Part shown: one piece after another, positions 1-64,000 of the stretch
Position numbering within the stretch: the stretch's first letter is position 1
Layout: every line of letters starts with the position of its first letter
Assembly (NCBI GenBank): GCA_001938485.1
Contig: MQRK01194125.1
Span: 5,661-69,660 of the forward strand
Reading direction: 5' to 3'
Origin: Girardia tigrina
Lineage: Eukaryota
Length of the DNA: 64,000 nucleotides
The notes under the pieces: generated by a model
What the model saw: the letters and a program-made list of their open reading frames with translations, nothing else
Told to the model about the DNA's origin: nothing
The model's database searches: none
Position numbers and translations under genes: made by a program

Positions 1-539
1 ATGAGCTTTATTACGATATACAAATTCAATTAATATCGATTCGACAATTCATGTTGTAATTAAAGATAATTACTTTGGAAAGAGTGCCCCACAACTTATG
101 ACTCACCCTAATAATAAAGCATTTCAAACTACGGTTAAGTATTCGATATGATTCATTTAATCATATTAAAATATTCTATTCTAGTTCTAGAATGAGACCC
201 GACTGTAGTTATTGAATCATTTGATTTACCAACAATGATAAAGAATGATTAAACTAAACAATTTTAAAATAATAAGGAAGAGTTAAATTCACAAATTTGG
301 AACAATATAGAAAATATGACCGATTTGGTTTGGTTATTTTCAAATGACAGAAAATAATAAAGTAATAATAAAAAAATAAAAAATGAAATTAACATTTAAG
401 AATAAATTACTTAATCCGGAAGAAATATTATAGTAAAAAATTACTCATTGTGAATTTCAAAACCAAAATGAAAAGAATTGAAAATCAAAGAAAAAGTAAG
501 ACAAATAATAATGTAAAGATTATGAGTAGATCCCACTTG

Positions 540-1650
540 GTAATCCGGATTGTCAATAACTTTTAAAAACGACAACATTTCGATTTGAAATTCAGAATGA
601 TATCCTCGGATATTCAGTGGATGCTCAGAGCAGGAGTCGCTCTGTACAGCTTTTTAAACCTATATATAGAGAGTTATCCGGCAGCTAATGCATCTGCTGG
701 GCTGTGTTATTTGATTTTTGTCGTCACATTTGACACCAATTGGTTATTTTCGCCGTAGTTATGTTTATTCCCCGTCGTAGCAGAATATTTGGTTTCTCTG
801 TTAGTAGAGCATTTCTGACAAAATGTGTAATTGCGTTGTGTCTTGCTTGTATCAAAGTGCCGTTACGTGTACACCAACAGAGAACATGTATTTAAAAATC
901 CATATCCTTTCCACTTACTCTACACATTGTGTGCTACCCTGGTTTCTTTGTCTTTAAATTGGTTGGTAAGCTGTTGGTCTTACACTGTGTAGTAAGCGCC
1001 ATTATTGAATAGATATAGATTAATTATATAGGATTTTGGAGCTCAATTTATGTTTGGCAAGTGAAATGGCTGAGATTTCAGCCATCTTCTGTTTACTCAA
1101 TTTATGGAATTTTAATTTGTTATAGTCTATGTATGTGAAATGATAATTTTTCGATCGATTGGTCACTTATTATCATTGTTTTAATAGATGTGTGGATTTT
1201 TAAACAGATGCCTAGTTCTTTAATCACGAATTGTATCTGCAAACTAATTTGCTGCAAGTATTTAACTGAGTTTCTGGTTTCCGTCCACCAGGATTTGAAT
1301 CCATTCTCTCTGTAGCCCGTGTTTAGTCACAAATCATGCGATCATATGACAGGTAGTACAGGTTTACATGATACATGTTGCAGGTACGCTTGCGTGAGCT
1401 GACCTGAATAGTCAATGGCTCCATGAATTCACTATCGGTCACCCATGTAAGTAGTAAAGCCGCCGTAAGGTACTTAACTTCGGAGATCGGACGTGATCTG
1501 GTGTACCCAACCGCGGCCATTGCTTATTTTAACATTGCTCAATATCAAACTGCGATGATTTTATATCTCATAACATCAGCTGAATTCGAATTCAAGAGAT
1601 CTCATGTCCTAGTATCCCCTTAATATGAAAAAACAATGTCATATGATATT
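540..1650 (-). mobile_element. Degraded RLE-type (R2/NeSL-like) non-LTR retrotransposon, C-terminal part, interrupted by a 5S-headed insert
   Basis: Minus-strand fragments in order: KGILG.RSLE (GGLG-like, ~1600), SWWTETRNSVK (~1280), KTNSLPT...CRVSG...HVLCWC...QARHNAI (CCHC knuckle plus RHN, ~830-980), degenerate PDIIL (~600). Many stops and frameshifts. Confidence 0.6.
1411..1523 (-). ncRNA. 5S rRNA-derived sequence (dispersed 5S copy/pseudogene or SINE3 head)
   Basis: Minus strand gcaatggc...ccagatcacgtccgatctccgaagttaag...tactacttacatgggtgaccg...gaattcatggagccattgac. Box A and Box C-like blocks, and helix I ends pair (gcaatggc/gccattgac). No T-run terminator follows. Confidence 0.75.
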
Positions 1651-2624
1651 GTATCAGAATATCAAAGACTTATAAAACAATGTTCCCACAATTAAAGGCT
1701 TAGTATAAACTCTATATTATGTTATTTTTATTTGGTATAATCACTGGTGAATATTTGTTCTTCACACCACGATCGGTTTTATATAGAGTATTAAATAGAT
1801 ATAGTATATTTATTCTATTTGACCCTTGTTCCATTCTATGTTTTAAAACTTCCTTTCATTTATTCTTGAAATACTTTTTTCTAGGTCTAATATATCAGCA
1901 ACAAAAAATAGTTTTAGCTCCTGTAGTGAACACAATTCTCAAATTAAAATTATGTGAACGAAAAATAATTAATAAAACGTTAATTTTTGTAAATTTACCT
2001 ACTAAACCGTTAATCATAAATTATCCTATCTTAATCTTAAATTAAATTCGGTCATCGTCATAATTTTAACATTGAAACTAATCGAGCACAAAAATTGAAT
2101 AATTAATTCTTAATCAATTTTTGTAAAAAAATTAATCTTGCTTTAATAATCGTTTTTTATTCTAAATAAAAATTTGGCTCATGTTTTTCAATTTAATTTG
2201 TTGATCGGCCATGATAGGTCCATACGTTTATTTGATCTTTTTTGTGATGCTGATCAGTGGTTTATTTATGACTCTGTAAAAAGACTAAGGATTTTTTTTG
2301 GAGGTTGAAAATTTTGAAGGTGAAGGTTACATGCGAAATCCCCTAAAATTGTGTATATTTCACAAATTTTATTAGTTAATTATCAATAAAATAGTCATAT
2401 ATTATGAATACAAAGTAGTCATTTATAGAAAAATTATTTTTAATTCATTAATAGAAAAAGTATTTGGAAAATTAGACGAAAGAAAGATTAATGTAAAAAG
2501 AATTTATATAAAAGGAATAATTTCCATTAAAACCGATCAACTTATCAATTAGAAATAAAATAGTCAAAAACAATTTACTTTCAAAACATAAGCATTAAAA
2601 TTATCATATACAATTATTATTTAC

Positions 2625-2850
2625 TTGTTTCCCCGGTATCGTGGATATCCCGTGGGGCGGATACGGAACCATGGTGCAGATGACCAAGAATTCATCAACA
2701 TTTTTGGAATCTTAACATCATCATAATTATGAATTATCGAAAATAATAATAAATTACTGTTATTTGGATTCATTCCATCGGGATCAATGAGATAAGTATA
2801 ATTTACTGTATAACCTCTTTTTATCCATTCATTGCAAGAGGGTTCTAGGT
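2625..2850 (-). CDS. Exons 28-29: start of fibrinogen-like repeat 3 (gene continues beyond window)
   Basis: EPSCNEWIKRGYTVNYTYLIDPDGMNPNN|NSKNVDEFLVICTMVPYPPHGISTIPGKQ; 47-nt intron at 2711-2757. Confidence 0.85.
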
Positions 2851-5800
2851 CTAAAGAAAAAAAGGCGTTTTTATAAAATTTCAAAAAAATCAACATTTTT
2901 TTTGTTCTTCTTTTATTTATCCTAATATTTACGGATATCAACCAACTTTATCAGAATTAACTTCAACAAAAACAGAAAAGTTGTATAAACTTGTTGAACA
3001 ACTGTAATAATACAATAAATCAGTAAAAAACAGAGACTGGGAGATTAACTTATGGGTATCATTTTAGACTATCATACAAAGCCTGGTCTTAAATGTAAAA
3101 CAAACTCTTTGCTGGAAAACCTATATGAGTTATGAAACAGTGAATTAATATATCCTGTTTTAAAGAAACACTTATGTAAATTAACCACAAATAGAAATTT
3201 ATAATTAACAAAATGTTTGTGCCAAAATAGCTGGTGTTAAGAGTACTGACACAATTACTATGCAGACATTTATTAATATCATATTTAGAGTCATGGCAAC
3301 TGTCAGAGGTTCTTTCTCCGTTTATCATCTTTCTAATTAGTGTTGTTTCTGAATTTTTAATAATGATTATTCGAACGAATTTCGTAATATTTCAATAATA
3401 TTTATTATTCTTTTAACTTTAAAATTTTTGATGCAAAAATATTTCTGGGCGACAATCGAATTTATTGAACATTTTTTTAAATAAGTCAATAAATTTTGAA
3501 AATCATATTTTTTGTATCAATTAATTTACTTAATTTAGAGATCCAAATGTCTACTGTCAGTTACAGTAGCCTTAAACTTATACAGCTATCTATTTGTTCT
3601 AATGGTGTTTCAACAAAGAATTAAACAAGGAATATATCCTTACGTCCTTTTCATAACTTTAAAAACTATCTATCGACAATAACGATTTTTAGTTACCAAA
3701 AAATTATCTATTCCTTTAAAACAACGGTATATTCATCATAAATTCATTCATAAAACGACCTTTCAACGACGGAAATGATTAGATTCTTTGAAACTTTACG
3801 AAAAAAATCTTTTTAAGATCTTCCAAAATAATGAAGATCTATAAAATCTTCCTACACAATACAGCAGAAAATCAGCTTTTTCTTCGATTACCCTTGTTCA
3901 TAAACATGTCTGAATTATCACACATATTTTGGTGCCCCTGGTCAAGAACACATGAAACAAATCAGGAAGATCTGGAAATAAGGAGTATTGATACCACATG
4001 ATCTTACCGAAGATAACAAAAACGAGCGGTAGAACACGTGTGACATTCATAAAAAATATAGTGCTGAACCTTTTTGTAAACGGTTTGTGACTGGAGAGTA
4101 AAAATTTGGTCGTATATGACAAGAGAAAAAAATGGTTGTCCAAATATCTAGTGCTTCATAAAACAACAAAAAAAATTGTTTAGCTTTTAAAAAGTAATGT
4201 TATGTGTTTTGTCGGAGCAGAAAGGAATAATTTATTATGAAACTCTTAAACCTTGAAAACTGTCACTTTAGATCTATACTGTGAGTAGATGGGTCGCTTG
4301 AATGAAAACATCATCTAAAAAACAGAGGCGGACTAGTCTTACAAAATGACAACGCTTAACACCATTAGGCAAATGAGACCCAAAAATAATTTTCTGAGCT
4401 CGGATGGAAAGTCTTACCTCATCTGCCTAATTTCTCCGTCGGGTTATCATTTATTTACTTCAATGGAAGATTATTAAAAGTAAAAGGATTTTTCGACGGA
4501 AATGAGGTAAAAGGATTTTTTCGCTGGCGAACAAGTAGCAAAAGATTATAGAAAAGTAGGTGAATTATATTTTATAAATAAAATTTGGTTTTTTCCATTC
4601 TTAATACATATTATATATATATATATTTATTATATATTTTATTATATATTTATATATTTATTATATTAGCTTACTTTCTAAGTATGTATCCATGTAATTT
4701 AGAAACCTATTTTTGAAGGCTTTTAACTCAATCAATTTTCTCCAATCTTTGCACACTTACTCATTCTCGATGACAATAAATGATTATGTGAAAATTTGAT
4801 CAGAAAAAGCTTTTTAAGATACCAAAATGAAAGAAACGGAAATTTCGGAGTTCGAGAACAATAATTATTGAAATAGATCTACTGATAAATTATAAGTATT
4901 ATATATTATTTTTATTGTGTTTTTTTTAATTATTTTTTTAATTAAAACTTTTTTGGCAAAGTAGAATTATGTCTACATAAAGAATGAATATAAAAAAATG
5001 ATTTTTTGATTTACTAGTTTAATATAAGAAAAACTCTGAAACTTTCGATATTTCAAATATTTTAACCTTCAATAATATTTTAATTCAATTAATATTTTAA
5101 TCTTCAAGATATATAAAAACTGCTTTTCTTAATACAATTCTTCTTCTGATCGCCGAACAAAGGTGACAACGTTCTTTCTCAGCTTCTGTCCGGATTTTTA
5201 TATATTCCTCTTTTTAAATGCATTTCAAGATGCCAGAAGACATCGAAGTGGCTCAGAACTAAGGGAGGTGACTAAAGAACTGAAATCCATTTTTTGATGA
5301 CTTTGATTATTTGTAAGATCATAGAGCACCTACATTCTCACTTAAGATTATTACATCTCAATTTCGCCACCACTTTTCAGTAGTATGAATACCTGATTCA
5401 AACATCTTTTTCTGCAACATTTATACAGGGGACTCCTTATCGTATAAAAAAATTGCCAAAACAAATGATCTTTTCCTGGGATCGTTTTCCAGATAGATGA
5501 CTTTATGGTCAGATTTCTACTTTCTTGGGTTCTGGAAGTAGAAAGAGAAAGTGGCGTCTTATAAAGGCGTCTTATGAATTAAATTGGATTCATTCTTAAA
5601 GAATCTGGATAATTTCCTGTTTGCACTAAAGTCAATTTTTAAAAATTTCCGATTAAAAAGATTGATAAAAATTGATAGAAAAAATATAAAATTTTAGTGT
5701 AAATAAAGATAAATTTTGCGTAACATGTATCTTGTGTTCCTACAATAGTGCATCGAAGACATTCCCTTCTGGTTTCTTGAAGCCAATTTAGAATTTTTAA

Positions 5801-8800
5801 AATCTTTTATTGGTGTTAACCAAGACTTCGATTTTTAACAGGTTTCCCTATCAATTGACAAACATTTAAAACTTACTCCGTTTCAATATTCCATATTCCA
5901 ATTTTCCCTTAAAGATCTGGGAAAAGTTCTCTTCAAAAAACCAAAACATAAATCAAAAATATTTTTATAGAACAGGTTGATAGGTCTTTTTAAATAAAAA
6001 AATCCTTAAAGATTGTAAAATCCGTAAAAGGATAATAGTTATATTGAAGCTTTAAAATAGAAGTTTAAATTTAAAACCTACAAAATGCCGCTGGACCACA
6101 AATTAGGGGTCCCACTGTAAAATTGGAAGGATTTGGTGACTTATTCAAATCCGAAATGCATTTAATTGGAAGGTCTTCTTTTTTACGAATAAATCCAAAA
6201 TCTGATCCCGCATTTTTACCATCACAATTACAACTTGCAGTGGGGTCGGTGCATGAGTTGTACACTCCACACGCGCATTTTCCATTCGACCCACTACCGA
6301 AATAATCGAGATTTTTCCCGGAAAGTGTTTGAAGAAACGCCTTATTGTCCAATAATGTGGCCCCCTCCTGTTTAATTAACATTTTTATATCATTATTATT
6401 GTAGAATAGAAGTTATCAATAATGCAAAATAGAATAAAACTCACTTGACAGTCATATTTCACTTCTTGAGTACATGATCCAGAATCATCTATCAATTTTC
6501 GAATGGCAGGATCACTAGCTGGATAAGAAAAACATGTCTGAGGATCCTTATTTGGAGATGTAGGATTTTTTAATGGGCCCGGAAAACTTGAGTAATATCC
6601 ATTTGGAATACTTCCTGGAATTCTGTGGACAATCGTGAAAAAAAGTTAACCAAATTTTTTATGAAGTGTAATAAATGGAATAACGCTTACTTATTATGAG
6701 GAAGTTTTGTAACTGCAAATGATTTTGTTGTCACATCACACAAAGCTCTAATGGGCTCCAAAGGACCATCTCCATCGACATCTAACCAGACTACTCCATT
6801 TTTGATCAGTCCATAATTATCTTTTGCATCTTGACAATTCTTTGGAAAATCTAGATCATTACAAGTAATGATTTATATTAATTATGTTGATATGTACTGA
6901 AAGGTCGAGGTCCGCAAGCGAGAGGACCAATCGTGATAGTTCCAGATAAATAGTAGCCGTTCCCTCCAGTCAAAATTCCAGTCAAAGGCAGTAAAGATTT
7001 ATCAATTATTCGCCCGGTATCATAGCCAGGGCTGTGGTAATCTCCATCGCAAAAGCATGCTTTTTCTGGTGACTCGCATATGTTTATTTCTCCACATCCG
7101 CACTGTCAAATAATAATGATAATAAAAATAATAATCTTAATAATCTTGGAAATATGAATAATATAAATGATGTGAATATAATATTAATAATATTAATAAT
7201 TTTCAGAGCTATTGTTCATTTGGCTCTTTACGTTATTCAGAGAATGTGCATCTCCATATTTCTTTATTCCTCACTTCCCTCGTAACATCTATGATACAGA
7301 AATCATCATACCATGCTAATCTATTGAATCGGTATACTGATCCATCCTGGTTTATCAGCTAAACTCCACCCGCAAATATATTAAGTCTTGTCTGCTTTAC
7401 CACTTACCAAAGACAATGTTAAAAAATAAGGTCCCACTACGCACCCCTCTCTGCCATATATATTTATTTTAGATTTACTTTCTCCAAATTTCTCGGGAAA
7501 ATTCTTTATTAGATTGATTAAATTTCAGAAAATCTCAGTCTTTTAAAACATTACCGGAGAATCTCTATAGAAACTGTGAAAAGCTTTCTCCAGACCGATA
7601 TAAATTACGTGTACTTCCTGATCTCTGTATCTGCCTACTTTCTGAATCTCACAAAAAATGAAAATTTTTCACATCGTTCCTCTTCTTGATATAATAATAA
7701 ATTGTTATTTATCTATTTTCCGTTATAGGTATTTGAATGTTTACAACAATTCTTGAAGGACTTTACCCATAAATTCAAATAGAAAATTCTACGGAAATTG
7801 TTAGCATTAATCGGCCGCCTTTCCCATTGAATAGAGTCGTAACTCGCGCTGACTTTCATTCTCATGTACTTATAATTTTATGTAAACCAAATCTATTTCC
7901 AAACTACTTAGTTGATAATTGATCCATGTATAAAACTGTGCTGTTGGTTTCTTTGAATTTAACATGAAGGCGATGACTTCGTAGTCCGTTGACAAAATAA
8001 AGGAATAACCATAAGTTTTTTCCTCGGTATGTAATATCTTTTTTCCTAAGGTCCAATTGAATGCGAGCCATATGCAATTACCTTTTCCCTTTTTAATTCT
8101 GCTAGAATACTATCAACACTGGCATCTTAATTCAAAATAAACTTATTGAAGTTCAGAACGTTAAGATCCCGGCTTTCATAAGGGCTTTTTTTCATATTGT
8201 GAAAAGCTTCTTCACATGAGTATGCCCATGTTAGTTAATTTTTTAACCCTTCTAATACAACAATGCCAACTGTGGAATAACCACTTTATGAATCGTTTAT
8301 AGTAGTTACAGATTCCCAGAAAATGTCTCAAATTCTTCATGCAGTTTAGTATTTGAAATGGGAAATGAGTCCCCATAATCCTCTCGAATGCATTGATTAA
8401 AATCATTTCTGACCTAGTCATAAAATTATTGAAAATTATTCCTCTAAGATGTGGCCATTATTTTTTAAATTTGAGTCAAAATTTAAAATAAAAAAACTGA
8501 AAAGTAAAAGATTAAAGTCCATTTTATAAAAATCTTAAAACATTTTCCTCAAAATTTACAGCCATAAACGATTAAAATATTGAGAACAACGAATAATTAA
8601 ATACCAAAATTATTTTAAACTAACGAAACTAGAATAATTTATTAAAAAAAAACAAATTTAAAAAGAAAATTCATAAGAAAATGAAATAAATAAAGTATGT
8701 TCTAATGTGCTAAGATAATCATGATAGCCGGACAACTTTACAATCATTAGTTACGATCAGTGCTCGAAGTGGGAAAAAATAAGTGCCGGTATGCGGAAAC

Positions 8801-11800
8801 CGGCCATGCAGCGATTTTGCTCCTCCGCAGCCCAACGCCAACACCCTGACGTCAACTCCCACTCCCCCTCCCCGATTTTTTAATATATTTAAAAAAAACA
8901 GTGGTTTCTTTTCATTTCCGCTCACCCAAAATTGTATACAACCCCCACACATTAACGAACCCTGAGGGAAACCAAAAACCATTCTCCATTTAAATCTTAT
9001 TGACTACACAATAAAGATATTCACCAGCGTGTGTAATGGTAACTATAGTAACTACAGATCTCACTAAGTGTCCAGTCAACAATAAACTGTCTAGAGTTGA
9101 CATATTTTGTAAATGCAATCGACACCAACGTCGGCATCCTTTCCACTACCCCGATGTATCTACTACTCTATCTACAGCGCACACACTCGTGTGTAAGGTT
9201 TGTGTATATGTGAGAGAGATAGCGGTGGCAGGGGGCGATAGAAAGAGAGAGTAAGACATTATGGTTAGTCGTTAGTGCCAGTGACACTCCTGCTTACATT
9301 ATGCTGTGTGCGTTTGTTTGTGTGAGGCATCATATACAGCAGTTGAGGTGAGACGGAAGCGTAGCCTTAGGAAAAACAAGTGCCGGTATGAGCCGGTATT
9401 CCACTTAAAAATCATACTGCCTTAAAATCAAATAAGTGCCGGTATGTCATACCGCCTCGAAAACAAGTGGCGGTATGGCATACCGGCACATCCCGGCTCA
9501 CTTCGAGCCCTGGTTACGATTCGAAATCGTTTATCGGATATTAGAAAATTATAATTCGATATTTTAATCTGGTTCTGATATCTGGATTTAATGACATTCA
9601 ATTTTATGACGGATATCAAAAATATTTCTGATATTCAGAATTTTGACCTTTTGTGATTTTGACTCTTGGAGATTTTAGCTTCAGAATCAAAATCTATGTC
9701 GTACAATTTCCATTCTTTGTTAATTATCATTCAATTAAGGGTCAAATATAGAATTTGTAGGCATGATTACTGTGAGAAGTGATTGCAACATCAATATCTG
9801 AATTCATTTTTTAACACCAAAATTTATTAATAACAATAATTCACATATTTAAACAAATTTTTCTGTTAATTTAATTATTTCGCCATGAATTAATCTATTA
9901 AATTCTTTTCGATTCAATTTCTAAAATCTTGCAAATTTATTAAATAATTTTCACATTAAAACTAAAAATTTATTTTAAAATTTATTTAAAATTGTTTCAT
10001 AACTTCTATTAAAATATATAAATTATTATGACTGTAAAAATATTTTTATTTATAAATAAATATTTAATATTTAATGGTTTTCTTATCATTTATAATTTTA
10101 AGATATTTAATAAATACATTAAAAAGATATTTTTTATTTTTAAATAGATATTTAATTTTTTATGATTTTCTTTTATTATATCATTTTTATTTTAAAATAT
10201 TTAATAAGCATATTAACATTAAATATTATACATTTTAAATTAAAAAATAATAAATTATTCTGACGAGATGAAAATTTAAATTAACCCCTCATAATTACAA
10301 TAAATTCAAATAGTTTTAATTTGACAATGACTTAACATTTTGTTGCACAGTTTTTTGTTTGATTGCTACACTTTTTGGCTATTGAACACATTAATAAAAA
10401 TTGATTGAAATTATCAATAACTTGTTTTAATAATCAGTATTTACAAAATGAAAAAAACGAAATTCGATCTATTATGAATCTCCAGTTCCTGCGTGGTACC
10501 TCATCTCCAGAATCCATACAAAAAATCGAAAGTGTATTTAGATAGAATCCTACTACACTGCAAACAGTCTTAAATTGGTAGAGGAAATTCGTGAAAAGTA
10601 ACTTTAACCTCAATAATGAGTCTCCAAAAAATTCAGATAAACAATGACGAACTGAATTTAACCATGGATTCGGATCAATCACAAACTGCTCATATATATG
10701 AAACGTTCAGTAAGTTGGGTTGACACGAATGAAGTACCAAAATACAGTCCGAAGCAAATAAATCATCAAAGGAAGCTAATGGTAAGTTTTTGGTGGTCTT
10801 TCACAATTCTTTTATGACATCATGAAACATGATTTGTCGATAACAGCAGATGTCTATTGTAATCAATTAGATTCTAATTGATTTTCATATGTTGACTGCT
10901 ATCTTGTTCCATGACAATGTCAAACCATATACTGGACTTAAGACTATGACTAAACCCCAGGAACTTGATTTGGAAGTTGTGCATCATCTTCAATACTCAC
11001 AAGATCTAGATCCAACTGACTACCATTTTTTCCTCCATTTGAACAACTTTTTGATAAGAAAAAATTCAATGCCAAAAATTAAATAAAAATGGGCTTCTAG
11101 GAATTTATAGATTCTCGCCCACCAAAGTTTTAATCTAGGGGTCTCTAGGATATTCAAATAATATTCTAATGACATTTTGAGGCCATAGTTACTAGCTGTA
11201 CTATATATAAGTAATTTTCTGTTAAAAATATTTTTTATAAAATAAAAAAGTTTTGTTTCATTTTTTTAGTTTAAATTTGATGTTTTACGTATTTCTTTCC
11301 AAAGACGTGTAATAAAATATAAATAATTTATAAAAAATATTTGTTAGAAATTCAAGCTTTGCCAACATTTTCCTTAGTTTCGGCAAACATTAAATCCTTT
11401 CTTTCATCAACCATAATTGAGGACAAATTCCCTGAAACAGTCAATTAGGAATAATTTTACAATGGATAAAAATGATTATTTTTTTATTTATACAAGAAAA
11501 AATTGTCTCGTTTCTCAATTATATTTCATGAATAGCGGAACAATCGCAGATGCTGCATTACTTTATTTAAGTATGTCTGTCTGTTTGGAATGTCTCTTTT
11601 CACATCGCTCAAGCGTCTTAAAATACGACGAAAGGAAAAGATAAGTGTTAACACAAAGAAAACAAAGAAGAGGATGTTGAAAGTCTTCGTTGAATTAGTT
11701 TGTCTTACGATTGAAATTTAATAAAATTATTATGATTTTTTTATTATTAACAATTTATTTATACAAATGATTTTTAAAACATTTTTATTATTTTCGATTA

Positions 11801-14800
11801 ATGCTTGTTTATAAACTTTAGTGTCTTTTTGAGAAGAAAGAAAAAAGCAAAAAGTAATGAACTTTTAAAAAATGTTTTAGTTTATTTTTAAGGTATTCCA
11901 TACCATAGCGATAATACCTCTTGAAACATTGGAATCATTTTAAAACAGAGGGTGGTAACAACGGGCTTGAAGGTTTCATGTGGCTGTTTTAAAAAGAATT
12001 GCGAACTTACTACATCATTATGCGTGCTGTACATTATTAATATCAACTCCAGGCCTCTCAAAATGTCTTCAACAATAGCTTTAACCTCTTTCTTCCTATC
12101 AAGTAGGCTTAAATTTGATAAAAAGATAAAAATCCTTTGTAGCCAAGTCCAGACTATAGAGTTAATTAGAAATTTCTTCAAACCCGCATTCATCCTCAGG
12201 AAACTTAGTAACAACAGCTGTTTGAACTAAGGCCTTGTCATTGAGGAGACAAACATCATTTCCAAAATTTCCCGAAGTCTTTTCATCATAATGGTGTCAT
12301 GCAAACAGTGTTGTAAATCCATATAGTACTCCCCATATACTATTGTATTTTTTCAACTAATGAAATCTAAAAATCTTGTCCTCCTTATCTTATTAGTTGC
12401 CTTCGGGATCTTGGAATTTTGAAAAGGAACCTCATATAGTTTTCTCAATTCCGACTTTGAAAAAGAATCATAGTAAAAGTTTCAAAGTCTCCTGAGTAAA
12501 GAGTAAAGTTATATTAATCCAAAGATTCTTGGCAGTCTGTATTTCTTTTGCAATTATTGATTTTTATGCACCCGATAATAAGCTAGTAATAGGCGCTCAT
12601 AGAATCCTGAATGAACTTCATTGTAACGTTGTTGTGATTGATGAAACGTAGTTTTACGTGAACTAATGCCTGCAAAAGAAGTCTCTCATGCATATGAAGA
12701 ATCTGAAGGAGACAGACAAAAACAAGCTGGCAAATCATTGCAAATAAGAAATGACATATAATACTGGCTTTGAACTTTCGTGGGACTCATTATTTTGAAG
12801 TGGTGGGGCATGTAGAACCATCTACACCCACAGATACTTAAAATTCTTAGACAAAATGAAGCAAATTCGACGTCATGAAAATCTTCTCATAATGCAGGAC
12901 TTTTACAACTATCCTACTCTCCATATATGAACCTGATGAATTGCTATTTATTCAAGAACATGGAATCCAAGCTGAGGGAACAAACGTTTACTTCCATTGA
13001 ACAAGTGTAAATGTTTTTAACTATGTTCTTGGCTGAGCGAATCCGTTACAAACTAGGTCATGAGATGGACCGCCAACAACATGATCTCTAAAACATTACT
13101 TTACGTGGTAGTGAACGTTACAATAAAGTCACGCAGAACTTATTGATATTCAAAGCCATTATTCTTTCTGTATCTGCTGGTTGGTGCATTATTTTATTAT
13201 ATAGTTCATTATATTAAAATTTATTTCATATATTTTTATTTATCCATACTAGTCGTTAAAAGATTTCACTGAAACATACGTTCTCTCTTACAATTACTAT
13301 TGCAAAAATAATATTCAATATTTTGACATCCTTACTCTTTAATAATATACGAACTCAAATAGATATGAATATCTTTTATCTTTTTGTCAAAGCAAGCATT
13401 AGAATATGTATTATTATTAGAATATGTATATTAAAGTGATTAATTATTCTAAATTGTATTTTTTGTTTATGGTTGAAAAATAACTATAATAAAACAATTA
13501 TTAGTGTTGAAAGCATCGACACAATTACTTTGTAAACATTTATTAATATTACATTTAGAGTCATCAAAACTTTTGGGAGTTCCTTCACCATTGTTGTTTC
13601 TGAATTTTTAATAATGATTATTCGAAAAAATTTCATAAATTTTCAATAACATTTATTATTATTTTAACTGTAATATATTTCATAAAATTATAAAAAATAT
13701 TTAAACGAATTTTAAAATTATTCCAATCTATAAAATGTCTTTAATTGATACATTAAAAATTTTTATTTTAATTTTTGAGAAATATTACTTATATTATAAA
13801 TTACTCTGTATTATTACATTTTAAATATAAATTTTATCAGATTATTAAATTTTCATTAATTTTAAAAATATAAATTCTGTTCGAATGATCAGTTATCGCA
13901 AATACAATAAAGTATACATGTTTTCAGTACACCCAAATAACCACACCACATTCATACACAATTTAAAATACTCCTCACAATTAGTAAAATAAAAAGTTGT
14001 GATACTCTAATATTTACTTGCATATAATCTGTCACAAACGCTGTATATACTAATATAAAGCAACAGTCAAAGGTTGACCCAGTTCTCGGCCCGGTTATTG
14101 TATAATAGCAATTTAGAAATGCATAAATTTGTTGATTTTATAACATTTTTAATGATAATTTTTTATTAATAATTAAAATGTATTCTCTCATGTATTAAAT
14201 TAATGTTGTTTGTATTTAGATATTTAATATAGACCTAATAGAAATCTTAAGGTAGGACTTCACTAATTAATAAACCATGCATCGGACACTAATGAATAGC
14301 TCAAGAAAAATAAAGTACCTTGTTTTCTGTTGTACTACTGCCCCATTTTTTATGTATTTTTCCATTGATATCAATATAATTAGTCGTAGTCAATAGTTCT
14401 AAAAAGCCATCACATTGAAATCTGAACAAAATTGTATATGAAGATTTATAATAAAATAAATTATAAGATGGGAAACTACTCCATGTCTTGGTAGCAGAAC
14501 TTTGAAGAGGCAACTATGGGTAACACGTAGGTCAACGGAAATTCGTAGGTGATTGTTCTATTTTCCGTAAGTGGTTTCGGATTAACAATTTTTTTCGGAG
14601 AAGTGTTGTCGTGATTAATGATTGTTATTCCAAGATTTGGTTTCATAACACACGTCACCTATACAAGGGTCAACATTAGATTAAACGATTTTTTAATTCA
14701 CTTACATCAATGAGTGGAAGCGGTCCTGTTCCATCAGGATCAATGCTATATACTCCTGATGGGGTACCTGGATTTTGTAGTAAATACTCGTGACAATTTA

Positions 14801-17800
14801 TGGCAGTTACTAAATTATTTTTGTTAAAAAAACTACTCAACCATAAATTCTATCTTACATTGACAATTTTTTCCGTCACCCGTAAATCCGCTATTACATT
14901 TGCATGAGTAACTGCCAACTAGGTTGGTGCAAGTGGCGTTTGTATTACATTTGTTCAAAACAGGATTGTTGCATTCGTTAATGTCCGTGCAGCTTAATTT
15001 TCCGTCACCTTCAAATCCGAGATTGCAAGAACATAAATTTTTATAACATTTTCCATTTTTGGCACAATCGGCATCTCCAAGACAAAATAGTTTATCTGTA
15101 ACATAATATGGTTAAAAGACGTTTGTGAAGCAGCTTAGAAACAAAACATCTTACTTTGACATGTGCCATTGTCTAATCTTACGTAGTTGTCCAAACAACT
15201 ACAATTGTAACTTCCGATGGTATCTGTACAAACTTCATTGATTCCACAAGTATTGGGGTTGTTCAAACATTCATTTATATCTAATTTGTAATATTTGATA
15301 TATTAAACTTTTAAATCAAGCATTCCCTTACTGGTACAAGTCATTAGACCGTCTCCTTTAAATCCAGCTTTACACTGACATTGACCCATACGACACAGTC
15401 CATTTGTATTGCAATCTTTATCCCCTGTGCATGGAGTATTTGCTGTTCACCAAGTAAAATAAACTATTTCTTTTATAAACTAAAATTTACTATATTCACA
15501 AATTCCTGGATACTTCGAACTACAACTTTTTTCTGCCCAAGGTAGCTGGTTTGATTTGGAACCATCAACAATGAAACAATTAGCTGATCCAGTTAATCCC
15601 GGTTCCTTACTGTTCCAATTCGTATATTCGAATGTTGAATTGTCTGACCAGAAAAACGTTGAAGGTTTACTTAGATTTTCTTGGAGACCTAAAAATAATA
15701 TTAAAAAATTACTAGTTTTTTAGTTGTTAACATAAATATTAGACACGTGTTTGTAAAAAATTTTTAATTTGTATCATTCTCGATTTATATTTTGAGTCTT
15801 TGTAACTGTTAGTTATATGTTGTTGTAAATCGGTTATTTTACTTGTAAACAACTCATAACAGAAATTCATATTGTGAATAAATTATTGTGTCTTTAAATT
15901 CGTGGGCCTCCAATCTCTGTAATGGTATTGAGCCTCTGGCTCTTTAGAGAGTCCACCCAAACTAAAGTCCTTAAGGGCCCCCCGATAGGCCTCCTACGGG
16001 GTCAGTGGCCTTCCACCTCTGAGCAGTCGGCTTGCCAGTAACGAACGACGAACCATGGAACTTGGTACCATGGCCGTACGGTGGACGCGTAACAACCGCG
16101 AAATGGGCACTTGAATTGTCCTCTTGCAGTCTTGTAATCGGCTGGCAGTCGGTATTGTAGGTGCGTCTCATCGGCATCGTCGTTCGACTGTATCCTCGAC
16201 ATACTCACAGTTGCGTCCGGCAACTGAGGATTGGATTGGTTTGATGTCGGCTCTTCCTCGTTCTCTTCTTCCAAGTTTTCTTCTCTCTGGGGGTTGGATG
16301 TTGGATGTCTTTAAATTCGTAAGAAATTAGTCACCAATAGACCAATTGTAAGCAGCAAACTATGTATTAAGTTGTTGAAAAAGGAATGCAAGTTTTTGAT
16401 TCTAAACTAAAAAATGTAACTCAGCACAGAAAAAACTATTAATCCAAAAAAAATCTATCAGAATCAAGACATTTTTACCAAAGAGAAACAAGTTTATTGA
16501 TTCCTCTAGCGTAGAACTCCTGCGTTTTTGGTGCGATGAAAGCGTTAAAGGCGTCTTTGGCGTCATCTTGGTTTTTGAAGCATTTATCCTTAATGAATTT
16601 GTCTATTTTATATTTATTTTGTATTTAGACACCTCATCAGAGGGCAATTCGGTTTTTAAGAAAGGCTATTCGAAAGTTGACTCATTTTAAATTGAACATG
16701 CAAAATTTGATCGTGATCTAAGATGTGTTTTCTTTTACACTGTCGACGCAATGTAATCAAATCTAATAGCCGCCGATATCATTAATACATTGACATAATA
16801 GCAGCCTTAGCCGGCCAGCAGATTTAATACCATTATTATTTCAATATCTACCGCTGCGGACGGTGTCAAAGAAAGCTCAGCTTTTTGATAATAATTTTAT
16901 ACGTGGTGCGCTCAATAGGTAGTGTGCCTAACATAGAAATAATATTCTGATTCCAATGAATTATTTTCATAACAAGCAAGTTATAAAGGTAATATTTGTG
17001 ATATTTGTTTTAATCTATTATTTTTGTTTAGGTTAGAGAACGCATAAATTCGAAAATGTCATTGGAAAACGTCCAATATCGAAGCGTTATTCGTTTCTTG
17101 TTAATGAAAGGGAAAATCCGGGAAGAAATATTCGTATATTCGAATATATAAACAGTTTAGTTCTGTTTATGGCGAAGAGAGTCCATCCATATCTACTGTC
17201 AAACGATGGTTCAACCATTTTCGATATGGTCGAACATTTGTTTCTGATGAAGAAAAGTCAGGCAGGCCACGTGAAATTGGCGAAGAAATAGCGAAAAATC
17301 GTGAAGTGTGAGCGACGAATCACTATCAGAAAACTGACAATGCGATTAAATGTCAGCAGAGGTACCATACAATCACTGCTTACGGAAACTGGAATTAGAA
17401 AATTGTGTTCACGCTTCGTGCCACAGTTTTTAACAGCAGACATGAAGGAACGGCGATTGATGTGCTGCCAGGAAAACTTAAACCTCTATGAATGTATTGG
17501 AGACCGCTTCTTACAGAATATTATGACAATGGATGAAACACCACTTGTCATTTATGTCCCAGAATCAAGACGTGAGTCTCATGAGTGGAAGTGCCAGGGG
17601 AAGAGTGTTCGAAGAAGATGCGATCATCAACCTCTCACAAAAAAGCTCTCATGCTCCTCACTTTTTGGGATGCAAATGGAATGATCCTTGCTGATTTTGC
17701 GGAAGCTGGTGTTCGTATCAACAGTGAATACTACTCCCGGCTCGAGCTTCAGGTAAAAAAGCTGAGAAGGAAGAGCAGAGTTTGTGAGTTATATTATTTG

Positions 17801-20800
17801 CACGACAATGCCCCCATCCACACAAGTGAGCTGTCAATGTCATCAATTGAGGGTTGTGGCCTCACCATGCTCTCTTACCCTCCATACAGCCCGGTTCTGG
17901 CGCCTTCCGATTATCATCTTTTCATCCACCTCAAACGAGCTCTCAGGGGTCAACATTTTGCTACGAAAAAAGACTTGAAGGATGCAGTCTCAAATTTCTT
18001 GGCTCAACAGCCACCGAAATTCTTTGAAAAAGCCTTTCTGGACCTTGTTGTGCCCTGGAAAAAATGTGTTGGTGTAAATGGACATTTCTTTGAGAAATGA
18101 TACCTTTATAACTTGCTTGTTATGAAAAATAAATTTCATTGGCATCGGATTATTATTTTTATGTTAGGCTCAGTACTTATTGAGCGCACCACGTAAGATG
18201 AAACGATACAAAAATTTAATATTCATAGAATCTCATTATTTATCCAGATAAAAATTTGTAAAAAATAAAATTTAGATAAAACTCAATAATTTCTAATCGT
18301 CATTATTTTTAATTTTCAAAGTTTTTTGTTTTCTAATAAATATTTTGAAAATTTCCTGTCTTTTCTTAACAATTTTCCAGTTTTACTTCGGTGAACAATC
18401 AATGTCGCAGTATCATAAATTATGTATAATTATATTCCTGAGAAAAGGAAGGGGAAGTTGAGGGGCAGTAATAATTTTTGGTAGACTTGAAAAATATTTA
18501 ATTGTTTTTAGAAATTTGACTCTGAACCTAACCTCATATTGACCATTATATCCTTGTTCGTTTATGCCGGAGTCTCGTTGAACAGAACCCCGGGGCAAAA
18601 CGAGGTTTACTTGTACATTCAATTCGAAAGGTTGAGTTTATGAAACGGCTTTTAAATATTAAACAACCTCTCTTTTCGTTGAAGATAATGAAGATAACGA
18701 TATAGAAATAAAAATTAAACGATCCTAACAGAGAATAAAATCTGAGATCCTGGATCAAGTCGTACAACAAATATCAAAATTATGTTTAAAATTTCTAATT
18801 TTTAACAGTGATAAACGGATTTAAATCACAAAAAAATATTTGAACAACTTTGCGTGTTACAAATAAAGGCTAACGTGACTGAAGTTTTCAACAGGACTGG
18901 CCAGGTCAGTTTAGCTTAAGATCACTCATTAATAGGATAAAGGACTCTTCTCTTTCTAATAATGAGATTTGCTCTCAACTTTTGTCTCGGCTTTCCATTT
19001 TTCGAAGTCTCATTCTGCGTGAAATAATATGATTTCTTACATTAAATTCATTTTTTGTATTTTATTGGAGTTGAATAACATTAATTTTTTGGTATACGAT
19101 ATGGTATAAGATACAGAAAGACTTCTTCGAAGTTTTAGGTTAAAATTCATATAAAATTTGTTCTGAAAGATCTAGATTACTTGATGTTTCGAGTCAACCA
19201 TAAATGTTAAGGCACAAATCGTGACGTGTATTTGCTTGTACTTGTTTGCGTTACATATATACATGTTCTAGTGTTGTGCTATAGATTAATATTTTGTAAA
19301 TTTATGTTTTACAAAATCAATAAATAAACGAATAACAATTTAAAGAATTATTTGTAACTTACACATAAGAGATTATTATTGTGAAAGTCTACAAATCATA
19401 CATAAAACCGAATTCCTGGTTTTCTATTTCTGTTAATTTCAGGTTAATACAATTCAATTGCCACTATTTGTTCATTGGGTTTGATAATTCTATTTGCAAA
19501 GTAATACAGTGAAAGCCGCTTAATAGGACCAGTAAAAATCTATTAATGGGAACACTCATGAAACTGTTTGACCCTTCAAACAACATGAAAGTCATGAAAA
19601 ACGTGTTTTTAGCGTAGGTCATACACCCACCCCAATCAACATACACATACACACGTAACAAAGAAGCAGGTCTTGACTGAATTTGTATTTACTGTATTTG
19701 TTCTTATCTCTTTAGCTGCAGAGAGTACCTGCTACATTTGTAGCACACAGCAAGAGGAAAAGTGTCCTGCAAGCAAACGTACAGTTAGTGGCGGTAGCCC
19801 CATACATTTACCATCCCAGGTACGTATGTATGTGTGTGTCGCCTAACTCGACATCAATCTTGCTAGAGCACAATGGGGAGGGTTGCAGACTGTCATTCAT
19901 TTTAAAATACAGTAAAGTAGTACAGAACTGTATTGCCCAATACTGTACATAGTTAAAGCGTTTAACGTACTGTTTATACGAAGAGTGTGTACTTCAGAGC
20001 TCTCAAACTGTTTAGACCATCGCAATCGGTTTGTAGGCAGTTTTAAACCGATGGCGACATTTAAAAACGCGCAAAATGTTGTTACAACTCGAAAAGTGTA
20101 CTTTGTCAAAAAATAACACCACTTCGCTTAATGGGACTAGTCGGTTAATAGGACCAGTTGGGCTTGGGACAAATGTGGTCCTATTAAGCGGCTTACACTG
20201 TAATACCTTTTTTCTTACTGTTCTGTGTTGTATTTATTTCAAAAGATTTTGTTTACCATAGTTTTTTTTTGCTATTTTTATTTATTAAAGAGGTTCACTG
20301 ATCGAACCAAAAATAATTTAAGTCAGCCTTTTTAACAATAAACATAGATCATTCTTTACTCTTACATAAAACGAAGTATGATAAAACTCACCAATCCAAT
20401 AGCTATTCCATATGTTTTTATTCCTTAAATAACTTTCAAGAAACATTTGTTCTCCGTAAGTAGCGATTGATATTAAATCGCCACCAGCTGAAGAACAAGC
20501 CTTTTGCGAAGCAGGTACCGAATCTTCTGGCACCGGTTTATAACATTTTCCATTGAAATATTCCGAAGTTGTCGGACATCGATAAAAGACTGAAGATAAT
20601 AATTATACAATTAAATAATCAAAAATATTAATATTATCAAAAATAAACGTAATTATAAACAATTAATTTTCTTAAGATCGGAACAAAGTCAACAGAAAAA
20701 TATCAAACAAAAGTTGTCATTAAAAACAAAAATAAAAGAAAAATTCTCGGCCAAAAATATAAAAGAACGAAAGATTTATAAATGAATCATCGGACAAGAA

Positions 20801-23800
20801 AAAGAGTGATTATTTTTGGCGAAAGAATGTTTTTGTTAATTAGAATCTAGAAAGAAAAAGAACCGGAAACGTTTTAGAAACATTATATCATAAGTCTACA
20901 CTTGTCTAAATTTTAATTGAATTTATATAAGATTCAAAGGAAGAAAGCGTCTTGTTGACGATTGTCAAGCAAAAATTGTTTTGTTTTTAGTTGTGTCGTA
21001 AGCAATTTACGAATTCCATTATGAAGGAGTGCGTTTCCTTAATGCATTTTTCAATTATAAGCGATGTTATACTCGTTGTCTGAGTGAGATAATTAAGATT
21101 CGTTGGGAACGAAGCGGGGATAACGGATTAACAACGAAACAGAAAATGCAGATATGTTTCCACAGAAAATAATCTCGTTATTTATATTTATTTCGGTTTC
21201 AATTTTCCCCTACTGTGGATGGAAAATGTCTTTCATGATTGAGAAAAAATTTGTTTCGTTTTATAATTAATTAATGATTTTGATTATTTCAACAGGAAGC
21301 TGGAATTAAAAGTTGAGATGAAGGATGTCGTTAAAGAAGAATGATGTTTCAGACGAGGATGATGCATCACTCCATGAAGCATATCACCACTGAGCCTTGA
21401 CCTTCTTTTTATTCTTATTTAAATAAAATTTATTTATTTTCTAAATAAAAAAGATATTTACAAAATATTAAAGTATAAAAGTAATTATCATTATATACAC
21501 TTAAATACATACTAAAAGAAGGATTTTCCCTCCTATTGTGTCAGGTCTCATAGGATATATACAAAAAGATAGTAAAAAAGAAAGATTTTTGTCAAACCGG
21601 TATCGGAAATCTATATTCTGATTTGTATTTACTTTTATATCTTGATACTAAAATTTTAAGCATATTAAATACATAACAATTAATGGACAAGCAATTGCAA
21701 CGTAAATATACCGAGCGATGCCGATAAATTAGGACAAATAAATTACTCAAACAAAACATCCATTTTTAAGAAGGACTGAGTGCGAAAAATATTACTAACT
21801 TTAAAATCCTCTATCTTCAAAACCGTATTTTGATTGAAAAAATACCGACTGTTTTGATAAATATGTGTAATTCAAAATAATTTTAGGAAGCTGAGAAAGA
21901 TTATTTATTTTTTTTAATAAATTCTGCGAGCTATTCCGGAATACCTGCCATTAGACTTGCAATTGTAGTTTCTGTAACGTTTTTGACTGTATTATTCCAC
22001 TTGTTCCGAAAATCTGCAATTGTCTGTGCCCTCTTGTTTGTCGTCTTTAACTGCCTTTTTAATAGAGCCCAATATCTTTCGATTGGGCGAAGCTCTGGAC
22101 AATTTTGGTGGGTTTGCTTCTCTTTGCACCAAATCGACGTTATTGTCTTCGTACAACTTCTTGGCTGCCTTACCATAGTGGCACGTTGCCAAATCCGGTC
22201 AAAAGAAAGTAAAACGTCCGTGCTGACTTATGAATGGTAATAAACACTTTTGCAGCACTCCTTCACATAGACTTCTGTGTTTATTTTGCCAGATGTGACA
22301 AAGCATTTACTCCTTTTCCCGCATCCACATATAGTCTGCCAAACAAGAAATTTTTTAGGAAACTTAAATATTTTCTTCCATCTAAATTTTTCTTCAACTT
22401 CGCCTCTCTTAGTTTCAGAATAAAATTCTTGTCCGGGTAGCTGGGAAAACTCACAGAGCAGATAAGTCTCATCATCCATATTGAAACATTTTTTCTTCGC
22501 AAGAAAACCAGATTTCAACTTACTGGCTCGATAAAGTTTTAGTTGGTGTTCCGATCTGGTACTGTTTGAACTTTATACGTTTTTAAACCCACAGAATGTT
22601 TAATTTTCCGAACTGTTTTCTCGCTACAATTTGCCTTTACCGCCACTTTTTTCGATTTGATAGACGAGGATTTCTCTCTAACAGCGCCTTTACTGCCTTC
22701 ACATTCTGTGTACACGACAAAACCCTTTCTTCTTCCGGAACCGATTTTTCTAAGAACGTTCAAATTCTCATTTAAGTTTTTAATAACGTTAGAAACTGTT
22801 TTCTGACAAACCTTTGCCTTTCTGGCAATTGTTTTCCGACTTGATTGTGGATTTTCTTGAAATAAACGAATAATTAATTCGCGACTTCATATTTCTGACA
22901 TATTCATGAAAAATGAAATTTAAAAATGAATACTAAAAGGAATTTTATTTTGATTTATTCATACAACAGCCTACTTGATTAGATTTTTGTAATTTGTGAA
23001 TTTATGTTGGTGTTAGAGATTTAAAGTTAGTAATATTTTCGCACTCAGTCCTTATGTATGTACAGGGTGACACAGATTAATTCGGTTAAACTGTATTACA
23101 GTGTGACAAGTGATATTTGTAGGATAATGTTTACTTTGGCTGTTAGTTGTCTAAAATTTGTTCAGAGACATAAAATATAAACATGAATATTAAATAATTA
23201 AGGGCATTCTGCTTGAAATGCTAATCTATCTTTGTAGTATTTGTACTTTTGACAAAGGAATATGATATGCGAGCAGACATTATAATTGATCTTCTAGATG
23301 AAAGAATATCTATAGAAATCGAGGTTTTTTCAGGCTTCCAAAGAGCTTTGTTTTTTTAGTAAAAAAAGAGGTATGCTGAGAACCAGGAAAGGTTTTGTGC
23401 CTCAAAACACCATGAGGAACAACAGAGTTGGTACTGCACTTTCCTGAAAGATAAGTCAAAATTGCTTCCATTCAAGGTGAATGGAATTTTCCAAACCTGT
23501 GAAAAGTAATCTAAGAATGAAATACTATGCTTGAAAACAGCCTTTTTTTCGGATTTTTATTAAAATTATTTAGAAGTATAAAATAAAAATTGAAGACAAA
23601 GTAAAAAATATTTTGTAAAAGAAATTGTGTTAAAAAAATGGCGTTTTTTCTAAAAAAAACATCATTTGTTGTTTTTTGTTGATTGTTTCTTATAAACGAC
23701 CTTGAGATTTAATTTTTTTATATTTTGTATTTCTCTAAGACTTTGCATTTTTTATATTTATTTATAAAACAATTGAGATATGGCTGGTGGAATCGTGAGG

Positions 23801-26800
23801 GGTAAATTGATAATGGATGACAAACGGATGCTGGAATAACGACTTTAGCTGGCCATTTTGTGTGTGCAATCGATTTTTATACGCATTTCAATGAGAATGA
23901 GTTTATTTCCTTAAAAAAGGATAAACTTCTGAAGCTAAAGTTCGAAGATCTATTACCTAGGTAAAATAGTATACCTTAAAAAATTAAAAAAAATGTCTTT
24001 GCTTTCCTGATAAAATTTTTGAAAAAGGTTTTAAACTGTTAAGCCTCACTTATAAGATTTGATCATGCCAAGAATCGTCTAAGAAATAAAATTAAATTTA
24101 TTCTAACAACTGTGACTCCGAATAATTTAAATTATATTATAAATGTATTTTTACAGGTACTATTATCAAATCTTAATGGTTTTGCAAACAAAATAAATAA
24201 AAACAAAATACTCACCATTTTGTGGTTTTTCACATAGAAATCCATCGGCTTGTTCATTACAATCGGCGGAAATCCATTTCCCGGTTGATTGTATTTGGAA
24301 GCATTCGATATCCGGCGACATTCCAAGAACACTACGATTAGAGGTAGCATAGTTGGTGAATGATACGTCCTGGATATTTCTCCATTGAACTGTTGATGAT
24401 CTTTGCAGCAAATTTTTATTCAGTCCAAACCAATACTTTCCAGATAAGAGTTTTAAAAGTCTGTAGAATAGATCTTTCGATAAAAAGATATTATAAATAA
24501 TTTACCGATTAAAAATGGTTTTAGAAGTATCATTTGATGGAATTATGACTAAATCTCCTCCGTATTTCGCACATTCTATTGCTGAATTTACGACATTTTT
24601 CGGTTGAGGAAATAATGCAACACACTTTCCTCCAATTTCCTTCCAACCTTCCGCACATTTTCGAGGTGACGCCGCTTTAAATGAATGTTTTATTAATCAT
24701 TAATAATGTAATGACAAAATTATTTATTAATTTATTTAATTATTTATTATTTATTTCTTAAAAATCTTTTCAGTTAAACAATTTGATAGATGACAACGAG
24801 TAAATGGTTCTAGGACCTTTCCACACAGGACGCTTTTGCACCGGGACTTAACGAATTTCGATAAATATCGAAGTTTAAACTTTGTTTGATTGAAAATTTT
24901 GTCTCGATATTACGAAGTCAGTGTAGATACATCATATATATCACATGAAAAAAATCGAAAAAAATGATTTAACATACAAAAAATATTTAGAAATGATTTA
25001 TACGACTCTGTCGTTAATGATATGAGTCACATTAATGTTATAAACAGTTTGTTTAAAAAGATTGACTTTTTGGTTGGAAAATTCAAATGTCTATGAATAA
25101 AACTTTATAATGGCGTTGTTCGATGTTCTTTTATATAAACGCGGTGGTTCAACCCGGGAACCAAAAAATAAATCTCCTCCTATTTTAGAAGTTGAGATCG
25201 GGTTCAGAGAAGTTAACGAGTCATTATGTATGCCCGATACTTCGCCTCGTTTAGATATGGATCCTGAAACAATACCATACTCACGGTTTCAATTACGAAG
25301 ACACAGTAATTACTTTAAAAGACAATTCAGAACGAACAAGTTTTATTTTATATTTCTGACCTTTACCAAAATGTATTTTATTTTATAAAGCTTGTAGAAA
25401 GTCATTTGGAAAAGACTGTTGGTACATGATTTGAGAACCACTAAATTGGTTCGTTTAAATCAGGATCTCATAACATTCAATTTTGAAACATTAATATATT
25501 AAAAAAATATTTTACGGAATTTGCAAATGGCGGGATAGTTTTCACTGCAGTCCACACTCATGAATTTATATTTTTCGGAGGAACCGAAAGGTAGAATGAC
25601 CATACAAGATAAACCAGCTTTTGGATGACCAGTGGCCCAATTCTGGAAGGACACCAAGGAGAAGTCGATTGGCATATACGTTTCTTAAAAAAGGATTTAT
25701 AAAGGGATACCTTAGAAAAAAACTTTACCTTTGAAAGCCAAAGCCGAGTATCCGACATAAAGTGAAATATTTTTACCGAAGATTTCCAACTGTTCCGAAA
25801 TAAAGTTATGTGACATTATTGAGGCAAAAGTAGCTAAATGACCGCCCTGGTTGCCACAGATTTCTTCGTTTTTTGTTTGATTGTTTGGAACAGTTAAAAT
25901 TCGGTAACAGTATCCTTCATATGACCAACTATTTTGTGGACAAGGGTCTAAATAATTTTTATTAAAATATAATAATTTAATATTATTTAAAACGACTTAC
26001 AAACAAATTAAAACGTATTTTTGTCAATTAAATTTTAATTTAAGTGATTATTGTTGAAGTAATAATTATTACTTTAACATTAATTAAATTATTTATTCAT
26101 TGATTTAATAATTAAACTGTTAAAATACAAAAAAATTAATGCACGCAATTTGCAAAAAAAATTAATTAAATTTATTTAAATAAAAAATGTTTTACCAGTT
26201 CTTTTAAAAAAACAAAAATAAATAAATTTTAATAGAAAACAAAATATCATTAAATAAATTCGATAAATAATTTATTTAAATAAAATTATAAATAATTAAC
26301 ATAATTTTTAGTTATGATAATTCAGTAAATTAAAAAGTAATATTTTAATGATAATTATAATTATTCGAACAGATTATTGAAATAATATATATATNNNNNN
26401 NNNNNNNNNNNNNNNNNNNNNNNNNNNNNNNNNNNNNNNNNNNNNNNNNNNNNNNNNNNNNNNNNNNNNNNNNNNNNNNNNNNNNNNNNNNNNNNNNNNN
26501 NNNNNNNNNNNNNNNNNNNNNNNNNNNNNNNNNNNNNNNNNNNNNNNNNNNNNNNNNNNNNNNNNNNNNNNNNNNNNNNNNNNNNNNNNNNNNNNNNNNN
26601 NNNNNNNNNNNNNNNNNNNNNNNNNNNNNNNNNNNNNNNNNNNNNNNNNNNNNNNNNNNNNNNNNNNNNNNNNNNNNNNNNNNNNNNNNNNNNNNNNNNN
26701 NNNNNNNNNNNNNNNNNNNNNNNNNNNNNNNNNNNNNNNNNNNNNNNNNNNNNNNNNNNNNNNNNNNNNAAATCGAAACATGTCCAATAGTTGTATTAAA

Positions 26801-26853
26801 AAAGCTTTAATCAAATTATATTTTCGAAATACTAAACTTGCGTTCACAAGACT

Positions 26854-26892
<39 letters not shown>

Positions 26893-29800
26893 ATGTCAAC
26901 TAACCATAGGAACAGCCGGTATGATTCATTCCCTTAAATCCGTCCCCAAAAGAACCTTCCACGCAGTTGCAAGAGAATCCCCCATTTGGAAGGTCTGTAC
27001 ATAGAGCATTAGAGTCACAGGTAGCATCTTGATGAAAGGAACAGTCCTGTTGATCGGGGTTGACCGGTTTTATTGGAATCTCTACATTATTACTTCCTTA
27101 AATCCTGTTTGAAAATATTTATTTTACCTGAACAGGTATTTCCGTCGCCTTCATAACCGTTTTGGCAAATGCATTTATAGCTGCCGTGGGTATTGTAACA
27201 TGTCGCATAAACGCTACAGTTGGCCGTCTTGTCTGTGCACTCATTTATATCTTGAAAAGAAAAACATTTCAATAAAATTATTTATTTTTGTTGAAGATGT
27301 TAAAAAAGTTTAGAGATTGTTTTCAACAATTATCGGTTGAAAATGACCTAAAAATTATCGAAATAGTCTTTGCTAAGATAAGAAGTATAAGAAGAAGTAT
27401 TCCAAAAATACGATAGTCTTTTACCATTGCTATTTTCAGAGGAAAACTCTTTAAAGTGAGAAGTTTAATTCAAAAGGCAAATACTCACACTAAATACATT
27501 TGAGAAAAGTGTATGAAAAATGTACGATTACAGTATGATTACTGGACAAAAGCGCTCAAGTAAAATGAGCTCATGACAAAAGCGCTAAGGATCATAGAAT
27601 AAGAATAGAAAGATGGTGAACTATGCTTGTGCAGGTTGAAGTGATAGGAAACTGTGATGGAAGATCGCTGCGGTTCTGACATGCAAATCGATCGTCGGAC
27701 ATGAGTGTAGGGGCGAAAGACTAATCGAAACATCTAGTAGCTGGTTCCCTCCGAAGTACGCCTCCAGATAGCTGGCATTTGTGATTTAGTATCATCTAGT
27801 AAAGCAAATGATTAGAAGAATTTGGGACGAAATGTCCTCAAATCATTCTCAAACTTTAAATGGGTACGAAGAGTATCTTTCTTTAATATTTTTGTCGAAG
27901 ATATACGTAGTTTGAAAGTGCTCAGTGGGTCATTTTTGGTAAGCAGAACTGGCGATGTGGTCATGAACAGTAATTGCGCTGTCTAAACAACTTACTAATT
28001 CGCTATAAATATTTTTTACCAAAAGAATTCTATTATTATTGTTTATTTGTATTCATTTTTAAAATATAATATAATTATTTTAATGATATTTTTATCTCTA
28101 AAGCATGATGAATAGAAAGTGTCATATAATAGAATATCAAATAAGAGTCATTGAAGAATCTAATAAAATTAATCTGTCTAAATAATTTAACTTGAAAACG
28201 TTTGAATTAAGAATGGCCATAAAATGAAAACAAAGGTAAAAGGATCTGTTGGTCTATATGGTCTAAATTCCTCAATTTATCAGTTCTTAAAGATTATTGC
28301 AATAAATAAAATTGTCATTCATTTTGTTCAAGAAACACAAAAAAAGAACATTAAAAGAACATCGGCAATTTGTGTCCTTCAACCGGTAAAAAACGCCTTA
28401 TATGACATGTTTTAGGAAAACGTTCAGATTCTCACCATTCAGAATCCACCATTGCTTACGTATGTGCTTGATTGATGAGGCTTTCTCGTTATAAATGTTA
28501 TCACTTATTGAATCGAATTGTCTCTTTTCATGAAAAGTTGATCCAATATGATAATTACAAACGTTCAGCACGAATAATGCAACAAAAAACAGTCCAAAGT
28601 AAACACTCATCAAAAGAAGCTGATGGTAAAAATTTTATGGTCTACCACAGGTGTAATCCATTATGACTTCAAATAAGAACAGTCGTGTTTAGTAAACAGG
28701 TCGACTCTCATCTGACTCTAGACAATGCAAAACCAAATACTGCATTAAAGACCCTGACAAAACTACAGGAACTTGAGTTGGCATTTCCGCATAATTATTC
28801 AAACTCACCAGACCTTGCCCCAACTGAGTACCATTCCTTCCTCAATTTCAACAACTTTTTGATAAGAAGAAAATATAATTCTGAAGATGTCGTAAAAATG
28901 ACCTTTCAGGAATTTATAGATTCTCGTCCACCAAATTTATATTCTAATGGCCTCAACAAGCTGCTGCTCATAGGACAAAAGTGTGTCGATAATATGTGTG
29001 CATACTTTGATGAATAACACAAAAATATTTGTAATGGTAAATTACCAATAAACTTTGACATTAGTTCTACAAATTTCATACTTGGCGAAGTTATTTAGTG
29101 ATATGAAATTTTAACCAACTCTTTATAGTAATCGTCATTTATGATAAAAAATGAAAAAAATATATTATTTGTGTCATGTTAACTTTGGTCAGATGTTTGC
29201 ATTAATGAACCTCTTTGCTAATGACGAATACAATGGTTTACTACACTGGTTCTAATTGATGTTGGTAAAGGAGTCTTGTATGAGATCTTTGTTATAGAGT
29301 ATAAAAGTATGATTAGATTTTCCTCTTGAAGATTCGATTCGAAAACTCTTCTAATTTACAATGAAATACTCTGTTGTCTATCTTTTCTATAATTAAATGT
29401 TTGAATTTTTTCCTATATTTACAAATGCTTATAATTTGAATCGTTAATAATAATACCACAAAGTGAACCTCAACCGATGGCTTAGGCTGAGACCCAATTA
29501 AATTTTAACTAATTTTTTATAAAAGAAAAAATCATAATAATAAAATCAGACAACAAATATTTAGGAACAATTATAATATTTTGATTTGAGAGAAATCCAA
29601 TTTAATTTTGATAAAAGCCAAAAAGAAAAAGTTAATTTTATGTGAATAAAAAAAATTAAAAACAAAGAAAAGTTTCGAATGTTATAAGCTAACCTTTACA
29701 AGTAAGACCATCTCCTGAGAAACCAACTTTACATTTGCAATCATAATTTCCTAAGGTATTGATACAATCTCCATCCGGACTGCAAACATAACTTCCACGG

Positions 29801-32800
29801 GAGCATTCATCAATATCTAAACATGAAAAAATATTATATTTATAATTTATATTTACCGCTTACCAGTGCAGTTATCAGGCTTTCCTTCAAAGCCTTTCAA
29901 ACAACGACATTCAGATTGTCCTTTGTCCGTACTGTTAAAACACTCTCCATATTGATGGCATTGAACATTTGTATCTTTTAATATGGAAAATGTTCCAGTA
30001 CATGTATTTTTTGTACTACAAAAGTCTGTGAACCATACATCCCCTATCGCTTTATAATTGTTATACGAATCCTGTTTTAAATATAAAGTGAATTTAATTA
30101 TTTTATTTTAAAATGGAATGGCTTACGTAGCATCCACATTGTTCTTTTGGCTTACAACTAGTTCCGCTCCTAAGGAAACCGTCGTTACAAACGCATCCAG
30201 ACGTTTCCCGAAGAGAACAACTGTCCTCAGAGAAAGGGTTATCGCAGGAGGCCTGGCAGCCAGACGTGCGAGATTGATAATGCTGATTTGCTCCGCATTT
30301 CACAGCTGGATAATAATTATTAAAAAGGTGTTCAAAAAAATTAAAAATAAATAAAAATATTAATTTTAAAATATTTATAAAAAAATTATATTCGTTGAGT
30401 AGTAAATGATTGAATAGTTAATTTTATAAAAAAATTAAATTAAAGTAAGGGCACCCGAGAAGGGCGAAGAAAGTATTTGAATAATTTATGCTATACTAAT
30501 ATTTTCTTAAATAATTATATAAAAAAGTATTAATAAAATGTAATTGAATTTATTAAATCATCTCAATTAAATTATCTCTCGGTTCAGGATATTTGTGAAA
30601 GGTTATTTTAATCTCAAAATTGAGTCTCGGGATCGCACATGAACACAGATAGACAATGACTAACGAAGGTAATCGTGTAGTCATATCCATCACAAAGTGT
30701 TCATGGTATATCGCTAACATTTGCTGTTACAAAGCAAACAATATTGAATCACTTGGCTGAAATTGGGAATTTAAAAAGATAACAGAAGTGGATTATAAAT
30801 GATTTGAATAAAATGCAGAAACAAAAAGCGTTTAGATGCTTGCTTGATAATGCTTTCTCGTTATAAATGTGAAAAGTTGATCAAATATGATAACTGCAAA
30901 TGCTCAGCAAATTGGGATGACACGAATGAAGCAAAAAGACACATTCCAACGGCACAACACTCATCAAAAGAAGCTGATTGAGAGTGTTTGATGATATGGA
31001 ATAGGTGTAATCCATTAAGACTTCTTGAAACCTCGTTCATTGATCACAGAAGATGTCTACTGCAACCAATTGGAAGATATGATGTGGAAACTCAAAGTAA
31101 GGTTGGCGTTTTAGTGAACAGGTCGATTCCAATCTTGCTCTACAATACAAAACCACTGAAGACACTGAAAAAACTACGACTTCTATAATTGGAACTTCTG
31201 CATCATCATTCATGCTCACTAGACTTAGTGCCTACTGACCACCATTTCTTCCTCAATTTCAACAACTTTGTGATAGGAAAAAATTTAATTCCGAACATGC
31301 TGTAAAAATGGTCTTCTAGAAATTTATAGATTCTCACCAACTTATTTTTTACTCAAATGGCCTCAACAAGCGACCGCTCAAATAACTAAAGTGGGTCGAT
31401 AATATTGGTGCATTATTTGATCATTTATCAATATTTTTATTGGTAAATTATCAATAAACTTTTACTTTAGTTCTACAAATTTCTTACTTGATGACCTAAT
31501 ACCTAAGAATAATATAATTTAAACTAATGAATAATGTTTTCCATTGTCAGAAGTTTTTCTTTTTTTTCTCTTTTTGGAACAAATTTAGTGAGTGTTTTGG
31601 ATCAAATTAATTCTTTTTCGAACTGTAATGGTTGTAGAGATGGGTCCATTGTTGATTTCAAATACTTGTTTTGCTTTTTTACTAATGTTTCGCTAAAGTA
31701 AATCAACATTATGCTGCCGTTGTCGCTGTGATTATCAATCCCAGTAAATGGTCTAGATAATATTGCTTTTCGATAAGTTCTGTCTTTTGTTGCATTGAAG
31801 GTTTACTTTTTAAGGCTATTAGTATTTATCTGTATTCTAATATGATTACGAAAATTTTCGCAAGTCTAAAGAGAATTTAGTCTATCAAAACCATTGATGT
31901 TTAGTTAGAGTCGTTTTTCCTATGGTTTGCATTCATTCAGGAAGTTTTTATGGAACATGGATGTTTCTCCCTTCTTTCATGGCATCAAAAGTTATCAATT
32001 CTTTTCTGCAAAATAAAGTAGACAGCCCTAATTCTAAATTATTGATGATCCGAGTTCTCATTCTTAGGGGAGAGTCATCATGTCATCGATTCAAAGAGTT
32101 TTGTTTTCAAAAAAGTTTAAATAAAAGTTTGACGTAAACTTCGTGTTTTTATTCCACCGTTACTGATGGAAAAAGCTTTTTGCATAATTTTAGAGTTAAA
32201 TTAAAATATATTAGTAAATTGCATAACTTAACAAGTCAGATATTTCAGACAGTAAATTATATTATTATATTGTACAATATTACATTATATTATATTATGT
32301 TTTATTGGATTATATTATATTATATTATATTATATTATATTATATTATATTATATTATATTATATTATATATTTACTACGTAAATTTATTCTTTATAAAT
32401 TTTTGTAATATATTCATAGAGCAGTTTCAAATCTGTGTTTAGATAAATTACACAAGTATTAAAACCAAAGAAAACTGTGACTAACATAGTGATCATGTTT
32501 ATCTTTAGCCTAAAAATTGGTATTAACCAATTAACGCCGAACGGGAACATTCGTACCCAGCTAATAAAAATGGCTGTAAAAGTAAAGACATTGCATTTAG
32601 CTATGTTTCGTTGATAAGGTGTGTACTCTGAAGGTTCAGAACACATACGGAACATGTTTTGTTTCTCTGTCACCAGGCATGCATGCGCAGTAGCCGGCTG
32701 ACCTTGACCAAGAAAGGAGTGTATTACATAATTCTCGGCATTAATGGGTTAACTTATCCGAATGATTGAATTTTAAATAAGGTACATTTTAATTTAAAAA

Positions 32801-35800
32801 GATAATAACCTTTTATCAGCAGAAAATGTTTTTGGTAGTTTTACAAGGTAAAATGTTATTTATTTATATTTTAAGATATTTGATAAAATTAAAGAGTTAT
32901 ACGTACTGCAACCGGTGGCGGGTCTCCAGTTCAGTAATACTCCCATGGCAGCACATTGATCTGCATAAATTTGATAGGAACTACAGAGCAAATCTGTGTT
33001 TTGTGGATCAGAACACATGTCAAAGTAGCATGATGGGTAAATTGTTTGTGGATCTACTAGAGCATGGCAAGTGCTAAATGGCCCAGTCGGATTCGTCAAA
33101 ACGGAACACTTTTCTGTCACAATTACATTGGTTTGATCGTCACAGAGATTATGTGGAAGTGTCAAATTTAATTTGGCACAACTTGAAAAATGAAACATAA
33201 ATAAAATACATAAATTTTGTAGTTAAAGTAGTTACTTTGCTTCATCTTGAACAGCTGACATCCAACTATTTCCCCACATTTCTCTGTCATCAGTCTGTGT
33301 TCCATCACTCAAGGTCCATTCATCATTCGAATTTCCATTCATATTTCCACACATTCCACACAATTGATTTGCGTAAGTGTCAGGCACCGAGACCGTCACT
33401 CTTGCTACGCCATCGTACAACACTACCACTCCAAATGAAGTTTGGGCTCTAATTCCTTTAGTACCATAAATTATGGTCACTTCAATATCGTCGATCTTCT
33501 GGATTTGTGGAGGATTTAATTCCAATCCATTTATCTATAGTATGTTACATTATAATTTATGTCAAGGGTGAATATTAATTGAATCTTTTAATGGATAATA
33601 TTAACATAATGGTTGGGTCTAATATGTCCATTATACATTTATTGTTTTAATGTGAATGAAAGACCCCATACTCTCCTTACGAGGATTCTGTTCAATTGTC
33701 CCCCTCGAATTTTCAAACGATGGTATATAAATATTATAATTATTATTTCAAGTAACAACATGACGTTCAATTAATTTTTATATAAATAGAAAGTTTTGAA
33801 GGTTTTTGAAAAATGTTTTAACCTTCCAATTAATATTAATCATTACCAAGATTCATTTTTGTGTGTTTGGAAAAAGCAAAGGATATTTGTGCCTTGGCGT
33901 TTCTTCCTCCGGATGAGATACCAAAAGCGTTTGATATTTTGAAACAACATTTACCACAACAAACTAAGGATGTCATGGATTGGTTTCAAAATAATTATAT
34001 ACATGTAAGAATTAGAAGACATATGCGCGATGGCACAGTTGTTCGTGCATCACCTTTATTTCCACCAACAATATGGACGGTTTATGATTCTATTAAACAA
34101 GGCATTCCACGTACTCAGAATGTCGTAGAAGCTTGGCATCGAAGATGGGAATGCCTTATTGTACGAGCACATGTTGGATTTTACAGGTTAATTACAGAAT
34201 TTCAGAAAGAACAACAGCAAGTCAATATTCAGGTAGAATGTATACTCCGAGGAGAACCTACTACAAAGCCTAAGAAATCATTAATCGACAGAGTAAATAG
34301 AATAATGACAGTAATTAAAAGTCATGATACTGGAACAATAATGGAATATTTGTGTGGGATTGCGCACAATTTGTCATTTTAAATAAAATTTTTGATTGAC
34401 TTCTTCCGTATTTATATTTTTGTTTTTTTGAATTTTGAAGTTATTATTTTATTTTTTATTTGAAGTTATTATTAAACAAAATTAAAAAAGTAAAATAATT
34501 TTAATTATATACTAATATTTAATATTATAAAGTTATACGGTATCTATAAAAAATTTTTTTTTGGGTTTGTGGGATTTATTTGGAATTTTGGGCTGTCGGG
34601 ATTTTGAACCGCTCTCGAGGGATTGATTTCTGAAAACCAAAAAGACATCATCTACATATCTCTTGTACAAAACAGGTTTTTCACCAGGGTATACATTCAT
34701 TTTATCCTGAAGCGACTTCATAAATATTGATGCCAAAGTTGGTGCTAATGGGGAACCCATTGCGACACCGTCTTCCTGAATGTACCATTCACCAGTAAAA
34801 AGAAAAGGTACATTTTTGGCACAAAATTTAAGAAGTTCTTTCAGTGCATGCTTGTTCATTATTTTATTCACAGAGTTAGAGTTTTCAGCCTTACCTTTAT
34901 CAAATTTTGTAATAATTATGTCCTTCTTTTTTCTTAAATCCTTTAATGTTTTTTCTTCATTATTCTTCATTTTCTTATTGTTATTAATGTAAATATTTGT
35001 AACCTTTTTTAATTCAAATTGTTTGTCTTTTAATACATAACCTATGATATCTTGAATCTGTGATTGTTTTTCTGTCTTGTCAATGTTTGATTCTGAAGAG
35101 TCCAGAGCAGTTTTGCTTTCCTTTTTATCTTTTTGATCTTTTTGAATAATTTTAATTTTGCCATTGCCATTGCCAATTATACTTTTTTCATATTGTTGAT
35201 AAATATATTCGATTTTAGATTTTAATTTCCATGTATTTAACGAAGATCTTATTCCATGATTATGACCAAATTTTAAGATTTCCCGTTCCTCATTAGTTAG
35301 CTCAAAGTTAGATAAGTTAATTAAAGAATTCCCAACATTAAATTTTGTTACACCTGACAATCTTTGAAGTTTAGCGAGTTTTTTTGTTTTGGATTGATTT
35401 AACCTCTAATTATTGGAAATGTTTCGATGTTTACATACATCATCATCAGAAATTTGATGATGTATGTAAATTTGATTTGTATGTAAACATCGAAACATGT
35501 CCAATAATTATATAAAAAAGCTTTAATCAAATTATATTTTCGAAATATTAAACTTGCGTTCACAAGACTCTATATTATTCATAATGAAGCTGTGAATCTC
35601 TTCCTAGATTATCAAAAATCATACAATATTGTTTTCGCTTTTCATTTTTACGTCGCATTTTTGCATTAGCTCTTTGTTGTCACCTTTTTTACATGATAAA
35701 TTATATTAAATACCCCAAACGAATCATTTATGTGGTATGTTTAATGGAATGTTTAATAATGAATATGTTTAATAAGTACCCAAACTGACAAGGAAAATTT

Positions 35801-38800
35801 ATTTCAAAAGATGTGACAATTTTTGCAAGAAGACTTGGATAGAAGTCATTTTAAAATATTTTAATGAAGAAATGTATCTATAAAATTGAAATAAAATAAA
35901 TAATTATTTTAAATATTCTCTTGATAATAAATAAAAGTTTTATTTTCACTTTCTTTCGATTGAAAGAAATAATGATGATAGTGGATATGGACAAAAAGGA
36001 ACCGCAACTCAACAACACTGGATAAAAAAGCAGTCTCAAATGATAAGTTATCAAAACATTTTCATTTAAAGAAGGCCGACCGACTGGCATGAAACATGAA
36101 AATATGAAACTGATTTACTATTGTCCCTTCGGGGAATATAACAACTGACGATTGCTTAAGGGTCTAGTGATAAAAAGAGTAAGTACGAGTGATTGCTTAG
36201 TGATAAGCTGGTAAGTGACATTATTTGAGAAGATACCGACATGGTTGTGGTAGTCGCATGTGATATATATGATAGCGATTGCGTGACTATATCGATACAA
36301 GAAACCATGAAATTCTGCAATACCAAACAATGAATGAGAGAGTTGTCTAACTAGAAGACACTCATTTTCTCACAGAAGGGTTTATGAGAAAGAATGAAAC
36401 TGTTATCTTATATCTTGTCTGGTAAATAAGTTGCATAACCTATGTAATCACTTTTACATTGTAATTTTGGCCTCTCTCACCTAACCATTTGTGCTATTAT
36501 AGTAGATGAAACACCATTTTTGACCCATGTCTAAAATGATAAGCTTTATAAACAGTGGCAGTTTGAGACATAGTTGAGGTGTATGATGTAATTTATATAT
36601 AATTATACTCAATTCACCTTTATTAATGCTTGAACAATTATTTAATAATCACTGTGAGTATGACCGGGATTATTTTTGACATACTTTTATTTATAAGACA
36701 ATACTAAAGTTATCTTTCTTCAAAAACTTCAACAAGAGTTTTTTTTTAATCCTTAAAATTTATTTATCTAATTTGCGTTTCTTGAAATAATAATTTAGTT
36801 TAATTATAAGTATAAAGTCAATATTGTATTGATTAATAATACTAATATGATTTTCAATACATCTATTCACATCACAACTTGAATTGCTACTAGCACAATT
36901 CTACATAAAACTTACGTCGTTAGTCATCGATCATGATTGATAAATTAAAATTCTATTAATAAACCTCTAATTACGGTTGAATTTACAATTTGAATTACAA
37001 AATAATTTTAATAAATGAAAATAATTTTATTTTCAAAAATATTTATGATTAAAATACTACTATATATTTATTGATTAAAATATAGTAATTTAATTTTAAA
37101 GTTGTTATTGACATTTTTATATTGTCAAAATAATCCGACGGTTCAAAAGATTCAAAATATCAATCGTCAATCTCGGTGGGAGAAGCATAATTCTAAAAAT
37201 AACATACAATAAATATCACTCGAAAGTATTCCTCACAATTATGAAGTGTAATAAAAGAATATTAAATCACATCATTAAGTATTTAATACTCACCAATAAT
37301 ACACCATCCTTTGCCAAAGTGATCGTTTGATTTTTTAGTATTAAAGTGACGGATTTTGCGAAGGACACTTTGTTGTTGATTCCTCGGTGTTCGTTGGCCG
37401 TGACAATTTGGAAGGGTGTTAGACTGGCGGCAACCGTATTATTTTTGAAACATGTTTCTGTTAATCTGTAGGAACAAATCCCCATAAAATGGTGTACGAC
37501 ATTATCGAAAGAAACATAATGTGGATCTCCCCAAGCGACGCATTGATTTATTTCTGAAATTAAATTAGGGATTATTTTTTTTAAAAAAATATACTCAGAA
37601 AATCGTGTTTATTGTTATTTAGTGTGATATTTTGGAAAAAAGAAAATATATCATGTTAAAAATATAGAACAAATTACTGAAGCATGTTTTGCCGTCCCCA
37701 GAGAAGCCAGGATTACAGACACATTTGTATGAGCCATATGTGTTAATACATTTAGAATTTGGATCACATTTTGCCATTCCTGATATTGAACACTCGTCGA
37801 TGTCTGTCAAAATATTGAGCATATAATCCGATTTATTAAATATTTATTATATTTAATTAATATCATAATAATATTCATTGATTTTTAAAAATCTCATGAG
37901 AAAAAAGAATCAAAGCAAAAATGTATTTTTAATAATGAAAAAATATAAATTATTTCAAAGTATTTTTTAATGTAATTTAAATTAGATTTTATTAAATTAA
38001 TTTAAAAATCAATTTAATAATTTAATTTATTAAATTTGAGTTTTAATTGAACATATTTATAAAAAAAACGAAATTCTAAAAAATATATTAAATGATAAAT
38101 ATTACAAATATTTTATTTTCCAAATGTACAAAAAATAATAATTAATTATTATTCAAGAAAGAAAATTTTTATTAAATCAAAATAATAATTTGTATCATAA
38201 AGAGATTTTTAATAATTTTAATTTTCAGTAATTTTAATTTTAATAATTTAATTTTAATATAATTTTAATTTTTAATAATTTAAATGTTTCAATAACCATC
38301 CTAATGTTGTAAATGTCCATAAACTTAAAGTAAACACATAATACATATTTGTTTTATTATTCATGTCTTTAGCTGAATAATTATTTAATTCTTTTTTTTA
38401 TTTTTTTAAAACACACCAAAACATTTTCATGTTCAGTTAACAAAAGTCCAGGATAATATACTAAATTTATTCAACAGGACATTTTTATCTTTTATAAACC
38501 ATTTTTGCAACTCACTTTAGACATTTAAACATGGTTTTAAATGCTTTATTAATAATGCATCAGTGAATATGTTCTCATGATAAATAAATCAGAAAAGTAA
38601 GAAAGATAACAATTGATAATTTCTATAGATAGGAAGTAGCAAGAAAGGAAGTTAAAGATGCTGAGTTATTAAAGAAAAGGCAGATAGGTTGTTTAACACT
38701 ATTCTTAGGAAGATTTACTTTTAATAAAAAAGAAAATCCAAATTCATCTGTAGTCTTGTAAGGATGGAGTAGATTGTCGAGAGTGCAAACCCGTCTTCTA

Positions 38801-41800
38801 AGAAGTGATTCATGGTGAAAAACTGTATTTTCGTGTTGTAGTTCTTAGTATAGTAAAAATAATATAGATATAAATATAGTTATTTATCCTTACACGTGTA
38901 ATGTATTTTACAAAATCTACTAACACTGTCTCGGAGCTGTTACTCTTTCATGACTATGGTAGAAAAATGACTAACTGCAGGATGATGAAATGTTTTGTAA
39001 TCAACACATGGACCAATAAGAATTGTTTACCTTTTCTTTACATTCAATTCTTACTTTAAGTATATTATTAATTCAATTTTAAAATATCCAGATTTTGCCT
39101 CTATCGTTACTTTAAAGTTTTAATTTTTAATGAAATGGGCTAACTATCCATAAAAAATATATAAAGATTTTTTTCGGCAATGAACATTTTTATTAGATTT
39201 AATAACATAGAAAGAAAGAAATCAATTTATAAATCAAATCCAATTATATCCTGAAAAGTTAAAATAAATAGATACAACAAAAACATTGTTGAAATTAAAG
39301 AGACAAGGAAATGAAACATGAGAGAGAATTATTTTACAGTAGAACATTAATTACACATACAGAATAGAAAACAGTCAGTTTCAAAAATAAACTCTTCATA
39401 GAGTCTCATGTTTAAGAAGACAGCTGACTTAGCCAAAGAGATATAAACCGCACTAGTATTCTCAAATCAATATCATCACAATACCCACGGTATCATTGAG
39501 AGACAATTCAGAACAATATATTGCAATATGATCATTTATCATCGTAAATTAAGAAAAGCAGTTAATTTAAAAATCATGAAAGTCTTCTAAAATGAATTTT
39601 TAAGTTCAATAATAGGTTTTTATTACAAAAAATTAGAAATTCATAATTTATTTTTAAGAAGTTCCATCTTAAGATGGAAGAACAGAAAAATGTTTATGCG
39701 AAAAATGACTTACCGAACTAAGATATTTATTTTTAATTCCGTTTGGACTCATTTCTAGTCGACACAGACTATAACAGATGTATCAACTTTAGTACAGGAT
39801 AATACTTTAATACACAAATAAATTTACTTCACTATTTTAGTCTTTTTGGAAAAATAAAGTCTCTAAATAACGAAATATCCTCTTATTCCATAAAGAAAGA
39901 AATTAAAACCCTTCTAAACGTCTATTAAGGTCAGGGCTCGTTCGTAAAATACATAACACATAAAAGTGTGTCACTTTGTGACAAGAGGGGAGAGGGTTTT
40001 AAAATTTGTTACGTCACAAAAAATGATTATTTTTGAATTCTTCTTTTCAAAAAACAATAAATAATATAATGCTTCGAATAGATCCAAGAAAATATTTTTG
40101 ACGAAGAAATTATGGATTTGTCAATGCTCGAAGAATGGGAATTAAAGAAAATATTCCAATTTTTACAATTGAAGAGCATTTAGCTCAAATTTGGAAATAA
40201 TTGATGAGAAATAAAAAAAATATTGTACTTTGTATATTTTTTTGTGATTAGTAACGTGACACCTAGGCGGGATCTTATGAAAGTGTGACACTTTGTGACA
40301 AGGCGGGAGGGGGATCTAAGAATCCAAATTTTCGCGTTATGTATTTTACGAACGAGCCATTACTTTACGATCAGAATTTCAAATGTTCTATCAAATACAA
40401 AGAAGAAATAAAAAATTAATACTTACTCTTTCGGGTTTAATAATTAAATATTTCTTTTATTAATATTTTTTGTGGAAATTGAAGACAATTTAATCATATT
40501 TATTTATGTGAAAAAAATTATTGTTCTTCAAAAGAAATTGTAGTTTTTAAAGTTGTTTGTTTAAACGCATCATTGATTCGAATCTGCTTGAAATGACCTT
40601 GGGTTTGTTTTTTGTGTGAGTGATAATTGAAATTCGAATTTTGGTGTACGTGACAAATAAAGTTTATTTGAAAATTATTCTTTTTGATTCTATAGAAAAG
40701 ACTATTAAATAAAGCGGAGATAAATCATTCACAACACCATTGGGGTCTGAAATGTCGTTTATAGCAATTATGAATGTTGATAAAAAGTACAGTTTACGGA
40801 AGCAGCGTAACTAAGGAAAACTCAAAAACCATAATAAGTATTAAATTTTGACATTTGTAAAAATGGTGACATGCATTTTTACTGATGTTTTAAAGGGGCG
40901 TTTTACATCGAGAAAATCGGATATCTCGATTGCATTAAATGCAAAAAATAGAAGTCTTATTACTTTTTTGTATTTATTATTATTTAATTATTATTGTTAT
41001 AGTTAATTATTTCCAAATGCAACTGTAAGCATTAAGTTTTTTTAACAATTTTAATTCTTCACTCGAGCTTCTGCCAACTGAATGAAAAGATGTAAATTTT
41101 TAGCACAATGGAATTAATAAAACTCATTGAAAGAAACTGTATTCTTCTCATAAATATTTGTAAATAAACTAATTTTATTTTAATTTTTTTAATAAAGATT
41201 AAACTGAATTGTGATTTTGATTTGAGGAAAGACCTAATTTTATTCTCTCGGGAATCTGTTCATCCTCAAGGAGAAGGATTTCCTTCGAACTTCATCAAAA
41301 ACTAAAAAGTTTGAAATTTTATTTTTTGTAAATTCTTTGTTTTATTCATCAGCTTAAATTTAATACATAACTCTACAAAAACAAAAAATAGATTCCATAT
41401 GATAAATCAGAGTCTAGCGATAATTTGATGAAAGAAAAGAAACTTTGGCTCCAGTTATATTGATGCTTACGGGTTGTTAAGACTCCTGACATTAAAATCA
41501 AAACATTTATTTCCAATTATCTTCGAGAGAACTATCGGAAGATCATTCGCTATTCATCATAATTCTAATTAGTGTTATTTCTGATTTTTTAATAATAATT
41601 ATTCGAACAAATTTTCTTATTTTCCTTTAATATTAATTATTATTTTTTTTATTTTGAAATTATAGATATTCTTTGATAAATATATAGGCTGTGTCGTAAA
41701 AAACGTATTTTTTAAATACGTGTATTATTATAAACACTATTGATAATCCCCTCCTTTCTCCAGAATAGATCGTAGGTCCTTACACATTTTCAACCGCGCC

Positions 41801-44800
41801 TCCTATCCTCTCTCCAGGATATGTCGGCAAGTAGTGTCAAAGAAATTCCTGCCTTTGTTTCATACTTGTTTTTTCTAAGCGCTTCCAAACGTGGGAAGAT
41901 GTAACGGTGACATAGATTGCAGTCTGGTGAATACGGTGGCTGCTTCAGCAATTTCACGCATTTGTCCTGCAAGTTAGTTGTCGTTGCTTGAGATGCATAT
42001 GGTCGCGCATTATCGTGAATGAGATCCATGTCTCGCATTCGTATTGGGAACATGGAATTTGCAAAACTGCCTTCCATTTCATTGAGAAAGTGATATAGAG
42101 GTTAGAATCAAACTTTGGTTTCGATCCAGAACCTTGAAGTAGTGATGGCCACGACTACTCGGCAATGGTCATAAACGTTTTCTCCATATGTCCTCTTTGA
42201 GCTATCTGGATTTGATCACAACCTGGTACGATCCAGCTCCCAATTTTGTTTCTTGGTGAAAGATGTCGGCGAAAGAACCATTTCTCAACCATCGTCACCA
42301 ATTTCTTTATGACTAATCTTGATTGGAGTGCTTCCAGCATTTCGGTTGTTCGCTCGATTCAGATGACCTTGTTCGCTTCCGAAATGGAATGTGGAATCCA
42401 GTGCGTCAGCATCCATTTTCTGTTAAGGTCTTCCGTTAAAATTCGATGCACCATTTTCATTGACATATCCAGGTTAGCTGCAAGGTTACAAACTGTTCTT
42501 CTACAATTTTCTTTTAGAAATTCTTCGGCTTTGCGGATACCTTATATCCTTTCAACAATTTTCTGTCTTCCACTACCAGATGTTCTCGCAAATGCAGTTC
42601 GCTCGCCATCGTTGTATTCCTTGAGAATAGTCTGCACACACCCTTTCATACCATTTCGTCGAAGAGTTTCAATAAGGAAATGTAATTTCTCAGAAGAGCA
42701 CTCCATTTTCACAAAAAAAATATGGATGTAATTTTCACACGAAAAAACAAAAACTAAAATATATAAACGTATTAATATATACTGTATATATGTTTCTTAA
42801 AATACATTAATACATTATTAATTTCTTAAACATTATTACACGCATTTATTTAAAACCTTCATGTTTGTAGTGCATAGATTACATACAGTCCATATTAGAG
42901 AAAACCCGCTATACAATGATTTAGAGAAAACGCCCTTTTTTTACGACACAGACTAGAATTGATTTGGAGTTTTTAATTTCGAAATTAATTTTTTTATTGA
43001 AAATTAAAATTGTTAATTTCTTTTCATAAAATGTTTATTTAAATTTTTGAAAAAATAACTTATGCTTAAAATTTATCCTTACTTATTAATTTATAATAAA
43101 TTTAGATTTTACCGGATTATTAAATGTGTCATCATCTATTTTCGAATGATCAGTTATCGTAAATACAATGAAACACTAATTTTACAACAATTTCAAATTC
43201 AACACACTCAAAACAACACACATCATACATACACATTTTGACATATTCCTCACATCCCGCTATATTTAAATGGCTTTAGCAATTCTACCCTTCTGATCAA
43301 AATTCTACCTTTTCAATTTGTATCTAATAGCTTTTTGTGTGTCTTTGTTTTATAATTGTCGTTGGCGCCATATATCGGTCTCTCTCTTTCAATCAGTTCT
43401 CTTTACTTTTGAAGACTCTATCTCTGAAATTAAAGTTTCATTTTGTTTCAGTTGTGCCTTTATTTTATTTCATTTTGATTTTTCTCTTTTCGATGGTGTT
43501 TTCCACCATTGGTTTGATTTCTTCCTGAAGACTGTCTCTGTTGGGGGTAATCCCGTTGTTGCATGATTTGTACAATTTAATATAAATTCTATTTTTGCCA
43601 ACATTCCAGCCTAGCCTACGAGTGTTTTTTTTTCAATCGTATATTTATTAAATCCCTGTTTGTTCTGAAATGTAATTCTAGGATTTCCTAGGTGTTAGGA
43701 AGATATAGACTTAAATAGGCTTCGTCTTAAATATTTTTTGTCTTTTCTTTGAAAAATGTTGATTCGAAGGTTTTCAATACTGACATGATATAGTAAACAA
43801 GTTGATGTATCTGATAAGTTAATGAATTATTGCTGGAATGTATTGGTATTCATTCATAGTCCTTCTGAACGGTTAATTAATTTATCATCGGATTATCTAA
43901 TGCGTTTTTCTTACATCTTTGTTTTCTGATTCTTATTCTCTGACAATTTTCAAAACTTTCTTCGGTTTCCTTTACTTGCTTACTTCCCACCTGACACATT
44001 ATCTATAAATTCAATTCTCCTGCGTTTTGGCATCCAATACTAGTTTTCTCTTTTCGTCAAAATATCATCTTTTAATGACTATCTCTTTGTCGTCCTAGTT
44101 CTAATTTATTCTTTAATATGTTCTATTTCTTTATTATTTCTTTACCAAACTAGTCCCTTTGATTTTACATTTAATGAGAGGATTCTTGTTTTAATCTTTC
44201 ATTTCTTAGCTTACTCATACTCATTGACATTATGTCTGTGATAGTGTGTTTTTGCCTTTCCAGCATTCCACTCTCATATTTAGTCCACTAAGGAAGTTTA
44301 TTTAAATTTTGAACTCTGGACTCATTTGGTGTGTTTTTAATCATGAAGGAGATGGCTTTATGATCTGTTGTCAGCAGAAATTTCTTGCCATATAGAAAAT
44401 GTTTGAAATGTTGAATTGATCAAAATCCTGCTGTCAAATTATTGTATTGCAAAGCTTCTTTCATGTCTTTGTTTAATAATTGGTCCGATGTATCGGTCAT
44501 CATCTTGTGTTGAATTTTCTTTTTTGTCAAGACTTTATCCCCGATCTGAAGTATTCGATTTTTTTCAAATATTTTTATTTTCTTTTTATACGATTTTTCG
44601 CTTTTTTACGGTATTCTCAATCAATGTCTTAGTTTCTTCCCGAAGATTATTTCGGTTGTGGATATTCCAGTCGTTAATTTAATAGTATCATTTAACATAA
44701 ATTCGATTTCTGCAAACATTTTTACCAAATAATTATGCATTTCATCATTCAATCGTATATTTATGGCGTCTCTGATTGTTCCGAATTGTCTGTCTATGAT

Positions 44801-47800
44801 ACTATCAGTGTTGTGGTTACAAGGACTTCAATAGATTTTTTTGTTTTAAATTGTTTAGTCATTTCTTTGAAAAGTACTTATTTTAAACTTTTCGATCCAT
44901 CAGAGTGTTGGTGTTCTGAATTTCCTGATCCATTTATCTAATAATACCTGTCGTGTAGTCTTGTAGCTGATGTACCTCCTAAATTATTTGATTATAACTA
45001 AAATTTATTGATATTCATTCAAATTCCTTCTGTATGGCCCGCAAAAGTTCATATATTTTTAATGGTTCGTCGGTCGATTGTTTAATGTGTATATCTTTCA
45101 TCTTTGCTCTAAGCGTCGTCCTATTCCGACAGTTTATACAACTTTTTACGATTTGTACTGTTTCACACATATCGAAGACATCTTTTATGTAATTTAAAAC
45201 TTATTTACTTCCCATAAAGTATAGAAATGTATGTATATTTTCTATAAAGTTAGTTCTGTTCCAAGTGATTCAATAATTTTTATCTGTTGTCATCACGATA
45301 TTGTTTTTCAGTTGCCATTATTTTTATTTCTACTTCTAATATCTTCTTTAATCTGTTCTATCTCTTTACCATTCGTCTCCATATGAATTATTCTGATTCT
45401 TCAGTAAATGTGAGCATTCTTTTCTTAGCCTTTCCTTAATTAGCATCATTGTTTTTTTTCATGTTTAAATCGTTCTCCAATTTCAAGTGGTATTTAAATT
45501 ATTTAGTATTTCTTCTACATTTAGTATTACAAATGTTTCTCTGACTGTGACTTTATTTAATTTTTGGAAATCGACGCATACTCGAATATCATCTTTATCT
45601 TTTTTCCATACCCATACTAGCAGAAAATTCCATGGAGAACTGCATTTTACGAAGATATCCTTTTCCTTCATAATTCTTGATAATATCATCCAGTTTTTTT
45701 TGAAATCTTATGACTGTCGGTACGGTTTCTCTAGTATAGTTTAGTAGTATAGTATAGTTCTCTTGTGTTTCAATCTTATGTTTAGTTTCGGGTTTTCTTC
45801 CTGATATCATATTTTGTAGCCATAAATATCGTTTTATTTTCTATTACTAATTTCATTAATAATTCGTATATCTTATCTATGTATAATTATTATGTATAAT
45901 TATTATTACTTATTCTTTTAAGTCGGTCTCCATCATTTAAAATATCAAGTATTACCAGCAATCCTTCGTTGTATCTTATCTCTTTCTTGAGCTTTTTTAC
46001 TGAAGTTTTTTAAAAAATTCCATTCATGCAATCATTTCGTGACCCAAATTTTTCACCACTAAAATATTCACTGTTTTGTATTCTTTCAATCTTAATCTTT
46101 AATTGTATTATTCCGTAATTTACAAGTTTCGAGTCGTACAGTGTATTTTGCTTTTTATCTCTTTTATCTTGATATTTTATGTATTTTTTAAAACGTCTAC
46201 TTTAATTACATTAACTGGAGCTCCCGTATCCAAAACACATCATATTTTATATTCTTTATTTGGAATTCTACACTTTGTCTCCTTTTCAGTTCTCCTTATT
46301 TTAATTTAAACTTTGATATTTTCATTACATATGTCACTATTTCTTCATATTTTCCTGTGATCATATTGTCATATTTCTCGTTGGGTATTTCATTCTCTCC
46401 ATCTAATATACATAATTCTTGATGAATATTTTCAACAACATTCCATACATAATATCGTACATAAAATCACACATATGATCAAACATACATTCGTTTCTTG
46501 GTAAAGTGCACTGATCACATATCACTGTAATCGTGCTTCCTCGTTTTCCTGTTAGTCTCTGAAAATTTTCTTTTTTGTAATAGTATCTATCCTTGTTACT
46601 CTTTCTCGCTCATTCAATTTTAAGGACATTTTCGCCAATCCGTCATAGTATTATTCTAATTACGCTACTTAGTATCTTCTATTCGTATTAACTTCTGTAT
46701 ATTGTTATCGTGTATTTTTTCGGTCTTTTCTTCTATTTCTCGTAACTTCATTTCTCCATTGTTCAAGTTCTCTGAGTCTATTTGAATTCTCATAACATTA
46801 GGTTATCACATGTCATTTCTCGTCACATGTCAGTTTCGTCCTCGGATTCACAATTTTTGCGACATCTTTAATTAAATTATCCATCACAAATTGTTTTTTT
46901 TTCTCCATCAATTGGAGCTCTCCTTTCTCCAATATAATTTCACAAATCTCCAAAATATTCGTCGTTTGAAATGCGTCTCTCAAATTGTCTTTGCTCGTTG
47001 TGAGGAATATTTTAAATTTTGTATGTTGAAATTGGTATGTTGAATTTTATATGTTGAGTTTAGTATTTGGAAATGTGTTTCTCCCACCCAGATGGAAAAT
47101 TGATATTTTGGATGTTCATGATAGATAATTATTCGAGTATAATTTATATTTTAAAGTACAGCATAATATATGTAAAAACATTAAAAATATTAAATCGTTT
47201 CAAATTTTCATATTAAAAATTTAAATGAAATAAAAAGTTTTAACTAAGTTTTAAATTAAATAAATGTTCTTTCTCTACATAAAATCATTTTTGAATAGAA
47301 TTAATATTTAGATAAAATTATTACTAAAATTACAAAATTTGAACTTTAAAAATAAAATCTAAAAATAATGAAAAATTTGTTCGAATTTGTTTATTAACAA
47401 ACATTAACTAAAAGTTATCAATTTAGAACGATGTCGAATTACGAAAACGTGACTGAGAGTTGTCCAAAGGCAATTCTGATTGTATTGAAAATAAAAGTTC
47501 GAAAACCCATGTTGGTGTTCTTAATATGGCGACACACGACTACGTGATTCCGAACATTAGAGGTCCGGAGATTTTTGATGGATCAGAAACAAAAGTTGAG
47601 GCAATCATAACGAGCTTTAACAGGTATGCGAAGATAATGGGATTTTCAGAGGAGAGGAAAATCTTATTAGCAACACCATATATGACTCCGGATGCCATAA
47701 TAAAATATGAAGCAGCGGCAGGTGAAACATGTGAAGAGAAACTAAGATCCACATTTTCAAAGGAAAATTCTATCCTGGATCTAATGAAGGAACTGATAGA

Positions 47801-50800
47801 AATGAGAATTGGATCTAGCGATACAACAGTAATATTTAGAAAGGCTGATGAAATCATTTAAAACTTAATTGAAAAAACGTTGGGTAAAAACGAACTATCA
47901 AATTTGGTCTACGCTAATCTGATAGATGACGAGAACGTGCAGAAAGAAATAGCTGTCAGAGGTGTCAAGAAATCTGAAGAGATTGAAGACATTGAAACAA
48001 GAATGTTTGAATATTATTAAAGGAAAAGAAATGCTCCTGTAGCGGCATAAAACACAAAAAGAGAAAATGAATGGAGAACGGTGGACAATAAAAAAAGAAC
48101 ACCAAGACCACAGAACGAGAAATTCATAGAACAAGAAACAAGAAGAAATTTTAAAGTTCGAAAAATTACCTGTTGGACATGCCACGAGGAAGGACATGTT
48201 AGAAGAGAGTGCCCTAACGTGAAGTGTAGTCATTGTAATGGAAAAGGGCATTTAAGAACACAGTGTTATGAAAACCCTGATAGATTTAGGGAGCGTGATC
48301 AATGGAAAAGGGATAACGGAAATAATCGATGGAACAACAGGCAAAATTACTCGAATCAACGGTATAGAGAACGGCCAACATACACGAATAGGAAATACCC
48401 AGTAGCAGAAGTGGACGAACTAGATGATGAACTGTACATAAGAGAAGAATCTAGAAAATGGGACTATTTTGAAGGAACGTATAGAAGAGAAAATGGCAAA
48501 AGACTGGAATATCCCGTAGGTAACAGAAAATTCAGAAATGATCAGGAAAACGAGGACACACGATCACAGGAAGAAGTGATCAGTGTGCTACAATAGGAAC
48601 TCAATGTAGGTGTATGATTTATTGTATGTATGAATGTGAACATTTTCAAATCACTATACTGTATTCACATACCATTTAAAATATTAAACACTGTTCAGAA
48701 TGGTAGATTCTAAATACACTGCATGTTCAAAGTCCTTCTTATGCTTCTTTCTCTCTTTAATTAAGAATTTTATCACCGACGTTTATTTCAAATTGAACAA
48801 TTTCTTGTTCAACAAATATTGATACATGGGTCAATGACCCATTTGGTCATGTACTCACTTTGAAAGTATTAATTAGACTAAACTGTAATTCCTTAAATGA
48901 TCCATGAAAATGCATTAATACATTAGAGACATCTGGCGACTTGCTCAGCTTTGTGGTTTCAATAATACTTCAGAGAGAAACCCCAAAGCTCAGCAAGTTG
49001 CGACATGTACTAATGTGTATATGCATGTGTATGTGTACTAATAATGATATATTTTATTAAAATTATTGGCCTTATTTTGAACTTTAATCTTTATTTTTAA
49101 TCCTTAATATTAGTTTTATGAGTTCTGGATCAAAATCAATATAAATTTTTAAATTGCTTTTCTTAATACCATTTTTGGAATTTCGAACTCTTCAGAATAA
49201 AGTACTGTTCGAAATCCCTCTAATCTAAACAGCTGTTGACTATCAGTTCGTATTTGTATAAGATGGACTTGACGTTCGGCATTTGATCCAATTTTATTTA
49301 CTTTTATAGCGATTATATTTTTTGTTATTTAAAATTTGTGAATAATTTTATTTTTTAAAAAAATATTTTTATGACTTCAGATAAATGTATTAATATGCTC
49401 AATATTATTTTTTTAAATAAAACTTACTGGTTTAAAAATCAGCTGAAGCTTTGATTTTTGTTGGTAATTTTAGTCAAAAGTTTTTGTTGTTTCACCTTTG
49501 AAACTTGTTTTGGCAACCATTATACAATCCCAAATTCAGCAATGTTTGCATATGGCGAAGACAGAAAAACTAACTTTTCAAGTAGATTATAAAAAATTCT
49601 TTAGCTCTCCTTTTTGAGGTGTTAGAAGAAGTGTGAATTTCACGGGATAAAATTAATTTATTAGGTAAAAATCCATGATCTTCTTTTGCATTGAAATCTC
49701 TTTGAAAATCCTAAATCTTTTCCACACTGTATCTTTTTAAAATAACTGCCGAATTCGATTATTTAAGTAACCATTAATTTAATTTTATTAAATAAATTTT
49801 AATTTAATTTAACTCCTGTTGAATTTAATTAGATTTCGTCAAACCATTTAAATATTATATAATAAATTCGGTTTTATTTAATATTTTTTATTATTTTTTT
49901 TATTATTTTTGGGAGAGACCACATACGACGCATCATACCAAACATTCCTCACATGACGAATATTTGAATGATGTTAGAGTTATGTTAAGGGATGTGTGAA
50001 TGGGTTCTATGATGCGTTCATCTTTTGCTAATATTGAGACATGAAATCTTTCACCGGACATCTGGACTTAATTATTATTAAATTCTAAATTCATTATCAA
50101 AAAGTGTATTATTAGTCCATAATTATTTAACTATTAATTAAATATATAATTGTTTGAATCTTTTTAAATAAGACAATATTTAAAAAATACAAAGAACCAT
50201 AAATTCCTGTGTCAAACTCTTATCTCAAATCATTAAATCATTCAATAAATGTTCAGAGAAGACTTCGTATGTTTTTTCGTATTTTCGATTTCACATTTCG
50301 TATTTTCGAACAGCATCACAATTTGAATGCAAACATTTATTGACCACACAAACAGATTCTTCACAACAATTTTCAGAGGTCATCTTTCTTTGATTGATAT
50401 AGTTTTTGATTAAATATTCAAATATAAAAAAACAATGAATGGGAAAGTTTAATATTACATTTTAATTTCTCATAATTTTATTGGATAAAAAGACATTATG
50501 TAATTTTTTAAATAAACATTAATTTTTAAAATATATTAAATTTACTAAGTTAAAATCGTTTACTGAAAATATTATAAAAATTCATAATTATCAAACTTTA
50601 ATTAATTAGTACTTAAAATTAATATCATTAGATTAATTTCATTAGATTCAAATAATCAATCAATAAACATATCAATCCCATCTGGGTAGGAGAGTCACAA
50701 ATCTAAACAGCATACAAACAACAAACTTACAACATTCCAAATTATCCCTAACACGTATGTTTAATTAGGGAAACCACGATTATCAAACTACCAGCTGTAT

Positions 50801-53800
50801 ATGACGAAGGCATGATAAAGTTGAATGACTTATGCATAGGCTTCGACAGATACTTCAATTTCATCGAGATTCAATTTATTTATTAAATTATTTATTAGTG
50901 AATTTTTCAAAGTTTATTCATTAAATTGAATTAACTTTGATAAATTCACTAATAAATTGAATCTCGATCAAATTGAAGTTTCGAATTAAAAAAAATATAC
51001 TTTATATATATATAATCTTAAGCTTCTTTTAATAATGTTAAATTTGCGGTAACTCCAAACAGTTTTTTAAAATAATAAATTTTAATGTGTTATAACTTGC
51101 TTTTTTTCGATAACAAAGAACATAGATGTATTTGATGCGATAAGTTATTTGGCGACTTCAACGAAAATCGGTGCATTTGGCAGATCTGTTGATAGGATTG
51201 AGAGTGCGTCCGAATCCAGTGTTCCGTGATTGGCATCAAAGAGCGCGCGTGTGTTTGACGGATAGAGACATCGCCAATCCGACCTCTTCTTTGATTTTTT
51301 CCGAACTCCGATATTGATTATTAAAAGCCGTCTCGGTTCTGCTGCAAACCACAAAACCATCGCCGTAATCGATTGAAATTAACAAATCGAAAACGACTTA
51401 TAAATATGTGTTGTTTAAATATTCATTATTGATAAAGAATTTGAATTGTAATTGTGTCATTTTATTTTTGAAAATAAATCGATTTAACGAGAAGATATTA
51501 CAATATACAGTGCGCTCCGTATATATAGAAGACGAATATATCGAAGATATGTTATTGTACCGACTAAATAGCAGTGCTTAGGTAATGGAAGGTGATGCTA
51601 TGGCTATATCGTGTGTTACGGCTATACCGAATTTTTTTTGGCAATTGCCACTTCAAAATATGCGGAGTCCACTGTATATATATACATAAATTTTACAAAA
51701 ATTAATATATATAAGGGCACCAACCCCAGCACTAACGCAATATAAATTAATCATTTTAATATAGTGAATAACGAAAACAGCATTGTAATAACAAACATTG
51801 AATTCCCTAATTAACGTTCAAAGGGAAATGGTAAAGCTGTTACAATATTAAATATAATAAATGACCTACATAAAAATTAGTCTAAATATAGATAAATGTT
51901 TTCGATTGTTTCTAATAAAATATAAATATAAGCAATTCTTTAATTAAATTTAATTTTTATTTCAGTTATTTGGCAGAGCACATTCTAAGGCACTTCAATT
52001 ATTTCATATTTACGTGTTGAATATGCTGTGGAAATAGAACAATGTATTTCTATATGTGATTTATTTTATATTTTAAGAATTATTATTTATATTACTTAGT
52101 AATTATTTCTATATATTATAAAAACAAAAGTAACAAATTTCCGCATTAAATAATTTCTTAAAAAATATTGAGTATTTATATATTCCTATTCTTCATAAGA
52201 GAAGTCACAGTTAATCACATAATTATCGCTTTTTATTTGCAAATTTGAATATATTATAGAATTATATATAATGCAATCATGCTGGCCAGTATCAAAGACA
52301 AGGTTAATATTTTTGGAAAGTAGTAAACGACGATCTTCCCTTGCTAGGAGAAGGTTTGTGGAAAGTTTGCTTAAATTTTGTCGTACCGTCTCCAAAGTTA
52401 TAGTGAACAGATAAACATACATTATTTTTATACATATGATTTATTGAAACATTTAAAAATAATTTTCATTATTATTTTCAAATCAATTTCTAAAATTAGA
52501 ATAAATTTTTTTTTCAAAAATAATTTTTAATTAATTTCAAACATTTTTTTTAATTTTCTCAAAAATAAATTATTGAATAATAAAAATATATTTTTTTAAT
52601 TTTCATATTTATTATTGATTTTTAACCAAATAGTTTTTTTTATTTTATTTCTTCTTTGTCAAATATTTTCTAAAAAAAATAAAATTTAAATAGTACAAAA
52701 AATAATAATTATTTTATTACGTTAAATATTTTTTGTAGAAATAATTCAAAAAATAAAATAAATTATCATTTTTTATTTGCTTATTATTACTTTTAATTTT
52801 CAAAAATATTTCCTTATCAATAAATAATTAAATAATAGAAAATTTATTTAAGTATTTTTAATTTTTTAATTTTGCTACAAAAAAACTTTTGGAGATATTT
52901 TAGAAATTTTTCAAAATTATTGTAAAGTAATTACAAAATTAGAATAAAATAATATATTATGTGATTTTTTGTTTTTTTAAAATAATACTTTTAATTTTTT
53001 AAAATATTTCCTTAAAAAATATTAACCTTCCGTCATACAAACGGGCACATTTGACTCCATTATAATATTCAATAATTTAGTTTTTCACCTTAAATACCCA
53101 TTAATAGTTTTGCAAATTCCTAACATTTTCTATGATGGAGGAAATAAATCAAATTTTTTAATAACAAATTAGCTAGGGGTCAAATTGACCCGAACAAATA
53201 TAAACGCATATTTTTTGGTTCAAGGATAGTTAAATACTAGAATATGAGCCCTCAGTAGGCATTTTGTTTTTTAAATATTTCCATTTAATTACTTTTTTCG
53301 ATCAGTTTATCATATATTTTCTAGAACGAAAATTATTTTATAAGTGGTAAGCGACAGTTAAATCCACATAAGAATTTTAAAACATCATTTGTTGTTCTAT
53401 TCTGTTATATCCAAAATTATAAAAAAGTACTTTTTCAACAGTTTAAAAATACTTCAATATGATTGGTCGAATTGTAAACTCGAACTTTTTCCAGTGGTAC
53501 ATTAGTATTTTGCGAAAGAAAAGTTGATGTGAATCTGCCCCGGCGTATGAAGAAAGTTTTTCAAGAGTTTAGTTGCATTTAGTAGTACCGTCTTCAAATA
53601 CAGCGAACAGAAAAAGGGTTAACTCAATGTACAGCTTTCTCCGGCGGAATATAATTTTTTTGAAAAAAAAAGTTGACGCCGACGTATGAACATAATACGG
53701 GGAAAGTTTGGTTGCATTTGGTTTTATAATTCTGAATTGGTGAACAAACAGACGAGTAGACAATCATCTTTATATATAAGATTTTTAATACACGAAAAAT

Positions 53801-55906
53801 AAAATTAAAGAATCTTTCAAAGCCAATTATTTTAAGTCCATGGTTGAGCAACAAAACTGTAATGTATTCTTTAAAATAAATCAAATCTCTTGTAAGTTAT
53901 GATTTTTACTTGTTAGGATTATTAAAAATACAAGAATAATTACAAGGGTAATTATTTAGTTTCTGAAATTCCCAAAACATTCATTAAAATGATATTAACA
54001 AAAAAAAGTTAAGAAAACTTTAATAATTAATAACAAATTTTCTCTTTCGTATGCAAAAGTTTGGGGCTTTTTCGTTCCAGAAACGATTTATCTTTACTTT
54101 CAATTATCTGCTACAACTATAGTCTCTGCATTACAAAAATGATAAATACAACTACCTCAAGTTAACTCAATGGGACCCCCTCAGACAAATCAAACACTAT
54201 GACTTACCTTGTAGAGAAGAGATGGACGCAGTGAAAATTACTAAAGCATAGAAGTTACTTACGTATCGAAATTTTCGCTAATGTATCACAGTTTTTTATC
54301 GTATTTTTATGAAACTGTTTAACGTAAGTCGTTTTATTATCCATTCTTATAGCAGCGTACAATACAAGGATGACTGATGAAAATTCGGAAGAAATGTTAA
54401 GAATAACCATCAGCGGATTATATCCGAATTTTGATGGAATTTTAAATAAAGACCATTCAAATTTCCATCATTCGCATTAGGGTCTGAAGTAGCTATTGTT
54501 GGATATTGTAACTAAATTTAGTTTTAAATCTATTTTTAATCTGACTCGCAAATGACCAAAAGGTTTCCTCCAACAATAATATATGAAGAATGAACAAATC
54601 ATTTTAATAATAATTTATTCTGCAAACAACAATTGAAGTACAAATATAAATTCAACTCTATCAGTACGCTAAAATTCAAAGATCACACTTCGATCAAACA
54701 GCTACAACAACTTCTTAGTTCGAGCGATGCTAGAATAATTTATTTAAAACTTAACTTCTCCTATACATGATACTAAATTTCTCTTATTATTTCTTTAGTA
54801 AAAAATGATTTTACAAAAATTAATAAATCAAGTTTACCGCACATATAATTCAAATTTAGTTTAATTCTTCTTTTTGAGTGGTAAAATGTTGAACTGTAAC
54901 TGAAATAATTATTGCTTATATACTAGTTTTTTCTAACCTTGAAAATTGAATAACTAAAACAAATCTCAAAATATTTACAAATATTCTATAAATTTTATTA
55001 AAATAACTATTATAATAATCAAAAAATTATTAATTTTAACCAGAGTATTATTTTTAATTTTTTATTAGATTTTAAAATTTAATTTATATTTTTCGGAACC
55101 CCAACACTATGTCGATTTTTATTAATTTTGTTTTTATGATATTTGTTACAAATTTCTTATTATGTTAATAAAAATGTTAACGATATCTTCTTTAATTTTA
55201 TTAATAAACGATTTTTAAGGAAATAAACATAATTCATTTAAGACCGTTTTTCGTGAAAGGTATGTTTTTTTGAAAAAGGAATGAAATGTGTCTTCAGCCC
55301 ACGTCAAAAGTTTGGAAAGTTCATTCGGCCCACTTACGGAAATATTTACCCACCCCTGTTGTTGAGGGTAGAAATTGTTAATAATAACGATTTATACTTT
55401 TTAAAAACATTTTTTTTGAAATACAAAACCGAAATTAGAAGTAAAATATAATTTTAAAAAAAATATTTTTTTGAAAATAATAAAAAGAAAATCTATAATA
55501 AGTATTTATTAAAATGTAATTAATTTCCCAATATACTGAAATAATAATCCAAATAATATTATAATTCTAAATTATTTTGACTAACCCGTCGGACAATAAA
55601 ATCGAAGCTGATATTGCTGACAAGTCGAGGTATCGTTTTGATCGGAGTTCAAGCATATGAGCCCATTCTTGCTGCAAGGCATTTGAAACTTATCCGCTGT
55701 TTTTTCGGGCGGAATTCCCGTGCCAGCCACTTGACATTCTACTTTATCTGGGGCAGTACAGACCGATGGATATGACTGAAACATAAATTATATACATCTT
55801 AAACATTCTTTTCATACTTTTCGTATATTTTGCACTGTTAATATTTGATCTGATTCTCTTGGATCGTTCATCGTTATCCATTCTGACCATTTTCGAGCTA
55901 CGGGAT
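2625..55906 (-). CDS. Large multi-exon extracellular mosaic protein (WxxW-EGF-VWD-C8-TIL-EGFx4-CLECTx3-EGFx4-Caspr-type fibrinogen-like x>=3); FCGBP/zonadhesin/mucin-like; partial at both ends
   Basis: Manually spliced exons: 55818-55906, 55586-55775, 37678-37803, 37294-37553, 33236-33534, 32907-33181, 30127-30305, 29864-30071, 29694-29816, 27128-27250, 26905-27081, 25729-25947, 25516-25683, 24506-24674, 24216-24460, 20392-20589, 15491-15688, 15332-15442, 15155-15280, 14859-15095, 14706-14809, 14480-14658, 14319-14421, 6898-7102, 6691-6850, 6445-6622, 6082-6367, 2758-2850, 2625-2710. All are GT-AG with matching phases; 5114 nt open frame. Confidence 0.88.
3750..4600 (+). mobile_element. Degraded mariner transposase remnant
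   Basis: Decayed VTG.EK(W), QNDNA and LPH.P motifs in order; many stops. Confidence 0.55.
5130..5900 (-). mobile_element. Degraded Tc1/IS630-like remnant
   Basis: Decayed PPYS...F..FWHLE-like C-terminal motif near 5230-5270. Confidence 0.35.
6082..7102 (-). CDS. Exons 24-27: end of fibrinogen-like repeat 1 and whole repeat 2
   Basis: CGCGEINICESPEKACFCDG...DTGRIIDKSLLP...IGPLAC; NCQDAK...WLDVDGDGPLEPIRALCD...CTQEVKYDC...CACGVYNSCTDPTASCNCDG...DFGFIRKKEDLP...VGPLIC. Matches the Caspr/Neurexin IV motifs IDPDGSGP, CACG...CNCD, DAG...LP, VGPLRC. Confidence 0.9.
7200..8430 (-). mobile_element. Gypsy pol remnant (RT connection/RNase H)
   Basis: LRHFLGICNYYKRFI motif in ORF 8212-8421. Confidence 0.6.
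8758..9512. mobile_element. hAT-family non-autonomous element (MITE)
   Basis: TIRs cagtgctcgaagtg / cacttcgagccctg; perfect 8-bp TSD GTTACGAT (8750-8757, 9513-9520); subterminal AAGTGCCGGTATG repeats. Confidence 0.9.
9771..10293. mobile_element. Solo LTR
   Basis: Termini TGTGAG...CTCATA; 5-bp TSD ATTAC on both sides. Confidence 0.65.
10430..11150 (+). mobile_element. Degraded mariner (same family as the 28.3 kb and 30.6 kb copies)
   Basis: ILFHDNVKPY...YSQDLDPTDYHFF in ORF 10889-11086. Confidence 0.8.
11880..12600 (-). mobile_element. Degraded integrase-like transposon remnant (Ginger2/KRBA2-like?)
   Basis: Only weak motif resemblance in ORF 11888-12214; heavily decayed. Confidence 0.3.
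12620..13170 (+). mobile_element. Degraded Tc1/mariner remnant
   Basis: IDET, MQD and SYSP.MN.. motifs in order. Confidence 0.45.
13505..13979 (-). mobile_element. Solo LTR (Gypsy-type family starting TGTGAGG)
   Basis: TG...CA termini; perfect 5-bp TSD ATTAG (13500-13504, 13980-13984); homologous to 3235-3450 and 41476-43254. Confidence 0.85.
14319..15688 (-). CDS. Exons 17-23: C-terminal half of CTLD3, four EGF domains, start of Caspr-type fibrinogen-like domain 1
   Basis: FFWSDNSTFEYTNWNSKEPG; four EGF cysteine patterns (two with D/NINEC); NCHEY...SGVYSIDPDGTGPLP...C...CYQDMEFQC...WGSS. Six introns of 47-59 nt. Confidence 0.92.
15904..16305 (-). mobile_element. GC-rich 402-bp retro-type insertion with 15-bp TSD
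   Basis: Direct repeat TGTCTTTAAATTCGT at 15889-15903 and 16306-16320; minus ORF with an acidic stretch and FKCPFRGC. Confidence 0.65.
16902..18193 (+). mobile_element. Full-length mariner (DD34D), frameshifted transposase
   Basis: TA TSDs; imperfect TIRs of about 90 bp starting cgtggtgcgctcaata; transposase ~17056-18100 with SGRP, FVPQFL, TMDET, HDNA and YSPVLAPSDYHLF. Confidence 0.93.
19507..20200. mobile_element. pogo/Tigger-like MITE
   Basis: TIR cagtg(a/t)aagccgcttaataggacca at both ends; TA TSD. Confidence 0.85.
20392..20589 (-). CDS. Exon 16: N-terminal half of C-type lectin domain 3
   Basis: RCPTTSEYFNGKCY...ACSSAGGDLISI...EQMFL...YWIG; acceptor ttcag, donor gtgagt. Confidence 0.9.
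21772..23052 (-). mobile_element. ITmD37E (DD37E) Tc1/mariner-superfamily transposon, full length, inactivated
   Basis: TIR aggactgagtgcgaaaatattactaactttaaa at both ends, TA on the right; MDDETY, (W>stop)PDLATCHY and NPP.CPELRPIERYW, with 37 residues between D and E after correcting one frameshift. Confidence 0.88.
24216..25947 (-). CDS. Exons 12-15: C-type lectin domains 1 and 2
   Basis: CPQNSWSYEGYCY...CGNQGGHLAT...YVG...FQNWATGHP...DCSENYPAIC; CAEGWKEIGGKCV...CAKYGGDLV...YWFGL...WISADC...FLCEKP. Confidence 0.9.
26770..26854 (+). mobile_element. Penelope pseudo-LTR 3' end emerging from assembly gap, inserted in (TA)n
   Basis: Near-identical to 35487-35570; contains GAAACATGTC; (TA)n on both sides of the gap. 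Confidence 0.75.
26905..27250 (-). CDS. Exons 10-11: two EGF domains
   Basis: DINECTDKTANCSVYATCYNTHGSYKCICQNGYEGDGNTC; CSFHQDATCDSNALCTDLPNGGFSCNCVEGSFGDG; 46-nt intron. Confidence 0.92.
27608..27969 (+). pseudogene. 28S rRNA gene fragment (dispersed pseudogene in an intron)
   Basis: Conserved LSU blocks gaaagatggtgaactatg, ggggcgaaagactaatcgaa.catctagtagctggttccctccgaagt, ttctcaaactttaaatggg, tttttggtaagcagaactggcg, with several substitutions. Confidence 0.92.
28300..29095 (+). mobile_element. Degraded mariner
   Basis: LDNAKPN...SNSPDLAPTEYHSF...QKCVDNMCAYFD in ORF 28685-29017; 3' TIR-like end. Confidence 0.8.
29694..30305 (-). CDS. Exons 7-9: TIL, TILa/EGF-like, cbEGF
   Basis: CGANQHYQSRTSGCQASCDNP...GCVCNDGFLRSGTSCKPKEQCGCY; GDVWFTDFC...CRCLKGFEG; DIDECSRGSYVCSPDGDCINTLGNYDCKCKVGFSGDG. 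Confidence 0.92.
30590..31500 (+). mobile_element. Degraded mariner
   Basis: Homologous to the 28.3 kb copy; 3' TIR acaaatttcttacttgatgacctaa followed by TA. Confidence 0.75.
32262..32372. repeat. (TTATA)n pentanucleotide microsatellite
   Basis: Direct tandem tatattatat repeats. Confidence 0.95.
32527..32748. mobile_element. piggyBac-like MITE
   Basis: TTAA on both flanks; TIRs ccaattaacgccga / tcggcattaatggg. Confidence 0.7.
32907..33534 (-). CDS. Exons 5-6: C-terminal half of VWD and C8 domain
   Basis: VTVSVPDTYANQLCGMCGNMNGNSNDE...WGNSW; CSVLTNPTGPFSTCHALVDPQTIYPSCYFDMC...LCSSYQIYADQC...NWRPATGC; 54-nt intron. Confidence 0.93.
33861..34616 (+). mobile_element. MULE (Mutator) transposase C-terminus and 3' terminal repeat
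   Basis: ALAFLPPDEI...WF...Y...FPPTIW...PRTQNVVEAWHRR; terminal sequence ending cgggattttgaaccgctctc. Confidence 0.8.
34617..35570 (-). mobile_element. Penelope-like element: truncated RT with inverted pseudo-LTR
   Basis: INLSNFELT.EE..IL..G.NH, IIITKFDKG, FLFTGEWYIQEDGVAMGSPLAPTLASIFM, YKRYVDDVF; inverted repeat at 35407-35510. Confidence 0.88.
35411..35449 (-). ncRNA. Hammerhead ribozyme core (Penelope-type minimal type I, degenerate)
   Basis: Minus strand CTGATGA-t-GATGT-atgtaa-ACATC-GAAACATTTC. The inverted plus-strand copy has the palindromic GAAACATGTC (35492-35501). Stem I is not intact in this copy. Confidence 0.65.
37294..37803 (-). CDS. Exons 3-4: calcium-binding EGF and N-terminal half of VWD
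   Basis: [70 protein letters not shown]...NEHRGINNKVSF. Confidence 0.92.
39934..40359. mobile_element. PIF/Harbinger-like MITE
   Basis: TIR ggctcgttcgtaaaatacataac at both ends; 3-bp flanks TCA/TTA; internal repeat gtgtg.cactttgtgacaag. Confidence 0.75.
41476..46990 (-). mobile_element. Degraded Ty3/Gypsy element (gag-PR-RT-RH) with 3' LTR 41476-43254
   Basis: VLDTGAP (~46220), SSPWN...KKD...IRVCVDFQKLN (45483-45689), FKHFLYGKKFLLTTDHKAI (~44380); the LTR starts TGTGAGG at 43254 and is homologous to solo LTR 13505-13979. Confidence 0.8.
41687..42953 (-). mobile_element. Full-length mariner nested in the Gypsy LTR
   Basis: TIR g(g/t)ctgtgtcgtaaaaaa with TA TSDs; WIPHSI, HDNARPY, PPYSPDCNLC; stop codons present. 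Confidence 0.88.
46999..48630 (+). mobile_element. Gypsy 5' LTR and gag with two CCHC zinc knuckles, truncated
   Basis: LTR starts TGTGAGG at 46999; ORFs 47460-47861 and 48081-48596 with CWTCHEEGHVRREC and CSHCNGKGHLRTQC. Confidence 0.85.
50270..50753 (-). mobile_element. Solo LTR; about 330 bp near-identical to 60791-61122
   Basis: TG start on minus strand; CGTA(T) on both flanks; direct homology to 60791-61122. Confidence 0.65.
50852..50979. repeat. Long hairpin (about 53-bp arms)
   Basis: acttcaatttcatcgagattcaatttatt...agtgaatttttcaaagtttattca pairs with tgaattaactttgataaattcactaataaattgaatctcgatcaaattgaagt. Confidence 0.85.
51508..51674. mobile_element. Short pogo/Tigger-like MITE
   Basis: TIRs cagtgcgctccgtatatatagaag / cttcaaaatatgcggagtccactg; TA TSD. 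Confidence 0.7.
55586..55906 (-). CDS. Exons 1-2: mucin WxxW (CysD) domain
   Basis: DPVARKWSEWITMNDPRESDQILTVQNIRK|SYPSVCTAPDKVECQVAG...CSKNGLICLNSDQNDTSTCQQYQLRFYCP; WxxW plus the GLxC...C..Y..RFxC pattern; 42-nt intron at 55776-55817. Confidence 0.85.
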
Positions 55907-57746
55907 CTGAAATTAAGATTTAAACATAAAATCATGGTATTCAAGCAGATATTTTAAGTTGACAAAAATTTCAATAAAAGGATACGGAGCGTTCACAACG
56001 ACTCATTTCTCTCTTTAAAAGATTTAATATTACAAGAATAAAACTGGATATTTATAACGTAACGGGATTAAATTTTGAGGGGAAACATATGGAATAATTT
56101 AGGAGATTAATTATTCCAATAATTGCATAGAAATTGGGATTTAGAATTCCCGTTAAAGTATTAGAAACTTTATGATTATACATAAAGTGTCTTAGTAGAG
56201 TACTCTATTTTTATTGGAAATAAACTTCAAAAAAATATAAATAAAGTCAAGGCCCATTCGTGGAGAAGTGTCACGTAGCATTTTTCGTTCTATTTTATTA
56301 TTTTTTAAAAAAATAAAATTTCCAAAAATCGTATTATTTTCAAATTACACCCGAATTTCAATTTGTTAAAAGTAATCCCCTTATTGAAACAGAATGTATT
56401 TGGGATTAAATCAAATAAATAAGAAAATATGTTGAAAATTGGATATATTTCCTTGTAAAACTGTTTAAAAATATTTTATTTGTAAATAATATATTAGGGC
56501 CTTTCGATAATATGGGGTCGAGCTTCAATACCATTATTAATGTCTTGTGCAAGGGACACTTCAATACAAACGATAGATTGTCTTTTTACAACAAGAAAAA
56601 GAACATGATTTACTTTCATTATCCGAACGGTTTCCTTTAAAACTTTTGCAATTATTTTCATTTTGCAAAATAATTTGTAAAGTTTTTTTTTAATTTAAAA
56701 TTTTAACAAAAATTAAGTAATAATGTAAAACATAAAAAATAAATAAAGTTTATTAAACTAAAAGAACAAAAAATCAATAAAACTCAAATAATTGGGCAAA
56801 AAAAGTACTTAGAGTTTTAAAAATCTTTAAAGTTTATGTTTATTAAAATTGACATATTTTAAAAGAAAAATATTTAGTAAAAATTTTTAAATAAGAATTA
56901 TAAAATAAATAATAAAAACAATAAATTTGGTAAAATTTTTAATGTAGGACGAAATTATTTGGAAAGAAATTAAAGTTAAAGTAAGTTTAATATTTTTTAT
57001 AAAATTATTTTGAAAATAACAAGTTTATTATCAAATAAATTTATAAGTTAAATAGCTTCTTAAAAAAGTAGTAAAATTCCTGAGATAAATTTTAAGAGTG
57101 AAAGTTTAAATTTATACAAAAGTAAAAATTTTATTTTAAAGAAAATTTTATGAATGAATTTTGGAGAAACGATTAAATTGTTGAGAAGAGATTTGTTTAA
57201 ATTTGTGTGTAATTTCCATTAATAAATTTTTGTGATATTATGACTTTTAATCTTGAATCAAACATTATAAAAGATAATGTCAACGTAACTGACATCAAAA
57301 ATTTGTATTTATTCACAAATATTTTCTACAGAGAAGTCTATGCTCTATGATTTTTTTAGGTCTGTTTATACTAATTTCTGTTTAAACTAATGTTGAAACC
57401 TTACTTTAGATATGACTTTGTGTTGTAATGATTCATGTGGTACATTCAGTAGGTAATTTTATATTTGACTAAGAAATTAAATTATAAAATAGAAAATATG
57501 TTGAAATTTAGGAAAATTATTTTTTTACTTTATAATGTAATGAACTATTTCAAAACTTAATGGATCAAGTAAAAATCAAACCCCCTAAAGAGGTAGGATA
57601 CAATGTTTTCCTAAATTAAAAATTAATATCACTTTACAATAAATTGAAACCTTGAAATTGAAATCTGAAACCTTAACTTTCAGACTATGTTTATACAAAA
57701 TATTAATTGATTTTGTTTTAATTTATTACTTTACCGTCAATTCGAA

Positions 57747-58847
57747 ATGGAAAATCAAAATGAGCATATTCGTCATGTTTTGTTGCATTATTTTCGCAAA
57801 GGGAAAACCGCTTTTCAAGCTCATAAGAAGACACGTTTTTATATGGTAGTGACTCCTTAAAACTTCGACAGTGTCAATACTGGTTTTCTAAATTTCCTTC
57901 TGAAAAATTTCATCTGAAAGATGCACCACGCTCCGGTCGACCAGTTGAAGTTGATGGTGACAAAATAACAGCACTGATCAAATCTAATCCACATATGACG
58001 ACAATAGAAGTTGCAGAGACTCTGGAAATATCAAAATCAAGTGTTGGAAGTCATTTAAAGAAACTTGGATTCGTCAGTAAACTCGATATGTGGTTACCAC
58101 ATGAACTGAAAGAAATTCATTTGACGAAACGTATAGACATTTGCGATTCCCTTTTGAAGCGAGTACAAAGTGATCTATTTTTGAAGCACTTGATTACGGG
58201 TGACGAAAAATGGATTGTTTACAACAATGTGGAACGCCAATGATCATGGACAAAACGTGGTGAGCCTGCCAAAACGATCCAAAAAGCAGAAATTCACCGA
58301 AAGAAGGTTATACTTTCCGTCTGGTGGGATTTTAAAGAAATTGTGTTTTTTGAACTCCTTCCTAGGAATGAAACCATCAATTCAGACAGATATTGTGGTC
58401 AGCTGGAGAAATTGGCTCATTCAATTCAACAGGAACGTCCTGAATTGGCAAATCGAAAAGGAGTTGTAATTCAGCATGATAACGCAAGACCGCATACAAG
58501 TTTGACCACTCGCCAGAAACTCTTATCACTGGGTTGGGAGGTTTTGCCGCACCCCCCGTATTCTTCAGACTTGGCCCCATCGGATTTTCACTTATTTGAT
58601 CACTGCAGAATTCCTTAAACAGAAAAACATTCGCCAGTGATGATGACATCAAATTTTTCCTAGACGGCTTTTTTGCTGACAAAGGCAAAGGTTTTTATGA
58701 ATCAGGAATAATGAAGCTACCGGAAAGGTGACATAAAGTGATTGAAAATAATGGACAGTATATCGTGTAAAAATATTTGTGCATCCATGTCATTTTTTGA
58801 TAATAAATATTTTAGTAAAAAACGCAATGACTTTTTGGCCAACTCAA
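57747..58847 (+). mobile_element. mariner, mellifera-subfamily-like, inactivated; 5' TIR not seen
   Basis: MENQNEHIRHVLLHYFRKGK, RSGRP, WLPHEL, TGDEKW, HDNARPH, YSSDLAPSDFHLF; 3' TIR ...gactttttggccaactcaa followed by TA. Confidence 0.9.
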
Positions 58848-59856
58848 TATATATTTTGAAAAGAGATGTTTGTAATAAAACTTATTTTGGAATAAATTGT
58901 ATCAATTTTAAATTAAAAAAGATTTAAAATATTTTAAGATTAATTTGTGCTAATAAAAATGAATTTGACTTTGAATATCGAAAACAATATCAAAACAACT
59001 AACATGGTAACTCGCACTACAATGAATATCTTTAAGAATTAACTTTTACCTGAAATTTTCGAAAAAGGTGATAATGGGAGCCGTTTATTAAAGAATGCGA
59101 TAAATTCTTTAATTTTTCGGGAATCTCAAAATCAAAACAGGATATCAGTGTACTATGTCTGTTAGACAAGGCTTTGAAAGTTTAAAGCGGTCGACAAGGT
59201 AAAATGCGGTTACTAAGATCGATTATGAAAAACGTTTATTCGGACATCATCCTTATTTGAAGACCTGACAGAGGTGTGTCGGTAAAGAATGATGAACGAC
59301 ATACCGGAAGTCTTATTTGAGAAAATAGCAAAACTTGCAGAGAGAATTTTCAAACACGACATGTCAAAAGAGACTCTTAAAGAAGCATTATTGTTGCATT
59401 GTTGTGCAAGTATGGTTATATTAAAGGAAGTTCGGTTAAACAAGGTAAAATGAATAGAAGAGATAAAGGAGAAGATGAAGACAGTCTGTGACGTAAAATG
59501 TGACAGAAGAAGTGAATGAGATAAGAGTCAACGAGATGCAAAACAGATCCCGACGTTATCGAGACGCAGTGACAGGTAAAAGCAGTAGATACTTACAAAA
59601 TCGAACAGGGTTAACAAAAAAAAATCACCGCAAATGTTCATGCATAAAAGTGGTCAAATATCAAACTTGTGAGAAAGAAAGTTACACAGTGAAGTGAGTA
59701 GACAACGAGAACTAAATAGATGTTTTATGTGTTGAATAGATCATAAGAAATTGTTCCAAAAGGAAACCAGTAAGATACTATGGTAGACAAAATCGACACG
59801 TAAGTAGACACTGTCCGAACATTTATACAAGAAATATCAAAATAAATGACACAGAG

Positions 59857-60291
59857 TATTAACAACACCAATTTGACTTTTCATATTTTTATTAACTTTG
59901 ATTTGATTGTCCCTTTAAGACAATCTTTGTCAAAACTTTCGTACAATTACATTCTAACTAATTGATTCATGACTTAATTCTTATTATTTGTATCAAATGG
60001 ACAAATAAATAATTTATTAAAAAATTTACTCAAAACCTTTTGGATATAAATTGAAATAATTATTAATTATTTAAAAAATATTAATTTGATTTATTTATTG
60101 AAAATTGTAAAAATTAATGAACTTATTTAAAATTTTACAATTATTTTAAATTAAAAATAAATTTAAATATTACATTTTTTAGATAATAAGAATTCAAATA
60201 TTAATCATCCTTCTGAGTAGGAGAGACACAATTCCAAATCAAATTACAACATTCAAACACAAAACATCAAACATTTAAAATACTCCTCACA
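59857..60291 (-). mobile_element. Solo LTR
   Basis: Starts TGTGAGG on minus strand; 5-bp TSD CAGAG (59852-59856, 60292-60296). Confidence 0.75.
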
Positions 60292-60790
60292 CAGAGAAAG
60301 AGAATGTTATACAAGACTAAATAAAACCGATTTATTAGCCAAAAGATGTGGAATTCTGGAATTACAAAATTCATGTTGATCTTCGAAATCCAAAAATATT
60401 TGTTGGCAAATAATAACAGTTAATCGGATTAAGAATAAGCTTCGATTTCGGATAATAATGTCTTCAGGTATTTCTTTAAAGGATATTAATTTAAAAACCC
60501 GAGAAAAATATATAACGTAAGCATTTGCATAATGAAAAGTCTTCTTGATTGTAGTCAATATCCCTGTTCTCGATAACAGTAGGCCAGACCGCATAATTTT
60601 GAAAGCCCCGGGTTTTCCCTGCATCCGCTCCCCTGGTCTCGGTTGACGTGGGCCGTCGTCATGTCGTTGGGTCTGAGGGGATCACGGCCGGGCTGACAGC
60701 AATCATGAATCGGGACTCCAGAAGAATCCTCGAAGAGTATCAACAAGAGTATCCCGTACGACTCGATTGGGATTCTAGGGAGTGGCTTCT

Positions 60791-61122
60791 TGTAGAAAAA
60801 ACAATAAATGGGAAAGTTTAATAATAAATTTTAATTTCTCATAATTTTTATTGGATAAAAGTCATTACATAATTTTTTAAATAAACATTAATTTTTAAAA
60901 TATATTACATTTAATAAGTTANNNNNNNNNNNNNNNNNNNNNNNTAAAATTCATAATTATCAAACTTTAATTAATTAGTACTTAAAATTAATATCATTAA
61001 ATTAATTTCATTAGATTCAAATAATCAGTCAATAAACATATCAATCCCATCTGAGTAGGAGAGTCACCAATCTAAACAGCATACAAACAACAAACTTACA
61101 ACACTCCAAATCATCCCTCACA
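60791..61122 (-). mobile_element. LTR copy spanning a small assembly gap
   Basis: TGTGAGGG start; near-identical to 50427-50753. Confidence 0.7.
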
Positions 61123-62937
61123 GCATAGAAAAACAAACTTTCGAAAATCGATCTGGATGTTTGGGTCTTATTAAAATCGCATTCGGGAACACTCAGATGA
61201 GATAAAATTTCTAAAAACCCAGAAACTTCACACCGACACCAGAGCTTGCCGCTGCGCAACTGAGGGCTCTCTGCTAACACATGTGATTGTAAAAAAGCAT
61301 AATTTAAAACAATGATTTGTATTGAAATACAAATTTCTTAGATCTTTGAAAGTTTTAAACTCTACTGGTATTTTGCTTTTATAATATTAATTTTTTTCAA
61401 AGATTTTTGACTTTTTGTATGAGGTTTGAAAAACATTAATTGAATATTCAAACAAAATATATTTTATACCTAAGAAATGTGTATTTCAATACAAGTCGTT
61501 GTTTTGCACTATGCTTTTTAACAATCAAATGTTGTTATAAAATATATTTTGTTTGAATATTCAATTAATGTTTAAGACTTAACTTGAAACCGAAAATTAC
61601 TGCTTTGGATATTACGTTTTATTATGATAAAAATTATTTTTTTAATGATAATTTTTATTATTATGTAGAATATAATACGAAAATACTGAGGTAATATTAT
61701 TTGACAATAAATAATTTTATTCTATCATTTTTCATTTGGACTAAAATTATCGTTAGTTTTTCAAACAGGATTATATTAGGTCAGTTATACTTCGCTTCAT
61801 CCTCGGAATTTTACGTATTTCTAATCTTTATTAATCCAAGAAATTACCATAGCCGTCTAAATATAATTACTTTCACAATCTACACTTGAAACTAATCTGT
61901 TGACTTGCATTTGTGAAATGAGCTATTTCTTATGTGTAGAATTTCTTTGACAATCTATTAGTGATTTAGTTTTATAATAATTATTTGTTTATTTATTATT
62001 TATATATTTCAAAGTAGGTGGTGTTACTTCATTATTTTTTTGAGACATTTGTAAACTTTAATTCATCATCCAAACATAACATAATCAATTATTTATTAAT
62101 ACGTTTTCTATTCTGTTAAAAATTAAATAAATTAAATAATTAAATAAATTTCGTCAAAAACACAGGCATTTTATAGTACTGTTGAATGGGACAACCTGAA
62201 AAATACGCTGTTATTCATCTTCATTCTTGTAAGGAATGTTTGAAAGTTGTCTGTTGATTTGGAATTGTGTCTCTTCAACCAAGATGATAAATATTTTAAT
62301 TCTTGTTATTCTGAAACTAATTTGATTTGACATTTAAATTTTGTTTAAGACTCTGTTAAATTTAAAATTATTTGATTAATTTTATTGAAAATTTTTAAAT
62401 AGATTATAAAATGAATCTTTTTTAATAAATAATATTCATTTTATTTTAACCAATAAAATTCTTGGTAAATACTTTTAAAGACTTCAGGTTTCAAATTGAT
62501 TTAAATGGAATTGTCACCATGATGATCCGAATTGTATTTCTAATAAAAAATATAATCAATGTTTGAGTTATCTCATCCATCCTATAAATAACTTACATAA
62601 ATGTTTACTTTATCGGCATATCCAGGCTTAATTTTCATAAAAGTTTAGAAAATATCATTACAAATATTGTAATATTCATTACATTATATTTCTATTCATT
62701 CAAAAATGTGTATGTAACAATAAAGGTTTTACTTTAAGCAACCGTTTTCAAAGTTGAAAAAAACTATATATATATTTATCTATACAATAAAGTGATTAAT
62801 TACTATTTATATAGTTGAAAAACTATTACATCAAACATCTCATATATATATATATATATATATATTGAAGCAATTTTTGTGCAATCAATTAATGTAATCG
62901 CTTTTTAATTAAACACTTTTAATAAATTGGTTTAGAT

Positions 62938-64000
62938 CAGTGGTTACCAACCTTTATTGGCCCATGGACCCCTTTTCTTAGTTACAACTTGCCCACGGAC
63001 CCCCTTGCATGGTCAAAACTTTCTCACAAACTCTGTGTTATATCCGATCTCTGAGTTGCACGGAGAACTGGACGGTGGTAGCAGATGCACGCAAAGGATC
63101 ATCTGAAAGCTCGGTCTCATTTCTTTTGTGCTCATTGATATTTTAAATTGATTCAGGACATTATGTTCATTTTTTATTAGATCGGTTATACATCAAGTCA
63201 ATCAAATTGAATGTTCAAGAAAATTTAATATCAAACAAGAATATCAATTGGCAAATTCAAATAATACAAAACTTTTTTAATATAAAAAATCTTGACAAAT
63301 CAGCAGTGTTTGAGCAAAATTTACAGTGTAAATTTGTTCAAATACTGTTAATTTTGTCAGTGTAATTTTGCTTGACATTTTATGGATAATTCAATAAGTT
63401 GCTCTTGCATTAGTATCTCAGGATTTGTACTTTGAGTTTGACTACTTGCAAAAAAGTTCATCACCCAGTCGAGAATGAAGAGTGTATTCACATCTTTGAT
63501 TAAGGTCAGAATGAAGCGCCGTTAAATTTTGACAATAAGCAAACAAATCTTCATCTCTGTTTAGCAATTTTGAAATATATGGAAACTGAGAACATAATTT
63601 ATCATTTAAGTAGTTTCTTTTGACTATATTAAATGCTCTAATAACATAATCTAGTGATTCATGCAATTGTTCCCTAAGATTATTTGCGACAAAATTATGT
63701 TGATGAACGACGCAATGCACCGATAATACATTAGGTATACCTTGTTTTAAGTATGCCAGAAAGCATTGGTGTCGTTCTATCAAACACCATAAGTAGCAAT
63801 GGAGATGATATTAGTCAAGGGTATCGAAAAATCCTTTTAATTCAGTAAATAACGTTTTGCCTTTGTTATCAGTTTCTAAACATTTAACAAATAACAATTC
63901 TTGGGAATTTTTTTATTCTTTTACAAATCTCACATAATCTAAAAGTAAAGCTTCGTTTCCTGGTAATATTAACTTGTCAAGCTGTATAGAGAATTCAGAT
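62938..64000 (-). mobile_element. hAT (Charlie/Buster-like) transposon remnant
   Basis: TIR cagtggttaccaacct at 62938; transposase fragment with VLSVHCVVHQH (CxxH) in ORF 63442-63783. Confidence 0.75.

Follow-up and report, generated by a model that had tools for sequence, protein, structure and literature searches.

The window analysed here, a stretch of 64,000 nt from Girardia tigrina, carries a minus-strand gene that was modelled with 29 exons, giving an open frame of 1705 aa with no stop and with AG/GT at all exon borders. Splicing was inferred from signals, frame and homology on the genome sequence alone. The model follows the order WxxW-EGF-VWD-C8-TIL-EGFx4-C-type lectin x3-EGFx4-repeats and leaves the window inside the third repeat (R3). 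Its parts are as follows.

55586..55906, minus strand: WxxW domain (Mucin2_WxxW), 2 exons; Pfam PF13330, E 2e-12
37678..37803, minus strand: calcium-binding EGF; Pfam EGF_CA, E 9e-12
33236..37553, minus strand: VWD, exons 37553-37294 and 33534-33236; Pfam VWD, E 2.5e-13 and 2.9e-13
29864..33181, minus strand: C8, TIL, linker and EGF, exons 33181-32907, 30305-30127 and 30071-29864; Pfam C8, E 1e-19, and TIL, E 2e-8
26905..29816, minus strand: three more EGFs, two of them calcium-binding, exons 29816-29694, 27250-27128 and 27081-26905; Pfam and exon model
15491..25947, minus strand: three C-type lectins of two exons each, 25947-25516, 24674-24216, and 20589-20392 with 15688-15491; Pfam Lectin_C, matched by 4/5 exon frames scanned
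14859..15442, minus strand: four EGFs immediately preceding the array, exons 15442-15332, 15280-15155 and 15095-14859; Pfam
6898..14809, minus strand: R1, assigned to array position 1, exons 14809-14706, 14658-14480, 14421-14319 and 7102-6898; Caspr-only profile, 109 bits
6082..6850, minus strand: R2, assigned to array position 2, exons 6850-6691, 6622-6445 and 6367-6082; Caspr-only profile, 124 bits
2625..2850, minus strand: first 59 aa of R3, assigned to array position 3, exons 2850-2758 and 2710-2625; position-3 profile, 56.8

The WxxW exons are joined to the rest across an inferred intron of 17.8 kb by a frame-compatible splice, and the Macrostomum protein P0175 also has WxxW before EGF-VWD. 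The VWD carries the GDPH and CGxCG motifs. The model is composed of 8% K+R, 15.5% S+T and about 7% cysteine, and includes neither a KR-rich region nor a PTS tract. A scan of 55.9-64 kb yielded 0 candidates for a signal-peptide exon, and the window contains no tRNAs. The stretch is present in 13 sequencing-run rows, with no RNA run among those listed.

The repeat region, 14809-2625, comprises nine minus-strand exons separated by eight introns, all GT-AG, and splices to 465 aa without a stop. The first repeat exon has its splice acceptor at 14809, and the last exon seen ends on its donor side at 2625, with a GT donor at 2624; R1 is interrupted by an intron of 7216 nt. Positions 1-2624 showed no additional repeat exon, so the repeat count in the window is given as at least three. 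The 3' end of the gene and the signal peptide lie outside the window, so that the total of seven repeats, secretion and the tail are taken from relatives.

Repeats of the Caspr/neurexin IV type and their fold

R1 (197 aa) and R2 (208 aa) are complete. The opening motif, Cys followed by IDPDG, LDVDG or IDPDG, is found in 3/3 repeats and the closing motif CxCG..C..C.CDG..D.G.I..K..LP..GPL.C in both complete ones. A profile made solely from 9 LamG-bearing Caspr-type matches scored 109 bits on R1, 124 on R2 and 13 on the R3 part, compared with at most 6.9 among shuffles (400 shuffles, 341 scored). Chance resemblance is rejected on these scores, and the repeats are confirmed as genuine Caspr/neurexin IV-type domains. 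Other searches contributed little: Pfam on single repeat-exon frames, an unequal test as these frames are partial domains, gave COLFI at E 0.019 as best match and no Fibrinogen_C; ESM Atlas returned no usable match; 0/44 candidates scored in a word-index search among longer proteins with exon R2c as query; and PDB sequence searches with an exon or two-exon profile found nothing relevant.

Caspr/CNTNAP/neurexin IV proteins share with the window protein the domain of about 200 aa, its cysteine pattern and DxDG loop, and an EGF before it. According to PMC12414531, the Caspr domain is single, stands among LamG domains and belongs to a transmembrane protein with a discoidin domain. In the window, by contrast, it is tandem, with R2 and R3 directly after R1, and is accompanied by VWD and lectins and not by LamG. 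No match to the LamG profile was found in 1056 stop-free window frames (best E 1.9), and tblastn with 4 Caspr-type proteins, looking for discoidin (F5/8), matched only the repeat exons and one EGF, the gene start lying outside the model. None of the 16 LamG-bearing matches has more than one full copy, and an unrooted tree sets the Caspr copies apart in a group of their own (support 93) that includes a single non-Caspr row. Membership in the Caspr/neurexin IV group was rejected on account of the missing LamG and the tandem copies. The first-pass annotation was right in calling the domains Caspr/neurexin IV-type and tandem, with exact coordinates, in noting the absence of LamG, and in taking the domain as single-copy in Caspr-type proteins.

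By its own standard, a better match to ordinary FReD or COLFI domains would have counted against that annotation, and this holds in half: sequence favours Caspr far more, whereas the fold of homologue models is COLFI-like and not fibrinogen-like. Two homologues, about 29-33% identical to the window protein, were modelled (pLDDT 86.5 and 79.3), and their best match was the procollagen C-propeptide (COLFI; PDB 5K31, 4AE2), with Foldseek E 1.7e-7 and TM 0.51, and VIA Z 14.6 over 178 aligned residues at rmsd 4.6, the next match reaching Z 7.1. A COLFI-like and not fibrinogen-like fold of the repeat is shown for these homologue models. FReD was rejected, as the sequence match is confined to the first ~50-75 positions (21-26 bits) and the homologue model gave Foldseek TM 0.23 and E 2e-3. 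Fibrinogen is absent from the 50 VIA matches listed, an absence that carries no weight, and no Caspr ectodomain chain occurs among the best 60 of 65 PDB matches. The models suggest that the 'fibrinogen-like' domain of Caspr/CNTNAP is better read as a COLFI fold, a reading which, we presume, may already stand in CATH/InterPro.

The likeness to COLFI extends to equivalents of the base-region Cys41/Cys73 and to the acidic loop. An Asp-x-Asp-Gly loop is found in 3/3 window repeats, where the equivalents of COLFI Asp59 and Asn61, which we take to be calcium ligands, are Asp/Asp in 3/3, and P, E or D stands at the Asp67 equivalent. The loop is degenerate at array positions 5 and 7; in most array domains it probably binds calcium. 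The inter-chain Cys47/Cys64 together with Arg42 and Gln62, as named in PMC5353611, differ in being absent from 3/3 window repeats (Q/N/R and G/G/K at the two cysteine positions), with the alignment rows for Cys41, Arg42 and Cys47 uninformative for positions 2-7 owing to unequal repeat borders. Moreover, COLFI forms a terminal trimer, whereas the window repeats lie head-to-tail within one chain, each preceded by an EGF or the previous repeat and not by a triple helix or coiled-coil stalk. For the first repeat of P0021, a trimer prediction run without alignment scored 0.00 against a mark of 0.32 and speaks neither for nor against binding. The repeats probably do not trimerise in the procollagen manner.

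Positional relatives in other animals

At least two full domain copies are present in 42 of the top 150 matches, with LamG in 0/42; on sequence grounds the domain is a mobile module that is common among animals. Exactly seven repeats were counted in 11/11 proteins of the positional set, and also in Trichoplax P0257. When equal repeat borders were used for all rows, the best profile was that of the repeat's own position in 3/3 cases for the window, 7/7 for chiton, 6/7 for Macrostomum and 6/6 for Saccoglossus. R1 scored 170.5 with the position-1 profile (next best 114.6), R2 137.3 with position 2 (116.6) and the R3 part 56.8 with position 3 (21.9). In the unrooted tree R1 falls inside the position-1 clade (support 97), while R2 sits with position-2 rows that do not form a clade of strong support. 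The array is thus in register across molluscs, Macrostomum and Saccoglossus; Trichoplax repeats are not, their own position being best in only 1/7. R1-R3 can be assigned by their profiles to positions 1-3 of an old seven-repeat array.

These results bear on the earlier suggestion that the domain had been detached and multimerised here, possibly as a multivalent binding array. As a lineage-specific Caspr/neurexin IV derivative, the protein would carry a detached domain recently multiplied into like binding sites; homology to the Caspr domain is clear, and the phase-1 introns that flank every repeat mean that it could be duplicated as a module. R1 and R2, however, are only 28% identical (E 9e-18), have no internal intron position in common, and are nearer to the same mollusc position (170 and 137 bits) than to the Caspr profile (109 and 124). 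Together with the multi-copy matches devoid of LamG and the separate Caspr group in the tree, this makes such a derivation very improbable and largely refuted. An origin of the array from Caspr is unsupported, and so, given the positional orthology, is a local multimerisation; a multivalent array can be spoken of only with a reservation, as the copies share just 28% of their residues and each position keeps an identity of its own.

The closest architecture is that of the uncharacterised Macrostomum lignano BOX15_Mlig002622 models (P0175, P0260; UniRef P0016, P0176), which are collinear with the window (WxxW-EGF-VWD-...-EGF-lectin x3-EGF-array) with repeats in register, although distant in sequence and fragmentary. 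P0175 is 31% identical to the window model over 1499 columns (E 0) with identical domain order; P0016, P0176 and P0260 overlap and carry this order on past repeat 7 into VWD, TIL and numerous EGFs. Chiton P0177 (33% over 1062 columns) has lectin x3-EGF-seven repeats, so that the three-lectin block is collinear in all three. The window VWD block scored 100 bits against the first Macrostomum block, 150 against the second, and 199 and 187 against Trichoplax. The limpet proteins P-vulgata_2 and Lottia LOTGIDRAFT_230443 (P0006) resemble the window protein in having EGFx4 followed by the same seven repeats in register. Relatives from Pecten, Mercenaria, Dreissena, Potamilus, Octopus and Babylonia, grouped with this limpet type, show the same likeness. 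The limpet type is 30-35% identical to the EGF-plus-repeat region of the window, and differs in lacking the front WxxW/VWD block and the lectins, which the chiton has.

This difference raises the question of whether the model fuses two neighbours, a VWD/lectin gene and a mollusc-type gene starting at the pre-array EGFs. Most mollusc members do start with a signal peptide just before these EGFs and have no front VWD block, and the region upstream of the array holds a 398-base N gap as well as introns of 3.6, 4.7 and 17.8 kb. Nevertheless, every junction is a frame-compatible GT-AG, introns of 48-59 nt tie lectin 3 to the EGFs and R1, and P0175 has the whole order in one chain, P0177 its lectin x3-EGF-array part. 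We regard a fusion as very improbable.

Beyond the array, the relatives from molluscs have VWD-TIL-EGF and close with a cystine-knot-like segment, and Macrostomum models are partial, ending in EGFs. The knot-like pattern, drawn up by us, was matched by 9/9 mollusc-type ends; Pfam called no cystine knot in 6/6 proteins scanned. No hydrophobic 19-mer above 1.55 indicative of a transmembrane helix was found past residue 60 in the 9/9 mollusc-type proteins with natural ends, compared with 3.71 and 2.87 in two Caspr proteins used as controls.

The family appears from its sequences to be an old, unnamed group of large secreted animal proteins, with the array no local novelty, and the window gene is an ordinary member. 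In the mainly open-access literature searched, neither the seven-repeat family nor a fold link between Caspr and COLFI is described; passages of PMC9382459, PMC10475054 and PMC5460417 likewise do not describe the family, and their supplements may list members.

Possible role and comparison with known systems

The sole functional link for the family in this analysis is P-vulgata_2, the limpet orthologue, which was recovered from pedal mucus (PMC7333891). That study annotates it with vWFD, EGF, Kazal and TSP1 only, leaving the array unrecognised, reports low expression (FPKM 28) and a software prediction of 'cell membrane', and does not count it among the 5/16 probes giving a specific in situ pattern.

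We consider it fairly probable that R1-R3 belong to an array of seven domains within a single very large, secreted and network-forming glycoprotein of this family, of mucus, adhesive or matrix type. Its core would consist of EGFs, seven Caspr/COLFI-fold domains, EGF, VWD-C8-TIL, EGFs, Kazal and a cystine-knot-like end, with WxxW-EGF-VWD-C8-TIL-EGFs and three C-type lectins as a front extension in the window and Macrostomum. Beyond the window edge there would be another four repeats and a further VWD block, with neither LamG nor a transmembrane helix. Once secreted, the protein would build a cross-linked mucus, adhesive or apical-matrix network in which VWD-C8-TIL and the terminal knot may link chains, EGF runs may act as calcium-stiffened spacers and lectins may bind glycans. 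The seven COLFI-fold domains would form a head-to-tail string, each with its own surface for protein or glycan partners.

Alternatively, the same family and architecture may serve as a fibrillin-like fibre component of the internal extracellular matrix or of basement membranes, whose array may engage collagens or processing factors. This would fit the 37 and 45 EGF_CA stretches that follow the VWD block in Macrostomum P0260 and Trichoplax P0257, the procollagen C-propeptide fold, with a complex with PCPE-1 among the top Foldseek matches, and the retention of the family in animals with very different secretions. On the other hand, the only member with protein evidence came from secreted foot mucus, identity to COLFI is just 12-19%, and cohesive proteins of invertebrates usually combine VWD-C8-TIL with lectin and EGF (PMC9229212). 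We hold this internal role to be unlikely, though worth keeping in mind, and prefer the mucus or adhesive network.

More tentatively, and with greater doubt than assent, the family may be an undescribed, very old animal polymer protein whose string was fixed before the placozoan/bilaterian split, with positional roles kept since the bilaterian ancestor, and which serves in mucus and adhesives as an ordered rod for calcium-dependent cross-linking or for engaging collagen. If so, Caspr would have recruited its 'fibrinogen-like' domain as one copy of a COLFI-fold module that is free and monomeric, and the array would be a natural system in which to seek the binding partners of that module. As Pfam barely detects the domain, some 1400 residues stand unannotated in a secreted protein that is widespread, a published component of limpet mucus included. 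A name for the family would provide a conserved candidate for bioadhesion and matrix research, amenable to knock-down in flatworms.

Gel-forming mucins combine VWD-C8-TIL assemblies, three of them N-terminal, with a PTS domain and a C-terminal cystine knot. They resemble the window protein in VWD-C8-TIL, with one assembly in the window and a second in relatives, and differ in that the window has one VWD before the array and no PTS tract in 1705 aa, its ends being unseen. Together with FCGBP, zonadhesin, Sfp1 and flatworm adhesion protein 1 (Mlig-ap1, Tmed-ap1), mucins share with it VWD-C8-TIL, calcium-binding EGFs, C-type lectin and about 7% cysteine. As far as passages of PMC9229212 and PMC6410801 describe it, ap1 has one lectin before VWD, followed by 17-19 EGFs. 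Orthology to ap1 was rejected, as this order does not occur in the window. The lack of a KR-rich or PTS region is a further difference of the window model from this group. No such array is described for ap1, whereas the window protein proceeds from VWD through four EGFs, three lectins and four further EGFs to the array.

Repeat exons and their host gene

On the minus strand, nine exons from 14809 to 2625, separated by eight GT-AG introns, yield by predicted splicing a stop-free product of 465 aa that comprises two complete domains of ~200 aa (R1 and R2) and the initial 59 aa of a third (R3). A Caspr-type profile built solely from nine Caspr-type matches bearing laminin-G (LamG) domains scored R1 at 109, R2 at 124 and the R3 part at 13 bits, with 400 shuffles reaching at most 6.9. 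This bears out the tandem Caspr/Neurexin-IV fibrinogen-like repeats proposed in the first-pass annotation, whose opening and closing motifs were found in the repeats; the absence of LamG that it reported also held, none being detected among the 1056 stop-free frames of the window. Since the introns at the repeat borders are in phase 1 (14859/14809, 6898/6850, 6082/2850) and internal intron positions differ between R1, R2 and R3, the repeat is a shufflable module that was duplicated long ago.

Exon frames upstream of the repeats matched the Pfam domains WxxW, EGF, VWD, C8, TIL and C-type lectin. The gene model, running from 55906 to 2625, has 29 exons with AG/GT at every border and encodes, by predicted splicing, 1705 aa free of stops in the order WxxW-EGF-VWD-C8-TIL-four EGF-three lectin-four EGF-R1-R2-R3. 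It contains 7.4% Cys and 23 N-glycosylation sequons, and neither a PTS or KR-rich tract nor a transmembrane stretch was found in its 1705 aa. The gene runs off the window inside R3, both gene ends lying outside view, and no signal-peptide exon was found in 55.9-64 kb. The model stays in frame across a 398-base N run at about 26390-26790, between EGF and lectin exons, which may hide an exon. GC ranges from 22 to 40% per 2 kb across the window, an AT-rich stretch of animal DNA with short introns and remnants of mariner-type transposase, reverse-transcriptase and zinc-knuckle sequences, mostly in the gene's introns:

17585-18100, plus strand, transposon remnant
57827-58618, plus strand, transposon remnant
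34533-35405, minus strand, transposon remnant
48051-48596, plus strand, transposon remnant

More mariner- or Tc1-like pieces were seen by eye near 10.7-11.1, 22-22.9 and 28.7-29 kb.

Spread of the domain and the seven-repeat family

A HMMER search of 1.84 billion representatives gave 585 matches at E up to 0.001. Among the best 150 of these, a full-length profile detected no full-domain copy in 60 (mostly fragments), one in 48 and at least two in 42; 22 had at least three and 6 had seven. LamG occurred in 16 of the 150, all with at most one full copy, in line with the single copy stated for Caspr/CNTNAP/Neurexin IV in the first-pass annotation, and in none of the 42 multi-copy proteins. The Caspr-type domain is a common mobile module, accompanied in relatives by discoidin, SUEL, CUB, SRCR, Xlink, C1q, TSP1, EGF and VWD, and carried by cnidarians, molluscs, a brachiopod, echinoderms, hemichordates and vertebrates (30 of the best 150 looked up).

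The closest whole-architecture matches to the window gene were a flatworm and a chiton. The Macrostomum lignano model P0175 aligns collinearly with the window model at 31% across 1499 columns (E 0). Macrostomum fragments that overlap one another extend the order as far as repeat 7 and onward to VWD, TIL and a lengthy series of EGFs; the chiton protein (P0177) reads three lectins-EGF-seven repeats. Bivalves, gastropods, Octopus and Trichoplax share EGFs-seven repeats-EGF-VWD followed by C8/TIL and EGFs, one Babylonia model ending short of VWD. Repeats matched the profile of their own position best in the window (3/3), chiton (7/7), Macrostomum (6/7) and Saccoglossus (6/6), and in Trichoplax for only 1/7. 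In an unrooted FastTree tree of 121 domains with long branches, R1 fell inside the position-1 clade (support 97), R2 sat with the position-2 rows but lacked strong support there, and Caspr copies formed a separate group (support 93). Own-position matches and tree agreement therefore make this register older than the divergence of protostomes and deuterostomes, and the number of seven repeats may go back further. The proposal that the domain had been detached from Caspr in this lineage was not supported, given the separate Caspr group and an old array in register, and identity of the window gene with neurexin IV was rejected. The gene adds one more member to an old family that is present in databases and apparently unnamed; no published description of it was found in the literature searched, which excluded most subscription papers.

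None of the nine mollusc-type proteins whose ends are natural has a transmembrane helix, and all nine close in a cystine-knot-like pattern, as judged with a pattern of our own, with a similar terminus in Trichoplax (P0257) by eye; Pfam found no cystine knot in the six proteins scanned. In a comparison taking in P0175, P0257 and a second Macrostomum model (P0260), the window VWD block (33236-37553) scored higher against Trichoplax and rear-block VWDs, located after the array, than against the Macrostomum front block before it. Internal duplication of the rear block may have given rise to the front one.

Two uncharacterised vertebrate Xlink-CUB-SRCR proteins, P0017 (frog) and P0018 (shark), end in two tandem copies; their Pfam set recurs in P0015, P0019, P0020, P0031 and P0132, the last with one copy. 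Other LamG-free arrays, in P0034 (Acanthaster), P0012 (Patiria), P0008 (Lingula), P0004 (Rhopilema), P0030 and P0029/P0038, are partnered by VWD/SUEL/discoidin (a Sfp1-like set), EGF spacers, and SRCR or C1q. The three arrays tested (P0034, P0012, P0004) did not match the seven-repeat family by position.

Fold of the repeat

The fold was read from models of homologues rather than of the spliced window protein: P0039, a single domain 29% identical to R1 (pLDDT 86.5), and P0021, a Littorina protein with EGFs and repeats 1-3 (pLDDT 79.3, pTM 0.65). The best match of P0039 was the fibrillar procollagen C-propeptide (COLFI) fold (Foldseek E 1.7e-7, TM 0.51; VIA Z 14.6 over 178 residues, rmsd 4.6, next match Z 7.1), and the P0021 repeats matched the same structures. 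Fibrinogen similarity was limited to the initial 50-75 positions (TM 0.23). The alternative that the repeats are FReD/COLFI rather than Caspr-type was borne out in part: by sequence they match Caspr far better, but the homologue models have a COLFI-like and not a fibrinogen-like fold. The acidic loop has the form DxDG in 3/3 window repeats and 9/9 Caspr domains, as it does for the most part at positions 1-4 and 6; at positions 5 and 7 it has degenerated. In contrast to procollagen, the trimer features named in PMC5353611 (stalk, Cys47-Cys64, Arg42, Gln62) are absent in the window repeats. Should the homologue models prove right, the name 'fibrinogen-like' used for Caspr/CNTNAP would suit the first ~50 residues only, and the entire domain would be COLFI-like.

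Candidate function

Protein-level evidence comes only from a relative, the limpet P-vulgata_2, reported from each of the three kinds of pedal mucus and given the annotation vWFD, EGF x11, Kazal x2 and TSP1 (PMC7333891). Its cDNA (supplement file 2, part 3), translated by eye, tracks Lottia P0006 and contains seven repeat openings that this annotation does not include. Against a mucus role, the same source describes weak expression and a software prediction of 'cell membrane', and P-vulgata_2 was not one of the five probes to show a specific pattern in situ. We consider it probable, with moderate confidence, that the gene encodes a glycoprotein that is secreted and forms networks: chains would be linked by VWD assemblies and the terminal knot and spaced by EGFs, lectins would bind glycans, and seven different COLFI-fold domains would form a calcium-stabilised string with position-specific binding surfaces. 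The main rival, an internal, fibrillin-like matrix role, appears unlikely.

Domain order excludes identity of the window gene with flatworm adhesion protein 1 (ap1), as described in PMC9229212 and PMC6410801. The same sources present VWD-C8-TIL, lectin and EGF as a recurring kit of invertebrate cohesive proteins. The feature in the window is real, and its gene probably encodes a secreted VWD/EGF mosaic protein, a known kind.

What the first reader, a model, noticed from the sequence alone, without database searches (positions are those of the whole stretch)
2625..55906. Hidden ~1700-aa mosaic gene joining mucin/glue modules (WxxW, VWD-C8-TIL), 9 EGF, 3 C-type lectin domains and tandem Caspr-type fibrinogen domains
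Seen: 29 phase-compatible exons give an open frame that the ORF track shows only in pieces. Established: VWD-C8-TIL with EGF and lectin domains characterises FCGBP, zonadhesin, gel-forming mucins and invertebrate adhesive proteins (sea star Sfp1, Macrostomum adhesion proteins). The Caspr/Neurexin IV fibrinogen-like module belongs to septate-junction/neuronal adhesion proteins. I know no named protein with this combination. Inference: a lineage-specific secreted mucus, adhesive or innate-defence scaffold built by exon shuffling.
Basis: partly seen in the sequence, partly recalled or inferred. Interest (0 to 1): 0.85.

Follow-up and report, generated by a model that had tools for sequence, protein, structure and literature searches.

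The report
Giant secreted flatworm scaffold glycoprotein gene
This is a real but partial view of a roughly 6,000-amino-acid secreted protein gene of a planarian; the gene is already catalogued but unstudied in Schmidtea, and it belongs to an old, apparently unnamed animal family built around seven repeats that fold like the end-cap of collagen.

Summary
The 29 exons are real: all GT-AG, 1,705 codons, no stops. They are an internal slice of the gene, with no start or stop. It is the orthologue of Schmidtea mediterranea dd_2649/SMESG000076582 (5,992 aa, signal peptide, 'vwd large mucin-related gene'; PMC6453901), about 68% identical over the 222 residues I could compare, and not functionally studied in the papers searched. 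The rest appears to lie on two other scaffolds: repeats 4-7, a second VWD-C8-TIL, about 45 EGF, Kazal, TSP1, Kazal, cystine knot. The N gap is intronic; an annelid protein aligns straight across it (32%, E 2e-177). The gene is not lineage-specific: the core occurs in Trichoplax, molluscs and an annelid, which also has the three lectin domains. The 'fibrinogen' repeats are Caspr-type, but a predicted structure matches the collagen C-propeptide (COLFI) fold (Z 15.1) far better than fibrinogen (Z 5.5), without collagen's interchain cysteines. Only the N-terminal lectin-WxxW-EGF-VWD-C8-TIL head was found solely in planarians; its order echoes flatworm adhesion protein ap1. Best guess: a gland-secreted, disulfide-linked cohesive scaffold. 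No RNA reads could be laid. An earlier scan note saw the same repeats on this DNA.

The parts
55818..55906 (-). Exon 1 of the visible model, WxxW first part; starts at an acceptor, so the true 5' exons (signal peptide + CTL in the orthologue) are not in the model
55586..55775 (-). Exon 2, WxxW second part
   Evidence: Pfam PF13330 5.9e-12
37678..37803 (-). Exon 3, calcium-binding EGF, after the 17.8-kb intron
   Evidence: joined directly to WxxW in the orthologue
37294..37553 (-). Exon 4, VWD first half with GDPH motif
   Evidence: PF00094 1.3e-13; motif
33236..33534 (-). Exon 5, VWD second half with CGMCG motif
   Evidence: PF00094 2.8e-13
32907..33181 (-). Exon 6, C8
   Evidence: PF08742 5.7e-20
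30127..30305 (-). Exon 7, TIL
   Evidence: PF01826 4.1e-9
29864..30071 (-). Exon 8, TILa-like stretch plus EGF
   Evidence: weak Pfam TILa and EGF
29694..29816 (-). Exon 9, calcium-binding EGF
27128..27250 (-). Exon 10, calcium-binding EGF; end of the planarian N-terminal head
26905..27081 (-). Exon 11, 'EGF0', homologous to the first EGF after the signal peptide in molluscan family members; 46-nt intron from exon 10
26395..26769 (.). Assembly gap inside intron 11; not filled
25516..25947 (-). Exons 12-13 (25947-25729, 25683-25516), C-type lectin-like domain 1, no EPN/QPD or WND motif
24216..24674 (-). Exons 14-15 (24674-24506, 24460-24216), C-type lectin-like domain 2, no canonical sugar motifs
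20392..20589 (-). Exon 16, first half of C-type lectin-like domain 3
15491..15688 (-). Exon 17, second half of CTL 3 (EPG where the annelid has EPN)
14859..15442 (-). Exons 18-20 (15442-15332, 15280-15155, 15095-14859), four EGF domains
14319..14809 (-). Exons 21-23 (14809-14706, 14658-14480, 14421-14319), first two thirds of Caspr-type/COLFI-fold module 1
6898..7102 (-). Exon 24, end of module 1, across the 7.2-kb intron
6082..6850 (-). Exons 25-27 (6850-6691, 6622-6445, 6367-6082), module 2
2625..2850 (-). Exons 28-29 (2850-2758, 2710-2625), start of module 3; ends at a donor, and the gene continues outside the window (contig C194125 4031-3377, then apparently scaffolds C229976 and C169010)

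Best explanation
The window holds an internal 1,705-codon slice of one single-copy planarian gene, orthologue of S. mediterranea dd_2649, encoding a secreted glycoprotein of about 6,000 aa. Order: signal, CTL, WxxW, EGF, VWD-C8-TIL, 3 EGF | EGF0, 3 CTL, 4 EGF, 7 Caspr-type/COLFI-fold modules, EGF, second VWD-C8-TIL, about 45 EGF, Kazal, TSP1, Kazal, cystine knot. SHOWN: exon structure, modules, orthology, the old conserved core, and the predicted fold of the repeat. INFERRED mechanism: it is made in gland cells and works as a cohesive scaffold of mucus or adhesive secretion. The C-terminal cystine knot would dimerise chains tail to tail, as in VWF and mucins. The VWD assemblies (GDPH, CxxC) would pack it in granules and link heads, possibly with GD/PH self-cleavage held by disulfides as in FCGBP. 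Calcium-binding EGF arrays would form stiff spacers. The seven COLFI-fold beads and the degenerate lectin-like domains would give multivalent protein or glycan binding rather than collagen-style trimerisation. It has no PTS domain in the part checked, so it would cross-link a gel rather than form the hydrated gel itself.
For: Exon model. Orthologue: 5,992 aa, signal peptide, no TM or GPI, collinear without gaps, about 152 of 222 residues identical by my hand count over exons 1-4. Annelid collinearity from exon 11 onward in one HSP, 32%, E 2e-177. Rest of gene: C229976 has modules 4-7 and the following EGF; C169010 has VWD second half, C8, TIL, 46 EGF-like motifs, Kazal, TSP1 and CK, and its VWD groups with the family's central VWD at 97/93. 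Single copy: the only other module-bearing scaffold found is the Caspr gene on C246727. Expression, indirect: four probable RNA runs hold 0.59 of the words of 14300-15700, and 0.62 is expected for spliced RNA. Fold: pLDDT 97; procollagen C-propeptide TM 0.59, E 2e-8, Z 15.1; fibrinogen TM 0.29, Z 5.5. The two extra cysteines of collagen III's base region are absent in module 2. Gland link: orthologue enriched in 'Parapharyngeal' cluster 12 (logFC 1.26), the same cluster as the VWD protein dd_238. The head's order matches the RNAi-tested cohesive protein ap1 (PMC9229212, PMC6745481).
Against: The joins between the three scaffolds and the 5' exons were not observed in this assembly; two EGF and the first half of the second VWD were not found either. 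The single-cell enrichment is weak (AUC 0.531; detected in 10,812 cells). That 'Parapharyngeal' means gland cells is my recollection of the atlas, not checked here. The ap1 resemblance is domain order only. The structure was predicted for an oyster module, not a planarian one. Dimerisation, cleavage and binding are by analogy only. The S. mediterranea CDS is itself partly a gene prediction.
Confidence: 0.55

Rival explanations
1. Same gene, but the protein is an internal structural matrix fibre (fibrillin-like function without TB domains) of basal lamina or parenchyma, whose COLFI-fold modules bind collagen or its processing partners.
For: About 45 tandem EGF; conservation back to Trichoplax; best human hit FBN2 and 'core glycoprotein' class; detected in many cells; COLFI fold.
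Against: Cote et al. find core ECM mostly from muscle, whereas this gene is assigned to the parapharyngeal cluster. Molluscan members keep only a few EGF after the VWD, so the long rod is dispensable. No TB domain among the Pfam hits of the Trichoplax and annelid homologs.
Confidence: 0.28
2. A secreted innate-defence agglutinin that traps microbes through its lectin and 'fibrinogen-related' domains.
For: Three to four CTL folds; the annelid CTL3 keeps EPN; FCGBP-like VWD with GDPH.
Against: The window's CTLs lack EPN/QPD and WND. The repeats are not ficolin/FREP-type fibrinogen domains: only the first 60 or so residues match those. The gene is single copy with a fixed seven modules across phyla, unlike expanding immune families.
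Confidence: 0.12
3. The exons belong to two genes or a mis-scaffolded join, since molluscan homologs show the two halves in the opposite order.
For: Molluscan proteins align to model 1079-1905 at their N-terminus and to 63-630 near their C-terminus; an N gap lies near the boundary.
Against: The actual boundary is the ungapped 46-nt intron between exons 10 and 11. The window's VWD is not the family's central VWD; that one is on C169010. The S. mediterranea model has the same order and spacing, and the annelid spans the gap junction.
Confidence: 0.04

Closest known systems
Schmidtea mediterranea dd_2649 / SMESG000076582.1 (Cote et al. 2019, PMC6453901, Supplementary Data 1)
   Same: Orthologue: collinear WxxW-EGF-VWD, about 68% identical by hand count; C8, CTL2 and EGF block at a constant +155-aa offset.
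   Different: Complete (5,992 aa, signal peptide and an N-terminal CTL). Labelled 'vwd large mucin-related gene / FBN2'; the table does not name the seven modules or the WxxW; no functional study found.
Dimorphilus gyrociliatus DgyrCDS8121 (CAD5119519.1, 5,422 aa)
   Same: EGF0, 3 CTL, 4 EGF, 7 modules, VWD, TIL, 40+ EGF, TSP1, CK-like end; 32% identical over about 1,300 aa.
   Different: The model starts at EGF0 with no evident signal peptide, so it may be 5'-truncated; whether it has the planarian head is unknown.
Uncharacterised 2,600-aa molluscan proteins (Pecten XP_033732371.1, Mercenaria XP_053408175.1, Dreissena XP_052258852.1, oyster LOC105335200, Octopus LOC115209782) and Trichoplax H2 RDD42651.1
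   Same: EGFs, 7 modules, EGFs, VWD-(C8)-TIL, EGFs, Kazal-like, TSP1, Kazal-like, CK-like end.
   Different: No head block and no CTLs; molluscs have a short EGF array, Trichoplax a long one.
Flatworm adhesion protein ap1 (Mlig-ap1 core, Mile-ap1, Tmed-ap1)
   Same: Order signal-CTL-EGF-VWD-C8-TIL-VWC-EGFs matches the head of dd_2649.
   Different: ap1 has no WxxW, no COLFI-fold modules and no second VWD or CK reported; Mlig-ap1 has GRK repeats, absent here; sequence orthology not tested.
Caspr/CNTNAP/Neurexin IV 'fibrinogen-like' module
   Same: Clear homology; predicted structures match at TM about 0.9.
   Different: Seven in tandem in a secreted protein; no laminin-G, discoidin or TM segment; the genome's Caspr gene is elsewhere (C246727).
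Fibrillar procollagen C-propeptide (COLFI; PDB 5K31, 4AE2)
   Same: Whole-domain fold match, Z 15.1, 174 of 202 residues aligned.
   Different: No triple helix or coiled-coil stalk, and the two extra base-region cysteines are absent.
FCGBP / zonadhesin / gel-forming mucins
   Same: VWD-C8-TIL with GDPH; WxxW (CysD-type); CK; head VWD 37% identical to a fish zonadhesin-like D domain.
   Different: Only two, widely separated VWD assemblies; no PTS domain, MAM domain or TM segment.

Membership tests
dd_2649 orthogroup | Collinear N-terminal sequence | tested here: met
   About 152 of 222 identical, no gaps, by hand
dd_2649 orthogroup | Same domain spacing downstream | tested here: met
   +155 offset at WxxW, C8, CTL2 (970 vs 815) and EGF block (1240 vs 1085)
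dd_2649 orthogroup | Signal peptide + N-terminal CTL | tested here: inconclusive
   Not found on this scaffold up to its end
Unnamed EGF / 7-module / VWD / Kazal-TSP1-CK family | Seven tandem modules followed by the conserved EGF | tested here: met
   Modules 1-4a on C194125, 4b-7 and EGF on C229976; the scaffold join is inferred
Unnamed EGF / 7-module / VWD / Kazal-TSP1-CK family | Central VWD-C8-TIL and Kazal-TSP1-Kazal-CK tail | tested here: met
   C169010; tree support 97/93; first half of that VWD and the last CK exon not seen
Gel-forming mucins (MUC2/5/6) | PTS-rich O-glycosylated domain | tested here: not met
   Maximum Pro+Thr+Ser 30% per 100 aa in the 1,907-aa model, 28-34% in full-length homologs; C169010 part not measured
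Gel-forming mucins (MUC2/5/6) | Three N-terminal VWD assemblies | tested here: not met
   One N-terminal and one central VWD
Gel-forming mucins (MUC2/5/6) | C-terminal cystine knot | tested here: met
   CxGxC, CC and CxC pattern in homologs and on C169010; judged by pattern, no Pfam hit
Caspr/Neurexin IV | Laminin-G and discoidin domains, TM segment | tested here: not met
   None in the model or homologs; orthologue has 0 TM
Fibrinogen-related domain (FReD: ficolin, FREP, tenascin) | Full fibrinogen C-terminal fold | tested here: not met
   Only profile positions 1-60 match; TM 0.29, Z 5.5
COLFI fold | Whole-domain structural match | tested here: met
   Z 15.1, TM 0.59, for an oyster module of the same family
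Fibrillar collagen | Gly-X-Y helix, stalk, interchain cysteines | tested here: not met
   Modules abut directly; two cysteines absent in module 2
Fibrillin | TB (8-cysteine) domains between cbEGF arrays | tested here: not met
   No TB hit in the Trichoplax or annelid homologs; not scanned on C169010
Flatworm ap1 | CTL-(EGF)-VWD-C8-TIL-EGFs order | tested here: met
   Head of dd_2649 and exons 3-10
Flatworm ap1 | Sequence orthology to ap1 | not tested
   No ap1 sequence was returned by the searches
Flatworm ap1 | Adhesive-gland expression and RNAi loss of attachment | not testable with these tools
   Needs in situ hybridisation and RNAi
Calcium-dependent sugar-binding C-type lectins | EPN/QPD plus WND motifs | tested here: not met
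   Absent in CTL1-3
FCGBP-type self-cleaving VWD | GDPH motif | tested here: met
   Model position 144; cleavage itself not testable

The most novel reading that the evidence does not exclude
An undescribed, pre-bilaterian family of giant secreted scaffold proteins uses seven tandem collagen C-propeptide-fold domains outside any collagen; the Caspr/Neurexin-IV 'fibrinogen' module is the same COLFI-fold unit; and in planarians this core carries a head related to the cohesive glue protein ap1, making dd_2649 the triclad counterpart of ap1 and a testable link between old matrix proteins and flatworm adhesives.
Probability: 0.25. Interest if true: 0.7.

Novelty: new member of a known kind. Interest (0 to 1): 0.45.

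Why it matters
The gene itself is not new: it is the orthologue of a catalogued Schmidtea protein. What the analysis adds is that this 'mucin-related/fibrillin-like' entry belongs to a family conserved from Trichoplax to molluscs, annelids and flatworms, which databases label inconsistently (fibrillin, zonadhesin, FCGBP-like, neurexin-4-like, uncharacterised) and for which I found no paper. Its fixed seven repeats have the collagen C-propeptide fold, which bears on where that domain and the Caspr module come from. Planarian RNAi and single-cell atlases make the family's function directly testable, including whether it is a triclad cohesive glue component.

Tried and rejected
The spliced protein was built only inside scripts (phase check, local BLAST and HMMER); the joined step was left out of all search tools, and exons were searched by reference. 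A word-index search with one exon found nothing (length-limited, uninformative). Two profile searches listed no full-length planarian protein. PDB sequence search with exon 27 was blank. Upstream genes of the annelid model could not be fetched (protein too long); 10 kb upstream of the Trichoplax model held only more EGF exons. Paper searches for homolog locus ids, for the domain combination and for tandem COLFI found no description; dd_2649 appears only in PMC6453901. The single-cell atlas paper was not available. Rejected: two tandem paralogs or mis-scaffolding at the gap; the head VWD as a recent copy of the gene's own central VWD (it falls outside that clade, but on a long branch; the annelid and one Trichoplax VWD were not in the tree); dd_3183/dd_18786 as orthologue (different N-terminus); C246727 as a paralog (it is Caspr).

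Full report
Observation. The window is AT-rich animal DNA (about 30% GC) with 42-77-nt mini-introns, at G000:C194125:5661-69660 of a 1.43-Gb, 255,254-scaffold assembly. From the orthologue below it is a planarian; I did not determine the species. Reading the minus strand and fixing splice sites gives exactly 29 exons between 55906 and 2625, all AG/GT-bounded and phase-compatible, 1,705 codons without a stop. Pfam, exon by exon, confirms WxxW, VWD, C8, TIL, EGF and C-type lectin. There are 9 EGF, 3 CTL and two and a third Caspr-type modules. The joined protein was used only inside scripts and never sent to a search tool.

The gap. The N run 26395-26769 lies in the 957-nt intron between exon 11 (EGF) and exon 12 (CTL1), near TA repeats, with phase 1 on both sides. 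I did not fill it. Two lines show continuity. The annelid protein DgyrCDS8121 aligns to model residues 634-1906 as one HSP (32%, E 2e-177), running from the EGF into the CTL with no gap at the join. The S. mediterranea orthologue keeps a constant +155 offset before the gap (WxxW tryptophan 162 vs 7; C8 495-569 vs about 346-413) and after it (CTL 970 vs 815; EGF block 1240 vs 1085). Indirectly, four probable RNA runs from one sample hold 0.59 of the 31-mers of 14300-15700, where 0.62 lie wholly in exons, as expected for a spliced transcript.

The model is a fragment. It starts at an acceptor and ends at a donor. Two more in-phase exons just beyond the window finish module 3 and start module 4. 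Profiles from homologs find the apparent continuation on scaffold C229976 (rest of module 4, modules 5-7, and an EGF matching the family consensus) and on C169010 (second half of a VWD, C8, TIL, 46 EGF-like motifs, Kazal, TSP1, Kazal, cystine knot). The joins between scaffolds are inferred from homology. The only other scaffold found with such a module is the Caspr/Neurexin IV gene (C246727), so the gene looks single-copy. The 5' exons were not found on this scaffold.

It has a catalogued orthologue. Supplementary Data 1 of Cote et al. 2019 (PMC6453901) lists dd_2649 / SMESG000076582.1: 5,992 aa, signal peptide, no TM or GPI, 'vwd large mucin-related gene', best human hit FBN2, cell type 'Parapharyngeal' cluster 12, AUC 0.531, log fold 1.26, 10,812 cells. 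Its printed first 400 residues read signal, CTL, then WxxW, EGF, VWD collinear with exons 1-5, about 152 of 222 identical over exons 1-4 by hand count. That model has the junction across the 17.8-kb intron. The id occurs in no other paper searched, in the main text only in a methods remark, and in no supplementary file but Data 1, so it is not in the RNAi table by that name.

It is not lineage-specific. A HMMER search with the module-3 exon returned proteins with 4-7 tandem matches. These and two profile searches define a family: bivalves, gastropods and cephalopods (about 2,600 aa), Trichoplax H2 (4,339 aa, 45 EGF) and the annelid Dimorphilus (5,422 aa), with partial relatives in a hemichordate, cnidarians, amphioxus and a brittle star. 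Complete members run EGFs, seven modules, EGFs, VWD-(C8)-TIL, EGFs, Kazal-like, TSP1, Kazal-like, cystine knot. Exon 11 is the EGF that opens the molluscan proteins. The three CTLs after it are shared with the annelid. Only the head (CTL, WxxW, EGF, VWD-C8-TIL, 3 EGF) was seen solely in planarians, and the annelid model may be truncated there. In a tree, the C169010 VWD joins the family's central VWDs (97/93), while the head VWD lies outside, nearest zonadhesin-like domains (37%), on a long branch. Its order matches the flatworm cohesive protein ap1 (PMC9229212, PMC8621496, PMC6745481), by architecture only.

The repeat. It is homologous to the Caspr/Neurexin-IV module (atlas TM about 0.9), and exon 27 matches the module profile at 99% probability. 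By sequence only its first 60 residues resemble fibrinogen or collagen C-propeptide. An AlphaFold model of an oyster module (pLDDT 97) matches procollagen C-propeptides over the whole domain (Foldseek E 2e-8, TM 0.59; Z 15.1, 174 residues) and fibrinogen only weakly (TM 0.29, Z 5.5). In collagen this domain trimerises through a coiled-coil stalk, calcium and an interchain disulfide (PMC5353611). Here the modules abut with no stalk, and module 2 keeps the outer two base-region cysteines but lacks the inner two, which from my own knowledge form the interchain bond. I infer monomeric beads. I recall that domain databases place Caspr and COLFI in one structural superfamily; I did not check this and found no paper saying so.

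Mechanism. Shown: architecture, secretion signal in the orthologue, GDPH and CGMCG in the head VWD, five calcium-binding-type EGFs in the window, CTLs without EPN/QPD or WND, and no PTS region. Inferred by analogy with VWF, mucins and FCGBP (GDPH cleavage held by disulfides, PMC8267560 title): tail-to-tail cystine-knot dimers, VWD-driven packing and linking, calcium-stiffened EGF rods and multivalent binding beads, giving a cohesive scaffold in gland secretion (0.55). Rivals: internal matrix fibre (0.28), immune agglutinin (0.12), split gene or misassembly (0.04).

Verdict. A real gene, correctly read but truncated; orthologue of a catalogued, unstudied protein; member of an old family that seems unnamed. 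It fails the tests for mucin, fibrillin, Caspr, fibrinogen-related protein and collagen, while plausibly working like a VWF/FCGBP/ap1-type cohesive scaffold. Interest 0.45.

Noticed in passing
L003:3784-4710 and L005:3986-4651 (+), contig about 72.8-93.7 kb: Protein kinase gene in two large pieces, DYRK-like by its motifs, on the opposite strand about 11 kb upstream of exon 1 (Pkinase 7e-45).
   Followed up: partly
L004:6279-6932 (-): ODR4-like ORF (5e-12) lying between the two kinase pieces on the opposite strand, so apparently nested in its intron.
   Followed up: partly
L006:1821-2141 (-) and L006:6035-7626 (+): Ankyrin-repeat exons, and a GC-rich retroelement remnant with zinc-knuckle-like, protease-like and RT ORFs.
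   Followed up: no
window 17585-18097, 34536-35405, 48051-48593, 57827-58240: Transposon remnants in and near the long introns: mariner/DDE transposase, reverse transcriptase, zinc knuckle, Mos1-type HTH.
   Followed up: partly
window 55907-64000 (gap 60922-60944): The expected signal-peptide and first CTL exons were not found here or further up the scaffold; they may lie in a gap or on another scaffold.
   Followed up: partly
G000:C246727:8100-24700 (L041, L042): The genome's Caspr/Neurexin IV gene, with a single module of this type.
   Followed up: partly
G000: At least 147 C-type lectin matches genome-wide, many as identical copies on neighbouring scaffold numbers, suggesting haplotype redundancy in the assembly.
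   Followed up: no
P0012, P0013, P0020, P0030, P0034, P0091, P0151: Other proteins with tandem modules of this type: two at the C-terminus of fish and amphibian uncharacterised proteins, brittle-star proteins mixing them with CTL, and a jellyfish membrane protein alternating them with EGF.
   Followed up: partly
P0189: An Octopus vulgaris member, named 'mucus 2' by its source, has five copies of the EGF0-type unit before the modules.
   Followed up: no
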